Part shown: in pieces, positions 1 through 64,000 of the stretch | How positions within the stretch are numbered: position 1 is the stretch's first letter | How the letters are laid out: each line of letters starts with the position of its first letter | Virus record (IMG/VR): IMGVR_UViG_3300028048_000055 | Span: 64,001 to 128,000 of that record | Strand: one strand, 5' to 3' | Length of the DNA: 64,000 nucleotides | From: a virus | Taxonomy: Duplodnaviria; Caudoviricetes | Translations under genes and position numbers: made by a program | Notes under the pieces: model-generated | Databases searched by the model: none | Told to the model about the DNA's origin: nothing | Seen by the model: the letters and a program-made list of their open reading frames with translations, nothing else

Positions 1-201
1 GATTATGTCAAGCATGTATTAAGAACTGCGGCACCATTCTGGGCTATGGTTAATCCGGAAGGTGAATGGATTGAAGCTGGTCATATGGGCTGGTGGGCTG
101 TTACTTGGGATGAAGATGAAGATTTCAGCAAGACTTGGCAAGAAGCATGGAAAAAGATTCCTGATGATTGCTATATTTGGGTTTGCGATTGCCATACTTA
201 A
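1..201 (+). CDS. Partial (5'-truncated) phage hypothetical protein ending ...WVCDCHT
   Basis: Open frame 1 from window start to TAA at 199-201: DYVKHVLRTAAPFWAMVNPEGEWIEAGHMGWW...DCHT. Confidence 0.8.
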   Translation, partial: DYVKHVLRTAAPFWAMVNPEGEWIEAGHMGWWAVTWDEDEDFSKTWQEAWKKIPDDCYIWVCDCHT

Positions 202-216
202 TAAAGGAATAGAATA

Positions 217-447
217 ATGAAGAAAATTGTATTTGCATGTTGTTTACTCGCATCATTTGTTTTTGCAAAGGATCTTAAGATTGATGTTTGCAGAGGCGAT
301 AATTGTTATACTTATTTAATTTCTGATGCAAAGGATTATCGTTATATCCATGACGCAACTGGTAGAAAGTATCTTCGTATTTTTAAGTATAATAATAAGA
401 TTCTGGATATCTTTGTTGACGGTATGACTGTAAAGGTTGGTAAGTAA
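217..447 (+). CDS. Small secreted protein (Sec signal peptide)
   Basis: MKKIVFACCLLASFVFA N-terminus; AAGGA RBS. Confidence 0.75.
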   Translation: MKKIVFACCLLASFVFAKDLKIDVCRGDNCYTYLISDAKDYRYIHDATGRKYLRIFKYNNKILDIFVDGMTVKVGK

Positions 448-806
448 TGTATTATAATGACCTTGAAGATGAATGTTCTGACATTAGACATCTCATTAAG
501 CGTAATATGCGAGATGATGAAGATCGTAAAAAGGATATTATTATATTCACCGAAGACGAATGTAAAGAAATTTTAAGAATGATTGAAAAAGTCGAAGATG
601 AATATACTGATATGGCTAATGAGTTAGATTGTAAAGAAAGTGAGATCAGTGACTTGGAAGACGAAATTGATAGTTTGAAATATCATGAAGATGTTCCTGA
701 AGAACTTGCAAGATTACTTGACCACAGTGACTTTGATGTTGGTACGGTTCAAATTCTTGAAGAATCAATATCAAATATTTTAAAAGCTAGAGGCTATAAT
801 GTTTAA
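447..806 (+). CDS. Acidic coiled-coil hypothetical protein
   Basis: ORF coupled to upstream stop (TAATG). Confidence 0.75.
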   Translation: MYYNDLEDECSDIRHLIKRNMRDDEDRKKDIIIFTEDECKEILRMIEKVEDEYTDMANELDCKESEISDLEDEIDSLKYHEDVPEELARLLDHSDFDVGTVQILEESISNILKARGYNV

Positions 807-823
807 AGAACATTTGTAAAGAC

Positions 824-859
824 TAAAGGGTTTACAAACCCTTTATTTTTTTATATATT
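824..859 (+). promoter_or_regulatory. Fused terminator hairpin and sigma70-like promoter (TTTACA-N17-TATATT)
   Basis: Stem TAAAGGGTT/AACCCTTTA plus T-run; -35 at 831-836, -10 at 854-859; ATG 7 nt after -10. Confidence 0.8.
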
Positions 860-866
860 TGACTTT

Positions 867-1088
867 ATGGGAAAAGAAGAAGTAAAATTAAAAGAATATT
901 CATTTGAAATCCAATCAACTGATGATACAAGTGAAACTGTAGGTATTGTTGGTGAAGAATATTCTAGCGTTTATAGTGATGAAAAGTTTTATCGTAAAGA
1001 AGATGTTGATGCTTTACTTGCAGAAAAGGATAAAGAAATTAAGCAGCTAGAATATTTGTTACATATTTCTACAAAGCAGGTACGTTAG
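867..1088 (+). CDS. Hypothetical protein, apparently leaderless
   Basis: ORF directly after promoter, no RBS. Confidence 0.7.
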   Translation: MGKEEVKLKEYSFEIQSTDDTSETVGIVGEEYSSVYSDEKFYRKEDVDALLAEKDKEIKQLEYLLHISTKQVR

Positions 1089-1089
1089 T

Positions 1090-1497
1090 ATGAAACCGAT
1101 TTTTATTAGTGGAAGTTCAAAAATTCATGAATTGAATGCTGAAATGAAAGATGCATTGAATAATGTAATTAAACGTAATATTCCAGTGCTTGTTGGCGAT
1201 TGTTTCGGCGTTGATTCTCTTGTCCAACGATATTTAAATGAGCAGAATTATACAAATGTAACTGTTTATTGTTCTGGTTCATATCCTCGTTGTTATAACA
1301 ATAAGTTTCAGTTAAAACATTGTGTAGATGAAACAATGTCTAAGTCTGGTCGAGACTTTTATGAAATAAAGGATATTCAAATGACTGAAGATTGTGCTGG
1401 AGCACTTATGTTCTGGGACGGAAAAAGTATTGGAACAAAAAACAATATCGAACGTTGTAGGGCGCTTAATAAAAATTATAAAATAATCAAGGCATAA
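1090..1497 (+). CDS. SLOG-superfamily (YspA/DUF2493-like) nucleotide-binding protein
   Basis: IFISGS, VGDCFGVD, FWDGKSIGT motifs. Confidence 0.7.
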   Translation: MKPIFISGSSKIHELNAEMKDALNNVIKRNIPVLVGDCFGVDSLVQRYLNEQNYTNVTVYCSGSYPRCYNNKFQLKHCVDETMSKSGRDFYEIKDIQMTEDCAGALMFWDGKSIGTKNNIERCRALNKNYKIIKA

Positions 1498-1499
1498 TT

Positions 1500-2318
1500 A
1501 TGGGAAGTATCAAAGAAGAAAATATTAAGATTTTTAATCATACACAAGAAATTATTAAAAAAGATAAGACTTTATTAGCATCTATTGAAAATTCAATTAA
1601 GAATTCTGAATTTTTTCCAGCAAATATGACAGTTGATATTTATTGTGATAATAAAATTCCAGCAAATATCAAGGTTACAAAGAATAGTTCTTTCAATGCA
1701 GCGAGAAATTATACTGGTAAAGTAGCAGTTCTTAATTTTGCATCTGCCACTAATCCTGGTGGCGGTGTAACAAAGGGTTCTAATGCTCAGGAAGAATGTC
1801 TTTGTCGTTGTTCTACTCTTTATAATGTTTTGTCTGATAAAAAGTTTGATGAACTTTTTTATTCGCCTAATAAAAACTACGGTAATGCACTTCATACTGA
1901 TGATTTGATTTATACTCCTGATATTCAAATTATCAAGTCTGATAATTATAATATGTTATATCGACCATTTTCTGTTGATGTAATTACTTGTGCTGCACCT
2001 AATCTTCGTGAAACTCCTGCCAATGCATATAATCATGAACGTGGCGAACATCCGAATATTACAGATGACGAATTAAGACAACTTCATCTTCGTAGAGCAC
2101 TTCATATTCTTGAAATGGCAGCAGCTAAGGGTGATAAAACTATTATTCTTGGTGCATTTGGTTGTGGTGCATTTAAGAATCCACCGGAAATTGTTGCAAC
2201 TGCCTATAAGCAAGCGATTGAAGGTATGAAATATCTATTTAAGAATATTGAATTTGCTGTCTATTGTGGAAAAGATTCTGTAAATTATGATGTATTTAAG
2301 AAAATAATTGAAGGATAA
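1500..2318 (+). CDS. TIGR02452/DUF2263 microbial-type poly(ADP-ribose) glycohydrolase (macrodomain)
   Basis: NFASATNPGGG, AQEECLCRCSTLY, LGAFGCGAFKNPP signature motifs. Confidence 0.92.
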   Translation: MGSIKEENIKIFNHTQEIIKKDKTLLASIENSIKNSEFFPANMTVDIYCDNKIPANIKVTKNSSFNAARNYTGKVAVLNFASATNPGGGVTKGSNAQEECLCRCSTLYNVLSDKKFDELFYSPNKNYGNALHTDDLIYTPDIQIIKSDNYNMLYRPFSVDVITCAAPNLRETPANAYNHERGEHPNITDDELRQLHLRRALHILEMAAAKGDKTIILGAFGCGAFKNPPEIVATAYKQAIEGMKYLFKNIEFAVYCGKDSVNYDVFKKIIEG

Positions 2319-2883
2319 TAACGAATTTATTATGAGCCAAGACATAAATAATTACGTAATTAATGCTATACTTAATACAAAGGAAAATTCTCCTGATTAT
2401 TTTATAGCATGTCTTAAACAGCGTCTCGCTGACGGACAAGGAAGTACGACTGATTTTAAAACAGTTGAAGAGCTTGAGAAAGCACTTCTTGCCGCTGATT
2501 GGGAAAAGTTTGAACACCCAAATATAGCAGAAAATTGTTTAGGTTTTATTACCAAGTCTTTCGGTGGTCATATGGGTATGATTCCACTTGAATATTTATC
2601 TAATCAGTTAATTTGTCGACTTGATGATATTAAAGGAACTGGAAAGCTTTCATTGACTTGTTATGCTGATAGTGATAGATATCCAGTTGACTATAATGTC
2701 TTGATTATTGGCGATGACGGATTTGGCCCATGTATGTTTACGTTCCATCCTGGTGAACCACTGAAACCGTCTACTTTATCGTCTGATGGTAATAATGAAT
2801 TCGGATTGAAAGAGGGCGATACTATAAATGTAGCGCAAGCTAAAAAATTCGGGTTCAAATATGTAAAACTTCTCACAATTTAG
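2308..2883 (+). CDS. Hypothetical protein (probable start ATG 2332)
   Basis: ORF; FTFHPGEP motif typical of phage hypotheticals. Confidence 0.7.
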   Translation: MKDNNEFIMSQDINNYVINAILNTKENSPDYFIACLKQRLADGQGSTTDFKTVEELEKALLAADWEKFEHPNIAENCLGFITKSFGGHMGMIPLEYLSNQLICRLDDIKGTGKLSLTCYADSDRYPVDYNVLIIGDDGFGPCMFTFHPGEPLKPSTLSSDGNNEFGLKEGDTINVAQAKKFGFKYVKLLTI

Positions 2884-2886
2884 GGA

Positions 2887-2915
2887 TTTACAAAAGTAAA
2901 ATCATTTACTATATT
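2887..2915 (+). promoter_or_regulatory. Sigma70-like promoter TTTACA-N17-TATATT
   Basis: Exact match to the recurrent promoter consensus. Confidence 0.8.
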
Positions 2916-2938
2916 TAATTTCACAAAATGAATAAAAA

Positions 2939-2990
2939 CGCATAGAGAGTTCCTATGAAATGGTTCTAGGAAAACTGAATACTCTCCGCT
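2939..2990 (+). promoter_or_regulatory. Candidate structured 5'-UTR element
   Basis: Nested stems GAGAGT/ACTCTC and TCCTA/TAGGA between promoter and RBS. Confidence 0.5.
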
Positions 2991-3006
2991 AAAAAGGAAA
3001 CAAAAA

Positions 3007-4959
3007 ATGTCTAAGAACTTTAATGTAAAGCTCATCACCATGTTTAACGTCGCTCCGGTTGTTGAAAAGTCAGAACAGCTGTCTTTCGAGGAAGTCAACC
3101 AGGAAGCATCTAAGTATGGATATATTATCCATCCTGATTGTTGTTCTAAAATCGTGCTTGATTGGATTAAGCAGGAAGCGAAGACTAATTATAACGCTAC
3201 CTTCTACAAGCAGTGGTCTGATATTACATCTAAGACCCGTTTTGAGCTTTTGATTGACCAGATCCGTCATTATGCTACTACTTATGGTACTGATTATACT
3301 GCTGGTCAGGGTTATGTTCCGAATGATACTCCGAATGTAGAAATTCCGTTTGAAAAGTTTAAGGTTATTATGCCGGCAACTATCAAGGAAATCTATGACC
3401 GTGCTGTTGGTATGTTTACCAGTGGTATCGCACTCAATGAAGATACTGTCAATATTTTGACTGACTTCGTTTCCTATCATATCAAGCATTCTAAGTTTGA
3501 ATTCGATGTTGATAAGGTTAAGAATAAGGAAGTTCAGGTCAAGCTTTGTGATGAATTTGGTTTGACTCCGAAGGATCCGTTTGCACTTTTGCGTTACCTT
3601 GTTTACAAGGCAACTGGTAAGCTCATGCTTATTAAGGACCGTAATACTATCAAGGCTTTAAAGGAAAACCATGATAAGTATACTCTTACTAACCTTACTC
3701 AGGAACAGAAGATTGCTCTTGCATCTATCTTCTACCGTTTCAAGCCGTTGTTCCTCGCTATGAAGTCTACTTCTGGTGCTTCTAAGTCTATGACTACTGA
3801 AGCTTTCCGTAAGGCTGCAAAGTCAATCGGTGTTAATGTTGCTAAGTCTGCAACTAATGCAAGTGTTGTCAACGAAATTCGTCGTTTGGCAAAGACTTAT
3901 CATAAGCCGTTTAAGTCTGGTCTTTGGGAAACTGTTCTTTGCGAAAAGAAGGATCTCGAACAGGTAAAGGCTCATCTTGGTGATATTACCAACTTCAAGA
4001 AGATTACTCTTATGCAGGGCATCATGGCTAAGCTCCAGAAGTGCAATGGTAAGATGTATGTTATCCGTAATGGTAAGATGTGGGTTGATGCCGATTACAA
4101 GCCGAAGAGCGATAACACTTCTTATTTGATGTTTCTTTATAACATTCTTGAACAGTCTATCGTTGATTCTATCAAGGGTAAGGCTGGTTACGTTGTTGTT
4201 CCGAAGAATGTTATTTTCGCAGTTCCGACTTCTGAAAAGAACTTTATCGGTAACTATCCATTTGGTACTTCCGTAGAACTTAGCAACACTAACAATGTTG
4301 TTGGTATCTACTGGCGTAATGAATGGAAGACTCGTGACTTTGACCTTCACATGTATGATCTTGCTGGTAATAGCTATGGTTGGAACTCCAGCTATACTAA
4401 CGGTAAGAACACTGTCATCTATTCTGGTGATATGACTAATGCTGAACCGGAAGCTACTGAGATGTTCTACTTCTCTAAGGAAATCGGTTCTGGTAAGATC
4501 AGTGTTAACCAGTTTAATGGTGAAACTAAGTCTCAGTTCAAGCTCTTCGTAGCAACTGAAGATGTTCGTAATAAGCTTAAGGGTGTTGATACTTACCGTC
4601 GTCAGAATGGTTGTGTCATGTGTGACCCGAACAATGTTAAGGCTGAATTCATGATTCCGGTCGATAATGAACGTCAGAAGGAATGTGCATTGATTACCGA
4701 TAACAAGGTATATCTCATGGACCTCACCTCTGGTAATGGTCGTGTTCCGGACCGTAAGTATACCAAGGTTTACCTTGAACAGCTCGAAATCAAGTGCCGT
4801 TCGTTCATTAGCTTGAACGATATCCTTGATAAGGCTGGATTTACTTTGGTCAATGAATTGCCGGAAGTTGCAGAAAATGAAGCTAAGCCGGAAGTAGTGC
4901 TTGATTTGACTAATCCGTCTAAGGATTCTCTTATCAGCCTCTTCAGTGAAGCAAAGTAA
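3007..4959 (+). CDS. Large conserved protein with C-terminal TerD-like domain (MXAN_6230/SCO0854-related architecture, no RING seen)
   Basis: GIYW..DFDLH..GWNSSY..YSGDMTNA..ATE motifs; strongly biased codon usage. Confidence 0.6.
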   Translation: MSKNFNVKLITMFNVAPVVEKSEQLSFEEVNQEASKYGYIIHPDCCSKIVLDWIKQEAKTNYNATFYKQWSDITSKTRFELLIDQIRHYATTYGTDYTAGQGYVPNDTPNVEIPFEKFKVIMPATIKEIYDRAVGMFTSGIALNEDTVNILTDFVSYHIKHSKFEFDVDKVKNKEVQVKLCDEFGLTPKDPFALLRYLVYKATGKLMLIKDRNTIKALKENHDKYTLTNLTQEQKIALASIFYRFKPLFLAMKSTSGASKSMTTEAFRKAAKSIGVNVAKSATNASVVNEIRRLAKTYHKPFKSGLWETVLCEKKDLEQVKAHLGDITNFKKITLMQGIMAKLQKCNGKMYVIRNGKMWVDADYKPKSDNTSYLMFLYNILEQSIVDSIKGKAGYVVVPKNVIFAVPTSEKNFIGNYPFGTSVELSNTNNVVGIYWRNEWKTRDFDLHMYDLAGNSYGWNSSYTNGKNTVIYSGDMTNAEPEATEMFYFSKEIGSGKISVNQFNGETKSQFKLFVATEDVRNKLKGVDTYRRQNGCVMCDPNNVKAEFMIPVDNERQKECALITDNKVYLMDLTSGNGRVPDRKYTKVYLEQLEIKCRSFISLNDILDKAGFTLVNELPEVAENEAKPEVVLDLTNPSKDSLISLFSEAK

Positions 4960-4969
4960 ACAGAAACTT

Positions 4970-4997
4970 AAGGGGAATAGTAAAATATTCCCCTTTT
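4970..4997 (+). terminator. Intrinsic terminator
   Basis: AAGGGGAATA/TATTCCCCTT stem plus T-run. Confidence 0.75.
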
Positions 4998-5016
4998 ATA
5001 ATAAAAAGGAATAAAA

Positions 5017-5157
5017 ATGAAATCTTTACTAACTCTTATTTTACTGCTTATTGTCATTTTCTTCTTGTTTAAGGCATTTGTAGTAGTTGTAGTTCCTGCG
5101 GCCACATTTGTTGGTCTTATTATACTTGCTTTTGTGCTTCTTCGACTTTTGCTGTAA
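5017..5157 (+). CDS. 46-aa hydrophobic membrane protein (not in ORF track)
   Basis: AAGGA RBS; MKSLLTLILLLIVIFFLFKAFVVVVVPAATFVGLIILAFVLLRLLL. Confidence 0.7.
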   Translation: MKSLLTLILLLIVIFFLFKAFVVVVVPAATFVGLIILAFVLLRLLL

Positions 5158-5262
5158 AAAAGCGAAAATGAAAATTCAAAAATCATATATACTATATAAC
5201 ATTTGACAATACGCATGGCTTTTGACCATGCGTATATTTATTTTTAAAATAGTGAGGTATAT

Positions 5263-5634
5263 ATGAGAAATGTTGTTCAAGTAGTAAGATTTTACTTGAT
5301 TTGCAAGACTACTGGTATGAGATCAATAGATAGCTTGCTTGATAATCCTAATTATAATCCACTTCTAAAGAAATGTGTTGATGATATTAAGCGTTATCCA
5401 GATGCAAGCATCCAGGACTGTAAGTATTACAGAGCACAGCTTGATAAGGGCACATTTAAGTTCGATTCTGGAACCTGGGCCATGGATATTCGAGAAGAAG
5501 ACCTTCCTAAAGGCACAACTACTGAATATTTGGATTTAAAGAATGCATTTCAAGCCATTATTGACTGGATTAAGGCAAATCGAGATACATTTACAAAAAG
5601 ACTCCAAATGGAAGAAGAATTACGATATGCTTAA
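5263..5634 (+). CDS. Hypothetical protein
   Basis: GAGGT RBS; followed by terminator at about 5638-5663. Confidence 0.75.
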   Translation: MRNVVQVVRFYLICKTTGMRSIDSLLDNPNYNPLLKKCVDDIKRYPDASIQDCKYYRAQLDKGTFKFDSGTWAMDIREEDLPKGTTTEYLDLKNAFQAIIDWIKANRDTFTKRLQMEEELRYA

Positions 5635-5665
5635 TATAAAACCTGGTTAATGGCCAGGTTTTTGT

Positions 5666-5673
5666 TATAAATA
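5666..5673 (+). promoter_or_regulatory. T4-type late promoter TATAAATA
   Basis: Exact consensus; also at 8126, 9363, 10166, 14576, 14919, 16467, 18269, 23096, 47232, 59749, 60701. Confidence 0.8.
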
Positions 5674-5698
5674 ATATAAAAGTTTGAGGTTTTTAAAT

Positions 5699-8077
5699 AT
5701 GGAACAGAATTTTAATCAATATTTGAATGAAATGAAGGAAAAGAACCTTTATTCAACAGATATTAAATCTGATTTTTTGAATGAAGCTGATCATTGGTGG
5801 CAGACAAGACTTGACCCATTTAAAACAGATAAGAAATCCAGACCTTGTATTTCAATCGCAATCAGTTTTACTGCTGATAAGTTTATTGATAATGTCGCAG
5901 AACAGATTAAGGACATTTCTGGTGATGAATCTGAAAGTCAGAAGAAAATTACTGATAAAATCAGTGAATATATTTTAAAAATTAATAAGGCATTTAAAGA
6001 AACTTCTGGACATCTTTTTGTCAGAGGTCTTGATAATGGAACATTAAAATATTACTTCAAGATGTATTCTAAGACTGACCCTGAGGGTAATGCCAATGAT
6101 TTTAAGAGCCGTATTGATAAAGACCTTGAATTGTCTTTCGTAAAAAACAATATGACTGTCAAGGATGATACATATACCAAGATTGAACTTATTAATCTTA
6201 AAGATAAGCCAAATGAACTGAATCCTGGTAAAAATGAAAGCGATGATAAAGTTAAAGATCGTTTGAATAATTCTGTATTTGTAAAGAATATTGTTGAAAA
6301 GATTTCTGGAACAATCAAGTCCAGAATTGAAAAGGCAAATAATTTAGCTAAAAATGGTGAACTTAAACAAGTTTATTGTGTTCCATTTAAAATTTCCGAT
6401 ACACTTATTAACTCTGCAAAGGAAAACGCTAAAACAGAAGACCAATTCTGGTTAGATTTAATTACTGAAATTAATGACAATCTTATAAATGCTTTAGAAA
6501 ATATCGGAGATGCTATTAATTCTTATATTGGTATTGTCCCTATTAAGGCATATGGTTTTAACATTTACTTCACTGATAGAGATGCTGCTGAACAGTTTGC
6601 CGAACAGTTCAATCAAGAAGGTGATACAAAGATTTCTGAAAGAAAGAGATATGAAAAGAAGATTGCAAATTATGTTCAAGTCTTACAAGATTCTCCGGAA
6701 ACTGTTAATGGTAAAACACTAGAACCTCGTGAAGTTGGTTCTCTTGGTCCACAGCTTTATTTCCAGAGTACTTTATTTGCTCGTGAAAAAATTGCACCTG
6801 CTATAAAGGATAAATTTGATAATGCTGCATTAATTCAGGTAAATCGTTATACATTTGAAATTACCAAGGAAGTTATTAATACCATTATGCAAGGTAAAGA
6901 TGCTACTGGTAATGTTCAATTAGATCCTGTTCATGTATATGCTTATATCTATCAGAACTTAGTTAGATACTGTGAAGAATCTGATGAATTTATTGGTGCT
7001 GGTTCTACTACTGATGCACAAATTGAATTATACTTCTCAACAAATGCTTCTATTGAATATGTTAAGAATTTAGTTTCTCAACATTTGAGAATAGATAAAG
7101 ATAATAGCATTAAAGTTAAACAAGTTGCATTGACTAGAACTGAAATCGAAAAAGCTAAAGAAATCATGAAGAATGCAAATACTGCAGCTGAAAATTTTGA
7201 ATCTTTTGTCAGTGAACTTAAGAATAACAGTGAACATAATAAACTTGAGTTAGATGCATTAGAGCTTACATTATCTGATAAGACTAAAGAAGTTCTTGTT
7301 CAAGCTAAAAATTTTGGAAGAACTACTAGTTTCAATGGCGCTGTACAAACTATCATTAAGTCTATTGAGAATAAATTTAAATCTGTTAATGGTTATGTCG
7401 GTTTTATTTTTGATGATGAATATAAGGTTACAGTTTACTTCGAAAATGAAAATGGCGTAAACTATACTAAAGAACATTATAAGAGCGATGGCGAATTTAG
7501 TATTGGTGAATCCAAAACCGTTACTGTAAGTAATACTGAATTAGATAGAATTAAAGATTTACACTTAAGCGATGGCTTATATAAGTCTATTGATAAGACT
7601 ATTGCCAATAATAAAGCAGCAGAAGAAACTAAAGAATATAAGTATTCTATTTCTTATAATTTAGTTAATAAAGATTTAAAAATTAGTGAATTTGTAGAAG
7701 TATATAAGAAAATACCTAATACTATTAATGAATCTTTCCATTCTACATTATTTGCTTACTTGATGAATAAAGTTAATCTTAATGAAGCTGAATCTAATTT
7801 TGATAAAGCTAAGAAAATATTAGGTAAACCAGAAAATCAAGATAAAACAATAAGCGATTTCTTTGCAGAAGTTACATTAGTTTTACGTACTAAAATAGCT
7901 AGCTTATGTTCTGTAGCTAAAGAAAATTATGGTGAAAAAATGTTTAATTATAAGTCACTTAATAATGATGAACAATTTATGACTATCACTTGTGTCGGTA
8001 AAATAAAAGACACAATTGAAACTAAATTATTAAAACCATTAAATGATACAAATTTAGTTAAATGTAAAAAGCTTTAG
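5699..8077 (+). CDS. Large late protein, probable internal virion protein
   Basis: Late promoter; GAGG RBS before ATG 5699; FNQYLNE/FLNEA N-terminus resembles T4 capsid-targeting/gp21 cleavage motifs. Confidence 0.65.
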   Translation: MEQNFNQYLNEMKEKNLYSTDIKSDFLNEADHWWQTRLDPFKTDKKSRPCISIAISFTADKFIDNVAEQIKDISGDESESQKKITDKISEYILKINKAFKETSGHLFVRGLDNGTLKYYFKMYSKTDPEGNANDFKSRIDKDLELSFVKNNMTVKDDTYTKIELINLKDKPNELNPGKNESDDKVKDRLNNSVFVKNIVEKISGTIKSRIEKANNLAKNGELKQVYCVPFKISDTLINSAKENAKTEDQFWLDLITEINDNLINALENIGDAINSYIGIVPIKAYGFNIYFTDRDAAEQFAEQFNQEGDTKISERKRYEKKIANYVQVLQDSPETVNGKTLEPREVGSLGPQLYFQSTLFAREKIAPAIKDKFDNAALIQVNRYTFEITKEVINTIMQGKDATGNVQLDPVHVYAYIYQNLVRYCEESDEFIGAGSTTDAQIELYFSTNASIEYVKNLVSQHLRIDKDNSIKVKQVALTRTEIEKAKEIMKNANTAAENFESFVSELKNNSEHNKLELDALELTLSDKTKEVLVQAKNFGRTTSFNGAVQTIIKSIENKFKSVNGYVGFIFDDEYKVTVYFENENGVNYTKEHYKSDGEFSIGESKTVTVSNTELDRIKDLHLSDGLYKSIDKTIANNKAAEETKEYKYSISYNLVNKDLKISEFVEVYKKIPNTINESFHSTLFAYLMNKVNLNEAESNFDKAKKILGKPENQDKTISDFFAEVTLVLRTKIASLCSVAKENYGEKMFNYKSLNNDEQFMTITCVGKIKDTIETKLLKPLNDTNLVKCKKL

Positions 8078-8096
8078 TATTAAATATTAGTTAATA

Positions 8097-8133
8097 AAAC
8101 CGGATATCACTATCCGGTTTTTCTTTATAAATA
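8097..8133 (+). terminator. Terminator followed directly by late promoter
   Basis: AAAACCGGATA/TATCCGGTTTT stem; TATAAATA at 8126-8133. Confidence 0.75.
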
Positions 8134-8137
8134 AGAT

Positions 8138-8710
8138 ATGAGTGGAATTACACAACATATTAATGACTTTAGTAATAACAAGTTTGTGGTCCGATTCTCA
8201 AATATTGTCAATATGACAAATTTTGAATTGGATAGTCACATCCTAGATAACTATGTAAAAAATGTCAGCGTCCCTGATCTTTCTATTCCTATGTTGGATA
8301 GTAGATATAAGCATGAACGACAGTTACATCCGAATCCAGTTGGCGCTCGTGAATTACAGACTATGAATATCGAGTTCATTCTTGATGAACATATGTGTAA
8401 TTACTATCTTTTCTATTCATGGATTTACTGGATGCGTTTTGGTGAACCTTGCGGAAAGACTAGCCTTAAAGGTGAAGAGCTTCTTCGTATGGACTGTGTT
8501 GACGCAATCGAATTAGTTTCTTTAAATAATAATAACAAGATTATTTCAAAGATGAAATTCAAACATGCGATTCCTACAACATTGTCTAACTTAAGCCTTC
8601 AATATGGTTCCGCAGACCAAGTAACATTTGTAGTTACATTCGAATATGAACTTATTGACTTGATGCTTGAAAATACAGAAGATATTACTGGTAAAACTGG
8701 TATTCAATAA
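8138..8710 (+). CDS. T4 gp3-like tail completion/tube terminator protein (gp19 fold)
   Basis: VSVPDLSIP..IEFILDEHMCNY..W..FKHAIPTTLSNL..FVVTFEY pattern; late promoter; near gp2-like gene. Confidence 0.7.
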   Translation: MSGITQHINDFSNNKFVVRFSNIVNMTNFELDSHILDNYVKNVSVPDLSIPMLDSRYKHERQLHPNPVGARELQTMNIEFILDEHMCNYYLFYSWIYWMRFGEPCGKTSLKGEELLRMDCVDAIELVSLNNNNKIISKMKFKHAIPTTLSNLSLQYGSADQVTFVVTFEYELIDLMLENTEDITGKTGIQ

Positions 8711-8719
8711 GAGGTTAAA

Positions 8720-9307
8720 ATGTATTCTGAAGAATGTCTAAATTATATAAATGAATCTCTTATTGTCGATAAGATTAAAGCTAAGATTAATGATTTAAAA
8801 AATCGAAAAGCTAAATGTAAAAATAAAGCTGAACTTAATAAGGTTCAAAATACTGTTAAAGCATTAGGCAGTAAAGTTAAAAATTCTACTTTAAGTTCTA
8901 ATGTAAAAAAAGCATTGCTTATAAGTATTTTTGGTCTTTTAACAACGGCTAGCCATGCTAATACATTTGCAGAACTCCAATCTCAATATAATTTAAAACC
9001 GACTACTATTGAATATGAAGGTAGTGGTGCATTTGATGAGCCTTTTGAAGAAGATATTATTGAAGATGCAAAATATCTAGCTGTTGCTACAAAGGGTGCA
9101 AATATAAAAGGTATTGAATTAGAAAATACTGATGTCGATGACCCAGACGAAGATGTTACCAGAGTTTATAACTTTACAAATGGTATATCTATTACAGTTA
9201 ATGTTCATGACGCAATATTTGTTTATGATAATGGTATTTTAATCAGACAATATGAAGCACATAATCCAGCAATGGATGCTTTATTAGATGTCGCAAGAAA
9301 TTTTTAG
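8720..9307 (+). CDS. Hypothetical late protein with internal hydrophobic segment
   Basis: GAGG RBS; YINES N-terminal motif. Confidence 0.7.
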   Translation: MYSEECLNYINESLIVDKIKAKINDLKNRKAKCKNKAELNKVQNTVKALGSKVKNSTLSSNVKKALLISIFGLLTTASHANTFAELQSQYNLKPTTIEYEGSGAFDEPFEEDIIEDAKYLAVATKGANIKGIELENTDVDDPDEDVTRVYNFTNGISITVNVHDAIFVYDNGILIRQYEAHNPAMDALLDVARNF

Positions 9308-9375
9308 AATAATTCTATTATAATATTAAAAATGGTTTACAAATAACCATTTTTCTTTATATTATAAATATATAA

Positions 9376-9870
9376 ATGTTTGAAGATTCTTTAAGACAAC
9401 AAATTGATTTTTTTGAATGTGAACCGACTAACGAAGTAGTTAACGGTTTTTTCTACATATTAGAATATAAAGCTACACATGAAGTTTCTATAAAAGAAGG
9501 TTATGATAGAAACCCTGTTATATATTGTTTTATGCCTGATGAACGCAATATAAACTGTTTCTGGGGTATAAATTTCCATTGCTTTAATCAACCAGAGCAA
9601 CACCTGATTTTTACAAAGATGTTAAAATATTATAATATTATGGAACATAATAATAAAAGAGTAGTCTTATCTGGAGAACAGCTTAATAGAATCTATACCA
9701 ATATTGGTATTGGTCTTAGATGCTATAGTCGTAAAAATGTTAGAGCAGCATATAAGATACACAATTATTATATTCCAAAGTATTTAAATTTCGAACCTGA
9801 CTTCTATATAAAGAATAAGGAATTGATTAACATTGACTTTAAGCTTGCACCTGGTAATAAAGGATTTTAA
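9376..9870 (+). CDS. T4 gp2-like DNA end protector protein
   Basis: GFFYILEYKA..YDRNPVIY..FWGINFH motifs; late promoter. Confidence 0.7.
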   Translation: MFEDSLRQQIDFFECEPTNEVVNGFFYILEYKATHEVSIKEGYDRNPVIYCFMPDERNINCFWGINFHCFNQPEQHLIFTKMLKYYNIMEHNNKRVVLSGEQLNRIYTNIGIGLRCYSRKNVRAAYKIHNYYIPKYLNFEPDFYIKNKELINIDFKLAPGNKGF

Positions 9871-10160
9871 TGAACTATAGCAAAATTTATGATATGATTA
9901 TATATAGAGCACAAACAAGAGATAATAATGCATTATTGGAGGTTGAACGACACCATATACTTCCAAGATCAGAAGGTGGTTCTTCTAAAAAGACCAATCT
10001 TGTCGAGCTCACTTTAAAAGAACATTTTATAGCACACATGTTACTCATTAAAATGGGTAAGTGTTTGCGATATTGCTATAGACATTTAAATTCTAGTCGT
10101 GAATACGTAATCGAAAAACGAAAAGAACGTAAAAAGAAAGGCTTGTATTACGAAGAATAG
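9870..10160 (+). CDS. Short HNH endonuclease-domain protein
   Basis: ERHHILPRSEGGS..NLVELTLKEHFIAHMLL. Confidence 0.85.
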   Translation: MNYSKIYDMIIYRAQTRDNNALLEVERHHILPRSEGGSSKKTNLVELTLKEHFIAHMLLIKMGKCLRYCYRHLNSSREYVIEKRKERKKKGLYYEE

Positions 10161-10177
10161 AATGTTATAAATAATGT

Positions 10178-12532
10178 ATGATATTACAAGAAGTTTCTAG
10201 CTCAGTTATAAAGAATACTTATAAGGTATTTACAAAGTTATTATTTAATAATGACGCCTCCAAAGGCGAACAGGTTATGACCAGAAATGGTGAACCTGTT
10301 CTTGTTATGGGTGGTGCACAACAGACTGTTAATCAGTTCTGTGAACGTATGTTGGCGGATGCTTTATTTCATAATAATGCAGATAGGCGTTTCGAACCTG
10401 GAGCTGCTAGAATAGCTATTTCTGAATGCAAATGGAATCCACTTCTTGAACAAAACCCTGATTTAGATGCAACAAAATTAGGAATACTTAAAGATATTCT
10501 TAATTATATAACAGAACATCATAATGATCGTGCTATTATTTCAAATGATTTAAATGGTAAAACATATCAAGAATTATACAATAATTTTGGAACTGCAGTA
10601 AAACAAGCTAATGATGCAAAAAATGCAGAATTAGATAATATAAAATTTAAAAAGTCTGATCATGAATATAAAATAATTAGAATTGATACTTTTGAAGAAG
10701 CTAAAAAATATAATGCTTATACTAATCCAAATTCAAGATGGTGTCTTACATATTCTATAGAAAATTATAATTCCTATCTAAATTATGGCAAAAATACAAT
10801 GTATTTTTGTTTACGAGATGATATTAATACCGTAGAATATAAAGTCGGTGAAAATTGTCCGTTAGATGACTATGGCAAATCAATGCTTTGTGTTATAGTC
10901 AATCCAAGCGGTGAGCTTAGTACTTTTACTACACGTTGGAATCATAAAGATGCAAATGGTAAAGCAGTAGCCGCAGATAAAGGTGTTGGCGATAAAAAGA
11001 CAATCAGTGAACTTATTGGCGCAAATTTTAATAAAGTATTTATTCCTGACGAAGAAAAAGTTAAACATGCATTAGAAGTAGTTAAGCGTTATCATTTAGA
11101 TAATATAGATGATTTAAATGAAGATGATTCTTTATTTGTTAATGAAATAAATAGAAATTTAGAAAATCTTAATGATGAATTAGTAGATGAATATAATCCT
11201 GATTCTGATGAAACTGACCCAGATGATATGAGTTGGGCAGATATATTAGACTATATTAATTGGGATCTTACTAGAGCATTTGGCGGAGATGTTGCTGGTT
11301 TCCTAGACGCAGAAAAATGTTCAGCACATGAAAATGTTTTATTAATATGCACTTCTAATAATTACTTTAAATTGATGCACCCAATAATAGGTCACAATCG
11401 TACAATGGAATCTATTACAAATTGGTGTGATGATATTAAACCAATTCGTACTAATAGAAAAAATGGAATATTTGCAGTAAAAGAACATAATGAAACTTAT
11501 TATAAATTAATTACTGTAGATTTAGAATATGGTGAGTTAAAAAAATTACAATTAGATTTTGAAAATAAAATTTTATTTGCACATGTTCCTAATGACCTAG
11601 CTAATAGTAATGAAATTTTTATAACACTCCCAGGTAATAAATTAGGTCTTATTACATTTTCACGCGATTATAAAACAGTATCTTTAAAAGCAAAAGATAT
11701 AGATTTACCTGAATCTTATATTGTTAATAACAATTATGCAGATTTAATTTGTGGTGAACATAAAAATGATAATTTATTATTTAAAATAAAAAATAATGCT
11801 AGTGGAAAATTTAATTTAATATATCAAAAGCATGGATTTAAATTAGAACTTGCTCCTGAAGATGAATTTGAAATAGTTGATAATGATTATGAGCTTAATC
11901 GCTATGTTGAAGAAAATAATATAGATGATATAACAACAATGAATATTCCATTAATTGTTTATGCTAATGATAAACGATATTTGATTGACTTGAAAACATT
12001 TAAATCTCTTTTTGATAAAAAGGGAAACGTTGATTACACCCAAGATGTTAGATTATTCTTCCGTGCTACAGATGAGGAAAAATTCAGTAGTTTTCGTGAT
12101 GAATTAAATAAACATAATCTTGAAATGTATTATTTTAATAAAGATGGTTCTATAGATATTGGTAAAATTGATAATATATATTGTAGTTTATACATGTATT
12201 GCAGTATGGGAGATGAATCAAAATATAAAGGTAAAACAATAATGTTTGGATATACTGATCCCGAATGTACAAAAATTGCAATATTTGATTTTGAAGGCAA
12301 TATGTTATATAAAAGTGAAGAACCAATAGAATATCTTAAAAATATGAAAACAGAAAATAAAAGACATGTTAAATTAACGATTACTTCTTATGGTGATTTA
12401 AAGTTATCTTGTTTTTATGAACGTTCTTCTTATGTTTTACCTAATGATGTTCTACGAGAAATATCTAAAAATATAGCATCTGCAAAAAATGAATCTATCA
12501 TATTAAAATATGCAGCTTATTTATTAGATTAA
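10178..12532 (+). CDS. Large late protein, paralog of 18301..21294
   Basis: WCLT/YFC/YGKSMLCV/TTRWNH core and NES..AAYLL C-terminus shared with 18301 ORF. Confidence 0.75.
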   Translation: MILQEVSSSVIKNTYKVFTKLLFNNDASKGEQVMTRNGEPVLVMGGAQQTVNQFCERMLADALFHNNADRRFEPGAARIAISECKWNPLLEQNPDLDATKLGILKDILNYITEHHNDRAIISNDLNGKTYQELYNNFGTAVKQANDAKNAELDNIKFKKSDHEYKIIRIDTFEEAKKYNAYTNPNSRWCLTYSIENYNSYLNYGKNTMYFCLRDDINTVEYKVGENCPLDDYGKSMLCVIVNPSGELSTFTTRWNHKDANGKAVAADKGVGDKKTISELIGANFNKVFIPDEEKVKHALEVVKRYHLDNIDDLNEDDSLFVNEINRNLENLNDELVDEYNPDSDETDPDDMSWADILDYINWDLTRAFGGDVAGFLDAEKCSAHENVLLICTSNNYFKLMHPIIGHNRTMESITNWCDDIKPIRTNRKNGIFAVKEHNETYYKLITVDLEYGELKKLQLDFENKILFAHVPNDLANSNEIFITLPGNKLGLITFSRDYKTVSLKAKDIDLPESYIVNNNYADLICGEHKNDNLLFKIKNNASGKFNLIYQKHGFKLELAPEDEFEIVDNDYELNRYVEENNIDDITTMNIPLIVYANDKRYLIDLKTFKSLFDKKGNVDYTQDVRLFFRATDEEKFSSFRDELNKHNLEMYYFNKDGSIDIGKIDNIYCSLYMYCSMGDESKYKGKTIMFGYTDPECTKIAIFDFEGNMLYKSEEPIEYLKNMKTENKRHVKLTITSYGDLKLSCFYERSSYVLPNDVLREISKNIASAKNESIILKYAAYLLD

Positions 12533-12608
12533 AAAAATTAAATAAATTTTACAAAGTATCGCTTTTGCGATACTTTTTCTATATTTAATGTAAAAATAAG
12601 GAAACATA

Positions 12609-13445
12609 ATGAAGGTTCTAATTTTTGACATATCAAATTTAATGATGAGATGCCTTTTTGCACAGAAAGTAGATCCTGCAGAAAAAAGATTTGATTTATT
12701 CAAACTTACTTTTCTTGGTTCATTTACAAAGGCATTAAAACAACATAAACCAGATAGAGTTATCTGGGTTGAAGATTCTGAAAGCTGGCGAAAAGAAATA
12801 AATCCAGATTATAAGGCAAACCGTGCAGCAAAACGCGAACAGTCTACTGTTAATTTCGATGTATTCTTCCCGGTTGCAACAGAATTTTTCGAAAGCTTAC
12901 ATAAAGCATTTAGAAATATTCCATTTATCCGTGTGCCCAACGCCGAGGCTGACGATTGTATAGCCACGATCGTGAAACATAAGCCGGAATGGAATATTAT
13001 TAACATTTCATCTGATAAAGACTTTTATCAGTTGTTCAAATATCCCAACTATGCCCAATATGACGCTGTTAAGCATGAATTTGTAGAATGCTTGAATCCA
13101 GAACAGGCTTTATTAGTAAAGATTCTTACTGGTGATAAATCTGATAATATTCCTGGTGTTCAGAGAGGTGTAGGTCCAGTAAAAGCATTGAAGATTATCA
13201 ATGAAGATTTGGATAAATGGATAGATGAACAAGGACTGAGAGAAAAGTATGAGCTTAATACAAAATTAATCTCATTTAATTGTATACCTAAGGAAATCGA
13301 ACTCGCAATCTTGAAAGAACTTGATTCTTTTGAGTATCAAGAATTCGATGCTAAAGCATACTTTAAATTTGTTCAGATGAATGGACTTGTAGAACTTATG
13401 GACAATATGTCTGAATTTACTAATTTAATTAAAGGACTCAAATAA
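12609..13445 (+). CDS. rnh: T4 RNase H-like 5'-3' exonuclease (FEN1/PIN fold)
   Basis: FDISN, WRK..PDYKANR, EADD, SSDKDFYQL, GDKSDNIPG motifs. Confidence 0.92.
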   Translation: MKVLIFDISNLMMRCLFAQKVDPAEKRFDLFKLTFLGSFTKALKQHKPDRVIWVEDSESWRKEINPDYKANRAAKREQSTVNFDVFFPVATEFFESLHKAFRNIPFIRVPNAEADDCIATIVKHKPEWNIINISSDKDFYQLFKYPNYAQYDAVKHEFVECLNPEQALLVKILTGDKSDNIPGVQRGVGPVKALKIINEDLDKWIDEQGLREKYELNTKLISFNCIPKEIELAILKELDSFEYQEFDAKAYFKFVQMNGLVELMDNMSEFTNLIKGLK

Positions 13446-14059
13446 TGTACACAAAAGAAATATACGAGATTGACGATATTATTAAACTATTTAAAAGCAA
13501 ACTCGATATTGATGAATTGAAAGATAGACTAACAAAAAATCCATTAAACGAAGGCAAAGGTGCATCAAAAACAGGTGAATCGGAGGAACGACAATATATA
13601 AGCACTGTTCCAGAGCTTAATTTTGTCCATGCAAATGATATTATTAGTAATGACCCAAATGTGCATCTTGCATCATATAATCAGTATGAAGGCGATATAA
13701 TTTATTGTGAAGATAAAGAATCACTTACGGATATGGCAACATTGAAGGAAGCAAATACGATTAATTTCGATATTAAGATTTCATCAAGAGCGCCACTAGT
13801 AGAAGAGAATTCACCATATCCTAAATGGTTCGTAGGATGTATAACAAAAGATTCACTTAAAGGATTCGGTGCACCAAATCATTTCTATCTTTCGTTCTCA
13901 AAAAATTGTGATACTTGTGTAATCGGTGATTCATATTTAATTAAAAGAGATATTCAGCATAGTCAACTTCATTATAAATACACAAAGTCAAACGAAGCAT
14001 TTATAACGTTTAACCAGATGACAGAAGGCGTGCACTGGAAATATCTGTATAAGAGGTAA
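13445..14059 (+). CDS. Possible PD-(D/E)XK nuclease
   Basis: ESEE..EGDII..FDIKIS spacing resembles the restriction-endonuclease catalytic motif. Confidence 0.4.
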   Translation: MYTKEIYEIDDIIKLFKSKLDIDELKDRLTKNPLNEGKGASKTGESEERQYISTVPELNFVHANDIISNDPNVHLASYNQYEGDIIYCEDKESLTDMATLKEANTINFDIKISSRAPLVEENSPYPKWFVGCITKDSLKGFGAPNHFYLSFSKNCDTCVIGDSYLIKRDIQHSQLHYKYTKSNEAFITFNQMTEGVHWKYLYKR

Positions 14060-14568
14060 TGATGAGTAATATAAACTATAGTATGATTGTAGCAGTTTCC
14101 GATAACAATGTTATAGGAAAAAATGGTCAACTTCCATGGCATCTTAAAACTGATTTGCAAAGATTTAAAAAATTAACAGAAAATCATGTTATAATCATGG
14201 GTCGTAAGTGCTTCAATTCTATTGGTAGACCTTTACCTAATAGAACAAATATTGTCGTTTCTTCTAATCAAGATTTAGTCATACCTGGATGTGTAGTCAA
14301 ACCTTCTTTACAGTTTGCCGCAGATTATGCGAATTCCAAAAATGACCTTACACCATTTATTATCGGTGGCGGAACTTTATATAGGCAGGCTATAAATCTT
14401 GTTAATTATCTATACCTTACCAAAGTCCATACGACAATCGAGGACGGAGATACTTTCTTCCCTGATATCAATATGGATCAATGGGAAATATTGTCCCAGG
14501 AAGAGTTTAAAGCAGATAAAGACAATGATTTCGATACTACATATATGGTTTTAAAAAGAAAGCGCTAA
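14059..14568 (+). CDS. folA: Dihydrofolate reductase
   Basis: IGKNGQLPWHLKTDLQRFK, IMGRK, RPLPNRTNIV, IIGGG, GDTFFP. Confidence 0.97.
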   Translation: MMSNINYSMIVAVSDNNVIGKNGQLPWHLKTDLQRFKKLTENHVIIMGRKCFNSIGRPLPNRTNIVVSSNQDLVIPGCVVKPSLQFAADYANSKNDLTPFIIGGGTLYRQAINLVNYLYLTKVHTTIEDGDTFFPDINMDQWEILSQEEFKADKDNDFDTTYMVLKRKR

Positions 14569-14587
14569 TTTCTATTATAAATAATGT

Positions 14588-14923
14588 ATGATAGTAAATT
14601 TTAAAGAAGTCGATAAGAAAATTGAAAAAATCTTAAACATATTGGTCTCCAAAGGATTCTCGTATGAGATTTTTTCGGAAAAGAGATTTAATATAATAGA
14701 TAACAATGTAAATTTCGCTGAAAAGAGAAATATCGGAGTTATTACTCAGTTCAATGATGGTAAGATTTCAGTTAGAATCTATGGCCATAAGAATCGTCAT
14801 AAGCTGAAAGATATTATGAAAGTCAATGAAGTAGTAATTAAACCGTCTGAAGGTGTATCTGATGCCTCTTCTAAGACAACAAAGTTAGTTAATCATTACA
14901 TTAAATCCGTAAAATCATTATAA
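14588..14923 (+). CDS. Hypothetical late protein
   Basis: TATAAATA 4 nt upstream of ATG. Confidence 0.7.
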   Translation: MIVNFKEVDKKIEKILNILVSKGFSYEIFSEKRFNIIDNNVNFAEKRNIGVITQFNDGKISVRIYGHKNRHKLKDIMKVNEVVIKPSEGVSDASSKTTKLVNHYIKSVKSL

Positions 14924-14954
14924 ATAATATAAAGAAATTAGGAGATTAATTACT

Positions 14955-15341
14955 ATGGACTTTAAACAGCAATTTAAAGAATATTATGAAAAGAAGCTTC
15001 AGGAAGACTTAGCTGTCGCCCAGCAGTCAGCTGCAGAACAGAGTTATCAGACTCAGGCGATGAATAGTTCTCTTGATTCTGTCGTATTGAAATATGTCGG
15101 CAATGGCGACATTAAGGAAGGACTTAAGCAGCTTGCAACAGACCTCGGTACAGCAATTTATAATTATGTTATTTCCGACAAGTATGTTCAGGATGAGCTC
15201 TTCAATGCCCCGGATGACAAGGCTAAGTATGTTAACTTAATGACTCAGAAGATTCAGCAAGGTGCTTGTACAACTCTCGTTGACCTCTTGCGTCATATGG
15301 CCGTTGATATCTCTAACGCCAAGAATACTATTACTAAGTAA
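14955..15341 (+). CDS. Hypothetical late protein (possible internal head protein)
   Basis: Late promoter at 14919; AGGAG RBS; FKEYY..LQED N-terminus. Confidence 0.7.
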   Translation: MDFKQQFKEYYEKKLQEDLAVAQQSAAEQSYQTQAMNSSLDSVVLKYVGNGDIKEGLKQLATDLGTAIYNYVISDKYVQDELFNAPDDKAKYVNLMTQKIQQGACTTLVDLLRHMAVDISNAKNTITK

Positions 15342-15405
15342 TATTCAAAATAACTTTATAAATAAACGGTGTAAAAACCGTTTATTTTTTCTATATTTGT
15401 GAACA

Positions 15406-15723
15406 GTGTTTTATAAACAGATGGTGAATCTTTTAAATATTTGCAATTATACAAAACTGTCGCCACTTTTTTATATGAAAAATATAAAATCTAACGAGGT
15501 GACAGGTGATTTTGTATTTGTAGATTTATTAAGGCACAAAATTGATGTTCTATCTATAAAGGATAAATTTTTATGGTTTAAATGTAAACCAAAACTTATC
15601 AAGAAAGAACAACAATTTCTTACACTTTCTGAATTTAAAAGACTCCTGGTTCATAATAAAAAAGTAGAAGAAGAATTTATAGATAAATATATAGACTGGG
15701 AGAATAGAAATGAATCCTTATGA
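15406..15723 (+). CDS. Hypothetical protein (start uncertain)
   Basis: ORF after terminator/promoter unit. Confidence 0.55.
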   Translation: MFYKQMVNLLNICNYTKLSPLFYMKNIKSNEVTGDFVFVDLLRHKIDVLSIKDKFLWFKCKPKLIKKEQQFLTLSEFKRLLVHNKKVEEEFIDKYIDWENRNESL

Positions 15724-15931
15724 ACAATACATGTATAATGGTTCTTTGATAGAAAGTGTAAAAGATACTTTATTAAAATATGGCTATGTTTATGATGAAC
15801 ATCATGGCTGGTATAATGAGAATGAAAAATTCCTATCAGAAGATCAAAAGCGAATTGCTAGAATCGGAATCGAAAAGATGAAGAAAGCAGTCGAAGAAAA
15901 TAATAAGCTTATTAAAGAATTGAAACTTTAA
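15710..15931 (+). CDS. Hypothetical protein
   Basis: GGAG RBS; ORF. Confidence 0.65.
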   Translation: MNPYEQYMYNGSLIESVKDTLLKYGYVYDEHHGWYNENEKFLSEDQKRIARIGIEKMKKAVEENNKLIKELKL

Positions 15932-15934
15932 ATT

Positions 15935-15965
15935 AAAAACCCCAGATTATTCTGGGGTATTTTTT
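15935..15965. terminator. Bidirectional terminator between convergent genes
   Basis: ACCCCAGA/TCTGGGGT stem flanked by A- and T-runs. Confidence 0.75.
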
Positions 15966-16431
15966 ATGCATTTTTAATTTCAGCTTTCATAAGTCGTTTC
16001 TTGTTATTATCAAGGTCATCAGAACCCCAATGGTCTTTTCCACCGCCAAATATTTCAAGACACTTATCAGCTATTCCAGCCTTAAATCTACTTATACCGC
16101 TACATCTCCAGATGCCTCGAATAAAATCGTCAGCTTCTTCCCTTGAAAATATTCCAAGACCTTTTAATGTATAAAGACAGTCATGAACAATGGCTCCACA
16201 ATTATACTTCATGTTCTTAGAATCCCATTTAGGAAGGAACCAAGTAAAAGCAGACGGAATAGAAGCACCGTCAGTTCTGAAACCTCTATACAAAGATAAA
16301 ACAAGTTTATAAGTCTTGTCCTTTTTTATATATGTAACTATTATATTTGCAGGATTCATGAATGTATAAATTCCATTTTCCTTGCTTGTCATTATTTGTG
16401 AGTAGTTGATACTCTTTACTGTAATCGCCAT
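15964..16431 (-). CDS. DUF1353 family protein
   Basis: GFRTDGASIP, AIVHDCLY, SREEAD motifs; GGAGG RBS. Confidence 0.85.
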   Translation of the reverse strand: MAITVKSINYSQIMTSKENGIYTFMNPANIIVTYIKKDKTYKLVLSLYRGFRTDGASIPSAFTWFLPKWDSKNMKYNCGAIVHDCLYTLKGLGIFSREEADDFIRGIWRCSGISRFKAGIADKCLEIFGGGKDHWGSDDLDNNKKRLMKAEIKNA

Positions 16432-16478
16432 ATTATACCTCCTTTGTGGCCCTCTATATTATTTATTATAAATAAGAT

Positions 16479-17033
16479 ATGTTGAGTTTTACAGAATATA
16501 AGCAGCAATATAGTAGATATTTGAACCTTGTGGTCAAGTATTTACAAACTTACTTGTTGATAACATATCTTGGTAATTATGATATTCTACATGATAAGAA
16601 TGGCCGAAAGAATCCGAAATATCATCAGGCTACAAAGTTCCTTGACTATATGTTCTATGATGCATATAAGGATAGAACTATGGAAAACTTACTTAGCCGA
16701 GAAGGCACAGCAGTAAGGGAAGATGTTCCAGATGAATATCCGTATTATCATTTCTATGACCCAACACATCTTGATCAGATATTCCTTAGTGAGACACTTA
16801 TAAAGAACACATGGTTGCGTTTTAGACAGTTTATAGACCACGATTACTTTAGGGTAATAGAAACTTGTATGTCAGAATATAAGAGTCCAGAAACGTGTTA
16901 TATGGAGATTCTAGGACTATTATGTAGTTCAATCAATTTACCTATGCAAGATGAGTCTAAACCACCTGAAGGGGACGGATTAGATGTAGCTGATGAATAT
17001 AACGAAGAAATTCCTCCTGACGGTAATAAATAA
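16479..17033 (+). CDS. Hypothetical late protein
   Basis: TATAAATA 4 nt upstream; MLSFTEY N-terminus resembles T4 capsid-targeting sequences. Confidence 0.7.
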   Translation: MLSFTEYKQQYSRYLNLVVKYLQTYLLITYLGNYDILHDKNGRKNPKYHQATKFLDYMFYDAYKDRTMENLLSREGTAVREDVPDEYPYYHFYDPTHLDQIFLSETLIKNTWLRFRQFIDHDYFRVIETCMSEYKSPETCYMEILGLLCSSINLPMQDESKPPEGDGLDVADEYNEEIPPDGNK

Positions 17034-17051
17034 TATAAAGTAGGAGAATTT

Positions 17052-17366
17052 ATGACAATTAACGAAGCAAAACGAATTCTTAAAGAAAATGGCTACCTTG
17101 TAGAAGATACAAACAAAACAGAGATTGACTGTAGTAATTGGCACTGGGTAAAGTCAATGTCTAGTTATAACAATAATTACTATTACGATACTTTGAGTGA
17201 TGTTGAATTTTATCTTGAAGAATGCGATGAAGATTATGGAGATTATCTTTATTACGCCTGCGATAAATCAGGAAAGAAGCTAAAATACCTAGGATATACA
17301 AATCGTGAAGGTAGTGTTGAAAACTGTGAAGGTAAACTTGTATTAGACCCAAGTATGCCTACATAA
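17052..17366 (+). CDS. Hypothetical protein with EAKxILxxNGY motif
   Basis: AGGAG RBS; shared N-terminal motif. Confidence 0.75.
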   Translation: MTINEAKRILKENGYLVEDTNKTEIDCSNWHWVKSMSSYNNNYYYDTLSDVEFYLEECDEDYGDYLYYACDKSGKKLKYLGYTNREGSVENCEGKLVLDPSMPT

Positions 17367-17397
17367 ATAAAGTAGTTTATTATTAGTGAGTGAATTT

Positions 17398-17535
17398 ATG
17401 AAAGAAGAAAAACATTTTTGTGGCACTACTTGTGCGAATCCCGAAGTTAATGGTAATAAGGCAGATGCGGCTTGGAAACAAGTACCGATGTATAAACCTA
17501 GTTTATGGACTAGATTTATTTGGTGGTTAATATGA
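17398..17535 (+). CDS. 45-aa hypothetical protein (not in ORF track)
   Basis: MKEEKHFCGTTCANP...WWLI; ATGA overlap with next gene. Confidence 0.55.
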   Translation: MKEEKHFCGTTCANPEVNGNKADAAWKQVPMYKPSLWTRFIWWLI

Positions 17536-17831
17536 AGTTAGAAGAAGCTAAACAAATCCTTAATGATAATGGCTATCAGATTAATGAAATGATTGGTCCA
17601 TTTATGTTACAGGATTATACAGCTACATTTACAAATTCCGATTCTGGCGAAACTGTAGAAAAGAAAGTTAAAGCCTTTAATTTAGTTAACGCTGCTGAAC
17701 TTGCAAATAAGTATAGGCTCAAAGATGAAGATTTATCTTGTCATTATTCATTAACTAAGGTTGAATTAATCCCTGGCACATATAGATCAATGACTAATGA
17801 TGATCTTGAAGGTGATCCGGTAGGCGATTAA
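17532..17831 (+). CDS. Hypothetical protein with EAKxILxxNGY motif
   Basis: MKLEEAKQILNDNGYQINE. Confidence 0.75.
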   Translation: MKLEEAKQILNDNGYQINEMIGPFMLQDYTATFTNSDSGETVEKKVKAFNLVNAAELANKYRLKDEDLSCHYSLTKVELIPGTYRSMTNDDLEGDPVGD

Positions 17832-17902
17832 TCCTAGTATAAAAAATTCAAATATAAAACGTTAATTAATTTTAACGTTTTATTTTTTATTATATTTGTT
17901 TT

Positions 17903-18265
17903 TACATTTTTGAAGTCTATTTCCTCGGAGCGAAGACCAACTCAATGGAATTGTCGGTAGAGGGATAGCCGTTTCGCATGGAAATAGTCATGCGGGTTAA
18001 AAACTATGCAGTTTTTAATAACGAATCGGCAAATTGTCAAATTGACATGTCACGGTTAACGAAAATCTATTATCGAAGTATAATTATAGCAGAATTATAC
18101 ACTTAGCCGCCCTTGGTAGTATTAGGATGTAGCTGGAATACAGGAGGACCGATCCATAAGCCTAATATATAAATCCCGATGGTCGAAGACGATAGTCGTC
18201 TTCTAGCCTATCTTCCTGGATAGGCTCAAAGTCTCTGACGATAATTTTGACGTATGAGTATAAGA
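17903..18265 (+). ncRNA. Candidate large structured non-coding RNA (family unknown)
   Basis: ORF-free, GC-enriched segment with many nested inverted repeats; TATATT box at 17891-17896. Confidence 0.55.
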
Positions 18266-18300
18266 AGATATAAATATATAAAATAATTTAAAAGGATTTT

Positions 18301-21294
18301 ATGAACTCAATTCTTGATATTGCTGCACAATTCTTAAGTGAAAATACAAATCCCATAATGGAATCTTTCCATGATGAAAGTGTAGACCAAGCTAAGAAAT
18401 ACATAGAAAATAATTATGACGAATTATATAAGTTTAAGGGTTTTCAAAAGTTTGCACCGATAAAACCCAGTAATTTAAAAGAATTTGCCAATACTAAAGT
18501 TAGAGATATTCAAAGATTGATTATCAGTCCTTTTATCTATGCTCCGAGAAACGAGCTTAAATGGATGAATTCATATGTCTTAGGTCTTACAAGAATTATG
18601 TATAAGGACCTTTTATATGATAAACCGAAATTTAAAAAGAATTTACTTCAAGATTTAAAAAAGATATATTTAACTGCAGTATATGCTAGACAAGACGGTA
18701 TCGCTAATGGTGATAAGTCATTAATGATGGATAAGAACATGAATAATCTTTCATTCAATGAACTGAAAACAAAATTCATGCCATTATTTAATCATTATTA
18801 TGATATCTATAAAAAGAATAAACAAGAATATATTAATATCCATACACGTAATGCTACAACAAATACAAATCTTGTAGCAAATACAGCAATAAAATATGAT
18901 GGTGCAGGTAACGAATTAAACGATACTGAATATGAGGAACCGTATCATGAAAATTCTTTCAAGATAGGAAAATATAATGCATGTTTAATTCCTAACCATA
19001 AAGCTGCAGCTACATGGAACCGCTTTACTAATAAGACAAGTGATTCTAACGGGTGTAACTGGTGTATCACAATACCGTCTACAGATGATCACTGGGAAAG
19101 CTATGAATGCGGTAAAACTAGAACAGTCTATTTCTGTTGGACAGATAATTTCCTTAATTTAAACATAAAAGATTTTAATGACGGTTCTGCCCCGTATAAT
19201 GAATGGGGTAAGAGTCTCATGTGTGTAATGGTTAATGATTCAGATGACATTAATAAATTCGTTTGTCAAGTAACATCTCGATATAACCATTGTAATGGTA
19301 AAGGTGAAAACGCATCATCTTCTTTAGGTTTCGGTGATTATTTCTGTGGTGATCCAGATAGTGAAGGTCTTGCTGCAAATCTCGCACAGATATTAGGCTG
19401 TTCTGCAGAAGATATTCAGGAAAAGTTTTTATTTGACGGGGATATGGATGCGTCCAGTGAAAAAGGAGAACAGATATATGAAGATATAGCAGAAAGAATA
19501 AATTATTATTTAGAGAGACATAATTTTAATAATTTAGAAGTCGATACGATATTACCTGATAATTATGTATTAGCTACTTATTCCGATAAGGATTATACAG
19601 TAAATGTATTATTAAAAAATAATACATTAGTACCTAATTTCATATATACTTATATTTATCCGATTTATATAGGCAAGACTATAGATGATTGTATTTTTGA
19701 AGTAATAGATGCAACTGCTGAATATAGTGATCGTACTAAAAATATAGCATATGGTCCAAATGCAGATACTTATTTTGATCATGACATGGCAGAGATAATT
19801 CCAATTTATAAATTAAATAGAAGTTATTCGTCAGAGTATAATGATGAAAAATATAAAACAAAACATAGAATCGTCGCTTTAGCACCATATCATAATCATG
19901 AATATAATTTGTTTGATCTGGATAAAAAAGAATTCATGTTAAATGATGAATTCTTTATTCAGTCAGTATTTGAAAAAGATGGTCAGTTAAATTTAGCAAT
20001 AACAACCGGTGAAAATAGTGCTGAAAGAAATATCAGCAATGTATGTGTTTATAATATTGACACAAAGAAAACATATTATATAAAGAATGAATATTTAACT
20101 GATTTACAAGCAAGACTTGGTGATAACTATTTAAGATTTAATAATGCATATATGTATGCAAATGAAAGTAATGTTATATTATTTGACTTACTTAATATGA
20201 AACCTATAGAAGGTAATTATACTTATGTTCTTGAATCTCGTATTGCTTTTAAAGATTATTTAATTACACTAGATGAAAGTGCTAAAAATTTTGATTATAC
20301 TATATTTTATAAAGGTAACGTAATAGATACATTCCCAGCAAGAACACATATATATTGTCCAAAGGATAATACAAGAAGTACAGATGTATTCATAATTAAT
20401 TATAATAATGATTCCGAAAGCAGAATCTATTATAAAGGTAAATTAATTTATGCAAGCAATAGTGAAACCGATAATATTAAGACTTCTAGAGGCCCATTTG
20501 TAATCGGAAATGTATTATATGTCCGGCTTAAAGAAGAAAAAAATATAACAAATGATTATTCAGCACAAGCATTTAAGCTTATCGATATTAATACACAAAA
20601 AGTAATTACAGAAGATATTTGCATGGATGGAGAATATGCATTAGAAACAGCTGTTCGAAAAGATATACCTGTACTTGCTTTTAAAGTTAATCCAAAAACA
20701 AATGCTATCGAGTATGTCGTTATAGATAATAATGGAAAAATTAATAATTTAAATAACGAAGAAGATGAATTTATTGATTATAATATATTAAAGAGTGGAG
20801 ATAGCACTGTAATTGCATCGGATTCAGAAATTCGTATTAATGATGGCGATGCTAATATTACGATGCAATATATTAAATTCTATTCAAATGCAAAGATAAA
20901 ATTATATAATCCGGATGGTTCTATTTTCTATAAGCCGAATGATGATGACTTCCAGGGATTAAATTATGTATCATTAGCCCCATTAGGTTATGGATTCTGG
21001 CTGTTAACAAGAAAGATAAAATATTCTCGTATAGGATTACTTGAAATACACGATATAATCGATAAAAATGGTAAGCTTATTATCGGTAATACAGACAGTT
21101 CCCCGGTCAGCATTAATATTATTGATAATTTTAACGAAAATGAAGACCTATTAATAACAGCAACAAAATATGCCAAGGATATTGATTCTCGTGACTATAG
21201 TATTTCTAAAAACGGCGAACTTAAAAAATTGCCATACGGTTGGCAAAGCGCAAATGAAAACTATATTCAGAATCTTGCCGCATATTTATTATAG
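18301..21294 (+). CDS. Large late protein, paralog of 10178..12532, with beta-rich C-terminal region
   Basis: WCIT/YFC/WGKSLMCV/TSRYNH core; NEN..AAYLL end; late promoter at 18269. Confidence 0.75.
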   Translation: MNSILDIAAQFLSENTNPIMESFHDESVDQAKKYIENNYDELYKFKGFQKFAPIKPSNLKEFANTKVRDIQRLIISPFIYAPRNELKWMNSYVLGLTRIMYKDLLYDKPKFKKNLLQDLKKIYLTAVYARQDGIANGDKSLMMDKNMNNLSFNELKTKFMPLFNHYYDIYKKNKQEYINIHTRNATTNTNLVANTAIKYDGAGNELNDTEYEEPYHENSFKIGKYNACLIPNHKAAATWNRFTNKTSDSNGCNWCITIPSTDDHWESYECGKTRTVYFCWTDNFLNLNIKDFNDGSAPYNEWGKSLMCVMVNDSDDINKFVCQVTSRYNHCNGKGENASSSLGFGDYFCGDPDSEGLAANLAQILGCSAEDIQEKFLFDGDMDASSEKGEQIYEDIAERINYYLERHNFNNLEVDTILPDNYVLATYSDKDYTVNVLLKNNTLVPNFIYTYIYPIYIGKTIDDCIFEVIDATAEYSDRTKNIAYGPNADTYFDHDMAEIIPIYKLNRSYSSEYNDEKYKTKHRIVALAPYHNHEYNLFDLDKKEFMLNDEFFIQSVFEKDGQLNLAITTGENSAERNISNVCVYNIDTKKTYYIKNEYLTDLQARLGDNYLRFNNAYMYANESNVILFDLLNMKPIEGNYTYVLESRIAFKDYLITLDESAKNFDYTIFYKGNVIDTFPARTHIYCPKDNTRSTDVFIINYNNDSESRIYYKGKLIYASNSETDNIKTSRGPFVIGNVLYVRLKEEKNITNDYSAQAFKLIDINTQKVITEDICMDGEYALETAVRKDIPVLAFKVNPKTNAIEYVVIDNNGKINNLNNEEDEFIDYNILKSGDSTVIASDSEIRINDGDANITMQYIKFYSNAKIKLYNPDGSIFYKPNDDDFQGLNYVSLAPLGYGFWLLTRKIKYSRIGLLEIHDIIDKNGKLIIGNTDSSPVSINIIDNFNENEDLLITATKYAKDIDSRDYSISKNGELKKLPYGWQSANENYIQNLAAYLL

Positions 21295-21297
21295 GGG

Positions 21298-21326
21298 TTT
21301 ACATTAATCTTTAAATTTACTATATT
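21298..21326 (+). promoter_or_regulatory. Sigma70-like promoter TTTACA-N17-TATATT
   Basis: Exact consensus and spacing. Confidence 0.8.
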
Positions 21327-21341
21327 TAATTATCAAAATAG

Positions 21342-21689
21342 GTGAAAGTTATGTTTAAAAAATTCTTTAAAAAGATTTTTACAAAAGCTACAGCTAAATT
21401 TAGTGGACGATGTAAGCTTATTGATGCTGAACTTGATACATATTTCTATTATCTTGCAGCAGAAAATATATCGTTAGACGAACTAGATGACTTTTTAGGG
21501 AATTACTTTGATTATGATTTTTATGGAGGTGGTATAGTTATATGGCCAGATCCATATAATAAAGTTTATATTCACAAACCTTATTTCTTCCCGTTTAATA
21601 CATATATTGTTAAATACATATATGAAAATGAAATAATACTAAAATGTTATTCCGTTTCTGAATTTAAAAAAATATACCGGATTGTTTAA
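21342..21689 (+). CDS. Hypothetical protein (probable start ATG 21351)
   Basis: ORF with AGGTG RBS, followed by terminator. Confidence 0.65.
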   Translation: MKVMFKKFFKKIFTKATAKFSGRCKLIDAELDTYFYYLAAENISLDELDDFLGNYFDYDFYGGGIVIWPDPYNKVYIHKPYFFPFNTYIVKYIYENEIILKCYSVSEFKKIYRIV

Positions 21690-21703
21690 TCCGGTTTTTT
21701 ATT

Positions 21704-21860
21704 TTATAATTTTATATTCATTTGTTTTTTATTTAAATTATTTAAAAAATTATTACCGTATTTATTTTTAACATAATTTAAATATTTATCACAATTTAAA
21801 ATTATTTTAATATTATGTTTTTTCATACATTTATATTTTGCTGAGTCTATTCTGCAACAT
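21704..21860 (-). pseudogene. Probable gene remnant (homing-endonuclease-like C-terminus)
   Basis: Minus-strand late promoter and a 9-codon ORF, then out-of-frame DSAKYKCMKKHNIKIILNCDKYLNYVKNKYG. Confidence 0.35.
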
Positions 21861-21934
21861 GCTATATTATTTATAAAAAGTTAGACCAGTCCTGCAAGAC
21901 TGGTCAAGTGTAACTGAGGTAACACCTGTCCTTT

Positions 21935-23080
21935 TTATGATTTAGGTCTTACACAAATCATAAAACCTAAAAATCCTAATAAATATAATCCTGCTAAAAT
22001 TAAATATAATGTATTGTCGGTAAATGTATTAGCTAAAATCACTGAAGTAATTCCAGCTAAACCCCAACCAGAAAGAGTCATAGAATGAACTGTTGATAAA
22101 CAACTACTTCCAAATTCTTTAGCTAATAATGAAGGCAATACAGAAAAATTACCACCATAAGAAAATTCACAACATAATATACCGATAACCAAAAGAATAG
22201 GATTTTGTGTATAGCAAAGGAATGCACCAAGTATTCCAAGGCTTGCAACCCAGTGATACGCAGCCTTTCGACCAATATAGTCAGAAGCAGTGCTCATTCC
22301 AAATCTACCGCCGACATTAGCAATAGCAGTCGCAGCCATCAATGTAGCAATCGCAGTATAACCAGCATTAAGGAATAATCCTTTTTCTTGTGAAATCAAT
22401 GCAAGACCACATGTGATATTAATAAAGAACATAAACCATACAGAAATATATTCCTTGGTCAAGAATTTATCTTTTACCAATACCTTATAAGGTATAGCTG
22501 TATATTTAGTAGAAATATAATTTGGATTAGGTTTATAAAGCCATGAACATAATGACATTATAACCAAGAATATTCCAGACAGAATCAAGAATACGTTTGG
22601 TAATGTAAAGTTATTCAATAAGTATTCAATAACTGGAGCAAATACGAATTTACCAGTTCCGAAACCAGTAATAGCCAAACCAGAACAAAGACCAGCATGA
22701 TCCTGGAAGTTTGCCACTAGTTGTTTAATAGGCGCAGTGTAACCTATACCAGTTCCTGTTCCCATGAATATACATGCTATATAATATAATGGTAATATAG
22801 CAAGACTGGTAGCAGCAAATAATGCTAGCATACCGATAGAGAAAAGGACGGTAGAAACAACAGCCATCTTTTTAGGATTCATTTCTACCATTCTACCGAA
22901 TACGGCTGCACCCATTCCAAGGAAGAATATTATAAGCATAAAGCCTATATCGCCTTGGAATTTAGAAATGTCGAATAATTGTTGAATATTTGCCGAATAT
23001 TGTGAAAAATTATATACTGTTCCAAGAGACATCGGCAAAAGAATCCCTGGAAGCAGTATTTGAGTGAATCTATTTGTCAT
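21935..23080 (-). CDS. MFS transporter, oxalate/formate antiporter (OFA)-like
   Basis: About 12 TM segments; GTGIGY, GLCSGLAITGFG, GRF..SDYIGRK, YGGNFSVLPS motifs. Confidence 0.88.
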   Translation of the reverse strand: MTNRFTQILLPGILLPMSLGTVYNFSQYSANIQQLFDISKFQGDIGFMLIIFFLGMGAAVFGRMVEMNPKKMAVVSTVLFSIGMLALFAATSLAILPLYYIACIFMGTGTGIGYTAPIKQLVANFQDHAGLCSGLAITGFGTGKFVFAPVIEYLLNNFTLPNVFLILSGIFLVIMSLCSWLYKPNPNYISTKYTAIPYKVLVKDKFLTKEYISVWFMFFINITCGLALISQEKGLFLNAGYTAIATLMAATAIANVGGRFGMSTASDYIGRKAAYHWVASLGILGAFLCYTQNPILLVIGILCCEFSYGGNFSVLPSLLAKEFGSSCLSTVHSMTLSGWGLAGITSVILANTFTDNTLYLILAGLYLLGFLGFMICVRPKS

Positions 23081-23119
23081 ACAGTCTATTTATGTTATAA
23101 ATAATTAAAAAGGACTGAT

Positions 23120-23236
23120 ATGAAAAATAATAATTATTTCAACGATGACATAACCGACAAGGTATTGGATATTGTCGTAGCAGTTCTTCTGTTAGGCAGT
23201 ATTGCGGGTATAATATTCTTATTTTGTAGGGTTTAA
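23120..23236 (+). CDS. 38-aa single-TM protein (not in ORF track)
   Basis: Late promoter at 23096; AAGGA RBS; hydrophobic VLDIVVAVLLLGSIAGIIFLF. Confidence 0.55.
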   Translation: MKNNNYFNDDITDKVLDIVVAVLLLGSIAGIIFLFCRV

Positions 23237-23239
23237 TAT

Positions 23240-24142
23240 ATGTTGATAGATCAAATTCGTCATATTATGCAAGAAGACGGGTTAGAAATGACCATTGATG
23301 ATGCTTTATTAAAATTGGCAGAATCTGGATATCTTGTATATGATAAAAATCAGAATCTTTTAAATGAAGGTATTTTAAAGAAAGCATTAGGAGTAGGAGC
23401 TCTTGCAGCTGGTTTAGCATTTGGTAATAGTGGTGTTCAGCAGAAACAAGTTCAAGATGATTCCTTTGGTAAAGGTTCTACCGTTCATGTCCAGCTAAGA
23501 AAAGATTTACCGTCTGATAAATATGGCGTCCCAACCAGTTATAAGGTTAAGGATAAGTCAGTTGTTAAAGGAATGAGTCTTAGAGAAGAAATCGAGTTGA
23601 CTAAGAAGAAAATTCTTGCTACGCCTGATTCGATGTTAAAGAAAGAAGGAAAAGATGATATAGATAGGATAGCAAAGTATATTACAAATACAGCTAATGC
23701 CTATAATGTCGATGTTGATATCTTATTGGCTATTGCAGGAGCAGAATCCAATTATAAACATGGTGGCACTGTAAGTAATAAAGGTGCAAGAGGATTAATG
23801 CAGTTAACAAAAGTTGCTGCTAAAGACACTCATGTAAGATTAAAAGGTAATTCTGAAGAAACGTTTAATTTTGACGATATGTGGGATCTTAAAAAGAATA
23901 TAGATGCTGCAGGTCGAATGATTGCTAACCTTTCACAGAAGCATAAGAATGTTATTGAAATGATGCTTGCTGCTTATAACGGTGGTCAGAAACAAGCTAC
24001 AGCATGGAGAGCATATAAAGCTAATTCAAAATATGACAAAGATGGTAATATTGCTCCAAAGCTTACAAAAGAAAGTCGACAATATGTTGAAAAATGTATG
24101 CGACTATATAAAATATATAAGAAAATTCAAAATAATGCATAG
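23240..24142 (+). CDS. Lytic transglycosylase (SLT/GH23), probably virion-associated
   Basis: AIAGAESNY, GARGLMQL, LAAYNGG motifs. Confidence 0.92.
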   Translation: MLIDQIRHIMQEDGLEMTIDDALLKLAESGYLVYDKNQNLLNEGILKKALGVGALAAGLAFGNSGVQQKQVQDDSFGKGSTVHVQLRKDLPSDKYGVPTSYKVKDKSVVKGMSLREEIELTKKKILATPDSMLKKEGKDDIDRIAKYITNTANAYNVDVDILLAIAGAESNYKHGGTVSNKGARGLMQLTKVAAKDTHVRLKGNSEETFNFDDMWDLKKNIDAAGRMIANLSQKHKNVIEMMLAAYNGGQKQATAWRAYKANSKYDKDGNIAPKLTKESRQYVEKCMRLYKIYKKIQNNA

Positions 24143-24148
24143 TTGATA

Positions 24149-24181
24149 CGGGTTTACAAAACCCGTTTTCTTTTCTATATT
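24149..24181 (+). promoter_or_regulatory. Fused terminator hairpin and sigma70-like promoter
   Basis: CGGGTTT-ACA-AAACCCG plus T-run; -35 at 24153-24158, -10 at 24176-24181. Confidence 0.8.
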
Positions 24182-24202
24182 GTATATGTTATAGAGGATA
24201 TT

Positions 24203-26116
24203 ATGTCGAATTTACAAGAAGAAAATACAATTCTCGTCGGAAGACTTGATGCATTGTCTAAAGACCATACAAGGGTATGTGATGAAAATGTCGAACTTAA
24301 GAATCAGATTAAGGCTCTTAAGTCTGAAATCGCAACCAATACAAAGACTTCGCCAAATATGGTTTTTGTAAAGCGAGAATTTATTGACTTGATTATGCAT
24401 CAAGCACTTACATGGGCTAAACAATTTAATATTAAAATTGATAGTTATAAGACAGAAGGCTCTAAGACAACTTTAGTTCTTGATAGTGGAGAATATCAGA
24501 ATCCAGATTTATTTAATGACATGGTAACTATTCTTCAATCTGAAATTACAAAGGAAATTGATAAACAGGAAGCTAAGTAATGAACTTAACAGATTTTGCA
24601 ATATGGCGTTTTCGTAATGCAGAAGGCGTTATGGATTATGTAGAATCATGGAACGCTACTGAATGTCGTTTAAATGTAAACGGAAAACATATTAAAATTA
24701 CATATGATATCGAGCATGAAATAGCTACGATTTCTAATCTTGATAATGAGTTTATGTTCGATACAAAAGTATCATTTAAGGATTTTGTTTCTACTTTGAC
24801 TAGCCTTGGCTATTACAAAGAAAGAACAGTTAATCGTCATTCTTTAAGTTATAAGGACAGAAGAGACTAATGAGTAGTTATAAAGTAGAACGATATCATG
24901 ATATTAAGAATGTATTTAACAATATAACAAGTATTGCTGATCCTGCTTTCTGTAATTATGTTGAACTAAAAGAAAATACTGATGCACTTGCATTAAATTT
25001 TATTGTCAAGAGCCCAATGGTTGAAGGCAAGATTGATTATTATTATCAATTTGGTGATTCGCAAGTACATAGGTTTCTTAATGATCAAGATGAACGGGTT
25101 ATGACAATTAATCCGGAAAAACTTCATAATCATGTTATGATGGATATTAATGATTTTGTGAGAGGAAAGGCTATAGCATGATTGCGGGTGATGAAATTAA
25201 ATATACAACAGAACGACTTAAGTTGATCGTAAATAACAGTGATTCCGAAGTCGAAAGATTTATTGCTGTTCAAGCTATTAATTCTTTAGCACAATTACAA
25301 GCTGGAATAGCTAATTTGGAAAATCATCCAAAGCTTGAAGACATGGCTTCAGAATTTTTTAAAGATGAGGTGAATAATGACAATACTTGAGTTGTTTAGA
25401 AAGGTGTTTGGTTGTTTTAGTGATGATGATACATATATTGAAATAACCGATGACGATCATGTACTTAAAATCGATAATCTTACTGATGCATATAATAATA
25501 AAGAAAAATCAGAAGTTATCGGTAATATTGTTTCCGCAGTAATTGATGAAAAAGAAAAGTCATTTGTTTCTTATACAGAAGAAGCAATGGATGAAGTTAC
25601 TAACGGAAAGTTCAAGTTTAAGAAGTATAGAAAATAACAAAAAACTCAGATACCTCGACATAAATACAACAAGATTTTCTAAGGAGAGTTTTTATGGCGA
25701 AGTATTACACAGAACGTTGCGAATTTGATGACGATGTTGATGCTGATGAAATCTATGAATCAATTATTTCAGATATCGAAAGTAATCGAGATGAAAGAGT
25801 TAATTGGCGTCAAGCGAAATCAGTTCTAAAGTATATTAAGGAATCTATTGATGAAGGAGTAAATTCTGATGATATCTATGAAGCTGCTATGCATCAATTA
25901 GATGAATTAGAACTTTAATCTATGGAATTTTTATCAGAAAGTGTTAAATATGGCATTATTCTTAGTTTTATAGAACTTATCATATTAATAATTTCAGCAT
26001 TCTTTTATAATAACGAAACGGACGATCTCATGGAACGAGCTTGTTCGTTTTTAAAATTTATATTAGCTTTTATAGTTTTAAATATAACATTTATTGGAAT
26101 TTTAAATTATAGGTGA
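24203..26116 (+). CDS. Run of small hypothetical genes (24203-24580, 24580-24870, 24870-25181, 25178-25390, 25377-25637, 25694-25918, 25922-26116 membrane)
   Basis: Tightly coupled ORFs with RBSs. Confidence 0.65.
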
Positions 26117-26120
26117 CAAA

Positions 26121-26891
26121 ATGGACGAAAACAAGACAAGAAATATAGAATTTACCGCAGTCGTTTGTAGTTATAAGGCGAATCGTGCATTTAAGTTGTG
26201 TCTACATCAGTTAGCTAGATATGGATTCAATAAGGATTCATTAATTATTTCTGAAAATAGCCCTACTTATTATACAAGTAATAGGGCTTTGCTTGATAAG
26301 TATAATATTAAGTATATTCAGAATCCGGATGCAAATCTAACTGATGCACTTAATGCTATATTGCCGACCATAAAGACAAAGTATGCTTTGATTATCGATA
26401 CTGATACATTCTGTGTCATTGACCCGATTAAGGTATTCGAAAATGTAAAGAAGCATAAGTTGCAGCTTTTTGGTAATATTACTAATACTCGTGGCGGTTT
26501 TAAGACTCATAAGAGAGTAGAACCTTGTTATTGCTTTATCGATGTAGAATTTATGAACAAAAATAAGATTCTCTTTAATGATATGGCAAGAATCAATGCT
26601 ACAAATTCATTATCAATGGTTGACAGAAACCATTTCATGGATAACAAGAATCTTAATGCAGTTTATTATGACGCTGGTTCTACTATGTTCGAAGATGTTC
26701 AGAAAGCTGGTGGTGTAGTAGGTGATATTGGCGAATTCTTGCCTTATATTCATATCGGTACAGTTAGCTGGCAAGAACTGTTGAATAATAAGGAACTGAT
26801 TGCCAAAAATGATAATTGGATTGACTTGCTTTATGGTAAGCTCCAGTTCGACGAACAATATTTAAGATTGCTTGGTGAAAAGAAGTCATAA
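26121..26891 (+). CDS. GT-A fold glycosyltransferase-like protein
   Basis: IISENS, YALIIDTDTF (DxD), YDAGS. Confidence 0.7.
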   Translation: MDENKTRNIEFTAVVCSYKANRAFKLCLHQLARYGFNKDSLIISENSPTYYTSNRALLDKYNIKYIQNPDANLTDALNAILPTIKTKYALIIDTDTFCVIDPIKVFENVKKHKLQLFGNITNTRGGFKTHKRVEPCYCFIDVEFMNKNKILFNDMARINATNSLSMVDRNHFMDNKNLNAVYYDAGSTMFEDVQKAGGVVGDIGEFLPYIHIGTVSWQELLNNKELIAKNDNWIDLLYGKLQFDEQYLRLLGEKKS

Positions 26892-26898
26892 ATAATAC

Positions 26899-27678
26899 AT
26901 GGAATGGTCACTTGTTGATTTAAAAAACCTAGTAGCAGAATATAATAAAACATATTTCAATGATGAAATAGAAAAGCCTATAGTAATTAAATGGGACTAT
27001 AGTTCTTTCAAGAATGTTGAGTGTACATATGCTACTATGCAATATAAGAACAAGACCCATATTCTAAGGGTTAATCCTATTCTACATGATTGTTCCCCAG
27101 AATTAATGAAAAATACATTGGTCCATGAACTTATACATGCATGGCAAGATGAATGGGAAGATCAGTCAGCAAAGGATTATGATCCTCATAAAGGCAAGTT
27201 TATTGAATGGTGTCAATATTTAAATAGTAATTTTAATTTTAAGTTTCCAATAGATGAACTTGCTTCCAAAAAAGAAGGTAAATCCTTAAAAAGAACTATC
27301 TACAGTTTGTATTACGTCTATAAGGATTTTCAAGCCAAAGACGGAAATACCCATACTGTAGGTCTTTTTATAAAAGTTATATCTGCGGCAGATATTGGTA
27401 GATTAAAAGCACATGGCCTTAAAGTAAAACATTATTTACATCCTAAGGGTTCATCAGAATGTGAACGTTCAGAATATATTGGTAAGCCAATTAGAACGTT
27501 TATTGATAAAGAAGGCTATACCCATCCTGTTACTGTTCCATTAGCACCAGTTTTAAAGATGTCAGGCGAATCCGCACAAAAATTCTTACATGATATCCAA
27601 TCTTTAACTAATAAGAATTATATGCCAAGCACTTGGTGGGATTTTGAATTTAATTTCGAAGACGGAATTGAAAAATAG
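26899..27678 (+). CDS. SprT-like zinc metalloprotease
   Basis: YNKTYFND, TLVHELIHAW, PHKGKF. Confidence 0.85.
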   Translation: MEWSLVDLKNLVAEYNKTYFNDEIEKPIVIKWDYSSFKNVECTYATMQYKNKTHILRVNPILHDCSPELMKNTLVHELIHAWQDEWEDQSAKDYDPHKGKFIEWCQYLNSNFNFKFPIDELASKKEGKSLKRTIYSLYYVYKDFQAKDGNTHTVGLFIKVISAADIGRLKAHGLKVKHYLHPKGSSECERSEYIGKPIRTFIDKEGYTHPVTVPLAPVLKMSGESAQKFLHDIQSLTNKNYMPSTWWDFEFNFEDGIEK

Positions 27679-27689
27679 TTAAAACTTTA

Positions 27690-27726
27690 AAAAAGGGGTT
27701 TACAATCCCTTTTTATTTGTTATATT
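27690..27726 (+). promoter_or_regulatory. Fused terminator and sigma70-like promoter driving the xylanase
   Basis: AAAAAGGG..CCCTTTTT hairpin with TTTACA at 27699-27704; TATATT at 27721-27726. Confidence 0.7.
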
Positions 27727-27757
27727 ATATTAAGTTTAACTTTTAAGGAGAAACACA

Positions 27758-29542
27758 ATGACAAAACTAAAATCATTAATCTTGTGCTTGTTAATGTGTG
27801 TATCAATGGCTTTTGCAGGTCTTGCAGACAATGCTTCAAAGTTCGTTGGTAATATCACTACTAATGGACAAATTCGTTCTGACTTTGGTCAGTATTGGAA
27901 TCAGATTACAGCAGAAAATGAATGTAAGTGGGCTTCAATTGAAGGCACTCGTGGGCGTTATAACTTCACCGGCTGTAAGAACGCTTACAACTGGGCAAAG
28001 CAGAATAATAGCTACTTTAAGTTCCATGCATTGCTTTGGGGTTCACAATATCCGAACTGGCTTGAAGGATTGAGCGTTGATGACACGAAGACAGCTATTA
28101 TGAACTGGTTTGATGCAGTCAAGAAGGAATTCCCAGACATTGACATGATTGACGTTGTTAATGAAGCTATCCGAACTGGCAATAATCAGTACCATTCCAA
28201 CTACCCGAAGACAAAGATCATTGAAGCAATGGGCGGAGATAATGGCAACTATACATTCATTGTCAATGCGTTTAAGGAAGCAAGAAAGAGATGGCCAAAT
28301 GCAGTCTTGATTTATAATGACTATAATACAGTTCAGTGGCAGAAGAATGAAGGTATTGATTTAATTAATAAGATTAAGCAGGGTGGTGCTCCGGTTGACG
28401 CATATGGTCTTCAGGCTCATGACATGCAAGTTGGCGGTGGTGGAAACAACGGAACTGGTGCTAATGGTTCTTGTTTGCCTCTAAGTCAGTTGAAGTCAGC
28501 GATTGAAGAAATTTGGACTAAGACACAGACACCAATGTTCATTTCAGAGTATGACATTGCGACAACTGATGACAATGACCAGAAGAATTGCTATTCTCAG
28601 CAGATTTCTTACTTCATGGAAAATGAACATATTGCTGGTATTACTATTTGGGGTTATATCTATGGTTCTACTTGGACAAGCGGTGGTAACTCTGGCATTA
28701 TCAGAAATGGTCAAGATAGACCTGCAATGACTTGGCTTAAGGAATATTTGCCTTCTCATCCAGGTAACAATACAACAGGATTGCTTGGAAGTATAGCAGT
28801 TGAGCCTGAACCACAGAAACCGTTTAAGGGTAAGGCATTTGATTTGACCTCTCCTATTGAAGCAGAAGATTTCGATATTCCTGGTAAGGGTAGAAATGAA
28901 GACGGAACAAATAATAATTCCTATTCTGCAAGTGGTTCTTGCGATGATACTTGGAATACAACATATCGTGAAGGAACAACTGTTAGTATTGGCGAAAAGA
29001 ATGGTGGTTTAGTTATTGGTTGTAATCCTACTGGAAACTATTATGAATATACAATTAAGGTTCCAGAAGCTGGTAATTATATCGTATATGTTACTGTAGC
29101 TGCAGATGGTGAAGGCGCAGTTGTCTTCAAGAATGGTGATAAGGTAATTTCTGATACTATTAATTATTCTGGTGATTCTTGGACTAAGTTTGAAACAGCT
29201 AAGGGTCATGTAACATTTGATGCTCCTGGCGAACAGATTTTAACACTTGAAATCGCTAAGGGTTATATCGATGTCGATAAGTTCGAATTTATGGTAACAG
29301 ATTGTGCTCCAGGTGATGTAACTTGCGGTGGTCCGTCTATTGACTGTGATGCACATCCTGATGCTCCAGGTTGTGATATTGTAAGCTTTATGCCGATTAG
29401 ACAAGAACCTGTATTGCAGCATTTTAAGATTTTTGACCTTAATGGTAATTATCTTGGATTGGTAAGCGGCTATAGTAAGACTGGTGCAGCAAATGTAGTT
29501 GCAAATAAGTTACATACTCGTGTAATTTTGATTAAAAAGTAA
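27758..29542 (+). CDS. Secreted endo-1,4-beta-xylanase: signal peptide, GH10, CBM6-like module and Fibrobacter-type C-terminal domain
   Basis: QITAENECKW, FHALLWGSQ, DVVNE (acid/base), YNDYN, GLQAH, ISEYD (nucleophile); IEAEDFD CBM start; KIFDLNGN tail. Confidence 0.93.
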   Translation: MTKLKSLILCLLMCVSMAFAGLADNASKFVGNITTNGQIRSDFGQYWNQITAENECKWASIEGTRGRYNFTGCKNAYNWAKQNNSYFKFHALLWGSQYPNWLEGLSVDDTKTAIMNWFDAVKKEFPDIDMIDVVNEAIRTGNNQYHSNYPKTKIIEAMGGDNGNYTFIVNAFKEARKRWPNAVLIYNDYNTVQWQKNEGIDLINKIKQGGAPVDAYGLQAHDMQVGGGGNNGTGANGSCLPLSQLKSAIEEIWTKTQTPMFISEYDIATTDDNDQKNCYSQQISYFMENEHIAGITIWGYIYGSTWTSGGNSGIIRNGQDRPAMTWLKEYLPSHPGNNTTGLLGSIAVEPEPQKPFKGKAFDLTSPIEAEDFDIPGKGRNEDGTNNNSYSASGSCDDTWNTTYREGTTVSIGEKNGGLVIGCNPTGNYYEYTIKVPEAGNYIVYVTVAADGEGAVVFKNGDKVISDTINYSGDSWTKFETAKGHVTFDAPGEQILTLEIAKGYIDVDKFEFMVTDCAPGDVTCGGPSIDCDAHPDAPGCDIVSFMPIRQEPVLQHFKIFDLNGNYLGLVSGYSKTGAANVVANKLHTRVILIKK

Positions 29543-29562
29543 TTATAGATTATATAAAAAAT

Positions 29563-29594
29563 AAAAAGGCGGATTTTTTAATCCGTCTTTTTTA
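29563..29594 (+). terminator. Intrinsic terminator
   Basis: AAAAAGGCGGATT/AATCCGTCTTTTT. Confidence 0.8.
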
Positions 29595-29637
29595 TTAATC
29601 ATTTTTATATCCAATAATTATTTATAAGTCAAATATA

Positions 29638-29666
29638 TTTACAAATTAAACATTTTTTACTATATT
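29638..29666 (+). promoter_or_regulatory. Sigma70-like promoter heading the 29.7-36.8 kb gene run
   Basis: TTTACA-N17-TATATT. Confidence 0.8.
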
Positions 29667-29870
29667 TTATTAAAAAGGATTGTTATATATGTTTGGATTT
29701 TTGAAAAAGATTTTTCCGGGTATGCCTGATATAGAAGAATGTGTACCACATCTTGTTAAACAGTCGGAAAAATATGATATCAAGAATATTCCATCAAAGG
29801 AAGAAATTGAAAAGTTTGTCGAATGCTTAGAACAAGATTCTAAGACAGGAGAAGTAGAAGAGGAATAAAA

Positions 29871-30143
29871 ATGAAAAAGTTAGCTATTATTTTAGTACTT
29901 ATGGCAAGTTTTGTATTTGCCGATGTCAAGTCTGATTTCACTTATGAAGTTGAAAATCGCGGTTGTCAACTTACAACTTGGATTGAAAACGATTTCGAGA
30001 GTGGAGTCGAATGGAAGTATTATGCAAAGTTTACTTGCACCGGTAAAGTAAAGCTTCCAGCAAAGATTTATGAACTTCAGTTCCTTGATGTTTCATATAA
30101 TCTTAAGGGCGAGCAAGTATTTACTTATGGAGTTGAAAAGTGA
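29871..30143 (+). CDS. Small secreted protein
   Basis: MKKLAIILVLMASFVFA signal peptide. Confidence 0.75.
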   Translation: MKKLAIILVLMASFVFADVKSDFTYEVENRGCQLTTWIENDFESGVEWKYYAKFTCTGKVKLPAKIYELQFLDVSYNLKGEQVFTYGVEK

Positions 30144-30255
30144 GTTTAAATAAATGTCTTAAATTTTTTGTCGCTGGTGCTTTAGGTGCTTTAACTGGTG
30201 TACTAGGAATGCCTCTTTGGACTGCATTCTTAGTTGGTATTATGGTTGGTATTTT

Positions 30256-30468
30256 ATGGCCGGAAGGTTAATAGGAAAGCAAGATCCAGAAACTTGTGAG
30301 TTCTGTCATTTTGAAGGTTCAGAAGGTCCTAATATCGATTATGATGGTCTTGCCACTGACAGGTTTCATTTATATAATGCTGCACCTGGAAGATGGTTTA
30401 TAGAATGTTATGCTGACCAGAGTTCTAGGATTTTTTGCTGTCCTATGTGCGGGAGAGATTTACCATGA
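30256..30468 (+). CDS. Small zinc-ribbon protein
   Basis: CEFC...CPMCGR; probable start ATG 30256. Confidence 0.65.
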   Translation: MAGRLIGKQDPETCEFCHFEGSEGPNIDYDGLATDRFHLYNAAPGRWFIECYADQSSRIFCCPMCGRDLP

Positions 30469-30734
30469 TACTTTATTATCTTGAAAATAAAGCGAAAACA
30501 AAATATGATAAGTATTATCGTAATGGTGCCGATTGTGGTGGCGAGCATTATGATGGAACACCTGATTTAATTTATGCACGTTTCTTTCTTGACGAAGAAA
30601 CTGCGAAGAAGCATATTAAGCGTGCTAATAACTAGTGGACTAAATATGACTTTGAAGTAAAGTCTATTGAGTTTGAAGATTTAATTAAACAAGAGAAGAA
30701 ATTAAAAACATTTTTTATAGATATTGAGGGCTAA
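30465..30734 (+). pseudogene. ORF interrupted by in-frame TAG (30633-30635)
   Basis: Frame continues after the TAG to TAA 30732-30734, adjacent to the Thg1 start. Confidence 0.5.
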
Positions 30735-30735
30735 A

Positions 30736-31542
30736 ATGATTGATAAAATGGGTGATAGACTTAAGTATTTAGAGGGTATAGAAGCAGGACGTGTTTTAAT
30801 TCCCCATTTGCCTATCTGTGTCCGTGTTGACGGTCGAGCCTTCCATACATTCACCCGAGGAATGAAACGACCATATGACATAGATATGAGCAATTCTATG
30901 ATAGAAACAATGAAGTATTTGGTCGAGAAGACAAATGCATGTATTGGTTATGTCCAATCAGATGAAATTTCATTGATTCTTTCTGATACTAAAGACCCTA
31001 TGTTTGGCGGTCGTGTTCAGAAACTTACTTCTGTTATTGCTTCTATGGCTACAGCTAAGTTTAATCAGGAAATTCATAAGTATTATCCTAATAAGCCACT
31101 TGCAGAATTCGATTGCCGTGTTTGGGTAGTTCCTAATAGAACTGAAGCAGCTAATACTATTCTTTGGAGAGAATATGATGCTATAAAGAACAGTATCTCT
31201 ATGGCAGCACGTGCATATTATTCTGATAAGCAATGCCTTGGTAAGAACAGTGACCAAAAGAAAGAAATGCTTAAGGAAAAAGATGTTGATTGGGATGCTT
31301 ATCCTGGATTCTTCAAGAGAGGAACTTATGCTCGTAGGATTACTACTCAACGTAAGTTGACCGTTGAAGAGATTAGTAAACTTCCGGAGCGTCATAATGC
31401 TAGACAGAATCCTGACTTGCTTGTAACTAGGTCAGAAATTAAGGTTATTGATAATATGCCTTATTTTGAATATATTACAAACAGAGAAGCATTTATTTTT
31501 GACAATGCGGAACCAGAATTACCGGAATTTATTTTGGAATAA
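30736..31542 (+). CDS. thg1: tRNA(His) guanylyltransferase Thg1-like protein (3'-5' polymerase)
   Basis: RVDGRAFHTFT, YVQSDEIS, GRVQKL, FDCR, WREYDAIKNS, FKRG. Confidence 0.95.
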   Translation: MIDKMGDRLKYLEGIEAGRVLIPHLPICVRVDGRAFHTFTRGMKRPYDIDMSNSMIETMKYLVEKTNACIGYVQSDEISLILSDTKDPMFGGRVQKLTSVIASMATAKFNQEIHKYYPNKPLAEFDCRVWVVPNRTEAANTILWREYDAIKNSISMAARAYYSDKQCLGKNSDQKKEMLKEKDVDWDAYPGFFKRGTYARRITTQRKLTVEEISKLPERHNARQNPDLLVTRSEIKVIDNMPYFEYITNREAFIFDNAEPELPEFILE

Positions 31543-31546
31543 TATA

Positions 31547-31852
31547 ATGAATAATATGATACCATCTGAAGCATTAGCTGATGTCTTTGATTTTGTTGCT
31601 TTATTTGCTAGACATGAGTTTTTTACAAAAGAACTTTATAAGCAAGTAGAGTGTGACGTAGATACAAGAGATAAAGCAGAAGTATTTATTGCATTTTTAT
31701 GTAATATGCTTTATGCTAGAGGAATTTATGTTACACCGTGTGGCAGTGCATGGTTCCATGTTTGGGACGACAGTAAAATGTGTGAAACTTATCGTGAAAT
31801 GTGGATGCCTGTTTATCAAGCATATACTGATTGGCAACTTAAACAGAGGTAG
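31547..31852 (+). CDS. Hypothetical protein
   Basis: Probable start ATG 31547. Confidence 0.65.
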   Translation: MNNMIPSEALADVFDFVALFARHEFFTKELYKQVECDVDTRDKAEVFIAFLCNMLYARGIYVTPCGSAWFHVWDDSKMCETYREMWMPVYQAYTDWQLKQR

Positions 31853-31985
31853 TAATGGAATTGCTAGAAGTTATTGGGGATTTTGTAGTTAGCTTTTTTG
31901 AAGCATTTTTCTTATTTACAGACCCTGATATTAAGGATAAAAAGAAAAATATTAAAAATGTCAGTAATGAAAAGGAGTCTGAATA

Positions 31986-32258
31986 ATGGTTAGAATTAAA
32001 ATGAATATAAAGCCTGGAAAGAAGGCAGAATTTGTACTTATCGATGATTCAGAAGTAACACCTGGACTTTCTGAACAATATACTCGATTTACACAGAATA
32101 AGGCTAACTTTGAACAAGCATGGAATAATACAGTCAGTTATAGTGAAGACTTAGCTGCAAAGACATTAGGTCATTGTCTTTATTCATGCGGTTTTAAAAT
32201 CGTTGATATTGATCCAGAGACACGAACTATAACATTGGATGTGATTAAAGATGAATGA
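31986..32258 (+). CDS. Hypothetical protein; N-terminus resembles the tail-sheath C-terminal strand
   Basis: IKMNIKPGKKAEFV versus sheath-type I.IKP....EF. Confidence 0.55.
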   Translation: MVRIKMNIKPGKKAEFVLIDDSEVTPGLSEQYTRFTQNKANFEQAWNNTVSYSEDLAAKTLGHCLYSCGFKIVDIDPETRTITLDVIKDE

Positions 32259-32408
32259 GATGGAAGTAGAATTTGAAGTATGTGATGGTGAACCTGAAAC
32301 ATTTAAGTTACCAGACGAACTGATTGAATTGTGTGAAATGGTTTATAAATGTGGGCAAGCAAATGTTGATTGTCATGTAAATGGCTATTATATTTCTGGG
32401 AATTAATT

Positions 32409-32819
32409 ATGGAACATTCTTTTACTTATGGCGGGATTCGCCTCAAGAAATTTTTTGATTGCAATAAGTATGGTAACTATGCCGGATTTGCAGAAGATAT
32501 TGAGAAAAGAATCAATATGTTTTTAAATTCTGTCAATGAAGCGGTTGACGAACATGGAAATATTTACTATCATTGTAATAAGTGTCATGCATGGAAACCG
32601 GTTTCTGAAATGTGTGATTTTGTTTATTTGACATATCCTGCACAATATGAATGTAAAGAATGTCATGAAGCAATTAATCAAACAATAAATCCAGAACCAG
32701 AAACTATTAAATGTTATATAGATCAATGTGTAACAGATGATAATAGTGTTCTATGCGGATATAAAGGTAAAACAAAGCTAGAATCTGGTGTAATTTATAT
32801 AAACAAAAATAAGGAGTAA
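32409..32819 (+). CDS. Zinc-finger protein ending in a T4 gp23-like major-capsid segment
   Basis: CNKC..CKEC; C-terminal KCYIDQ..VLCGYKG..ESGVIY. Confidence 0.6.
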   Translation: MEHSFTYGGIRLKKFFDCNKYGNYAGFAEDIEKRINMFLNSVNEAVDEHGNIYYHCNKCHAWKPVSEMCDFVYLTYPAQYECKECHEAINQTINPEPETIKCYIDQCVTDDNSVLCGYKGKTKLESGVIYINKNKE

Positions 32820-32822
32820 AAA

Positions 32823-33026
32823 ATGAAGTTCAAGGTAACATACACTGCTGTCAGAGAATTTGAAATTCCTGAAAATGCAACTGATGAAGAATACGATGCA
32901 ATGAAGGGCATTATCGTCGCCGCAATTGATGCGACAACTGTAACGCCGAACGATGTCAAGGTTGAAAGACTTGACGTTCCTGCAGAACCTCTTCCGGAAT
33001 ATAAAGTTAATAAGGATTGTGACTAA
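32823..33026 (+). CDS. Hypothetical protein
   Basis: AAGGAG RBS. Confidence 0.7.
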   Translation: MKFKVTYTAVREFEIPENATDEEYDAMKGIIVAAIDATTVTPNDVKVERLDVPAEPLPEYKVNKDCD

Positions 33027-33559
33027 TGACAATTACAGAAAAACACATTTTATTTTGGAGTGATTGGCCGAGCAATTTTGCTTGGGCTCCGATGAAGCTT
33101 AAGTGCTCTGATGATATTACCAGAGTTTTCTTTAGTTCTGAACAGTATTACATGCTCGAAAAGGCAATGTATTTTAATGATCTTACCATTGCTGATGCTA
33201 TTCTTCATCTTAAGTTTGATGATGAATATTCATATAATGCCAAGAAGCTCGGTCGTCGTGTAGCAAATTTTAACCAAGATAAGTGGAATGCAGTTTCTTA
33301 TGACATTATGCTTCGTGGTTGTCTTGCTAAGTATAGTCAGAATAAAATTCTGTTTGACAAGATTACTGACCCTGCTCTTAATGGTAAGAAGTTTGTAGAA
33401 GCTTCTCCTTATGATAAGATTTGGGGAATTGGCCTTGGTGAAGGTGATCCGCTCGCTGATGATGAATCTAACTGGCTTGGTGAAAATCGTCTTGGTAAGG
33501 TTCTTGACGAAGTTCGTCAGAAGTTGTTAGATGGCTATAAGGAAGAAATCAAGTATTAA
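33026..33559 (+). CDS. NADAR family (YbiA/DUF1768) ADP-ribosyl/N-glycosidase
   Basis: SNF, SSEQYYM.EKA, AKKLGR.V, KYSQN, VEASPYDKIWGIG, GENRLG. Confidence 0.95.
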   Translation: MTITEKHILFWSDWPSNFAWAPMKLKCSDDITRVFFSSEQYYMLEKAMYFNDLTIADAILHLKFDDEYSYNAKKLGRRVANFNQDKWNAVSYDIMLRGCLAKYSQNKILFDKITDPALNGKKFVEASPYDKIWGIGLGEGDPLADDESNWLGENRLGKVLDEVRQKLLDGYKEEIKY

Positions 33560-33561
33560 TT

Positions 33562-34032
33562 ATGATTGAATTTAAAGAAGAATATACTGATGAAATTCCC
33601 TATTCCATGGGGCGTTCTCAACTGACACAGAATCAGATTTGGGAAACTGAAGATCATGGTGGTTTTAAGAAAGTCATCATGAATGCGACAGTTACAAATC
33701 TTGAAAGATTTACAAAAGAATCTGTTAAGTCAGCTATTGCAGATTATCAAAAGCTAATCGACTCTAAACAAGCTATTGCTGTATTTAATCTCGGTTCAAA
33801 TTATGAAATTCCAATGTCTGAAATGTATGGAAGAGTAACTAAGGTTAATTTGCGAGAAAATAATCTTCTTGATGTTGAGATTGTTTTATTTGATACTCCT
33901 AATGGTAATATAGCTTATAGTGTATTAAAAGATACTTTTGGTGAAAATATTTATTTATCTGCAGAAGGGCTTTCTCTTAGTCTTCCTGGTGGTAGTAAAT
34001 TAACGCATCTTTTAAATTTTAAAATTATGTAA
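33562..34032 (+). CDS. Degenerate T4 gp21-like prohead protease paralog (probably inactive)
   Basis: MNATVTN..AIADY..KQAIAVFN and FDTPNGNI align with gp21; ELNHP histidine absent. Confidence 0.65.
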   Translation: MIEFKEEYTDEIPYSMGRSQLTQNQIWETEDHGGFKKVIMNATVTNLERFTKESVKSAIADYQKLIDSKQAIAVFNLGSNYEIPMSEMYGRVTKVNLRENNLLDVEIVLFDTPNGNIAYSVLKDTFGENIYLSAEGLSLSLPGGSKLTHLLNFKIM

Positions 34033-34040
34033 GGATTATT

Positions 34041-34334
34041 ATGGATAATCAGAATGATGAAGTATTTGCATTAGCAAAAGATGCAATGCTAACATGGGAA
34101 GAAATTTCTAAGGAAAATGAACCATGGTTTAAAGAAAAGGTAGTATTCCATTTGCCGCAGCCACATATGACTACTAAAGATGGTCTTGAGCTTAATGCTA
34201 TTACATATTTAAAAATTGATGGTCATATTATTCCTCAATATATGCATTTTGATCAGAATAAAGAACATACATTTATTGCGCTTTCACCAAATGTATCAGA
34301 ATATTTTAGAAACTTAATTAAAACGAAGTCTTAA
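34041..34334 (+). CDS. Hypothetical protein
   Basis: AAGGA RBS. Confidence 0.7.
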   Translation: MDNQNDEVFALAKDAMLTWEEISKENEPWFKEKVVFHLPQPHMTTKDGLELNAITYLKIDGHIIPQYMHFDQNKEHTFIALSPNVSEYFRNLIKTKS

Positions 34335-34335
34335 T

Positions 34336-35016
34336 ATGGAAATCACAAGAGAAATAGTCAAGAAGCTTAGAGAAGAAACTGGCACGCCTGGTTTAATGGT
34401 TTGTAAGCAAGCATTACAACAGTTTAATGGTAATTATGAAATGGCTGCAGCTTCTCTTAGAGCACATCGCTGGGCAACTCCATTAAGTGGCGTTGTATGG
34501 ACTGAACCTGATGAGGATAGAGTTGACTATCTTGGACTTGAAGATTTTAGAAGTTTCCATCAGTTCTTTTGGGATTATAGATATCGTTCAAGAATTGAAT
34601 TAAAACTTGATAAAGACGGTAAACCAGATTATAAAGCTTCTGATTGGCCTGAACGAATTTCAGATTATCGTGAACGTGTTCGTAAGGAAGAAGAACTTAA
34701 GGCCAGAGTTGATAGTTGGACTATTCCTACTATAGCTGATATTATTATGTCTAGCGTAAATCAGTTTATTAAAGGTATTAAGTTCGAAGACCAGTTCTTT
34801 ATATATAAGTTTACTAAACAGTATGCAAATGCTTCTGGTATATCATATTATAAGTATATAGTTGATCCAGTTCCACACGCTGATGAAAATAAGTATTTTG
34901 TTACTCTTAAGTTTCCAATGAAAGATTATATGGATTGGAATAAGATTTCATTTGATGGAACAAATTATACTTTTAATAATAAGTCTGTAAGTTTAGAAGC
35001 TTTAAAGGGAGAATAA
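34336..35016 (+). CDS. Protein with N-terminal EF-Ts-like (UBA) domain fused to an unknown domain
   Basis: MEITREIVKKLREETG..LMVCKQAL..NGNYEMA..LR. Confidence 0.7.
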   Translation: MEITREIVKKLREETGTPGLMVCKQALQQFNGNYEMAAASLRAHRWATPLSGVVWTEPDEDRVDYLGLEDFRSFHQFFWDYRYRSRIELKLDKDGKPDYKASDWPERISDYRERVRKEEELKARVDSWTIPTIADIIMSSVNQFIKGIKFEDQFFIYKFTKQYANASGISYYKYIVDPVPHADENKYFVTLKFPMKDYMDWNKISFDGTNYTFNNKSVSLEALKGE

Positions 35017-35424
35017 ATGGTTACACATCCAGTAAATCCAATGGGTACATTTAGATTTACATATGAAAATGGCATTCCATCAGATGTTGTTTATATGTAT
35101 AAAGTATATTGTTGTACTGATAATATTCCAGCAGAAGAAGATTTTGTTTCTATTTATACACCGGTTGAATATAGAGATATTCCAATGTATGTTTATGCAA
35201 AGGATAATTATATTCAGATAGATGTTAATTTTTCTGAAATGGAAAGACCAGTCTTGACACCAGAGCAGAAGAAAAGAATGGAAGAAGATAAAAAGACTAT
35301 AGCAAGAATTATCGGTGAAACTGATGATTATTATTCTGGTAAGATGTCATTTCCTGAAAGACTTTTGTATAAGTTTAAATTATGGAAAGCAAAATTATTT
35401 AATAAAGATGATTTAGGTTTTTAA
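35017..35424 (+). CDS. Hypothetical protein
   Basis: GGAG RBS. Confidence 0.7.
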   Translation: MVTHPVNPMGTFRFTYENGIPSDVVYMYKVYCCTDNIPAEEDFVSIYTPVEYRDIPMYVYAKDNYIQIDVNFSEMERPVLTPEQKKRMEEDKKTIARIIGETDDYYSGKMSFPERLLYKFKLWKAKLFNKDDLGF

Positions 35425-35434
35425 GGAGAATAAT

Positions 35435-35665
35435 ATGGCGGAAGAAAGAACAGTTATTCAAATTGATACTACTAAAATGACTCCTGCAGAAGCCAAAGAA
35501 TTGATGAATAATTTAAAGAAACAATTTTCTGTAAAGCTTTATTATGACGAAAATACTGGTGAAGTCATTAGAGCTGATAAACTTGGCGAAGGTGTCAAGT
35601 TTGAACATGATTATAAAGATGAAGCTAACGAAGATTTTCTGTTTTTAAAAAATGAATTTAAATAG
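35435..35665 (+). CDS. Stand-alone T4 gp20-like portal clip-region fragment
   Basis: AEERTVIQIDTTKM..KLYYDENTGEV..EDF aligns without gaps to gp20 APDRRVWYVDTGNM..VYDASTGKI..EDY; AAGGAG RBS. Confidence 0.72.
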   Translation: MAEERTVIQIDTTKMTPAEAKELMNNLKKQFSVKLYYDENTGEVIRADKLGEGVKFEHDYKDEANEDFLFLKNEFK

Positions 35666-35674
35666 GATTAATTT

Positions 35675-36339
35675 ATGAACAATACTCAGAAAGACAGATT
35701 TGAAAAGAAGCTTATTCGTTTTATCCGGGAACTTGATACTGAATGGAATAGATATCGGAAGCAAAATAATATAATTATGACATTTGATATGTGGGAAAAA
35801 CATAGAGATAAAGTCTATAAGAAATATGGTTTCACTGATGAAGAATGGAATAAAGCATCACGACTTATTCGTTCTAAATCATGGGCAGGAAAACGTTTAG
35901 AACAAAAGAAAATATTACGTGATAAAAATCGTGATATTTATAGAAGTGATATTGCTGATAATCCAAATGGCGAAGCAGAAATCAAAGCCGAAGACCGTTG
36001 GATTGCTGATGTGTTTGATACATATGATTATGATAAAGAGGATATGAGTAGATAATGACTGATATTCCAAAAAAGAATGAATGGTCAGAATGGTTTGATT
36101 GGCTTAAAGTCAATATCTATGACGAGATTTATGATGTTGTTCCTTGCGGAAACTGGGAAGAAATAGAGATAGAACTTAAATGTAAAGATGGTTCTATTAG
36201 AAAAGCCAGTATGTTTCCAAATGAAGAATATACTGACGATGATTATTGGAAATCATACGAATTACTCGGTGAACATGATTGGAATTGTAAAACAGATAAT
36301 GTCGTTGAATGGAGATATCTAAACGACTGGCAAGACTAA
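35675..36339 (+). CDS. Two hypothetical genes (35675-36055; 36055-36339 DUF551-like end)
   Basis: Coupled ORFs; VVEWRY C-terminus. Confidence 0.65.
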
Positions 36340-36369
36340 AAGAACTTAAAAAGAAAGCTTAGTATAATT

Positions 36370-36768
36370 ATGTATACTGGATATTTTGCAAAACTAAAAT
36401 CTTATGAAGAAGCTGGACTAGTTCCAGTCTCTATTGCTCTAAAGACACCAGATTGGTATCATGGTGCACAGTATAAAAAATTAGCACCTAAGTGGTCATT
36501 TTTTAGTGAATGGAAAAACGGTTCACATAAAGGTGATAATGATTATTATATGCAGCATTTTAAGACTGAAGTTCTTGATAATTTAGATCCAGAACAAGTT
36601 GTTAAAGAACTTGAAGGATTTACAGGTGTATCTCGGGATAGAATAATTTTAATATGTTATGAAAAACCTGGAGACTTTTGTCATCGTCATCTGGTTTCAA
36701 TGTGGTTAACAGTAAATCATATTAATTGTTTTGAACCGTCATATTTAACTCCAGTGGTTGACAAATAA
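36370..36768 (+). CDS. DUF488-family protein
   Basis: YTGYFA, YKKLAP, LICYEKPGDFCHRHLV. Confidence 0.8.
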   Translation: MYTGYFAKLKSYEEAGLVPVSIALKTPDWYHGAQYKKLAPKWSFFSEWKNGSHKGDNDYYMQHFKTEVLDNLDPEQVVKELEGFTGVSRDRIILICYEKPGDFCHRHLVSMWLTVNHINCFEPSYLTPVVDK

Positions 36769-36786
36769 ACTATTTTTTATTATATT
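36758..36786 (+). promoter_or_regulatory. Sigma70-like promoter TTGACA-N17-TATATT
   Basis: Canonical -35 and spacing. Confidence 0.85.
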
Positions 36787-36796
36787 TAATTAAAAT

Positions 36797-37105
36797 ATGA
36801 CCGCAGAAGAAGCAAGAAAGAATCGAATTCCGAAAGAAGACGAAGGAGTTGGCAAAACTAATATCGTTAATCTGTTAATCATGGATTATGTCAATAAAAT
36901 TGATGCTAAGATACAATCCGTAAGTCGATATACCAGTAGTCTTCTTTATCCCATATATGACCTGGAAGGTCGATATGATGTTTTGTCTAAGATTATGGAA
37001 GATTTTAGAAAAAACGGGTTTAATGTTGATTATAATGAAGTTTATTATGACAATGATTCAGCAGTAGGAGCTTATACACTTTTGTATATCTCTTGGCATA
37101 AGTAA
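36797..37105 (+). CDS. Hypothetical protein
   Basis: First ORF after promoter. Confidence 0.7.
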   Translation: MTAEEARKNRIPKEDEGVGKTNIVNLLIMDYVNKIDAKIQSVSRYTSSLLYPIYDLEGRYDVLSKIMEDFRKNGFNVDYNEVYYDNDSAVGAYTLLYISWHK

Positions 37106-37127
37106 GGATTTATAATAGAGGAATAAA

Positions 37128-37517
37128 ATGAGAAATAAGTTTACACCAGAATTTATTAACGACCTTGACGATAACGAAGTATTTGTTTTCGGCAGTAACA
37201 AGGAAGGTATGCACATTGGCGGTGCTGCACATTTTGCAATGCAGAGATTTGGTGCAGAATGGGGCAAGGGCGAAGGTCTCTATGGTCAGAGCTATGCTTT
37301 ACCGACTATGGACGATGATGATCCGAATTGTATTAAACCTTATGCTGATAGATTTATTCAGTTTGCTAAGGATCATAAGGAACTTACATTCTATGTCACT
37401 CCGGTTGGTTGTGGCATTGCTGGTTTTACACCTGAACAGATTGCACCATTCTTTAAAGATGCCCTTGATATGGATAATGTTATTCTTCCAGAAAGTTTTG
37501 TTGAGGTTTTAGGCTAG
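37128..37517 (+). CDS. A1S_2505-type phage protein (macrodomain-related)
   Basis: VFVFGSN.EG.H.GGAA, GQSYALPT, VTPVGCGIAG. Confidence 0.8.
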   Translation: MRNKFTPEFINDLDDNEVFVFGSNKEGMHIGGAAHFAMQRFGAEWGKGEGLYGQSYALPTMDDDDPNCIKPYADRFIQFAKDHKELTFYVTPVGCGIAGFTPEQIAPFFKDALDMDNVILPESFVEVLG

Positions 37518-40121
37518 TGGAATTTAAATTAAAACCGATAGCACTTAGATGTAATATGTGCTTCTGTCATTTTGAAAAGAAAAATGACGATTTTGAATAT
37601 ACTCAAGAAATTGTAGACAAGCGTTCAATGGGTAACGAAGTTTTACATTCTTGGGTTATTTCATATCAGGAATGTCCAAAATGTGGGAAGAAGTATTTTG
37701 TATCAATCGAACAATATGAATACCCAGAAGGTTGTTTAAATTGGAAAGAAACACAAACAGATAGAGTTTCTATTACAAATGATGTTGAAGTAGAGGAAAA
37801 TTAGTATGGCACAATATCATGTTGGTTGCGGAATGGCTGGAATTTATGCTGGCACTATCTCTAAGCCTGGAATGTGGAAAGTTAAGAATGATGTAACAAA
37901 TGAAGCACTTTGTGCAGTTGCTGATTATATGAAAGGTAAAATTACAGGCGATAATGATACTTATGAAATTACATGGAAGCTTCCAGATAAGGACATTATA
38001 TTATCTTTAACAGTCAAAAAGAAGAATGAGGAAAAATGATAGAACATAATGTTTTTATTGAATGTGCATTAAATGCCAAAGCATATTATCAAGCTTATCG
38101 TGGTTTGTGCAGGATGCGTATCATTTTCGCAAAAGCCCTAATAGAAAATTGGGAAGAAACATATGATCATCGTAGCACAAATTACGAGACCATGCAGCAC
38201 CAAGTTTTATTCTGGACCAACGTATATCAATATTGGGAAAAGAAACTCGAAGAATCTTATACTAGAGAAAAAGAATATCTGGGTGAATAATGACACAAGA
38301 AGAATTCAAAGAGCTTTGTAAAACATATCTTCCAAATTGTCATTTTAAAGATGGCAATACTTGTGGATTACTCTGCTATGATGGTGGAGACGATATTTTT
38401 AACATCATAGTTGCACTTCTACCGAGAGGTGAATTTGCAGTTTATGATAGGTGGCGTGAAATTACTGAAACATATGATATCGATTATGTAAAAGACTGGC
38501 TTGAACATTGTAGCTATAGGTATAAGAAATGACAGATAAAGAATTAATAGATGAACTAAAAATACTTGAAACATTTTATGTTTTATATAATAGACCGATT
38601 TTACCGTTTAACATATTAAAGAGTAATTATGACAGCGAACGGAGCAAAACGTAGTAGAATAATAGTAAACGAAATTGAAGAATGGCTTAAGGCTGAAAGG
38701 ATAATGCATGACTTTAGATGAAGCTATCCAACATTGCGAAGAAAGAGCATCCTGTGGCGATAAATGTGGTCTGGAACATAAACAGCTAGCTGAATGGTTA
38801 AAAGAGCTCAGAACATATCGTATGAGCGATAAACGATATGTTTTATCTGAAGATGATTATAAAACGATGTGTAAGTCTCCAAAGTTTGATGACCAGTTAT
38901 TTAGGTTGATTAATGACCTTGATGAAGAGATATTACCTGAAAATAGTAATAATTGCAGATATACTATAGAATATTCTGGAATAAGTAAAAGCGGCAATCG
39001 CTTTAATGGACGAAAATTTACAAATGATTTAAATGAAGCCAATAATAAGATGGATTTCTATATGGATAATGAGTATGTCGATATGGTTTCTATCCAAGAT
39101 GGCAAATATTCAATTAAATCTTTTACGAGGGGTTATGAATAATGGAACATGATTTAAACTTTTGGAAAAAACTTGTTACTGATATGGTTATTCTTTTAGG
39201 AAATGATCCATATATGGTAGCAACTGCCATAGAAGGTTGGGTCAAGAAAATGGCAGATACTGAAGATGAAAAACGATTACTTGAGCTTAATGATGATGTT
39301 ATGCATAGATTATTGTCTATTAAGCCGCATGAATGGAATGGATAATGAATAAATTATATCTTGTCAAACATACTGATATTGCATTAAAATCTGTTCAACG
39401 TGGTTTTACAGATACTTCCGATGTTTTTGAAAATCACACAAATCTTAGGATATTCAAAAAACGAAAGAAAGCAGAAAAATATATTACTGATTGGTATAAT
39501 AAATGGCCAGAACTTGGAACAGTAGTAAATGGCGGTGCTAGAATTAATGGTAAAAAAGAATTTGATGGTAATTCCGCAAAAGTTGAATATTGTTTATTTG
39601 GACCAAAACCTACACAAGTAGCAGAATTTTATACATTGGAAGAAATTGATTATGACAAATAAAGAATTACAAGAAAAGCTTGAAAAGTTTCCAGATGACA
39701 TAGAAGTATGGAATTTTCTCGCAGATGTAGATATTGAAGATGTATATGAAAAAAATCATTATAATTGTGGTGAATGGAAAACAGTTTTAATGATAGATTA
39801 GAGGAGTAAAATATGACACTTGAAGAATTTAAAGCAATAGTAAGAAAACATACACGTTTACCTTTGTCAAAGCTAGATGCATATGCAGAGGATGTATATA
39901 AGAATCCATGTTTTGAAGAATGGTTATGGGATGGAGAAGTTCCACAGATTGTAGCACTTCATGATTTGCATACTATTACTTTTCAGACTGGTAATAGATT
40001 GTTGGAAGCTCGAGAAAAAGTTCTTGAAAAAATGCCTATGGATAAGGCAAAGATATTTATCGAAAATAAACTTAATGATTTCTTAGAAAGAGTCAACCTT
40101 CAAAAGAAGAATTTATTATGA
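37517..40121 (+). CDS. Run of small hypothetical genes (zinc ribbon 37517-37804; 37806-38039; 38036-38290; 38290-38532; 38708-39142; 39142-39345; 39345-39662; 39813-40121)
   Basis: Translationally coupled small ORFs. Confidence 0.65.
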
Positions 40122-40495
40122 CAAATGACCTTCAACATTTATTAAATCTTGTTATTGAAAATACATTAGAAAAAGATATAGAAAATACAATATATAGACC
40201 AGTATGTACTGCATTATTAGCTAGGTTATATAAAGCTAATAAAAATATAAGTTTTTCTAAAGACATAACTAATGCGATAACTAAAATATTTGATTTAGAT
40301 TTTACAGAAATCTACGAAAAAGAAGAATCTGATGGTTGTGACCGTATGTCAGATCTTGTTGCTTTTATGACAGATACTTTGGTTAATTTCTTTAAAGATA
40401 AAAAAGCAACTGTTCATTTTTGTAATATCATATCTTGTGATATAGAATCAAAAACAAAAACATGTAAAATTAGAGTCGACTATACAGAGCAGTAA
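40118..40495 (+). CDS. Hypothetical protein, paralog of 43554..43913
   Basis: Shared YRP.C.ALLAR, NISFSKDIT, FFKDKKAT.HFCN, RVDYTE. Confidence 0.8.
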   Translation: MTNDLQHLLNLVIENTLEKDIENTIYRPVCTALLARLYKANKNISFSKDITNAITKIFDLDFTEIYEKEESDGCDRMSDLVAFMTDTLVNFFKDKKATVHFCNIISCDIESKTKTCKIRVDYTEQ

Positions 40496-40894
40496 TATTT
40501 ATGAATAGTTATTATCGTAGTAAAATAACTGGTTTTATATCAAGAATCTCTGATAAGTTATTAGAGAATTATATTGATTATAAAATTTATAGGTCAGTTT
40601 TTGGCATTGTTATAGAATATGATAGATATCGTATAATAATTGATCCTGATTGTAAGTATTATCGACTTGAAATGCTTGACGAAGGTTTAAAATTACAAAA
40701 ATGTTATAATTTTACTGATGTGATTGATTTTGTCAATACGGTTGATTATACATTTTATCAAATTATTGAACATAGGTTTAAAGGAAGCTATTGGGAAGAA
40801 TTAATGGGAATGTCAAAAATAATAAATTATAGATTACATAGACCATGGCTTCGTGAATTTACGAAAACCAAGAAACTAGTTGAGGGTAAAGATA

Positions 40895-41350
40895 ATGAAT
40901 AATGATGTAGTATATTTTTCAGTAAATAATTGGTTTTGTGGAAGAGATTATCCACACGATAAACAATTTATTAAGTGACTTGGAAATGATTTAAAACAGA
41001 CTTTCAGAGATGAAGAATGGGTTAAAGAAAATAAGCTTTGTGTTAGATATGGCTATATTGACATGTCTCAAAATTATTGTGTTACTGCACCTAGAGAATG
41101 GGTTGAAAAGAATTGTCCTAAGCTATTAACCGATGATGAATATGAATACGACCTTATATCCAGTGATAAAGGCCGAGAAACATATAAAAAGAAATATTCA
41201 GAATTTGTTTATCAGCCAGATGAAGAAGGTAATCCTCCTGAAGATAAGTTCGGTTGGCCGTTCTTAGAATATTGTGATGAAAATATCGGTTGTGAGTATT
41301 ATGAAGAACCTTATGAATCTGATTATGATGATGAGGAAGATGAAGAATGA
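40895..41350 (+). pseudogene. Phage ORF interrupted by in-frame TGA (40976-40978)
   Basis: GAGG RBS and ATG 40895 in frame with the 41063 ORF; ...QFIK*LGNDL... where Trp would fit. Confidence 0.6.
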
Positions 41351-43475
41351 AAATGAATTATGCAGATTGGCTTAAAACCAAAGTAAAATATGACGGTAAG
41401 ACTAAATGTTTTGTCGACGGTTGCGATAAGCCAGGATTATATGAAATGGGTGATGTCAGATATTGGTGTGGTGGTTGTGAAGAACATGCCAATATGAAAA
41501 GAGAATATCAATGGTATCTTAACTCTAATACAAAAGATCCAGAAATTTGTGGAACATGGTAAAGGATAAATTAAACATGAATGAAATTCAGTTAGATGAA
41601 AATGAAGTTGAATTTTATAAAAGCGTACTAGCAGACATGATTCCATGGGATGATAAGAATTATGATAAAAAGCTAGACGAGATGGCAAGAGGCTGTTTAA
41701 AAGCTGAAAAAGATCCAGACTTCATAGCAATGTGTGAAGAACACGATAGAATGATGGAAGAAGAGCTAAGAAAATCTACATAAGTTGTGTATATTTTATC
41801 AGATATTTTTTATTAGGATTTAATTATTATAGATATTTTCTATATTTAATAATGGGATTGTTACAATGAAGTTAGTATCTATAAGATTTGAATCAGACAT
41901 TAGTCTAACTCAATATATTAATACTAATAAGATTGCAAAGCGAAATATACAAAGCATTCTTTTTAATACAGATTGGAATGGGTATGTCTTATTTTACTGG
42001 GAGAAATAATGATATCTAAAGATGAAGTAGAAGAACTTAAACTTATAGTAATTCATAGAGATTTATAATATGACAGAACCTTTATTATGTAGAACAGCAG
42101 ACGGTAAAATGCATTGGACTACTCAAGCTGCGGGTAGACGAGATTGCCGTGATTTTAAAACCTATTGTGGTCAACAAGTTGTTTCTGTTATCCATGAACC
42201 AATTACAGCAATGGGTTTTTATTTTAATCTTAATGACGAAGAAAAGAAACATATGAAGAATGTCGAAAAGATTATGGAAGACTGGAACGGTGAATTGTGT
42301 CAAAAATGTCAAAATAAAAGATATGAAGAAGAACGTATGGCTTGGGGTTTTTAATGAAAATAGAAAATAATGAAACTTGTTATAATATAGAACAAAGGAA
42401 CAAAAAATGAAATTTCGTAATGGTAGTGAATTGTTTCAAATGCATGGTGGGCATTTTACGATAATCCAGCTTTGGTTCGGACAACGGGTATTTGATATCA
42501 GTTACTACCCGCAACACACATTTCATTTCTGGTGTCATTCAAACGGCGCCATAAAAGGGAAAGACAATTGCCTTGACTTGAATTTATATATTCTTGGTTT
42601 TTTCTTTTCATATACTGATTACGGATATCATCGCTACAAAAAGGAAAATTATGACAGTAAAAGAATTACATAAAAAATTAGAAAAATATATTGACAAGGG
42701 TTTTGGTAATGTTGAATTAAAAACATCTGACCAAGGTGGAAATGATGGTGAAGTCTTAGGCGTTTATGACTATGATGATCCAAATGAAGATGATGGCAAG
42801 GTTGTAGTTATTGAGGTTGCATAATATGTTTGCTTATAAAGATATGCCAGAAGATATAAAAACGAAGATCAGTGAATTAAAACGAGAAAAACATTGTCTT
42901 GAATTTGATTTGACTTGTATGGGTATTATGAATTATGGTCCTATTATGAGACGATTAGACGAAGTTAATGCTGAACTTAAAAAACTGAAAGAAAAATATG
43001 AAAACGATTGATATATATGCTAATGGTCCAGAAATTACTTTTGAAACCATCGATGATTTAAAAGCAAATGAAAAGGTCAGAAAGACTTTATTTAATGACG
43101 ATGGTTCTATAAAAGATATCTTTATTTCAGAAAATCCATATACAAAGAAAAATCCGCTTAATCATAGATTTAGAAGAAAAAGGTGCCGGTGCAATAGAAT
43201 TAGACAAAGCAGTAAAAAAGTCTTTCGAAGATCTTTATATACCAATGGCCGAAAAGAAATAGTATACTATGATATAATGGAGAATAAATATGACAGTTGA
43301 AGAGATTAAAGCGAAAGGCTTAAAAGTATGGTATGTTAAAGATAAAAAATCTGGAAAATACGTTTCTGTTAAACGTGACGGTAGTTATGAATTTGTGGAC
43401 AATCCGTATATATTCTGCATGAGTTTAGAATGTTTACGTAACAGTTTAACAAAACCACATTTTTTTTTATTATAG
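41347..43475 (+). CDS. Run of small hypothetical genes
   Basis: Coupled ORFs 41347-41562, about 41556-41783, 42070-42354, 42407-42673, about 42651-42824, about 42826-43011, 42998-43300, 43290-43475. Confidence 0.55.
43168..43262 (+). repeat. About 90-bp diverged copy of 44504-44595
   Basis: ATTTAGAAGAAAAAGG.GC.GGTGCAATAGAATTAGACAAAGCAGTAAAAAAG shared. Confidence 0.9.
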
Positions 43476-43553
43476 CAGAGAAGATGGTAAAATAATTACT
43501 AATATAATAGCAACACCGATAATAAATGATATAGAAATTATAGAAGCATAATT

Positions 43554-43913
43554 ATGAGCGCAAATACCGAATTGTTAAACCATATTATCGATAATACATT
43601 AGTAAAAGACGTAAAATCGCCAGTTTATCGACCGATTTGTATTGCGTTATTAGCCAGAACCTATCAAGCTTGTAAAAATATAAGCTTTTCTAAGGATATA
43701 ACCCATGCGACAACAAATACGTTCGAAATCGATTTTTCTGACGCATATAAGTCGTCTGTCGATGACACTATGCCTGAAATTGTCGCAATATTGACTAAAA
43801 CATTGATTGATTTTTTCAAAGATAAGAAAGCGACTATACATTTCTGCAATTTTACGTTTTTCGATATTAATAAGAAACAATGTACACTCAGGGTGGATTA
43901 TACAGAAGAATGA
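43554..43913 (+). CDS. Hypothetical protein, paralog of 40118..40495
   Basis: See paralog. Confidence 0.8.
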   Translation: MSANTELLNHIIDNTLVKDVKSPVYRPICIALLARTYQACKNISFSKDITHATTNTFEIDFSDAYKSSVDDTMPEIVAILTKTLIDFFKDKKATIHFCNFTFFDINKKQCTLRVDYTEE

Positions 43914-44083
43914 CTCTAAAAGAAGTTGAAGAAAAAGTTCAAGAATATCAATGCATCCACTGCGGACAGTGCGAAAAAGACCTTCCGTGCCCGCAGGATT
44001 TAAAACGTTTCAAAATCTGGCAAGAATATTTCGATTCACTGGAGGAATCAAAATAACAATAGATTTAAAATAGGAATTGAATA

Positions 44084-44595
44084 ATGACATTAAAAGAACT
44101 TAAGAAGTTTATAAAGTCTATACCTAAGGAATATGATAATTGTGATATCAAGATGTTTCTTGATGAAGAACTAGGCTATGAAATGGACTTGGATAATCTT
44201 GTTGTCGTTCATAAGCCTAAGCTTGATCCAGCATATACTTATCCGTGTTGCATGTTTGATAAAGAAAAGAAAGAATTTGTATTTCTTGACGAAAAGGAAC
44301 TCCGTTTTATAAGAGATTTCGAAGTCGAAGAATACAAGAGGGCAAAGACTGAAGACTATAATCGTTATGGTTATGTAGAATCTTTTAAAGCGGAAGTTAA
44401 AGAATGACAGAAAAAGAATTGAAAAAGTATTCGTATGAAGAACTTTTAAAAATGTATTGGCAGTTAAAAACAGAAATGGAAAGAAGAGGACTGTATGAGA
44501 AGTATTTAGAAGAAAAAGGCGCTGGTGCAATAGAATTAGACAAAGCAGTAAAAAAGGCTTTAGAAGATCTTTGTATACCGATGACCAAAAAGTAA
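44084..44595 (+). CDS. Two hypothetical genes with MTxKEL N-termini (44084-44407, 44404-44595)
   Basis: Coupled ORFs. Confidence 0.7.
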
Positions 44596-44752
44596 TGATA
44601 CATTTAGAGGTGAACTATGCCAAAGAAACCTAAAATTAAAGAAGAATACCAATACAAATATGAAAGATGCATGAAGATAAGTGAACTTATTAAAGAACTT
44701 CAGGCAGTTAAAAAGATATGTTAATAATTGATTATTAAAATAAGGAATTAAT

Positions 44753-45232
44753 ATGGAATGGATTAAAATAGAAGACAGATTACCTGAAAAAGGTCAATAT
44801 GTTCTTGTTACATTTAAAAGCGGTTTCGACAATAGACCAAGTTATGGACTTGAAATTGCCGAATATTATGGTAATAATTCATGGGCATTAACTGACGGTG
44901 AATATGATGTTGCCGGACCTGTTATCGCATGGCAGGAATTGCCAAAACCTTATATTGATCCCGAATTTAAGGATGCTAAGTTTAATACAATAGATAATCA
45001 TTATTATCAAATGATAGTAGACGGAGAAGATAATTGGCCAGAAGATTATTATATGGTTCAATATACTGGCACAGATGACGATAATAAAACATTTATACAT
45101 AGAGATTATTATAGGACTGAAAAATTAGCATTGAATAGAGTAAGTGAACTTTATGATAATTGTAAAATTAAATATATTGCAGCTTATGCCTATGGTGGTA
45201 AAGAAATAAAAAGAATATCAAAACCGCAATAA
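44753..45232 (+). CDS. DUF551-domain protein
   Basis: MEWIKIEDRLPE..VLV..VIAWQELPKP. Confidence 0.75.
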   Translation: MEWIKIEDRLPEKGQYVLVTFKSGFDNRPSYGLEIAEYYGNNSWALTDGEYDVAGPVIAWQELPKPYIDPEFKDAKFNTIDNHYYQMIVDGEDNWPEDYYMVQYTGTDDDNKTFIHRDYYRTEKLALNRVSELYDNCKIKYIAAYAYGGKEIKRISKPQ

Positions 45233-45312
45233 CAAATATTTAGAAAAATTTACAAACTTAACCAAATTGGTTAAGTTTTTTCTATATTTAATACATATAA
45301 GCGAGAATTAAT

Positions 45313-46835
45313 ATGAGATTTCATGAATTAATCGGTTTAATCGACGATATTTTTACAAAATATAGAAAAGTAGAATGCACTCCGGATTCTGAATGGACTC
45401 CATATGTCTTCTATAAGAATCTGGATAATGTAAAAGAAGGTTATTCTGTCTATGTCGGTTCCAAGGGTTTAAAAGAAGAACTTGAGACTTTATTGCATCG
45501 TTGTGAAACAGAACAGAATTTTAAGTTCACAGATAAGCAATGGGAAACAATTTTCGGTTCATTAGAAACAGCGAATAACCAAGATAATGACGATGATGCT
45601 TGGACAGATATAATGTTCAGAGCTAAATATAATTTTATCGAATGGGTAATACAATATACTGGTGCTCAACATGCACATATGTATTAGGAAAACCAAAATG
45701 AATGATATACATGTCGTAATAACGCAAGATAAAAATGCACCATGTAATAGTTATACTGGTCTAGATTATTATTTCTTTGACAATGAAATTTTAGCATTAG
45801 ATTGGTTAAATGAGTATAAGAAAAATAATCCAGTAGGTCATTATTGTGAATATCAAAAGTGGAGTATAATAAAATTTGCTACTTGGGTTGCAAAAAGTAT
45901 AAAAGAATTACATTTACATAATAATATGAGGTGGTAATAAATGTGTAAATTTTGTGATTGTACAAAAGAAATAAAGCATAAAAGAAAGGATGGAACTGAA
46001 ATACATTATAGTTCCGAAGTAAAAGTAAATCATGCTGTTTGTATGTATGATTCAGATTCATATATAGAGAAAGAAAAAGAGTTTGAAAAAGATGAATTGG
46101 ATAACTGGTATGATTATACTAGCAAGAATTCTTCTAATGAAGGATTCTATATAGTAGATGGCGATATGCTTGGTTGTGCTCTTGAAGGTGGTTGTACTGC
46201 TACTGTCATGAAAATAAAGAATTGCCCGATTTGTAATAAAGAGCTTAAACATATTGAACCTAAATTTGTAAAAAATGAAGCGTAGAATAAGTTTTGGAAA
46301 TGCATGCCATTTTATACATATGATGGCTATGAAAGATTTAGATAAATATGATAAACCAAATGCTGTGGCATCTGTATTCTTTATGGATGATTATTATCAT
46401 TCTTTTAAAAAACTTACAAGTCCAGTAAAACATGTTGTATTATATGGCGAAGATTCTACCGAAGAAAAAGCACTTGATGCATTAACAAAACAACTTGAAG
46501 ACTTTCTTAAAGAACCTGTGCTTACAAATAGAAATTATTAAAGGTTAAATATGCGACATGTATTAAAATCTGTTGATCCATTATGGGAAGCTAGACTTGT
46601 AGAAGATATTGTCAGACATGGTAAAGGCGATATTGAAATAAGAGAGGATGAAAATGACCATTCTCCTATTGTATATAGTAAAAAAGCACAAAGAGGTATT
46701 CATCTGGAATCTATAGTTGAAGTATGGCCAGTTGATAGTATAGCAGAAAATATAATAGACCTTTTTAATAGTGCTATCGAAGCTGAAAACTATCTAGCAG
46801 GTCTTGATCATGTATTAGACGATTTAAAGGAATAA
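45313..46835 (+). CDS. Run of small hypothetical genes (45313-45687, 45698-45937, 45941-46285 zinc ribbon, 46275-46541, 46551-46835)
   Basis: ORFs downstream of promoter-like element at 45249-45288. Confidence 0.65.
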
Positions 46836-46840
46836 AAATT

Positions 46841-47215
46841 ATGCAAGGATTTGAAGTAAAATTACCAGATTCAGCAAAGACTTATCTTTTTGATATCAGT
46901 TTCTTCGATAAAGATAAAGGTGAGTGGAATGATGAACTTAAAGTTAGGGCCAAAAGAATTACAAATGAAAGGTTTATTCATTTTGACGAATTTACAGATT
47001 TCTATGTAAGTAAGTTCTTTGATGAACATCCGGACGGATTTTATTGTGATATAGTAATTAAATTCTATGATAATGAACTTAAAGAAGTTTGCTATCAAAA
47101 AGAATTTAAAAATCGTTGGCTTTATATTGAAGAAATTAATGATTTAAATCAATATGATGAGTGTAAGTTATTTCGTGTTGTCGATATAGAATATTCTAAA
47201 CGTAGACAATTTTAA
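46841..47215 (+). CDS. Shortened tail-tube (gp19-fold)-like paralog
   Basis: AKTYLFDI, L.VRAK, FDEF.DF.V, DIVIKFYD....V....F.N.W pattern with the long hairpin region missing. Confidence 0.45.
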   Translation: MQGFEVKLPDSAKTYLFDISFFDKDKGEWNDELKVRAKRITNERFIHFDEFTDFYVSKFFDEHPDGFYCDIVIKFYDNELKEVCYQKEFKNRWLYIEEINDLNQYDECKLFRVVDIEYSKRRQF

Positions 47216-47269
47216 TTAACCTAAACACTAATATAAATAGTATAAAAGTATAACAGATTGTGATTAATT

Positions 47270-47839
47270 ATGAAACGTAAATGTGTATTAGGTGTCTTGA
47301 AGACTGAAGCTGGTCTCGAGATTAAAAAAGAAATGTTAGAGTGGTTAGAACCGATTTATGATGTAACTTTGGTTGAAGTCGATCCGCCTAACGATAAAGA
47401 ATTTGAATTACCATTTATTAAAAAAGCTTGTGAAGTCTCTATAGAAAATAACGAACCTGTTTTATATTTGCATACAAAAGGTGCAGCAATGCCCAATAAT
47501 GCACAGCCAGTTGTTAGAGATTTCTGGAAGCATGAATTTACTGAAAAAGTTGACCAATATTTTAATGCAGTTAATGGCGACAAAGCCTTAGCTTCTGCTC
47601 CTATTGTAGGAAGTCAGAATCCTATTTGTTGGTTCAATGGTTTTGTCATGAATTCTTCTGCCGCAAAACAAATTTTAGAAAAACTATCCGTTCATGAAGA
47701 CAGATATTGGTTCGAACAACAAATGCTAAAAGAATCAAGTGTTTCTACATTTGGACTTTATGATTCTAATGCTGAAGATGGAAATCGTGCATGGCGTAGT
47801 TTCTGTTACTGGTATCAAACACAATATGGAGTAAAGTAA
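47270..47839 (+). CDS. Glycosyltransferase-like protein
   Basis: VLYLHTKG, WFNGF, RYWFE; late promoter at 47232. Confidence 0.55.
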   Translation: MKRKCVLGVLKTEAGLEIKKEMLEWLEPIYDVTLVEVDPPNDKEFELPFIKKACEVSIENNEPVLYLHTKGAAMPNNAQPVVRDFWKHEFTEKVDQYFNAVNGDKALASAPIVGSQNPICWFNGFVMNSSAAKQILEKLSVHEDRYWFEQQMLKESSVSTFGLYDSNAEDGNRAWRSFCYWYQTQYGVK

Positions 47840-48789
47840 TGTATTCTGATTTTATAGTAACAATGGCTACAATTCCTGAACGTTTTGAAATGCTTAAAAA
47901 GAATATATATAGTATTTTAAAACAAGAAGATGTAATATTTGATAAATTATTAATTGTTGTTAATAAATATAATTCTGAAGATATTTTAAAAAAATATGAT
48001 GAAATTAAAGCAATTTCACCAAAATATATTGATGTAGTTCTTGGTGATAATAAATGGAAAAGTTGCAATAAAGCAATTTATCCAATTTTACATAATCCAG
48101 ATAAAACATTTATTACAGTTGATGATGACATCAATTATTATCCACATGCATTATATGATTTATTAGAAATGCATGAAAAATATCCAAATTATATTATTAC
48201 ACATGAAACTAATCCAGTTCGTATAACAGATTTAGATTTTGTAGAATATTTTAATACATGGCAAACAAAATTTAAACAATGTTGTTATGATAAATATTTA
48301 ACTTGTTGTTGTTTATTTCCAGCACATACATTTGATAATACTGATGTTTTAAATTATGATAAAATGATAGAATTAACAAATGGCATGCATGATGAATTAT
48401 GGTTATGGGTTAATAGTACTATTAAAGGAATTAAATCTATTTGTTTAAATCATACATTGACATTTGTTTTAGATAATGTTATAACACAAGATAATAATGC
48501 ATTAGGTTCTATAAATGGTTTACCAGAAAAATTAATTGAATATAATTTAAAAATTAATGCTTTATATGGTAAGCAGCTTGCTCAAGTATTAAAATCAAAT
48601 ACTATAGATTTTATTGTAACTGAAAATAATTTTTATGGAATATTATGTATGATGAATCAACTTATTTCAATTTATAAAAATTATAAAAAAATGATATTTG
48701 ATGTATCAGCTTTGGCAAAAAGTTATCAAACAATATTTACAAATAATATACAACAATTTTCATCAATTTGTGAAGTAAAATATGAATGA
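47839..48789 (+). CDS. GT-A fold glycosyltransferase
   Basis: IVTMATIPER, ITVDDDINY, DELW. Confidence 0.75.
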   Translation: MYSDFIVTMATIPERFEMLKKNIYSILKQEDVIFDKLLIVVNKYNSEDILKKYDEIKAISPKYIDVVLGDNKWKSCNKAIYPILHNPDKTFITVDDDINYYPHALYDLLEMHEKYPNYIITHETNPVRITDLDFVEYFNTWQTKFKQCCYDKYLTCCCLFPAHTFDNTDVLNYDKMIELTNGMHDELWLWVNSTIKGIKSICLNHTLTFVLDNVITQDNNALGSINGLPEKLIEYNLKINALYGKQLAQVLKSNTIDFIVTENNFYGILCMMNQLISIYKNYKKMIFDVSALAKSYQTIFTNNIQQFSSICEVKYE

Positions 48790-49462
48790 TTTAGACGTAA
48801 TTGTTAGTTTAACTACTTGGAAAGGTAGAATAAATGATAAATCTGTTAGACAAGTATTATATCGTTTAGTTGCACAACAACAAACTCAATACAAATATAA
48901 AGTAGTATTAGTATTATCACGAGAAGAATTTGGCGATGATTTTGTTGTCCCGGAAGATTTACAATTATTTGAAACTACTGGCAGATTTGAAATTTTGTGG
49001 ACTTATGATAACACAAGAGCACTTAAAAAGTTAACTCCTACTATGGAGAAATATCCAGAATTACCAATTATTACATTAGATGATGATGAACTTGTTACTG
49101 AAGATTGTATTGAAAAAGTAATGCAAGAACATAGACAAAATCCAAATGTTATATTAGGTGGTTCAGTTCGTGCTGCATTTGGGGTTACTCTTGCATGTAT
49201 GATTAGATTATTTCCTCCACATAGTTTAAAACAAATTCCTATTGAATACTTTAAAACTTATTTTAATTGTATGCAAGATGATGAATGGAATGGTATTTGT
49301 GCAAGACTTAATGGAACATCTATGCAACAATTAAAAGCTCAAGTTGTAATAAATTATAATTTTGGTGATCAAAAAAATGCATTTAACTATATATATCGTA
49401 AATTTGATTATCAATCTGCTATAAATAAATTTTTTACAGAACATCCTGAGTATAATAAATAA
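48782..49462 (+). CDS. GT-A fold glycosyltransferase
   Basis: IVSLTTWKGRI, KKLTPT..YP..PIITLDDD, DDEW. Confidence 0.75.
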   Translation: MNDLDVIVSLTTWKGRINDKSVRQVLYRLVAQQQTQYKYKVVLVLSREEFGDDFVVPEDLQLFETTGRFEILWTYDNTRALKKLTPTMEKYPELPIITLDDDELVTEDCIEKVMQEHRQNPNVILGGSVRAAFGVTLACMIRLFPPHSLKQIPIEYFKTYFNCMQDDEWNGICARLNGTSMQQLKAQVVINYNFGDQKNAFNYIYRKFDYQSAINKFFTEHPEYNK

Positions 49463-49468
49463 AATAGT

Positions 49469-50821
49469 ATGAATTATCTAGCATCGCATCCAGCATTTAC
49501 AAATGGTAGTGCAAATATTGGAAGGTTCGATGGCATTACGGGTAAACTTCATGTTTTTAAAGCAATCGCGGTTCTTTATGGTGGATTGGCTTATTGGGAA
49601 TGTGAACAAGAATATGACGTCGAAGCACCTAACGACGATATCGTTCAGCAACTTTATCAAATGAAAAGACTCGTAGAGCATATTAAAGAAGAACCTATTG
49701 CAAAAGAAACGTAGAAAATGATTATTACTATTGGTGGAATTGCATTTGTAACATTTATTATATCATTTATACTATTTTTTATATTCGCAATTTGTTATGC
49801 TGTTACCAAAGATAAAGTAGCAAAATTTTTTGATACACTTTGTAATATTTTTGCAGTTATAGCTTGTATGGGTATTATTACTGCACCAATTTGTTTTTGT
49901 ATCGGTTCTGATGAACTCACAAAGCAACATCTTGAAGCTTTGAAAACAGGATGGCGAAGACAGGACATTGAAAATAAATGTTTGAATGATACTACTGATA
50001 CATGCAAATATAAATGGCATCAATATTGGGCAGATAGTATTAAGACTGAACTTGAAGTTAAGGCAATAGAAGCCAAGGAAGCAATAAAGTAATAAACAAG
50101 AGGAAAAACAATGATTAAAGTATGGCAAATGCATAAATTTAATAAGGTGAAAAAAGCAGTCGTTATGGAACCTATTGGTTCATGGGGCGATGAAGAAATG
50201 AAGTTTACCGATTACTTTCGTATTGAAGCTACAGTAGAAGAATACGATAATGATGTAAGTGTTAATGTCTATTGGCGAGAACCGGAACGTAATCATGATA
50301 TTGTTCCGTTTAATGTTCTTATTGATTTAGACCAGCATATTACTCATATGTATACGGGTAATCATAATGTTAGTGAAATGATAAAACTTGTTCGTACTGA
50401 TGCTATTGCTGCATATAAGCAATATATAAATGTAAAGGAAATTTTGATGACTTCACCTTATCTTGCAAGTTTTAATTGCACATCCTATAGCGGGTCTGGC
50501 CTTAACGTTCGTTTAAAGCCATACGATTTAGAACGTTATATTACAGCTGTAGCAGATGAAGATTCTTTTGCAAAGCGAGCAGTGAAAGAACATCCTAACG
50601 CTATTGCTGAATATAAGAAAAGTATCTTAAAGGAATTTAGTACTTGGACAACAGTAAATGCTGATGAGCCGAATCTTTTATTTGATACATTTAATACTTG
50701 GTATACAAATAAATATTTGCCGGAGCTTGAACTTGAAGCAAGAAATAAGGAATGTAAAGATACACTTGATGCAATCCAAAGACTCAAAGATGAAAGAGAA
50801 GCAAAAAAGAAATCTAATTAA
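49469..50821 (+). CDS. Three hypothetical genes (49469-49714; 49718-50092 membrane; 50111-50821)
   Basis: ORFs with plausible starts. Confidence 0.65.
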
Positions 50822-50824
50822 AAT

Positions 50825-50850
50825 AAAAGAGGTTTTAAAACCTCTTTTTA
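50825..50850. terminator. Bidirectional terminator
   Basis: AAAAGAGGTTTT/AAAACCTCTTTT palindrome between convergent genes. Confidence 0.75.
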
Positions 50851-51411
50851 TTTAAATTTTGCAAATATTGGTCGATTATCTTTTTCGTATCGTAAAATTA
50901 ATTTCATATTCTTGATACTGACAAGAGTCGGAAACCATGCTTTCATAAAGAAGTCATATTGCTCATCAGTCATATAATCAATTCCATTATAGATTACTAA
51001 ATGATATGAAGGGCCATGTATACATGCTTCAAGCATATCATTACATGAAATTTTTGAACCATTACTAAGTACTATGCAATAGTCATTTTCATATGTAACA
51101 GAAATAAAATTATCTTTCATTGCATTAAGACGATTTATTACATGTTTGACATAAGATTTTATTAAACCCATTTTTGACTCTACATGAATCGGTGCGCCGA
51201 AACATATATGTTTATTAGGATTTACTATCGCATACCAGATGGCATATAAATCTGTTTCATCACCATCGAGATACTTATTTTGAATTTTTACTGCAATGTG
51301 TTGCTTAGTCTGATATTCTCTAACCCATTCTTCTTGATATTTTGTTGGAATAATTCCGAAAAACTCAGTTATAAAATTTATCGGATCTGATAAGACATCG
51401 CTTAAATTCAT
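50848..51411 (-). CDS. Degenerate stand-alone terminase large subunit (gp17-like) ATPase domain lacking Walker A/B
   Basis: DP..F, YQ, IVLSNGSKI, IHGPSY.LVIY, FPTL..KLIL follow gp17 motif order; GKT and DE absent; GAGGTG RBS; CATAAATA upstream. Confidence 0.7.
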   Translation of the reverse strand: MNLSDVLSDPINFITEFFGIIPTKYQEEWVREYQTKQHIAVKIQNKYLDGDETDLYAIWYAIVNPNKHICFGAPIHVESKMGLIKSYVKHVINRLNAMKDNFISVTYENDYCIVLSNGSKISCNDMLEACIHGPSYHLVIYNGIDYMTDEQYDFFMKAWFPTLVSIKNMKLILRYEKDNRPIFAKFK

Positions 51412-51443
51412 ATATTCACCTCAATTTTATAATATATTTATGG

Positions 51444-51472
51444 TTTACGAAACCAGAAATTTTTACTATATT
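51444..51472 (+). promoter_or_regulatory. Sigma70-like promoter TTTACG-N17-TATATT, divergent from a late-type promoter
   Basis: Consensus match; minus-strand CATAAATA at 51435-51442. Confidence 0.7.
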
Positions 51473-51477
51473 TAAAA

Positions 51478-52125
51478 TTGATGAAAGACCGAAACAAAAT
51501 AGATTCAATTTTTAAACGATATCGAAATTACATTCCTTCTCTTTTCGGAGAAGTTAATGCTTATTATTATAATGAATGTGGTGATAGTATTATTAAAGAA
51601 GATACCAATACCGATATAACTAATGATATCGGTTTAGCTTATAATAATATCTATAATTTATATCCTTCTAATAAAAGTTATAGTCGTTGCACTTGGATTA
51701 AAGATAATTGTTTCGTTTTAAAACGTTTTTTCCAGAAAGATGATAAAGTTAAAAACGGTGACTTGTTAGCTATTACTATTACACCATATGATAAGAATAT
51801 TCAAAGGCAGCTTGAAGCTTATAGACAGATTCTTATTAAAATTGCACAATTAAAAGCACAAAGAGAAGAAATTGAAAAAGAACCCATATGGTTTGCTCCA
51901 AGTTCTAATTTTGAAAAATATTTAAGTTTTGTTAAGCAATTTAGTCCAAATTTGCTTAAGAGTTTAACTACTCCAGGTGAGCGTGCTAAACTTGAACATG
52001 ATGCTAAACTTGCTGTATGTTGTCATGAACTTGGTGAAATGCTTCTTAAAAAAGATAGACAAAGAACACAATTAATTAATATCTGGAAAAAAGAAAAAGC
52101 TAATCTGATGAGGTACGTAGCATGA
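51478..52125 (+). CDS. Hypothetical protein
   Basis: ORF directly after promoter. Confidence 0.7.
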   Translation: MMKDRNKIDSIFKRYRNYIPSLFGEVNAYYYNECGDSIIKEDTNTDITNDIGLAYNNIYNLYPSNKSYSRCTWIKDNCFVLKRFFQKDDKVKNGDLLAITITPYDKNIQRQLEAYRQILIKIAQLKAQREEIEKEPIWFAPSSNFEKYLSFVKQFSPNLLKSLTTPGERAKLEHDAKLAVCCHELGEMLLKKDRQRTQLINIWKKEKANLMRYVA

Positions 52126-52857
52126 CAGTTGACGTTATAGTATGGTTAATTTTATTAATTGTTATTAGTCTATCAGTTTTAATTGGCTTATGGGTATTAT
52201 TTGATATTTTTGGAAATGATTGTGATGGCATTAAAGAAATATGGGATGATTTTTCTAGTTTTCTAGAATTTATTGTTGATTTCATTTTTGATTATTTTTC
52301 AGGTAGGAAACAAGCAAAACTAGATGCTGCCCGTAAACATAAACGTAAAGTAAAAGATTTATATTATTCATTTTTAGGATATAAGGTAAAATAGCTATGG
52401 CAGATGATCCTTTAGCAGTATTATTATTGACTTTTATTATTCTAGGTTCTATTTTCGTTTTACCTGCGATTGCTGAAACGATTGGTTTAATAATTGCAGA
52501 TGGCGTAAATGCAACTAATAAGAAAAAGTTTGAATATCATCAGAAAGTTTCAAAACTTACTAAGGAATTCCTTAACTTTAAACGTGAGGTAAAGTAATGT
52601 TAGATTCTATTGAACTAAATGAAACTACAATGGGAATTGCTATTGCTATCTGGATGTTTGTGGGCGGATTTATTGCAGCCTGTTTTTTCGATATGATGGA
52701 AGGCGATTATTGGATGTTTAACTGGCCTATTAGACTCTATAAGTATTTTAGCGATAAACATTATAATAAAAAATATCAGAGAGAAAAAGCTAGAATAATA
52801 AGGCGAGACCGTCTTAGTCAAGTTTATAGAAATTTTTTAAGTTTTAAAGGAAATTAA
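52122..52857 (+). CDS. Three tandem single-TM proteins with a shared C-terminal FLx(F/Y)K motif (52122-52394, 52397-52597, 52597-52857)
   Basis: N-terminal TM; ends LYYSFLGYK / LTKEFLNFK / VYRNFLSFK. Confidence 0.7.
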
Positions 52858-52859
52858 TT

Positions 52860-53327
52860 ATGAAAACAATTAGAGAAAATACATTTGAAACTAACTCTTC
52901 TTCCTGTCATACTTTAATTATCGTATCAAAGGAAGAATTTGAAGCTGTCAAGAATTGCGATTATCTTATTTATTATCGTAAGATTATTCCGGCTGAACAA
53001 GCCTATAAGGAAACAATGGAAGAACTCGAACAGCTTGAAGAAAAGATGTCCGCCTCTTATCGTGCTACTTATAAGAATGAACTTACCTTTGATGTCTTTA
53101 AGGAAATTCTTAAAAAGTTCAATGAATGGAGTTTGACTTATAGTAATCGGCATGACGCATATGCAGGTCCAATCGAAGATAATGAAACTGCTGTTACCGC
53201 AGGATTGCCTGAAGAATATGACACATTCAAAACCTATGGTGGCGAATACTATGAAACCTATTCCGAAACTTTCACTACCAAGTCCGGTGATGAAATTGTT
53301 GCATTCGGCTATTATGGACATGACTAA
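52860..53327 (+). CDS. FETNSSS-motif protein 1
   Basis: MKTIRENTFETNSSSCH. Confidence 0.85.
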   Translation: MKTIRENTFETNSSSCHTLIIVSKEEFEAVKNCDYLIYYRKIIPAEQAYKETMEELEQLEEKMSASYRATYKNELTFDVFKEILKKFNEWSLTYSNRHDAYAGPIEDNETAVTAGLPEEYDTFKTYGGEYYETYSETFTTKSGDEIVAFGYYGHD

Positions 53328-53831
53328 ATGAAAACTATTAGACAAAATACATTTGAAACAAATTCATCTTCTTGTCATGTAATCACGGTTCTAACTGACA
53401 GTGAACTTGAAATGCTGCAGAAGGGCGAATTGCTTTTAATGGTTTATAAAAGCCAAGGAGATAAAGTTCTTACTAAGCCCCTTACGCAGTGGAGATTTAG
53501 ATATGAAATTCAAGAATGTCAGTGCTGTTATGACTATGAAACTGGTGAAAGAAAGTGGGTTGATATAGAACGACCTATTATTGATGCATTGTCAGAAGTA
53601 CTTTGGACTTTACTTATAGAAAATACAAAGGCGCCAGTTGAAAATTTCGAAAATAAGCTTAATGATATTTTTGATAAGTTTAACTTAGATGTAAGTTTTA
53701 TAACCGCAGTAAAAGATTTTATAAATTATATTGAAGGTAGCTATTTTGTACGCGATGTTACTGAAAATATGGTAAAATATGGCTCTGGTTATAATACAAT
53801 GAATTTTAGTTGTCATGAGGTAGAATGCTAA
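53328..53831 (+). CDS. FETNSSS-motif protein 2
   Basis: MKTIRQNTFETNSSSCH. Confidence 0.85.
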   Translation: MKTIRQNTFETNSSSCHVITVLTDSELEMLQKGELLLMVYKSQGDKVLTKPLTQWRFRYEIQECQCCYDYETGERKWVDIERPIIDALSEVLWTLLIENTKAPVENFENKLNDIFDKFNLDVSFITAVKDFINYIEGSYFVRDVTENMVKYGSGYNTMNFSCHEVEC

Positions 53832-54289
53832 TGAAAACGATTAGACAAAATACATTTGAAACTAATTCAAGTTCTTGCCATGTTCTTACTGTTGCGGATC
53901 AGGCTGAATATGATTTGGTCAAAAATAATCAGGCAGTAATTTATGTTCCTGTCTATCATTCTCAATCTGAAGATGTTTATGAGTCTGTAATTCTTACTAA
54001 GGAAGGTTTTCTTTCTGTTATAGAAAAACAGGTCGGTGAACAGTATGAAACATATTCTACATTCTTTGAAGAATCGTGGAATATTATGTTTATGCCTGGT
54101 TGTTATGATGATCAGCTCGAAGAACTTGCAGTAAAATACAAGGTTCCATGCGATATCAAGCAAAAAGTAGAAGATATCATTTGGCACAGCACTCATGAAG
54201 AAGGTCAGATTGAAATTCTTAATGATGCAATTAAGAAGGAAGTCAACGGTTCTACCGTATATGTAAGTTGTTGGTCTAAATACTGCTAA
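53831..54289 (+). CDS. FETNSSS-motif protein 3
   Basis: MKTIRQNTFETNSSSCH; start ATG 53831. Confidence 0.85.
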   Translation: MKTIRQNTFETNSSSCHVLTVADQAEYDLVKNNQAVIYVPVYHSQSEDVYESVILTKEGFLSVIEKQVGEQYETYSTFFEESWNIMFMPGCYDDQLEELAVKYKVPCDIKQKVEDIIWHSTHEEGQIEILNDAIKKEVNGSTVYVSCWSKYC

Positions 54290-55116
54290 TGAGATATTTG
54301 TATAATATGGAAATTGATAGAGAAATCACAGATCTTGGTCATCGATTAAAAGATATCGAAAAACAAATCGATTATATCAGGGATTGTACCGAAGCAGAAC
54401 TTGCTAAGTGTGAGCAAGCTATTGATGACCGTATTGCTTATAATTCATATTATAGCCGTTTTGATCAACCCGCATTTTTAACGACAGACCGTGGATTTTA
54501 TTGGAAATGGAAACCTGCTAAAAAAGAGTTTCGTGATTACAAACTTAATAAAATCTACAATTTCTTTATCAGCTATGATGCAAATGATGACGGTATACGT
54601 ATAAAGTGGCTTCCATTAGTTGAACGTATCAGGCATATCTGTGTAGATATTGGTAACGTATATTTTAACCATCATGAATCTATCATCGGTGAACATTGCT
54701 GTAGTATCTATATTGATAGGCCAACATTGATTAAGAACATATTTGTAAAACGCGATCAGGTTGTTAATCAAGGTGACGATGTTTATTCTGTCGAATATAT
54801 CAATATCGATTCTAAGCTTGAAGAAATCTTGAATGATTCAAAACTAGAATATTTGCCGTATGATAAATTTATAAAGCTGAATAAGTTTTATAACTGGTGT
54901 AAAGAAACTAATCGTCATGCCATTCTTGCAGCAAAAACAGTATGTGATTATCCGAGAATGTTAACTTCCACTGTTCAATTTGAAGAATTGTATAAAGATG
55001 CAATTGATTGCTATAAGACATATGATCCGCAATGTCTTATTAATGAAAATACAAGGACATATAGAAACAGGCATGGACATGGGCATCTAAGACCAGGACC
55101 AACTGTAAGAATGTAG
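54289..55116 (+). CDS. Hypothetical protein
   Basis: Coupled ORF. Confidence 0.7.
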   Translation: MRYLYNMEIDREITDLGHRLKDIEKQIDYIRDCTEAELAKCEQAIDDRIAYNSYYSRFDQPAFLTTDRGFYWKWKPAKKEFRDYKLNKIYNFFISYDANDDGIRIKWLPLVERIRHICVDIGNVYFNHHESIIGEHCCSIYIDRPTLIKNIFVKRDQVVNQGDDVYSVEYINIDSKLEEILNDSKLEYLPYDKFIKLNKFYNWCKETNRHAILAAKTVCDYPRMLTSTVQFEELYKDAIDCYKTYDPQCLINENTRTYRNRHGHGHLRPGPTVRM

Positions 55117-55146
55117 GTTTACAAAAACCTGCATTTTTTCTATATT
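55113..55146 (+). promoter_or_regulatory. Fused terminator and sigma70-like promoter; leaderless cca
   Basis: GTAGGTTT/AAACCTGC stem plus T-run; -35 at 55118, -10 at 55141; ATG 7 nt later. Confidence 0.8.
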
Positions 55147-55153
55147 ATAAGAT

Positions 55154-56419
55154 ATGGTATTTGAAACTTTTGATAAAACTGTTGCATCTGGTATGGACCT
55201 CTGCCGAGTAATCGTTCAGAAGGGTTATGAAGCCTATCTCGTTGGTGGTTGCGTTCGTGATATGATTATGCAAAGACTTGGTATGAGTGACAAGACTGAT
55301 ATTCATGATGTCGATATTGCTACTAACATGCCTATTGAACAGCTTCGGCATAACTTCAAGACTGCAAGTAATAATGGTGAAGCACATGGCACAATTCTTG
55401 TAGAACATGACGGTATCTATTTCGAAGTTACACAGTTCAGAACTGATGGCATTTATTCTGATGGTCGTCATCCTGATTCTGTAACTTTTACTAAGTCGTT
55501 CAAGGAAGATACTGCTCGTCGTGACTTTACTATCAATGCTATGGGTCTTGATTGCAACGGTGTCGTAATTGACCATCACAACGGTATTAAGTGCCTTCAG
55601 GATAAGGTTATCAATACTGTTGGTGATCCAGTTGAACGTTTTAGCGAAGATGCACTCCGTATTATCAGAGCATATCGCTTTGCCGCAAGGTATAAGTTCG
55701 ATATTACTCCTGAGATTCGTGAGGCTATTCGTAAGACTAAGTATAAGCTCGCAGATATCGCAATGGAACGTGTTTCTGATGAACTTAAGAAGTGCATGTC
55801 TTATGGCTATACTGAAATCGCTGCTATGGTCAGAATGATGAATACTGATGGTATTTTCCAGATTATCGACCCTAAGGGCTATATTAACCCTGTCGAAGCT
55901 GAAAATATGCTCAGTACCCGTGCAGTTCGATTCGTAAATGGTATGGGAGGTGCTTATTCACCTCTTGGTTCGCTCATATGCATGCTCTGGGGCTCTGATT
56001 TAAAAAATGCATATCAACACTATAAGTTAGAGCACGAGGTCTTCAGATGCGCCCAATGGTGCTTTAATCACCGTGATACTTATCGTAATCCGGATGCTGA
56101 TATCGTTGATTCAGTTGAAATGATTGCTAATAAATATTTTAATCAGCTTTATGAGCTCGAAGATGCAATTAGTGGTTATCGTATACCTAAAAAGGCGATT
56201 GATGATTTCACTACAATCGCACCTATTGCATTCAAGAATCAAAACTTCCTTAGCGGTGTTCTTACTCATGCTGGATATCAGGGTAAAGAATTCGGTATTA
56301 TGCTTCATAAACTTAAGAAATGGTATTATCATAGCTTAAGTACTGGATATGTTCCTGAAACTCCGAAATCATTTATTAAAGACATTGAAGCAGCCCTTGC
56401 TGATATAAATAATAAATGA
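55154..56419 (+). CDS. cca: Class II tRNA nucleotidyltransferase (CCA-adding enzyme)
   Basis: LVGGCVRD, DVDIAT, DGRHP, RRDFTINAM, EDALRIIRAYRF. Confidence 0.92.
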   Translation: MVFETFDKTVASGMDLCRVIVQKGYEAYLVGGCVRDMIMQRLGMSDKTDIHDVDIATNMPIEQLRHNFKTASNNGEAHGTILVEHDGIYFEVTQFRTDGIYSDGRHPDSVTFTKSFKEDTARRDFTINAMGLDCNGVVIDHHNGIKCLQDKVINTVGDPVERFSEDALRIIRAYRFAARYKFDITPEIREAIRKTKYKLADIAMERVSDELKKCMSYGYTEIAAMVRMMNTDGIFQIIDPKGYINPVEAENMLSTRAVRFVNGMGGAYSPLGSLICMLWGSDLKNAYQHYKLEHEVFRCAQWCFNHRDTYRNPDADIVDSVEMIANKYFNQLYELEDAISGYRIPKKAIDDFTTIAPIAFKNQNFLSGVLTHAGYQGKEFGIMLHKLKKWYYHSLSTGYVPETPKSFIKDIEAALADINNK

Positions 56420-56730
56420 ATCGTATAAGAATATCAGAAGCTAAACAAATTCTCGAAGATAATGGCTATATCGTAGAACGCGATACGGCCATTTCTACTT
56501 TTAAAGATAAGGTCATGGAACATTTAAGATATCTTTGTGATCCTCTCCTTAGAGCAGACTTTGACCCAGATGATGTATTTGAAAAGGCATATGATGTCTA
56601 TAAAGCAAAATACAGTGCTGGATATGATGCTTGGGACACTGCAAAAGACATGATTGCTAGATATCGTTTTATGGTAAAATGGCATGAAATCGAAGGAGTA
56701 AGACGTGGTAGTTCACAAGAAAGGGCATAA
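56416..56730 (+). CDS. Hypothetical protein with EAKxILxxNGY motif
   Basis: ISEAKQILEDNGYIVE. Confidence 0.75.
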   Translation: MNRIRISEAKQILEDNGYIVERDTAISTFKDKVMEHLRYLCDPLLRADFDPDDVFEKAYDVYKAKYSAGYDAWDTAKDMIARYRFMVKWHEIEGVRRGSSQERA

Positions 56731-56923
56731 AAATAGTAAAGGCGAAAAAGCTGAATGGTGTATTGTTTCACACAAGACACATAAGATTCTAAGTTCTCAT
56801 AAATCTAAAGCCGCAGCTAAAAAGCATTTACAGCAGATGCATATTTTCAAAGAAAATGAGATGTCAGTCGAACAGGCTCTTGATATTCTAAAAGAAAACG
56901 GATATATTACGGAGCAAGAATGA
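56705..56923 (+). CDS. Small basic protein with C-terminal ILKENGY motif
   Basis: AAGGAG RBS before GTG. Confidence 0.7.
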   Translation: MVVHKKGHKNSKGEKAEWCIVSHKTHKILSSHKSKAAAKKHLQQMHIFKENEMSVEQALDILKENGYITEQE

Positions 56924-57456
56924 CCAACAAAAGTTTAACAAAGAATTTCAAATTATCAGAATTCATATCAACAGACCCGACCGAATACCAGTTATGTCTT
57001 TTAACTATCCTTGCGGAAAACCTCCAGAAGGTCAGAGATTTATTACAGATATATGCAGTAGACGGTAAAACTGTTTCCATAGGTATTTCATCAGGTGTAA
57101 GAACTCAAGCCGATTATGATAGATTAAAAGCAAAAGGATATAATCCTAGCAAGACAAGTGACCATTTCTGCGGTCTTCAACTCGATTGCAAACCCACATT
57201 AGGCGCTGCAGATATCTATATCAAGAACTGTAAACTTCCGTTAAAGGAAATCACATCCTTGATTATTACTTGGGATAGAGAAGAAAGAGTTGACTTCGGT
57301 CAGGTAATCTATGAATACAATCCAGCTACTAAGTCTGAGTGGATTCACCTTGGAAATGATCCTGAACAGATATTTTCTGATAAAGTTGTCGTTTCCAGAA
57401 AGAAATACTTGATGTCTCTCGATAATGGTAAAACTTATAAGGATTTTAAACTATAA
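56920..57456 (+). CDS. Peptidase M15-family (Zn D-Ala-D-Ala/endolysin-like)
   Basis: LTKNFKLSEF, SSGVR, SDH..AADI, WIHLG. Confidence 0.8.
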   Translation: MTNKSLTKNFKLSEFISTDPTEYQLCLLTILAENLQKVRDLLQIYAVDGKTVSIGISSGVRTQADYDRLKAKGYNPSKTSDHFCGLQLDCKPTLGAADIYIKNCKLPLKEITSLIITWDREERVDFGQVIYEYNPATKSEWIHLGNDPEQIFSDKVVVSRKKYLMSLDNGKTYKDFKL

Positions 57457-57496
57457 TTGTTGCTTTCCATTTTTGGGCACGTTTCAAAAGCAACAG

Positions 57497-57558
57497 CACT
57501 AGACGAAAGTCTAGTGTTTTTTATTCGGGTTTACAAATCAATTTATTTTTACTATCTT
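57497..57558 (+). promoter_or_regulatory. Terminator followed by sigma70-like promoter; leaderless RNA ligase
   Basis: CACTAGAC-GAAA-GTCTAGTG plus T-run; TTTACA at 57530, TATCTT at 57553; ATG 7 nt later. Confidence 0.8.
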
Positions 57559-57565
57559 TGATAAT

Positions 57566-58714
57566 ATGTATATACCGAAGTTAGAAGATTATTATCGATT
57601 AGTAGATGAAGGTTTATTATCAAAGCATGAAACTGAAGATTTAGTCGGTTTCAAGTATAATATTCATACTACTTTTAATAAGCTATGGAATGACGTTACT
57701 CTTAACGCCCGTGGTATTACTTTTGATAAGCATACCGGTAAAATTGTTGCACGTCCTTTCCGAAAGTTCTTCAATCACTCGGAATTTATTACTATTGACC
57801 ATGCAACAACGGAGCTTTATGATATTGTTCCACAAGAATATCGTCCGAATATTTCTGGCCCTTTCAGAGTTATGGATAAGCTTGATGGTTTCCTCGCTAT
57901 TACGTTCTATAATCCCTACACAGAAAAGTGGCAGGTAAAGACTGGTGGTTCATTTCAGGCAAAGCAGTCTGATTGGGGTCAACATTGGCTTGATGAACAT
58001 GTCAATACCGATAAGATGAAACTTGAAAATACCTATCTTTTCGAAGGTATTTGGAGTGGTGATAGACATGTAGTCAAGTATGACTATGAAGCTCTTAAAT
58101 TGCTCGCTGTTATCCCGAATGCAACTGGTAATGAATTACCATTATCTGACATTATCCAAGCAGCAAATGATTTGGGTGTAGAAATGGCAGAAGTTAAGCA
58201 GTATTCTAATTTCAATGATATGCTTAAGGAAGTTGCTGATTATCCGTCTACACTTGAAGGCGTTGTCGTTACATTCGATAACGGTTATAAGTGCAAGGTT
58301 AAGGGTATTCAGTATTGTGAGATGTTCATGGTATTGAACAACTTGACTGAAAGAGAAATTTACATGAGATATGATCCGGTTAAGGATATTGTTTATGCTA
58401 ATGTAAATCCGGCAAATGGCTATAAACCGCTTGATGAAGAAGTTCTTGTGGTTCCTGAAGAATTGCCGGAAATTTCAGAATATGTAAAGGTTCTTAAAAC
58501 CAGACAACACGCATTGTTTGAAACTGTATTAAATATGGCCAAGGAAATCCTTAAGACCGGTTTTGAAGGTAAGGCTTTATACGATGAAGTATGCAATCGT
58601 TGGAAGAATAAACCGGAACTTATCGGTGCAACAATGGGTGCAATAAAGTCTTTACAGAGAGGCGATACTGTATTCTCTACAGCTAAACTTGCTGTCAAGA
58701 AACTTTTACGATAA
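57566..58714 (+). CDS. rnlA: T4 Rnl1-family RNA ligase
   Basis: ARG, ARPFRKFFN, KLDG (motif I), TYLFE, EGVVV, KVK. Confidence 0.88.
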   Translation: MYIPKLEDYYRLVDEGLLSKHETEDLVGFKYNIHTTFNKLWNDVTLNARGITFDKHTGKIVARPFRKFFNHSEFITIDHATTELYDIVPQEYRPNISGPFRVMDKLDGFLAITFYNPYTEKWQVKTGGSFQAKQSDWGQHWLDEHVNTDKMKLENTYLFEGIWSGDRHVVKYDYEALKLLAVIPNATGNELPLSDIIQAANDLGVEMAEVKQYSNFNDMLKEVADYPSTLEGVVVTFDNGYKCKVKGIQYCEMFMVLNNLTEREIYMRYDPVKDIVYANVNPANGYKPLDEEVLVVPEELPEISEYVKVLKTRQHALFETVLNMAKEILKTGFEGKALYDEVCNRWKNKPELIGATMGAIKSLQRGDTVFSTAKLAVKKLLR

Positions 58715-58724
58715 AGGAGTAATT

Positions 58725-59015
58725 ATGTTAAAGAAACTGATTTTTACAATATCCGTATGTTTGGGTCTTGTTTTTGCTCAAGATCTTAGCTTACTAAAAA
58801 TCAATCTTGATATGCCAGTCGATTACAGCGATTCGGTTCAGCCGAACTATGTCCCTGAGTCGATTACTAAGGCTATTGATAATATGAAGTTTCAACCGAA
58901 ACAAAAGCATATTATTCTGAGACATAATTACTTTGATATCATTGAACGATATCTTGAAAATGATTCACTGGATCATTACTGGTTCTGGAACTATAAGCTT
59001 ATTATTAATTTTTAA
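58725..59015 (+). CDS. Small secreted protein
   Basis: AAGGAG RBS; MLKKLIFTISVCLGLVFA signal. Confidence 0.7.
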   Translation: MLKKLIFTISVCLGLVFAQDLSLLKINLDMPVDYSDSVQPNYVPESITKAIDNMKFQPKQKHIILRHNYFDIIERYLENDSLDHYWFWNYKLIINF

Positions 59016-59019
59016 GATT

Positions 59020-59235
59020 ATGAAAGATTTAATGCATAACTATTTCGAAGGCACTATTGTCGGAATTAAAAATAAAAAATATTATAATATTAAATTAAAA
59101 GAAAGTAATGTTATAATTAGTGCAATTTTATCGAACCGACTTAAATGGTACAAACTTAAAATAATTCCAGGTGATTCAGTTACATTTTATTCAGAAAATG
59201 GATATAATGTTATTGGCGATAGGATTTTTAATTAA
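59020..59235 (+). CDS. Translation initiation factor IF-1-like protein
   Basis: 71 aa; EGTIV..Y.IKL...I.A.LS.RL....KIIPGDSV matches the IF1 OB-fold pattern. Confidence 0.65.
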   Translation: MKDLMHNYFEGTIVGIKNKKYYNIKLKESNVIISAILSNRLKWYKLKIIPGDSVTFYSENGYNVIGDRIFN

Positions 59236-59250
59236 AAAGGATAAAAATAA

Positions 59251-59559
59251 ATGAACGTAATGGTATCTATTTTTGGTACTTCTAAGTCAAAAGTGCCTGA
59301 TATGAGGGCGAACTTCGTCGTAACTGAATCCATGTCAAATGGACGATGGATAAACGGAGTAAAGAATTTCGAATATACTCTGGATAATGAATTAATCGAT
59401 GAAATCGATGAATCCAGACTTGTCGATAGAATTAAGGAAAAGATTTATGCCTTGATTAATTCTCCGGTTGCTCGGCAGTGGGTCAGTTCACCGACCCTTA
59501 GGGTATATTATAACCCTGAAGCTGCTGGTAACGTTATTGTCAAGAGCGTGTTTGGCTAA
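59251..59559 (+). CDS. Hypothetical protein
   Basis: AAGGA RBS. Confidence 0.7.
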   Translation: MNVMVSIFGTSKSKVPDMRANFVVTESMSNGRWINGVKNFEYTLDNELIDEIDESRLVDRIKEKIYALINSPVARQWVSSPTLRVYYNPEAAGNVIVKSVFG

Positions 59560-59740
59560 GTAGAACTTCGACCATTCGTTGGGTTATTTCAATCCTGGTC
59601 TGTTCATCTGATATAGTTTCTACTGGAATCTTATATTTTAGCATTTCCTTTGCCGCATAGGTAAGCCTGTCATTATATGACAGGTCTTTTATTTTATTAT
59701 ATTCTTCCATTATACTTTGATAAAAACTATATTCACTCAT
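59540..59740 (-). CDS. Small late protein
   Basis: Minus-strand TATAAATA 4 nt upstream of ATG. Confidence 0.65.
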   Translation of the reverse strand: MSEYSFYQSIMEEYNKIKDLSYNDRLTYAAKEMLKYKIPVETISDEQTRIEITQRMVEVLLSQTRS

Positions 59741-59743
59741 GCC

Positions 59744-59757
59744 TTATTTATAAATAA
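59744..59757. promoter_or_regulatory. Palindromic bidirectional late promoter TTATTTATAAATAA
   Basis: TATAAATA on both strands, each 4 nt from an ATG. Confidence 0.8.
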
Positions 59758-59760
59758 TAC

Positions 59761-60705
59761 ATGAATGAATCCGAACAATTTGAACTATTTAAAATCAAGC
59801 AGAAGATAATCACAGAAACAAGAGCATTGCATGTCGATGAGCTTGTTCAGGAATATAAATCTAAGGTTATGAAGGCTATCAGACAGCACGTAGTCAAGTA
59901 TCTTGATATGGTCTGGGATGGAAAGCCTGTTCCTAAGCTTATAACAATCTTTATTCCTAATATGATGGCTTCTACTACATACTGTAAAGAACCTGTCAGA
60001 ATGAAAGGACTTGTAGTCAGAGTCTATTTCGATACCAATAGAGTTAGAGATGACTATACTAGGGCTAAAGGTCCAGGAAAAGGTTCATTATATGCAAGTG
60101 CCGCAGGTGACTTGAACCCTGGGTTGGATGGTAAACTCGATCCTACTCCAATGCTACTGAATCTTCCTGTCATATATGGTATTCAGCATTGTAAGAAAGT
60201 TAAAGGCGGTTATGCTTTGCCTTTCGAAGATATGGTTGATGATTTCGGTTCAGTATATGATACACCAGAAGAAATAGTCGACGCCATCATGGAAGAATAC
60301 TTTACAGATTACTTCCAGGAAGCATTAAGTCATGAACTGACTCACTTTGTCCAGTCAAATAACCAATATGTTGACGGAACAGAGAATGCCAAGGAATATG
60401 ATCCACAAGAAGTCTTTAGAACTGGCCAATATTTTGTTGACGAACTCGAAGTCGAAGCAAGATTGCATCAAAGAATGCCAGCCTATGTAGATTCGATTCT
60501 TAGGGCACGAGATATTACTCCGATTGCCAAACAGATAGTCTACAAGATGTTTGCTAACAGGTTCAAGGAAGTTCCGAAGGATGTAAAGCATAAATACTTC
60601 AATATGGTATTGCGTTTATGTCAAGCAATAAAGACAGTCCCTGGAATAACAAAATATAATTATAATACACCAAAAATGCGCCGGGCATTGCATGATGCAT
60701 TATAA
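59761..60705 (+). CDS. Zincin-like metallopeptidase-domain late protein
   Basis: LSHELTHFVQ..Y..ELEVEARL. Confidence 0.7.
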   Translation: MNESEQFELFKIKQKIITETRALHVDELVQEYKSKVMKAIRQHVVKYLDMVWDGKPVPKLITIFIPNMMASTTYCKEPVRMKGLVVRVYFDTNRVRDDYTRAKGPGKGSLYASAAGDLNPGLDGKLDPTPMLLNLPVIYGIQHCKKVKGGYALPFEDMVDDFGSVYDTPEEIVDAIMEEYFTDYFQEALSHELTHFVQSNNQYVDGTENAKEYDPQEVFRTGQYFVDELEVEARLHQRMPAYVDSILRARDITPIAKQIVYKMFANRFKEVPKDVKHKYFNMVLRLCQAIKTVPGITKYNYNTPKMRRALHDAL

Positions 60706-60727
60706 ATAGAATAAAGGAGGCTCCAAA

Positions 60728-60787
60728 ATGGCAAAGAAAGAAACAAAACAGAATGTACCACCTTGGGCTAAGGGCGGAAAAGTCTAA
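60728..60787 (+). CDS. 19-aa peptide MAKKETKQNVPPWAKGGKV
   Basis: Own late promoter at 60701, AAGGAGG RBS, terminator at about 60826-60850. Confidence 0.5.
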   Translation: MAKKETKQNVPPWAKGGKV

Positions 60788-60861
60788 TAAGATTTGACGC
60801 AAATATCCTGAATGCATTCAAAACTGACCGGCGAACAACCGGTCTTTTTTAATAAAAAAGG

Positions 60862-60890
60862 TTTACAAAGTATGTAAATTATATTATATT
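60862..60890 (+). promoter_or_regulatory. Sigma70-like promoter
   Basis: TTTACA-N17-TATATT. Confidence 0.8.
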
Positions 60891-60910
60891 TTAACGTGAT
60901 AGAGGTGTTT

Positions 60911-61506
60911 ATGTATCTTAAAACGATTGGTCGTGTACAAACTCTTTGGAATAAGGCGCAAGCTGCACATAAGGATAATTTTAATTATACAACTAAGAAT
61001 GGTAAGAAATTTATAGTTAAGAATATGCCATTGTCTAATAGTTTTACGGTTTTTGATAATAATCATCAACTACTTGCTCGTGATGTTTCTAATATTGATG
61101 ACTTAGCAAATTGTCTTCTAGCAATCAGTAAATCAAAGGAAAACTGATGAAGAAACTGTTACTCATTCTGTTTTTAGCAATAAATACCTTTGCGGCAAGC
61201 GAGTATTGTCAAAAGCTATATGATAATTTTAAAGCTACGATAGAACCTCAAATGACAGCACTCTGTATCACTAAGGAAACAGGAGTTTTCAGTTATAATT
61301 TTTACATGCACCAAGATTCAACCTATGCCGATATGAAATTGGTTTTTGGTCTTGGTAAGGAATCTCACCTTTACCAAAAAGGTGTAGATGAAATCGATAT
61401 TGTTGAACTTGAATGCATGGAAGAAACTGATGATGCAGAAGATGTTTTAAAGATTCTGTTTGCTAATCATTCTTGTGCTAAAGAATTTAAGGAATTGAAT
61501 AAGTAA
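60911..61506 (+). CDS. Two genes: hypothetical 60911-61147; secreted protein 61147-61506
   Basis: GAGGTG RBS; MKKLLLILFLAINTFA signal. Confidence 0.7.
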
Positions 61507-61507
61507 T

Positions 61508-62119
61508 ATGCAGTTATATTTTATTAGACATGCAATGACTGATGCTAACCAGTCTGGTTCCATGGTTAAGGATTATAGTGAATCCAGTATTTTACCATTT
61601 GACGTTGCAGACTGGAATAAAAAAATTGGCAAAAATATTAACTATAATAAAATGACAGACTTGCTTTTGTCGTCTCCCGCAAAAAGATGCATTCAGACTG
61701 CGAATGCAATTTTTGGCAATACCAGTGAAATTTTTAATAACAGTAACTTGGCAGAATTTGACTGCTCTGGCCTTGGTGACTTAAAATTCTGGGAAATCGA
61801 CGAAAAGACTTTTGATGAAAAATCCGGTGTCACAAATGCTGACATGGATTTACAAATTGATTTGTTACTTGACAGTTTTAAAGAAATAGAAAAAGTATGT
61901 AACTGCAAGAAATTTATCTGCTTTAGCCACGGAATGGTTATCAGATATATCTATCACTATTTTAATAACAATAAGAAGGTTTCGCCTTATGATGTAATCA
62001 ATAGCAAGGGTTTCTCTTTTGCTAATCTGGATATGTTGCATGTCGATACCGAAACTGGCAAAATGGAAGTATATAGATTTAAGGAACCAGTTTGCCATCA
62101 AGATACAAAAGAGAAATAA
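61508..62119 (+). CDS. Histidine phosphatase (phosphoglycerate mutase family)
   Basis: FIRHA, SSPAKRCIQTA, LAE, FSHG. Confidence 0.9.
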   Translation: MQLYFIRHAMTDANQSGSMVKDYSESSILPFDVADWNKKIGKNINYNKMTDLLLSSPAKRCIQTANAIFGNTSEIFNNSNLAEFDCSGLGDLKFWEIDEKTFDEKSGVTNADMDLQIDLLLDSFKEIEKVCNCKKFICFSHGMVIRYIYHYFNNNKKVSPYDVINSKGFSFANLDMLHVDTETGKMEVYRFKEPVCHQDTKEK

Positions 62120-62120
62120 T

Positions 62121-63245
62121 ATGATTCAAAAGACGGGATATTTTTTCGTAAAAAACATTCAGAATAAAAAGTTAACTTCTTTAAATATCATTTATCACAT
62201 AGGTCCAGCATATGAAGCGCGAGGCCGAAGAGGCGTTGCTCATTTAATGGAACACATGATTACAAAGTGTATTGATAAATATACATCGCAGTTTACAAGA
62301 GATTGTGTTACATTTAATGCTGTTACAACCACTAATTATATTAAAGTTTATTTTGCTGGTTTGAAAGAAAAACTTCCGGCAAATTTTAAACAGCAACTAG
62401 TTAAAGAACTTCTTCGCAGTTTTGATAATTTAACTGAAGAAGAATATAAGGCTGAACAGAATGTAGTTCTTCAAGAAATTTCTGATAATTTTAGTTCTCC
62501 TGAAGACGGTTTCTTAAGTAATATTCTTTATAATTATTATAATGTCACTTTGCCGCTTGGTGTTCCGAAAGATGTCGCGAATTTTACCTATGAACAGGCA
62601 AAGGAAATGGCAAATAATTTCTTCTCTCGTCCGTCTGCAATTATCGAGCGATGCGATGAACCTACAGATTTTAGTTTTGTAGAATATAATGAAAAAGAAC
62701 CTTTCCCGATTCTTATCTGGTATAAAGAACGTAATAGAAAGGTTATGGAAGAAGTTAAGTCTAATAAGGGTATTATCTATGTAATGAATAGAAAACCCAT
62801 TAAGAAGACTGATTATATTTTTATGGCTGTCGGTCTTCATATGTTTGCTAGCGGCGATTTAGATTCTCCGTTCTGTGATGAGATTAGAACTAAACGTGGT
62901 TTAAGCTATTATGCATATAGTGATTTGCTTAAATTTGATAAGCAAGGAATGATGTATCTTACTGCATGTACTGATAAAGAACATATGGAAGAACTTAAAA
63001 CTGTAATAATGGATATGTGTCGTAATGTTAGAAAGTATTTGACTAAAGAACGTTATGACGATGTTATCGAAATGATTAATACAAAGAGAAAGTTTGATAG
63101 ATATAATAATTGGGCAAATGTCGATAAGTATATTCTTCCTATGTTACCTAAGTTAAATCAGACTACGCAAAAACGACTTAATTATGAGCAAGTCGTCGGA
63201 ACAATGGAAAAGTATTTCTACTCACTTGAATTCTTTATTCAATAG
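62121..63245 (+). CDS. Peptidase M16 (insulinase) family
   Basis: GVAHLMEHM (HxxEH), NAVT, EQNVVLQEI, EIRTKRGLSY. Confidence 0.9.
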   Translation: MIQKTGYFFVKNIQNKKLTSLNIIYHIGPAYEARGRRGVAHLMEHMITKCIDKYTSQFTRDCVTFNAVTTTNYIKVYFAGLKEKLPANFKQQLVKELLRSFDNLTEEEYKAEQNVVLQEISDNFSSPEDGFLSNILYNYYNVTLPLGVPKDVANFTYEQAKEMANNFFSRPSAIIERCDEPTDFSFVEYNEKEPFPILIWYKERNRKVMEEVKSNKGIIYVMNRKPIKKTDYIFMAVGLHMFASGDLDSPFCDEIRTKRGLSYYAYSDLLKFDKQGMMYLTACTDKEHMEELKTVIMDMCRNVRKYLTKERYDDVIEMINTKRKFDRYNNWANVDKYILPMLPKLNQTTQKRLNYEQVVGTMEKYFYSLEFFIQ

Positions 63246-63248
63246 TGG

Positions 63249-63277
63249 TTTACAAAATAATAATCTTTTACTATATT
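63249..63277 (+). promoter_or_regulatory. Sigma70-like promoter
   Basis: TTTACA-N17-TATATT. Confidence 0.8.
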
Positions 63278-63299
63278 TGTTAAAAACAAAGGAGTTTTA

Positions 63300-64000
63300 A
63301 TGAAATACTTTTTTGGCCTTGCTGCTGATCCGTTAACCATTGGTCATATTGCTATTATTAAGACAATTCATAAGCAACTTAAGAATAATGATGAACTTTA
63401 TATTGCTATTTCTAATAATGATGAAAAGCAATATCATGCTACACTTGATGAACGTTTTTCTATTGTCCATGATGCGATTATGGACAAGTTCAAGAAGAAT
63501 CCGCCGATTCTCGTGAAGCAAGACAAGCGAACTCTTGCATTCCTCACTGAAAATTTTGCAGATCAGGAAAAGGAAATTGTCATTTGTGTTGGTGAAGATG
63601 AATGGAAGTCTTTGCTTGAGGGTCGATGGGTAAATTATGACCTCATTCTTAAGCGATATCAGTTCCTTGTCGTTGGTCGTCAGAATACTGAAATCAAGAC
63701 TTGTGGCTATCCTGTTACCGTCGTGAACATTCAGGATTGTACTGATGTTTCTTCCTCTGCAGTAAGAGATATTCTTTACAGAAATCCGAACTGTCATTAT
63801 TGTGATGTAGAAAAGCATATTACGCATCAAACTTTCCGTTCTATTAAGGAAAATCGTCTTTATTTTCAAAATGATGAACAATATGCTGAAGAAGAAGCAG
63901 AATTTCTTAGAAGTTATGCGATTGCTAAGAAAAATAATGGATGGGGTGAACCATCTGTAACTGCTGATACTATTGCATATAATGGTGATAAAATTCTTCT
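63300..64000 (+). CDS. NadD-like nucleotidyltransferase, probably fused to a Nudix domain (3'-truncated; absent from ORF track)
   Basis: AAGGAG RBS; DPLTIGH (HIGH-like), VGED, VSSSAVR, then PSVTADTI..KILL typical of a Nudix start. Confidence 0.75.
   Translation, partial: MKYFFGLAADPLTIGHIAIIKTIHKQLKNNDELYIAISNNDEKQYHATLDERFSIVHDAIMDKFKKNPPILVKQDKRTLAFLTENFADQEKEIVICVGEDEWKSLLEGRWVNYDLILKRYQFLVVGRQNTEIKTCGYPVTVVNIQDCTDVSSSAVRDILYRNPNCHYCDVEKHITHQTFRSIKENRLYFQNDEQYAEEEAEFLRSYAIAKKNNGWGEPSVTADTIAYNGDKIL

Follow-up and report, generated by a model that had tools for sequence, protein, structure and literature searches.

The locus and its boundaries

Between the end of a 103-aa gene and the start of a 997-aa ORF, positions 17832-18300 (469 nt) form the longest gap without an ORF of at least 50 aa in any of the six frames of the window, i.e., the whole 64,000-nt stretch of phage DNA that was analysed. 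The original prediction had described this interval as the largest gene-free gap, GC-richer than other spacers, bounded by a terminator with a TATATT box on one side and by a late promoter on the other, and all of these descriptions hold: the GC content is 0.39 in the RNA part, 0.32 over the window and between 0.15 and 0.31 in its other long spacers, and the bounding signals are a terminator at 17856-17889 with the box TTATATTTG (17890-17898) and the promoter TATAAATA (18269-18276). There is no ORF longer than 42 aa in the RNA region. The + strand folds with a minimum free energy (MFE) of -100.2 kcal/mol (z = -3.5), which none of 100 shuffles equalled, vs. a z of only -1.6 for the - strand, such that the fold does exceed what shuffled sequence attains. 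Given the 469-nt ORF-free gap, its high GC, the bounding signals and the folding of the + strand, we regard the observation that drew attention to this locus as real. The features, several of which are discussed further below, are these:

17831: end of the upstream 103-aa gene
17856-17889, + strand: intrinsic terminator that ends the 103-aa gene, comprising an AT-rich hairpin (17856-17881) with a U-run behind it
17890-17898, + strand: promoter-like box TTATATTTG (-10-like TATATT), assigned to the RNA gene
17904-18262, + strand: RNA gene of about 360 nt, ends approximate, with homology over the whole stretch in about 20 lineages
17917-17968, + strand: P1, the 5′ hairpin, with internal loop GGAGC / GUA and apical loop AACUCA
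17969-18071, + strand: variable domain with lineage-specific hairpins (e.g., 17996-18019), from single-sequence folding
18072-18181, + strand: core, corresponding to Rfam RF02947, with a hairpin (18078-18100), the linker UUAGCCGCC and a long stem (18113-18179)
18185-18203, + strand: Px hairpin, GAAGACGA/UCGUCUUC, which bears the first GACGATA (18188-18194)
18205-18226, + strand: P3′ hairpin, AGCCUAUCU/GGAUAGGCU, with loop UUCC and an invariant GGCU
18227-18262, + strand: 3′ tail, with a conserved GUCUCU, the second GACGATA (18237-18243) and then AUUUUGACG
18269-18276, + strand: T4-type late promoter TATAAATA of the next gene, outside the RNA and 25 nt before the 997-aa ORF
18301-21294, + strand: 997-aa ORF, the next gene

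On the 5′ side, a terminator consensus scan misses the hairpin at 17856-17889 because it contains too few G-C pairs; its stem has changed in a compensatory manner in the orthologs L144 and L149 (from GTTAA/TTAAC to GCTAA/TTAGC). A box of the form yTATAtTTG lies 15-19 nt 5′ of a conserved AAGyC both in lineages with the present kind of 5′ domain (type A) and in the G001/G002 paralogs, a conserved ACAT follows the box at the likely start of the RNA (17904-17907), and several paralogs have a GTTTACA 16-17 nt upstream. From these sequence features, we infer that TTATATTTG is the promoter of the RNA gene.

On the 3′ side, the octamer TATAAATA recurs in the window 10-36 nt ahead of the starts of at least nine further + strand ORFs, as is usual for T4-type late promoters. 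No terminator is present in the window between the RNA and the 997-aa gene, so that read-through is possible; the ends assigned to the RNA, and its stability, are predictions made from sequence.

Relation to cow-rumen-2, homologs and carriers

Scanning the whole window against Rfam returned a sole match above the curated cut-offs: positions 18072-18181 on the + strand correspond to RF02947 (cow-rumen-2), with a score of 88 bits against a gathering threshold of 66 (E = 3e-15), and the match is untruncated, spanning model positions 1-106 of 106. Paralogs and orthologs of the RNA score 74-108 bits. The claim of a novel family with no known match must therefore be given up, since a known family occupies the centre of the RNA. 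Of the Rfam comparison that had been proposed along with it, the large RNAs named there (ROOL, GOLLD and HEARO) gave no match, and what did match was cow-rumen-2. In a permissive scan of 17700-18500 (E up to 10), chance matches of the snoRNA type were all that appeared besides cow-rumen-2; models of ribozymes and RNase P gave no match even at this level, and ROOL, GOLLD, HEARO, raiA, OLE and other large Rfam RNAs had none either here or at eight paralog loci. Polynucleobacter-1, considered as a 5′ domain, was likewise without an Rfam match at the present locus and at those eight. ARAGORN reported no tRNA or tmRNA gene in the window, and none in 17890-18300 at a relaxed score. As neither the Rfam nor the ARAGORN scans matched any of these classes, the earlier exclusion of RNase P RNA, tmRNA and introns stands, and tRNA is excluded as well. 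One RNase P-like candidate, a P4-like pairing of AAGUCC with the 3′ GGCU, was rejected because covariation contradicts it and favours the Rfam stem: where AAGUCC has become AAAUCC, it is the 5′ strand of the Rfam stem that has changed from GGCU to GGUU or GGUA, and the 3′ GGCU is fixed.

The cow-rumen-2 motif is said to stem from the 224-motif survey of Weinberg et al. in 2017, and to our knowledge no organism has been assigned to it. The present RNA shares with it the hairpin with a UAGCA loop, the AGCCGCC linker, and the long stem with its GAUGUAGC / UAAGCC loops and ACAGGnnGACC tip, and, in keeping with the family name, the samples that yielded its homologs were from the rumen and the goat gut. 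However, the catalogued cow-rumen-2 is a 106-nt motif, typed as an sRNA and listed with no function, whereas here it makes up the middle third of an RNA of about 360 nt. Beyond the catalogued form, the present RNA has a conserved 5′ hairpin, two 3′ hairpins, a tail in which a short word of the preceding hairpin recurs (the twin word, see below) and a promoter box of its own; and it is carried by a T4-like megaphage with three to four paralogs per genome. The family is named in the Rfam 15 paper among those improved with R-scape (PMC11701678). Apart from the Rfam listing, a literature search that included the main text of the 2017 survey found neither an enlarged cow-rumen-2 nor a megaphage carrier. 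Judged by its sequence, the RNA is a known Rfam family in a much larger, so far undescribed form.

To recover homologs, short patterns from the core were searched against public collections, and the matches were filtered by BLAST and alignment. The first DNA pattern search was discarded as such, about 90 of its 95 matches being due to chance and seven loci being real. Clustered at 85% identity, the 36 unique whole-length homologs fall into 14 groups, and there are further paralogs besides. Their sources are phage contigs in IMG/VR (reaching 411 and 416 kb), rumen metagenomes, and goat-gut MAG bins that bear the labels Bacilli or Methanobrevibacter and that probably represent phage DNA binned wrongly. 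The conserved stretch extends from the promoter-like box as far as about 18260, the whole of the roughly 360 nt being kept in about 20 lineages, and in BLAST comparisons the 5′ part (17884-17973) was matched better than the core. The 5′ domain is of two kinds, type A (as here) and a different type B, and the core and 3′ part are common to all.

The number of copies is three in a 411-kb record (98% complete) and four in a record of 415,750 bp with terminal repeats (100% complete), and RF02947 occurs twice in each of three records of 230, 137 and 139 kb. There is one copy in the present IMG/VR record, which is 165 kb long and an estimated 40% complete. The present copy has its ortholog among the paralogs of the 416-kb phage (L149; also L144), and the two agree in the end of the upstream gene, the terminator, the promoter box and P1. 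The present record has 38 tRNA genes, located just upstream of the window, and the window itself encodes a CCA-adding enzyme and an RNA ligase resembling T4 RnlA. The carriers are T4-like megaphages of the ruminant gut, of about 410 kb, with dozens of tRNA genes, a CCA-adding enzyme and an RNA ligase.

Secondary structure, covariation and the twin word

The 5′ hairpin P1 was evaluated in an alignment (A4) of 21 distinct P1 segments and 17 proposed pairs. Within it, 93.6% of the cells are paired (vs. 77.4% in shuffles), nine of the 17 pairs have changed on both sides, and the covariation is 0.414, compared with 0.119 in shuffles, none of 500 of which reached the observed value, and with 0.09 or less for slid partners. 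Two near-identical sequences, L102 and L099, differ by GAC..GnnC vs. CAG..CnnG, a double compensation within P1. A U-G pair of P1 is kept in 16 of the 21 sequences; because it would be a C-A mismatch on the other strand, the + strand is the RNA strand, and the original reading of the + strand G-U pairs as a sign of RNA is borne out. Covariation among homologs, on which that reading was to be judged, is present in P1 (0/500 shuffles), in the core and in P3′, and together with the folding z it sustains the view of a large multi-helix phage RNA transcribed from the + strand.

If the 5′ end of the RNA were instead closed against its 3′ end, as had been proposed in the form of four outer stems (ACTCA/TGAGT, AATTGTCG/CGATAATT, AGAG/CTCT and GGGAT/ATCCC), the 5′ halves of these stems would have to be taken from the covarying P1, to which they belong. 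In RNAalifold predictions from 19 type-A sequences, the 5′ conserved block is a self-contained hairpin and not half of a closing helix. Moreover, the ortholog L144 has an identical 5′ half and lacks the TGAGT and CGATAATT partners. Because the four outer stems clash with P1, and because two of them lack a partner in L144, we reject them. The single-sequence MFE does use them (-100.2 kcal/mol, vs. -90.6 with P1 enforced, a difference of 9.6), and we read this thermodynamic preference as fortuitous in the present sequence and the single-sequence MFE as misleading; alternatively, the modelled fold with outer stems may be peculiar to the present phage.

The variable domain that follows P1 differs in length and sequence among lineages, and even from the ortholog L144. 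The putative helix GCCG.TTCG/CGAA.CGGC, which with its two enclosed hairpins would form a three-way junction, and the putative CGGTTAA/TTAGCCG, both of the original prediction, fall within it and are lineage-specific, L144 having different hairpins at this place; the comparative data speak neither for nor against them.

In the core, the hairpin at 18078-18100 (GUAUAAUU / AAUUAUAC, loop AUAGCAG) is followed by UUAGCCGCC, and its pair 198-215 in alignment A2 covaries (CG6, AU6, GC5, UA1). The long stem (18113-18179) holds the internal loops GAUGUAGC / UAAGCC and the ACAGGnnGACC tip, and covaries at A2 pairs 241-282 (AU9, UA7, GC1) and 242-281 (AU7, CG5, UA4, GC2). The inner stems proposed earlier, GTATAATT/AATTATAC and TATTAGG/CCTAATA, are this hairpin and this long stem of the Rfam model, both covarying. 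Many nucleotides of the core are invariant, including UAGC at three places and ACAGGnnGACC, with variable peripheral helices around them.

Two further stems of the original prediction lie 3′ of the core. One of them, GAAGACGA/TCGTCTTC, is Px, at the equivalent of which most of 24 lineage folds have a hairpin, variable in size and usually with a GAC/GUC stem. The other, AGCCTATC/GATAGGCT, is P3′, and nearly all of the 24 folds have an equivalent hairpin whose 3′ strand ends in GGCU, with compensatory changes in the stem. Proceeding inward from GGCU, the pair types are UA10/GC7/AU1 and then CG3/UA5/UG3/AU5/GC1, as counted from per-sequence folds because a MAFFT alignment of the P3′ segments was structurally inconsistent.

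The sequences hint at a tertiary contact, in that the internal loop of P1 (GGAGC here, GGAAC in most lineages) may pair with the UUCC loop of P3′. A few concordant variants occur: L144 combines GGAG with CUCC, and type B lineages combine GGAUUC with GAAUCC or GAAUC with GAUUC. Duplex energies do not discriminate, averaging -5.8 kcal/mol for matched vs. -5.6 for mismatched GGARC x UUCC and -8.5 vs. -8.2 for the type-B duplexes. A scan of column pairs for further long-range helices yielded just the invariant 4-bp combinations AGCC x GGCU and CGGU x GCCG, which show no covariation. Two other candidates were discarded. The long-range pairing by RNAalifold of a GCC after P1 with the 3′ GGC is at odds with the local pairing of GGCU in P3′, where its partner strand varies (AGCC, AGUC, AGUU or UGCC); and for a pairing of the P1 loop CAAUG with CAUUG of the tail (or GCG with CGC), the compensation between L102 and L099 lies within P1 and does not involve the tail.

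In 19 of 20 lineages, two same-sense copies of a word of 6-9 nt are present at fixed offsets, one in or next to the Px loop and one in the tail, 10-23 nt after GGCU. The twin word here is GACGATA (18188-18194 and 18237-18243); that of the 416-kb phage is ACAGAT in three paralogs and GCAGGT in the fourth, and among the other lineages there are CCAAAAG, CTAAAAG, CAAAAAG, AAACAAAGA, AGAAAAAAG, GTAAAAG and GTGAAG. The copy in the tail is flanked by the conserved GUCUCU and AUUUUGA(A)CG, and among the paralogs of the 416-kb phage these flanks are constant whereas the enclosed word differs. The A-rich tails give a shared word of at least 6 nt in about 32% of shuffled or mismatched pairs; with a chance rate this high, the case for the twin word rests on its fixed positions and on the concordant changes of its two copies, and the lineages compared are related to one another. 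No conserved complement of the word was found inside the RNA. The tail was also considered as a mimic of a tRNA 3′ end, and its 13-nt identity with the end and trailer of a tRNA-Leu in the present phage was attributed to chance; in the 416-kb relative, the corresponding words are not at tRNAs.

Possible roles of the RNA

We consider it likely that the locus encodes a stable, folded RNA of about 360 nt as a gene of its own, and that this RNA is an enlarged form of cow-rumen-2 of which giant T4-like phages of the ruminant gut have several paralogs. The genes next to the RNA differ between lineages, none being shared as an immediate neighbour; the downstream gene of the orthologous copy L149 in the 416-kb phage differs from the present one, and an MFS-like gene about 3.5 kb downstream is the only one in common with the L033 lineage. 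In that lineage the RNA is oriented against all of its neighbours, with a hairpin terminator directly behind it, and a terminator also follows the RNA in the L116 lineage. The 997-aa protein has no homolog beside any other copy of the RNA, and the flanking genes, this ORF included, match nothing in Pfam or PHROGs. In that the neighbours differ, orientations can be opposed and terminators follow the RNA, the gene is free-standing and its product probably acts in trans.

As to how such an RNA might work, it would be transcribed separately from TTATATTTG, starting near 17904-17906, and would adopt a compact fold of P1, variable domain, core, Px and P3′, possibly with the loop-loop contact between GGAGC of P1 and UUCC of P3′. 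Acting in trans, the RNA would offer its conserved body as a scaffold to a protein of the phage or the host and would expose one short, single-stranded word at two places, the Px loop and the 3′ tail. Towards a partner with specificity for the twin word, it would then serve as a decoy, a sponge or an adaptor. This role, a scaffold displaying a twin word, is a tentative proposal that we hold to be possible rather than likely.

There are functional analogies for such a role: CsrB/RsmZ-type RNAs sequester a protein by means of a repeated short word, and 6S RNA is a decoy. The present RNA resembles them in having a short word in a hairpin loop and in a single-stranded tail, in its presumed abundance and action in trans and in its own promoter-like box. 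Unlike these RNAs, however, it has just two copies of the word, the word varies by lineage (which would not be expected if a fixed protein specificity were involved), and a large conserved folded body is present; the relationship is one of analogy and not of membership.

Large and highly invariant RNAs have in many cases proved to be ribozymes or the cores of ribonucleoproteins and, in recent work, cages made of RNA; a second explanation is that the present RNA is a ribozyme or an RNA-only multimeric assembly, its conserved core being the active or assembly centre. The many invariant core nucleotides amid variable peripheral helices are typical of ribozymes and ornate RNAs. ROOL and GOLLD, large phage- or prophage-associated RNAs that form cages (10.1101/2024.12.08.627333), are likewise large, multi-helix, promoter-driven ncRNAs from rumen and gut phage DNA that is often rich in tRNA genes (PMC5737381; 10.1101/2024.12.08.627333), as is the present phage with its 38. 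However, they match it in neither sequence nor structure. At about 360 nt, the present RNA is much smaller, half their size or less; it occurs as several diverged paralogs per genome; and there is no sign of self-assembly here, a self-complementary loop able to drive it not being seen. Since, in addition, no ribozyme, ROOL, GOLLD, HEARO or RNase P model of Rfam matches at E up to 10, and covariation speaks against the P4-like pairing described above, we judge a ribozyme or assembly to be unlikely.

Initiation of replication by an R-loop or primer RNA is known at T4 origins and with ColE1 RNA II, and a replication origin was the alternative offered in the original prediction. If the locus were of this kind, DNA replication would begin from an R-loop made by a structured transcript with its own promoter. 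The copies in the 416-kb phage are suitably spread (at 51, 113, 273 and 359 kb), a promoter-like box accompanies each copy, and two of the four copies of this phage lie at divergent transcription. But selection has acted on RNA base pairs, including G-U pairs on the + strand, as seen from the covariation in P1, core and P3′; an R-loop would not require a 106-nt core as strongly conserved as this one; the terminator of the L033 lineage stands directly behind the RNA; and no local change in GC skew was seen. The covariation, the G-U pairs and the L033 terminator disfavour an origin, which we regard as very unlikely.

The position of the RNA directly upstream of the 997-aa gene, on the same strand and with no terminator between them, would suit a cis-acting leader (a riboswitch, attenuator or translational operator) controlling this gene, and an ORF begins 20-40 nt after the tail in the L069, L099 and L131 lineages as well. 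Yet the downstream gene is a different one in every lineage, with no homolog of the 997-aa protein at the other copies; the next gene has its own late promoter, TATAAATA, 3′ of the RNA; and terminators stand behind the RNA in L033, where it faces away from its neighbours, and in L116. The context largely refutes a leader, and we take it to be highly improbable. That there is no RNA gene at all, and the conservation is that of a small minus-strand protein gene or a DNA-level repeat, is scarcely credible, in that the antisense ORFs of 70-149 aa that many homologs contain, and that cluster in BLASTP, owe their similarity to plain nucleotide conservation and are absent here (where no ORF exceeds 42 aa), the substitutions are compensatory in stems and not codon-patterned, and the Rfam score for sequence plus structure is 88-108 bits.

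A free-standing, probably trans-acting RNA gene is the explanation that we prefer, and it bears first on the family itself: the orphan motif cow-rumen-2 is the core of a much larger RNA, and its carriers are now identified as T4-like megaphages of the ruminant gut that keep three or four diverged copies. To this the present locus adds an orthologous pair and a tested model of P1. The full-length RNA offers features that can be put to the test, i.e., P1, P3′, the possible loop-loop contact and the twin word, and its definition opens the way to structure determination, pull-downs and phage genetics.

Rather speculatively, an invariant body, probably protein-bound, and a cassette of 6-9 nt that is set in conserved flanks, varies among lineages and paralogs and is shown twice could together constitute a programmable 'address' RNA, although we think this unlikely. 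The nucleic-acid target of the cassette, with which it would pair or which it would imitate, could be an RNA of the host or the phage, or the site recognised by a host defence or RNA-processing enzyme. If this were true, a common machinery would be guided or diverted to a target that differs from paralog to paralog, and these RNAs would represent a new class of phage guide or decoy RNA.

Genes flanking the RNA

Directly 5' of the ~360-nt RNA (+ strand, window 17904-18262), both in the window and at the orthologous locus of the 416-kb phage (L149), are small tandem paralogous genes, which number three tandem copies in L149, have N-termini with the common motif ..EAK.IL..NGY, and match nothing in Pfam or PHROG.

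Features around the RNA (window coordinates)
17052-17366, small tandem paralogous gene, ~100 aa
17520-17831, small tandem paralogous gene, ~100 aa
18301-21294, 997-aa ORF, preceded by a TATAAATA box
21935-23080, - strand, MFS-transporter-like gene (PF07690, E 7e-23)

The 997-aa ORF is without a Pfam or PHROG match and without a homolog beside other copies of the RNA; several further ORFs of 600-800 aa in the window likewise have no match. The MFS-transporter-like gene is carried in the phage genome, and its product shares 78% identity with the products of genes at the corresponding place in three related phage contigs (L033, L046 and L139).

Octamers TATAAATA occur 10-36 nt 5' of + strand ORF starts at window positions 5666, 8126, 9363, 10166, 14576, 14919, 16467, 18269, 47232 and 59749, a placement that is compatible with their acting as T4-type late promoters; the total count of the octamer (21, vs. 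17.8 expected) is not above chance.

Annotation and binning of RNA homologs

Many homologs have antisense ORFs, 70-149 aa long, that overlap the RNA on its - strand (e.g., at L033:4162-4514), and there is none over the window's copy. These ORFs are spurious, and ORF finders would call them genes. Contigs with the phage RNA (L140-L143) occur in goat-gut MAG bins that bear the names 'Bacilli bacterium' and 'Methanobrevibacter sp.'. Because these are probably phage contigs that were mis-binned by composition, the MAG labels are unfit for assigning a host.

tRNA genes and tRNA-related enzymes

The 3' tail of the RNA shares 13 identical bases (window 18234-18246) with a tRNA-Leu(GAG) gene region of the same genome (G000:C1:57869-57881, in coordinates of the whole viral record), where the identity covers the 3' acceptor strand, the discriminator and the trailer. 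Since none of the equivalent tail words in a related genome was found at a tRNA when their positions were checked, this identity is probably due to chance.

Predicted tRNA-related genes
G000:C1:43136-63228, array of 38 tRNA genes (ARAGORN), just upstream of the window start (64001)
window 55154-56419, tRNA nucleotidyltransferase (CCA-adding enzyme; phrog_2244, E 1e-55)
window 57566-58714, T4 RnlA-like RNA ligase (phrog_562, E 1e-42)

Among the six genes of the array whose ends were read, all lack an encoded CCA, and five are followed by TAA. The CCA-adding enzyme, the RNA ligase and the tRNA array together constitute a toolkit for tRNA maturation and repair.

Follow-up and report, generated by a model that had tools for sequence, protein, structure and literature searches.

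Diverged and cut-down copies of T4-type virion-assembly genes among the accessory genes of an uncultured huge phage

Paralogues of virion proteins in described phages

The closest described system is found in the phiKZ-like giant phages, where gp117 of SPN3US is a "cryptic", diverged and truncated paralogue of the prohead protease gp245 and is presumably inactive (PMC5694885). The locus analysed here resembles SPN3US in that a giant phage has, alongside its working protease, a shortened second protease-fold gene, with the catalytic His unaligned. gp117, however, aligns with the catalytic Ser and Asp, whereas the protease-like family of this locus has no invariant Ser in its C-terminal half. 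The lineage is also a separate one, with virion genes that belong to T4-type Pfam families, and its protease copy is accompanied by dead or cut-down copies of the terminase ATPase and the tail tube, together with pieces of portal and capsid proteins.

Phage T4 possesses a series of tube-fold paralogues, namely gp3, gp48 and gp54, and its gp24 is a paralogue of gp23 (gp24 and gp23: PMC5694885). These T4 proteins illustrate how capsid and tube folds are duplicated and then specialised, as is also the case here; they are, however, virion parts encoded in structural modules, whereas the copies described below are shorter, belong to an accessory region and are not known as virion parts. Look-alike proteins are also used by satellites, which interfere with the packaging of their helper phages by such means. 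A functional comparison is offered by DSAD1 of phage SPbeta, which suppresses DSR2, a sensor activated by the tail tube protein (PMC11263360). This is an outcome of the kind that the proposed decoys would bring about. To our knowledge, DSAD1 is not homologous to the tube protein.

Look-alikes of virion-assembly proteins in the window

The DNA analysed, termed the window, is a stretch of 64,000 nucleotides from a contig of 165 kb with 664 ORFs, which derives from an uncultured huge phage and is estimated by CheckV to be ~40% complete. A related phage of 291 kb, G001, served as the reference for full-length virion genes. A preliminary description of the window had singled out six small ORFs as look-alikes of virion-assembly proteins, with the protease-like ORF lacking the catalytic His motif, the terminase-like ORF lacking Walker A and B, the tube-like ORF shortened and the portal-like ORF partial. 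These four identifications hold, a fifth, to the capsid, is marginal, and the sixth, to the sheath, finds no support. The premise, that assembly proteins of the virion occur here as cut-down or catalytically inactive copies, was largely right. The features concerned are as follows.

31986 to 32258, plus strand: P0006, a conserved ORF of 90 aa, the sheath candidate, excluded from the set
32409 to 32819, plus strand: P0004, a CxxC...CxxC zinc-ribbon protein of 136 aa with a marginal capsid-like C-terminal tail at ~32655 to 32798
33562 to 34032, plus strand: P0002, a paralogue of the T4-type prohead protease, 156 aa, predicted from its residues to be catalytically dead
35435 to 35665, plus strand: P0001, a T4-type portal segment in a small ORF of 76 aa, residues 2-47 of which are encoded by 35438 to 35575
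46841 to 47215, plus strand: P0005, a shortened tail-tube/Hcp-fold paralogue of 124 aa
50825 to 50848, both strands: a bidirectional terminator-like hairpin with a 10-bp stem and T runs on both strands
50848 to 51411, minus strand: P0003, a paralogue of the terminase large-subunit ATPase domain, 187 aa, without Walker A/B, the Arg finger or the nuclease domain

Structure models were obtained for the protease-like protein (pLDDT 62) and the tube-like protein (pLDDT 58, built from two sequences), both of low confidence. In a Foldseek search with the protease-like model, T4 gp21 (5jbl_A) ranked first with a probability of 0.95, and comparison of the model with 5jbl_A by VIA gave a Z of 8.0 and an rmsd of 3.7 for 118 residues across the whole model, the next chain scoring 5.4. 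The protein alone matches no Pfam family, but it is 28% identical to the Peptidase_S77 protease of G001 by BLASTP (E=7e-7) and was recovered in the all-ORF phmmer screen against that phage (9.3e-7). The catalytic His85 of gp21 corresponds to Leu77 here and to Met in a clade of 42% identity, and no His is invariant among 17 sequences of the family. Nor is any Ser invariant in the C-terminal half, where Ser133 is replaced by Lys in the 42% clade, in a region without residue-level alignment to gp21. The family comprises 20 intact members of 42-100% identity in which the non-catalytic motifs are invariant, and its dN/dS is ~0.27.

The terminase-like protein is homologous to the product of a Terminase_6N gene on the same contig (E=3e-9, 25% identity) and to two terminase copies of G001 (E=5e-13 and 4e-9), and all six of the more distant library matches tested were Terminase_6N proteins of 24-30% identity. 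A phmmer search of PDB sequences returned nothing useful for this protein or for the portal-like one. The motifs of ATP hydrolysis have been replaced: Walker A, RQSGK(T/S), by NKYLDG; Walker B, hhhhD(E/D), by LVIYNG; and the RG of the Arg finger by HG. The protein, of 187 aa, ends with the ATPase core and has no C-terminal nuclease domain. A 48% homologue of 189 aa (P0030) exhibits the same motif losses and, like the copy in the window, is inverted with respect to its neighbours. The hairpin at 50825 to 50848 separates the terminase-like gene from the convergent gene at 50111-50821 on the plus strand.

The tube-like protein has a homologue of 42% identity in G001, which in turn matches the G001 tube gene (E=5e-5) with ~25 internal residues absent; the segment missing from the family may be the inter-subunit hairpin. 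In a fold search with the model, the best 46 of 48,161 chains were nearly all tube, Hcp or injection-system tube proteins, with Z from 7.9 to 4.8. Because absolute Z values are below 8, assignment to the tube/Hcp fold rests on the consistency of the hit list. Foldseek alone returned nothing significant (best E=0.09), a language-model atlas yielded no usable match, and a scan of metagenome loci found zero relatives of the protein.

The portal-like protein is the only match to Portal_T4 on the contig and scores above the Pfam cut-off (E=1.1e-8; 34.8 bits against 22.9), with residues 2-47 aligned to model positions 203-248 of 433, so that a segment of 45 of the 433 positions is covered. It also matches the PHROG portal family (9.5e-8) and residues 279-321 of T4 gp20 (BLASTP, E=2e-5, 30% identity). 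A complete portal has a wing, stem, clip and crown, which this ORF does not encode in full; that of G001 has 538 aa. The protein had zero matches among 50,697 GenBank phages, as did a nucleotide search of 31986-38000 against the same phages, and its only relatives found are near-identical. Searches against longer proteins and IMG/VR also gave zero matches, and no catalogued portal can therefore be its recent source. In sister strains the N-terminal, portal-like half is deleted in frame at a microhomology, and comparison of the gene and its upstream neighbour with these strains gives a dN/dS of ~0.6-1.1 from few substitutions. The portal piece looks dispensable.

The preliminary description placed a capsid segment at the end of the zinc-ribbon ORF. 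A pairwise comparison points the same way (G001 capsid protein residues 324-381, E=3e-5, 34% identity), but the tail falls short of the Pfam cut-off for Gp23 (E=0.05; 13.4 bits against 24.4) and lies at the noise boundary of the all-ORF BLAST screen (E=0.001), and hhalign of the family with T4 gp23 gave no support. The four Cys are invariant in homologues of 37-40% identity, the capsid-like motif is only partly kept in the 37% homologue, and dN/dS is 0.23. Sheath-like strands had been proposed for the ORF at 31986-32258, which is conserved in relatives with a dN/dS of 0.28. It matches no Pfam or PHROG family and does not match T4 gp18, and nothing below E=2 was found among G001 structural proteins. 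The ORF was left out of the set because the sheath likeness found no support. Compared directly with T4 proteins by BLASTP, the protease, capsid-tail, tube and sheath candidates gave uninformative results, and a signal emerged only with the closer relative G001.

Gene context and full-length counterparts

As the preliminary description stated, the set lies outside any structural module, among NADAR, Thg1 and DUF488 genes. None of the 42 other ORFs of the region matches a head or packaging PHROG, and a phmmer comparison of all 664 contig ORFs with 43 ORFs of the G001 structural region gave only five hits, two of which are the protease and terminase copies. In G001, a T4-type module at 137-156 kb contains portal, tube, capsid, S77 protease (Pfam, 4e-34) and TerL-N genes, all full. 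Homologues of the protease-like, zinc-ribbon and tube-like mini-genes lie at 237.9-244.4 kb, ~90 kb from that module, and are likewise surrounded by small accessory ORFs.

Full-length genes elsewhere in the genome had been named as a check; they are present in G001 but were not found on the 165-kb contig for portal, capsid or protease. As the contig is incomplete (CheckV, ~40%), the phage's own full-length genes are unseen, and the description of a mini-gene as a paralogue of the phage's own gene therefore leans on G001. Pfam and PHROG matches of the large contig ORFs were uninformative. No credible Terminase_6C match was found for a terminase nuclease gene on the contig; a weak one in a 531-aa ORF at contig positions 133599-135194 was discarded. 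A group I intron was sought after the TerL-N gene (contig 38140-39156), and only tRNAs were found.

Decay of duplicated genes had been named as a refuting outcome, and the members of the set differ in this respect. In relatives, at 42-48% identity, the copies of protease, terminase and tube remain intact and are therefore retained genes, not debris, whereas the portal piece shows relaxed constraint and is half-deleted in sister strains. The protease-like, zinc-ribbon and 31986 genes have dN/dS values of 0.23-0.28, and constraint is tighter in the adjoining NADAR and DUF488 genes, at 0.06-0.08. The genes of the set are spread over 19 kb, relatives differ in which of them they carry, and the copies are 23-30% identical to the real virion proteins. 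Most had also been placed downstream of sigma70-type promoters; this was not confirmed, as promoter-like sites occur at the level of chance (53 against 55.6 expected; 84 against 79.9 expected).

The presence of dead or cut-down protease, ATPase and tube copies, together with portal and capsid pieces, among accessory genes is real and unusual. The data do not show these genes working together as one system. The 19-kb scatter, the differing distributions, the loss of the portal-like half and its relaxed constraint, and the fact that the anti-Avs and anti-DSR2 proteins named in the publications found do not copy their triggers argue against it.

Possible roles of the mini-genes

The mini-genes are probably diverged paralogues of the lineage's T4-type virion genes that have been retained as stand-alone accessory genes after losing the parts for catalysis or polymerisation, with a binding-only role as their putative function. 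Virion genes would have been duplicated and would have diverged, and the small copies would have settled in the accessory region and shed catalytic or polymerisation elements while retaining the fold. Since the chemistry is lost and the fold kept, such copies may act as binding-only pseudo-subunits, whose putative partners would be whatever the real proteins bind: the prohead core, the portal, the terminase, neighbours in the tube, or host proteins by which the fold is recognised. More probably, the same events of duplication and recombination left the portal piece, and perhaps the capsid-like tail, behind as remnants.

That the copies contribute to assembly of the phage's own virions, as minor parts or as regulators, is possible, though we hold it only tentatively. 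Examples would be a tube-fold protein that starts or ends the tube or belongs to the baseplate, a protease-fold component of the prohead core and an ATPase-dead packaging accessory. The precedent of T4 paralogues (gp24 of gp23; tube-fold gp3, gp48 and gp54) is in keeping with such a role, as are purifying selection and the conservation seen between homologues of 42-48% identity. The heads of giant phages also contain paralogue families that have expanded, and gp117 is itself related in this way to a protease (PMC5694885). In G001, however, a distance of ~90 kb separates the copies from the structural module, their neighbours are small accessory ORFs, and presence in relatives is patchy. It is rather unlikely that the genes as a whole are decaying remnants of duplication and recombination without present function. 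The portal piece fits such an origin, with its near-identical relatives only, its microhomology deletion and its dN/dS of 0.6-1.1, as do the short, marginal capsid tail and a remnant-like 45-codon ORF in L022 that holds the C-terminal motif only. The protease, terminase and tube copies do not: they are unbroken and keep their motifs down to 42-48% identity. In addition, a terminator-like hairpin lies at the 3' end of the terminase copy, and the inverted orientation of this copy is kept in a relative.

Two further explanations would direct the copies at other players. Candidate mimics made before the virion proteins could occupy host immune sensors without activating them, with Avs paired to terminase or portal, DSR2 to tail tube, CapRel or Lit to capsid and CBASS to protease. 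The copied classes are known defence triggers (PMC13581612; PMC11263360; 10.64898/2026.03.04.709575), activity has been lost with the fold kept, and the neighbours are NADAR, Thg1 and DUF488 genes. We nevertheless regard immune decoys as unlikely: promoter-like sites are at chance level, the copies are only 23-30% identical to the real proteins, and the anti-Avs and anti-DSR2 proteins named in the publications found are not homologues of the triggers. Alternatively, the copies could be weapons with a dominant-negative effect on related phages or satellites in the same cell, capping tubes, blocking the portal clip or poisoning the terminase ring. Polymerisation or catalytic elements have been truncated away with the fold intact, and satellites disturb helper packaging with look-alike proteins, but the phage's own assembly would be expected to suffer too, which makes such weapons very unlikely. 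A broader proposal, that huge T4-type phages keep a recurrent toolkit of binding-only mimics of their virion proteins, namely protease, terminase ATPase and tube together with portal and capsid pieces, that blunt host sensors or sabotage the assembly of rivals, is distinctly improbable; if it were true, it would define a general class of trigger-mimic counter-defence.

The retention of these paralogues bears on annotation as well as on biology. In genomes of this kind, a match to portal, terminase or capsid may come from a mini-paralogue instead of the working gene, and caution is warranted when it is annotated. Many bacterial immune sensors respond to conserved virion proteins, and the dead copies described here are concrete candidates for counter-defence by trigger mimicry. 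If mimicry is wrong, retained pseudo-subunits of the protease, the packaging ATPase and the tube would suggest that virion assembly in huge phages is regulated in ways so far unrecognised.

The mini-gene region and its relatives

The source contig, an IMG/VR record of which the window covers bases 64001-128000 (165,061 bp; ~31% G+C; CheckV completeness estimate ~40%), carries ~50 small, densely packed ORFs on the same strand at 31-52 kb of the window, the sole minus-strand gene of this block being a terminase copy. Small paralogues or pieces of T4-type virion proteins (mini-genes) had been placed here among NADAR, Thg1 and DUF488 genes, and all three gene identities were confirmed.

Mini-genes and confirmed neighbouring genes (window positions)
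30724-31542: Thg1
32409-32819: zinc-ribbon protein with four invariant Cys and a probable capsid-like tail
33026-33559: NADAR
33562-34032: protease copy, 156 aa
35435-35665: portal piece, 76 aa, residues 2-47 portal-like
36370-36768: DUF488
46841-47215: tube copy, 124 aa
50848-51411, minus strand: terminase copy, 187 aa

GenBank phages gave no match to 31986-38000 as nucleotides or to the portal piece as protein. Syntenic relatives are present in metagenome assemblies at ~80-98% (L004-L007) and ~40% (L022 and L023) protein identity, and the contig is also related to the viral contig G001 (IMGVR_UViG_3300018430_000021 of IMG/VR; 291,102 bp, ~70% complete), which contains a full T4-type morphogenesis module.

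Genes of the G001 morphogenesis module (137-156 kb)
Portal: 538 aa, Portal_T4 E=6.7e-77
Tube gene: gp19-like
Capsid protein: Gp23 E=3.5e-70
Protease: Peptidase_S77 E=4e-34
Terminase ATPase gene: Terminase_6N

At 237.9-244.4 kb G001 also has homologues of three mini-genes (protease-like, zinc-ribbon and tube-like), and its second Terminase_6N gene is found at 258.6 kb. Given that the module and the mini-gene homologues occur in one genome, T4-type virion proteins are the ones in use in this lineage, the mini-genes being, on sequence comparison, additional copies rather than the working genes. The full-length counterparts that the preliminary description would have confirmed elsewhere in the genome were located in this relative, which also has the three mini-gene homologues.

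None of the 42 other ORFs of the region had a head or packaging PHROG match, and an open phmmer screen yielded five matches in total, among them the protease copy and the terminase copy. Four items of the set (protease, terminase, tube and portal) exceed what chance would give. Two further proposals failed: sheath-like strands at 31986-32258 were unsupported in every test run, and sigma70-like sites were no commoner than in shuffled sequence.

Other genes in the window include an MFS transporter encoded on the minus strand (21935-23080), an SLT transglycosylase (23240-24142), a GH10 glycosyl hydrolase (27758-29542, E=1e-51) and two neighbouring glycosyltransferase family 2-like genes (47839-49462), the second with three G001 homologues. 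An RNA-repair-like set comprises a PolyA_pol-family nucleotidyltransferase of the CCA-adding or poly(A) polymerase type, a T4-type RNA ligase and Thg1, listed along with an M16 peptidase (55154-56419, 57566-58714, 30724-31542 and 62019-63245, respectively). The same phage contig also encodes an IS605 OrfB/TnpB-like gene with a Cas12f-like TNB domain (L012:193-1521, minus strand), a GIY-YIG homing endonuclease (L017:2998-4461) and a full-length M18 aminopeptidase (contig 136087-137436, L016:8087-9436; E=4e-82).

Protease, tube and terminase copies

Sequence families by themselves are weak for the protease copy, the PHROG head-maturation protease family matching with E=0.12 only, but a number of independent results concur. 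Its neighbours in a language-model search were Peptidase_S77, DUF2213 and YonD_N clusters. Of the 350,542 chains compared by Foldseek with a structure model built on 17 homologues (pLDDT 62), T4 gp21 ranked first and a herpesvirus protease came next; with VIA, gp21 scored Z 8.0 over 118 residues and the next chain 5.4. The copy is also recovered by the open phmmer screen and shares 28% identity with the true G001 protease (BLASTP, E=7e-7). In the gp21 and G001 alignments, the catalytic His of 'LNHP' aligns with 'FNLG' (Leu77), which bears out the description of a prohead-protease-like protein whose catalytic His is gone. A distant clade of the family has Met at this position, and no invariant His was found in the family. 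Intact members range from 42 to 100% identity and share strongly conserved non-catalytic motifs (EDxGGFKKV, FTKESV and DTPNGN among them), and dN/dS is 0.27 against the L004 relative.

The tube copy has no family matches in Pfam, PHROG or a language-model search. Its 42% homologue in G001 is related to the G001 tube gene (E=5e-5; KxYLF, ELMLxAK and FDEFxDxxVS common to both) and lacks ~25 residues of it. A low-confidence model of the tube copy (pLDDT 58) was compared with 48,161 representative chains, and the top 46 were nearly all tail-tube, Hcp or contractile-injection tube proteins (Z 7.9-4.8). The fold call relies on this consistent match list and the sequence link to the tube gene, not on absolute Z, and agrees with the proposed shortened tail tube. 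The missing segment would be the inter-subunit hairpin.

The terminase copy is 25% identical (E=3e-9) to the contig's own Terminase_6N gene and aligns with both Terminase_6N copies of G001; the more distant matches tested from a 1.84-billion-protein library were likewise Terminase_6N proteins (six of six, 24-30% identity). In a multiple alignment, NKYLDG stands in place of Walker A RQSGKT/S, LVIYNG in place of Walker B and HG in place of the RG finger, as expected for the terminase ATPase domain without Walker motifs previously described. A 48% homologue (P0030, 189 aa) has identical motif losses. The 187-aa copy has no nuclease domain, its inverted orientation is kept in a relative, and a bidirectional terminator-like hairpin lies at its 3' end.

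The contig's Terminase_6N gene (contig 38140-39156, L012:8140-9156; 338 aa) has intact Walker A and B; no nuclease domain adjoins it, small ORFs and a Metallophos phosphoesterase coming next. It is slightly closer to the second G001 copy (E=1e-18) than to the module copy (E=7e-16), and may be another paralogue rather than the working terminase. The second G001 gene (L030:1285-2076; 263 aa) has Walker A RQSGKT changed to RQCGIT (Lys to Ile) and retains Walker B with DD, and reads as an intermediate state of terminase-ATPase decay.

Portal-derived and probable capsid-derived pieces

Residues 2-47 of the portal piece match Portal_T4 above the curated cut-off and also T4 gp20 residues 279-321, so that the suggested resemblance to part of a portal is true homology. 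This segment probably corresponds to the part of the portal where the stem helix enters the clip. Terminase docks at the portal clip (PMC9958956). The piece is no nearer to the G001 portal (23% identity) than to the T4 portal, and the sole homologues found are 95-97% identical to it. In sister strains, a microhomology deletion of ~255 bp (window 35017-35665 against L004:10001-10393 and L005:2727-3119) between the similar short words GAAGA.AAAA.ACT and GACGAAAATACT removes the portal-like half, and the last 37 codons of the ORF are fused in frame to the upstream 135-aa gene to give a 130-aa protein (9 contigs). The distant relative L022 retains a 45-codon remnant with the C-terminal motif alone, and across the deletion locus dN/dS against sister strains is ~0.6-1.1 from few substitutions. 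The portal piece is probably dispensable. Its C-terminal half (35531-35659) has a weak likeness, without significance (39% over 44 residues, E=0.17), to the start of a 127-aa ORF (G001 138701-139084) directly downstream of the G001 portal gene, which may be a hint of derivation from a collapsed portal locus.

The last ~50 residues of the zinc-ribbon protein are Gp23-like (Pfam E=0.05) and match residues 324-381 of the G001 capsid protein pairwise (E=3e-5). An open BLAST screen that took in 664 ORFs placed this tail (E=0.001) amid obvious noise, and hhalign gave no match; the capsid segment claimed here is probable but falls short of proof. The whole gene is under purifying selection (dN/dS 0.23). 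The same BLAST screen found a 196-aa ORF outside the window (contig 37500-38090, L012:7500-8090), with the 338-aa Terminase_6N gene immediately downstream. This ORF aligns with residues 279-426 of the G001 capsid protein (E=5e-8 in pairwise comparison, 2e-5 genome-wide). Over residues 85-195 it is 27% identical to the C-terminal third of that protein, with AN..V and NYYRL motifs present and internal deletions. No orthologue was found in G001. Judged by these matches, it is a further capsid-derived mini-gene.

Possible roles of the mini-genes

The mini-genes descend from virion proteins by fold or sequence, have lost catalytic or polymerisation elements and coexist with real virion genes in G001, and three of them are kept across deep divergence. 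A literature search found no published multi-protein set of this kind. SPN3US gp117 of the giant phages, a truncated and presumably inactive prohead-protease paralogue, is a precedent for one element of the set (PMC5694885).

The anatomy is compatible with candidate mimics that would act as immune decoys, occupying Avs, DSR2, CapRel or CBASS sensors of virion proteins without activating them. This reading has difficulties: among the papers located, none of the named anti-Avs or anti-DSR2 proteins is homologous to a trigger. It is at least as likely that the mini-genes serve the phage's own assembly. The mini-genes would act through binding alone.

Follow-up and report, generated by a model that had tools for sequence, protein, structure and literature searches.

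A small phage gene apparently derived from the portal clip may encode a ligand of the large terminase

To our knowledge, all tailed phages and herpesviruses depend on docking of the terminase on the portal, and portals are among the targets of bacterial pattern-recognition immunity. In T4, the clip domain of the portal protein gp20 consists of residues 279–358, which form three strands and the helix alpha6; this domain lies exposed outside the capsid, and it is here that the large terminase gp17 attaches (PMC4493910). The clip sheet combines one strand from one subunit with two from its neighbour, and is the only main-chain inter-subunit contact in the T4 portal (PMC4493910). At the tip of the clip, N291, M292, R295, and K296 face gp17, and the double mutants N291A-M292A and R295A-K296A abolish packaging (PMC4493910). 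A 24-residue gp20 peptide, 288–311, is reported in PMC4493910 to bind gp17 and to inhibit packaging. On the side of host defence, Avs4 senses portal monomers (bioRxiv 2025.11.14.688446). Avs11 also senses portal proteins, and Avs1-3 sense terminase. A further sensor, DSR2, recognizes the tail tube, and the phage protein DSAD1, described as acting against it, exemplifies proteins that block such defences through competition with the structural trigger (PMC11087589). The first-pass annotation of the locus described here had taken as established that the clip is the region where terminase docks and that the portal triggers Avs4, and the respective papers bear out both statements.

The gene belongs to a giant, uncultured T4-like phage. 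It lies in a 64,000-nucleotide stretch of Caudoviricetes DNA (the window), which represents bases 64001–128000 of a 165-kb IMG/VR record with a CheckV completeness estimate of 40%. The features of the locus are listed in Table 1. The strong ribosome-binding site noted on first reading is present, with the AAGGAG overlapping the stop codon of the upstream ORF (35422–35424), and the GC content of the 76-aa ORF (30%) is native to the window (32%). The C-terminal 29 residues form a separate micro-protein family, which makes the ORF a two-module protein; we refer to its two parts as clip-N and the C-module. Clip-N comprises the first clip strand, the tip, helix alpha6, and the second strand with its TG turn.

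Table 1. Coordinates in the window of the 76-aa ORF, its modules, and its upstream elements
Feature	Position	Strand	Basis or comment
76-aa ORF	35435..35665	+	ATG start, TAG stop; from ORF list
Shine-Dalgarno AAGGAG	35424..35429	+	5 nt 5' of ATG; read in sequence
Clip-N module, residues 2-47	35438..35575	+	homologous to T4 gp20 279-324
Equivalent of gp20 peptide 288-311, residues 11-34	35465..35536	+	alignment
C-module, residues 48-76, KLGEGVKFEHDYK...NEF	35576..35662	+	separate module
Upstream ORF, 135 aa	35017..35424	+	ORF list

Both profile and pairwise comparisons relate clip-N to the T4 portal family. Positions 203–248 of the 433 in Pfam Portal_T4 (PF07230) match residues 2–47 of the ORF with an E-value of 1.1e-8 and a score of 34.8 bits, compared to the curated cut-off of 22.9 bits, and this is the sole Portal_T4 match in the 165-kb record. 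PHROG 213, ‘portal protein’, also matches the ORF (E 9.5e-8), and it scores 28.3 bits over residues 2–46 with an HMM of nine diverse portals. The ungapped alignment to T4 gp20 with about 13 identities, which the first-pass annotation had proposed, turned out to be exact, with 13 of 43 residues identical between residues 2–44 and A279–I321. Against classical T4-like portals, the local alignments of clip-N lie at z = 7–13 above shuffles. As the T4 clip runs from 279 to 358, the ORF covers its first half and lacks the second, with the inner clip loop and the channel loop. Whereas a T4-type portal has ~520 residues, clip-N holds 45 and is without wing, stem, or crown; as the full portal architecture (wing, stem, clip, and crown; ~500 aa) is lacking, the 76-aa ORF is a fragment homolog and not a portal. 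The earlier description as a free-standing portal-clip protein therefore stands as far as the profile and alignment match is concerned, but needs to be narrowed to half of the clip, joined to an unrelated C-module.

Compared to the T4 gp20 clip (PDB 3JA7, 6UZC), clip-N keeps D288, T289, M292, A297, and E299, and likewise M301, Y314, D315, T318, and G319. The T4 contacts N291, M292, R295, and K296 align to K14, M15, A18, and E19 of the ORF, such that the gp17-contacting R295/K296 are replaced by A/E, and the portal-invariant G290 is replaced by T. The peptide 288–311 has a full aligned equivalent within the mini-protein, which in addition holds both flanking strands; the peptide as described in PMC4493910 is synthetic, whereas the mini-protein is the product of a natural gene, with 6 of 24 residues identical to the T4 peptide. 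The mini-gene also differs from the T4 portal gene in its location in an accessory array instead of the head module, and its product in bearing a foreign 29-residue C-terminal module.

To collect the family, we searched 1.84 billion representatives exhaustively with HMMER and the 90% clusters with a profile. The window form was found in public assemblies as 32 variants (the exact sequence and 31 others), all of 76–77 aa, on contigs of up to 421,659 bp. Internal stops and indels were absent from all 16 close variants read, in which 15 variable sites fall in clip-N and two in the C-module; the commonest variable sites, 5, 17, 21, 24, and 25, lie around the tip and the helix start, the last four of them within the equivalent of the gp20 peptide 288–311. 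Elsewhere, free-standing relatives of 51–62 aa (P0007, P0009–P0019, P0021, and P0029; contigs up to 438,800 bp) are 43–53% identical to the window copy and stop (...TGQVLPA) exactly where its portal-like part ends. The family shares a pattern of ~45 aa, hh.[IV]DT..[ML]..A.A..[LF][MV]...K.[FY]...L.[YF]D..TG.V..A, with the same end position, to which the window ORF conforms, and the window ORF scores 97.8 bits against a profile built from the mini-protein alignments. Since a profile match to the T4 portal family and conservation as an independent ORF in relatives, the two points that the first-pass annotation had marked for checking, are both present, the finding survives, and we are highly confident that the 76-aa ORF is a real, maintained portal-clip-derived mini-protein. 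In a literature search, we found no paper describing clip mini-protein genes.

The clip-N module appears in several settings. In a GC-rich lineage (G007 and G008; 56% GC), the portal gene is followed by a gp23-type capsid gene and then by the mini-gene; the mini-gene has its own stop codon, a terminator with a 13-bp stem before it, and a hairpin after it, and its sequence is the same at both GC-rich loci. These free-standing mini-proteins have the same ~45-residue module and end point (...TG.V..A) as the window form. They stand alone, however, and adjoin portal and capsid genes, which the window copy does not, and among clip-N mini-proteins the KLGEGVKFEHDYK C-module is restricted to the window form. 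A zinc ribbon precedes clip-N in the 104–116-aa proteins P0020 and P0022–P0028 and at locus L056 of genome G002. The L056 ORF (L056:1456-1803 (-) = G002:C1:202364-202711) encodes 115 aa with a CxxC...CxxC zinc ribbon, which has a weak PHROG 1494 match, followed by clip-N, and this fusion is kept at 115–116 aa in 9 variants. In the 98%-complete genome G003, a clip mini-copy was undetected. P0006 (5919 aa) and P0008 (436 aa) were discarded as repeat proteins that score via summed weak matches, and P0046 (872 aa) as a cluster artefact without the motif. In the IMG/VR samples 3300028887 and 3300028914 (L034, L046, L057, and L058), the AT-rich giant and GC-rich mini-gene lineages co-occur.

The window copy scores 93–110 against the GC-rich mini-proteins and at most 82 against 14 portals, while the zinc-ribbon form and the form found as a C-terminal tail in genome G001 are more distant from it (score 63). 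For P0007, the best portal match is the own-lineage portal, with a score of 95. An origin of the mini-protein from a portal of the GC-rich-lineage kind, followed by spread, fits these scores, the segments being too short for a reliable tree.

Relatives of the window phage, reached via the CCA-adding-enzyme gene and the portal, are complete or near-complete phage genomes of 411–424 kb that carry T4-type portals and terminases. Genomes G001–G007 have one intact portal each, of 537–563 aa and with its own clip, and we therefore rejected a split or broken portal gene. The own-lineage portals (G001, G002, G003, G005, and L037) score 46–49 against clip-N (z ~4.5, ~28% identity), compared to 61–82 for the portals of T4, Aeromonas, Serratia, Vibrio, cyanophage, and Ochrobactrum phages and of G007. 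The own-lineage portal is thus the portal least similar to the window's clip-N, and a recent copy of the phage's own portal was rejected on these values. No longer protein in a set of 5.8 billion proteins shares enough words with the 76-aa ORF to score. The low score against the own portal, the lack of a longer relative, and the native GC content together indicate an old, ameliorated gene. Mimicry of the own portal's docking face is doubtful, because the own-lineage portal is the least alike and R295/K296 are A18/E19.

Relatives of the C-module occur as stand-alone micro-ORFs of 36–43 aa in G001 (43 aa) and on metagenome contigs, surrounded by other genes (L004:1507-1638, L014:709-819, L015:367-498, and L016:2911-3042; also L017, P0004, and P0005). 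Their family motif, LGEG[VI]KF[EQ]HDYK...NEY (KLGEGVKFEHDYK...NE[FY]), is present on many large phage contigs, and the micro-ORF often adjoins genes of the ‘DDAEGTPGASRQYTRF’ family. The C-module is found in one copy per genome, and is thus not a tag common to neighbouring genes; a search of the ESM Atlas with it retrieved nothing. Comparison with portals gave no significant likeness (hmmsearch ~1 bit, hhalign probability 0.4%), leaving the C-module unsupported by hmmsearch/hhalign as the rest of the clip (EDY, stem-helix start) or as another portal piece. The EDF of the C-module had been read as an echo of the portal EDY. This holds marginally against the own-lineage portals, where EDFLFLKNE compared to EDFFF[QSP]KDD gives p ~0.03 per comparison, uncorrected, but not against T4 (p 0.7). 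In variant P0003, found on 6 contigs of up to 214.8 kb, an in-frame deletion removes clip-N and joins the first ~88 residues of the upstream ORF to the C-module. The upstream 135-aa ORF itself has no Pfam or PHROG match; an IQID match to it comprises four residues and was treated as chance.

The closest complete relative, G001 (424 kb), is without the 76-aa form. It carries instead a 308-aa ORF (L067:1465-2391 (-) = G001:C1:8647-9570) with clip-N as its C-terminal 50 residues, the tail being matched by the clip-N profile at an E-value of 8.6e-11. The first 257 residues are an intact-looking large-terminase ATPase domain in which Walker A, Walker B, and the C-motif are readable; the ORF matches Terminase_6N (E 1.9e-16) and aligns to T4 gp17 152–320. 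By our extrapolation of this alignment, its FLGS falls at about gp17 356–359, which we take to be the end of the ATPase domain. Clip-N stands in place of the nuclease domain. In all seven variants of this fusion protein that were read, the length is 308 aa and the tail is kept. G001 encodes its canonical terminase N-part in a separate 306-aa ORF, which scores 132 bits against gp17 compared to 95 bits for the 308-aa ORF; as judged from these alignments, the latter is a paralog of the canonical terminase ATPase domain. This fusion of a terminase-type ATPase to a clip tip is the strongest hint in the sequences to the partner of the mini-protein. The fusion could also be read as one bait for both terminase-sensing and portal-sensing defences.

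The canonical terminase N-part itself (L077:1441-2361 (+), G001:185520 region; L076:1444-2364 (+) in G002) ends ...QQEYAC, followed by ~35 residues (LLGDEKITVRSEEG...GFLR, stop). This tail has the appearance of a short split-intein N-fragment resembling the AceL-TerL type.

An AF2 model of the window ORF has a pLDDT of 48, with a helix at 17–30 and strands at 35–38 and 43–46, and its low confidence makes it unsuitable for fold searches. The model of P0007, built with a 36-row alignment, reaches a pLDDT of 77 and is predicted to contain an extended N-terminal segment, a helix at 22–37, and a hairpin at 40–51, an order of elements that agrees with that of the clip. Foldseek ranks the T4 portal chain second for the P0007 model, but at an insignificant E of 6, and VIA-align gave no Z of 2 or more for it.

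In the window, the 76-aa ORF is one of several small genes packed closely together on the same strand. The ORFs at 33026–33559, 36370–36768, and 37128–37517 (+) encode a NADAR protein (E 1.9e-35), a DUF488-N3a protein, and a PHROG 2072 protein, respectively; the remaining neighbours have no family match in Pfam or PHROG. The cluster looks like an accessory or counter-defence array. A small paralogous gene family, recognizable by D[DS][AS]E[GV]TPG[AL]S[RE]QYTRF, is represented by one copy in the window (31986–32258 (+)) and by tandem copies in G001 (L004:908-1497). The T4-type late promoter motif TATAAATA precedes many ORF starts by 10–35 nt between 5.6 and 18.3 kb; it is found on the + strand at 5666, 8126, 9363, 10166, 16467, 18269, and 47232, and no copy lies on that strand from 23.1 to 47.2 kb, a stretch of 24 kb that includes the mini-gene. 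As the total count of TATAAATA is not above chance, it is the positions and not the number that are suggestive. This distribution suggests early or middle expression of the mini-gene.

The first-pass annotation had proposed two candidate roles, a competitive inhibitor of terminase docking and a sensor decoy. Our main reading is that the mini-protein binds terminase, as a modulator or an inhibitor of docking, to which we assign a probability of about 40%. Its N-terminal 45 residues represent the first half of a T4-type portal clip that was copied long ago and has since diverged, and they are fused to an unrelated 29-residue module. As a soluble clip tip, it would occupy the clip-binding site on the ATPase domain of a large terminase, which may be the phage's own, that of the paralog, or that of a co-infecting phage, and the occupied site would modulate or block docking of the motor on the portal, like the gp20 288–311 peptide. 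The homology to the clip, the identity of this region with the gp17 docking site, and the precedent of the peptide as reported argue for terminase binding, as do the natural fusion to the apparent terminase ATPase paralog in G001, the head-module position of the mini-gene in the GC-rich lineage, and the maintenance of the gene (32 variants of 76–77 aa, native GC content, and mini-proteins that are mutually closest). However, the window clip-N is least like its own portal and has A18/E19 at R295/K296, the accessory array without a late promoter motif suits counter-defence equally well, clip-N is dispensable in some relatives (the P0003 deletion, and no mini-copy detected in G003), and the pLDDT for the window ORF is only 48.

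We rank terminase binding ahead of the next reading, in which the mini-protein is a candidate immune decoy or sensor blocker that shows the clip pattern to a portal-sensing STAND NTPase of the Avs4 or Avs11 type, which would be occupied or mis-engaged before real portal monomers appear. That both Avs4 and Avs11 sense portals is in keeping with this, as are the location in an accessory gene run that includes NADAR and DUF488-N3a and lacks late promoter motifs, the patchy distribution, and a mini-copy that keeps family-consensus residues better than the own-lineage portal does. The substitutions cluster at the tip and helix start (17, 21, 24, and 25) while the C-module is almost invariant, which also points in this direction, and the G001 fusion could equally be a double bait, because Avs1-3 sense terminase. 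A precedent of a kind is DSAD1, as described in PMC11087589, which is likewise a small accessory phage protein that could disturb the recognition of a virion protein; the candidate mini-protein belongs, as a fragment, to the very protein family that is sensed. On the other hand, a fragment that binds the sensor could activate it instead of blocking it, and in the GC-rich lineage the mini-gene is located in the head-assembly module and not among accessory genes. We regard a decoy as unlikely.

Less probable again is a factor directed at the portal itself, whose half-clip would pair with the complementary clip strand of a portal subunit. Bound in this way, it would chaperone or cap unassembled portal, or poison ring assembly, perhaps in a competing phage. 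The sharing of strands between subunits in the T4 clip (PMC4493910) would allow such pairing, the P0007 model leaves the first strand region unpaired, as if it needed a partner strand, and the mini-gene is near the portal gene in the GC-rich lineage. However, a portal-directed role leaves the fusion to the putative terminase ATPase paralog unexplained, and the window copy is poorly matched to the own-lineage portal. The least probable of the four readings, a non-functional scrap of portal recombination whose frame is open by chance and continues into a micro-gene, could account for the lack of the 76-aa ORF in G001 and the heavily rearranged region around it, for the P0003 variant without the clip part, and for the low-confidence fold (pLDDT 48), but we consider it very improbable given 32 variants that are all 76–77 aa, 16 of them read without an internal stop or indel, a 56%-GC lineage that keeps the same module boundaries at 43–53% identity, three further independent architectures bearing clip-N, a strong ribosome-binding site, and a native base composition. 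The probability left over from these four readings covers other functions.

The 45-residue module exists by itself as well as in fusions to a terminase ATPase paralog (as assigned above), a zinc ribbon, or a micro-protein. It is conceivable, at a little under even odds, that giant T4-like phages share a mobile ‘portal-tip’ module that regulates or attacks portal–terminase docking or its host sensors. If so, this would be the first known case of a virus-encoded soluble mimic of its own packaging gate, and a natural soluble copy of the docking tip would add a new class to the regulators or counter-defence proteins of phages. The clip-N family offers a ready set of natural variants for probing motor–portal binding, and the fusion to the apparent terminase ATPase paralog gives a concrete, testable partner.
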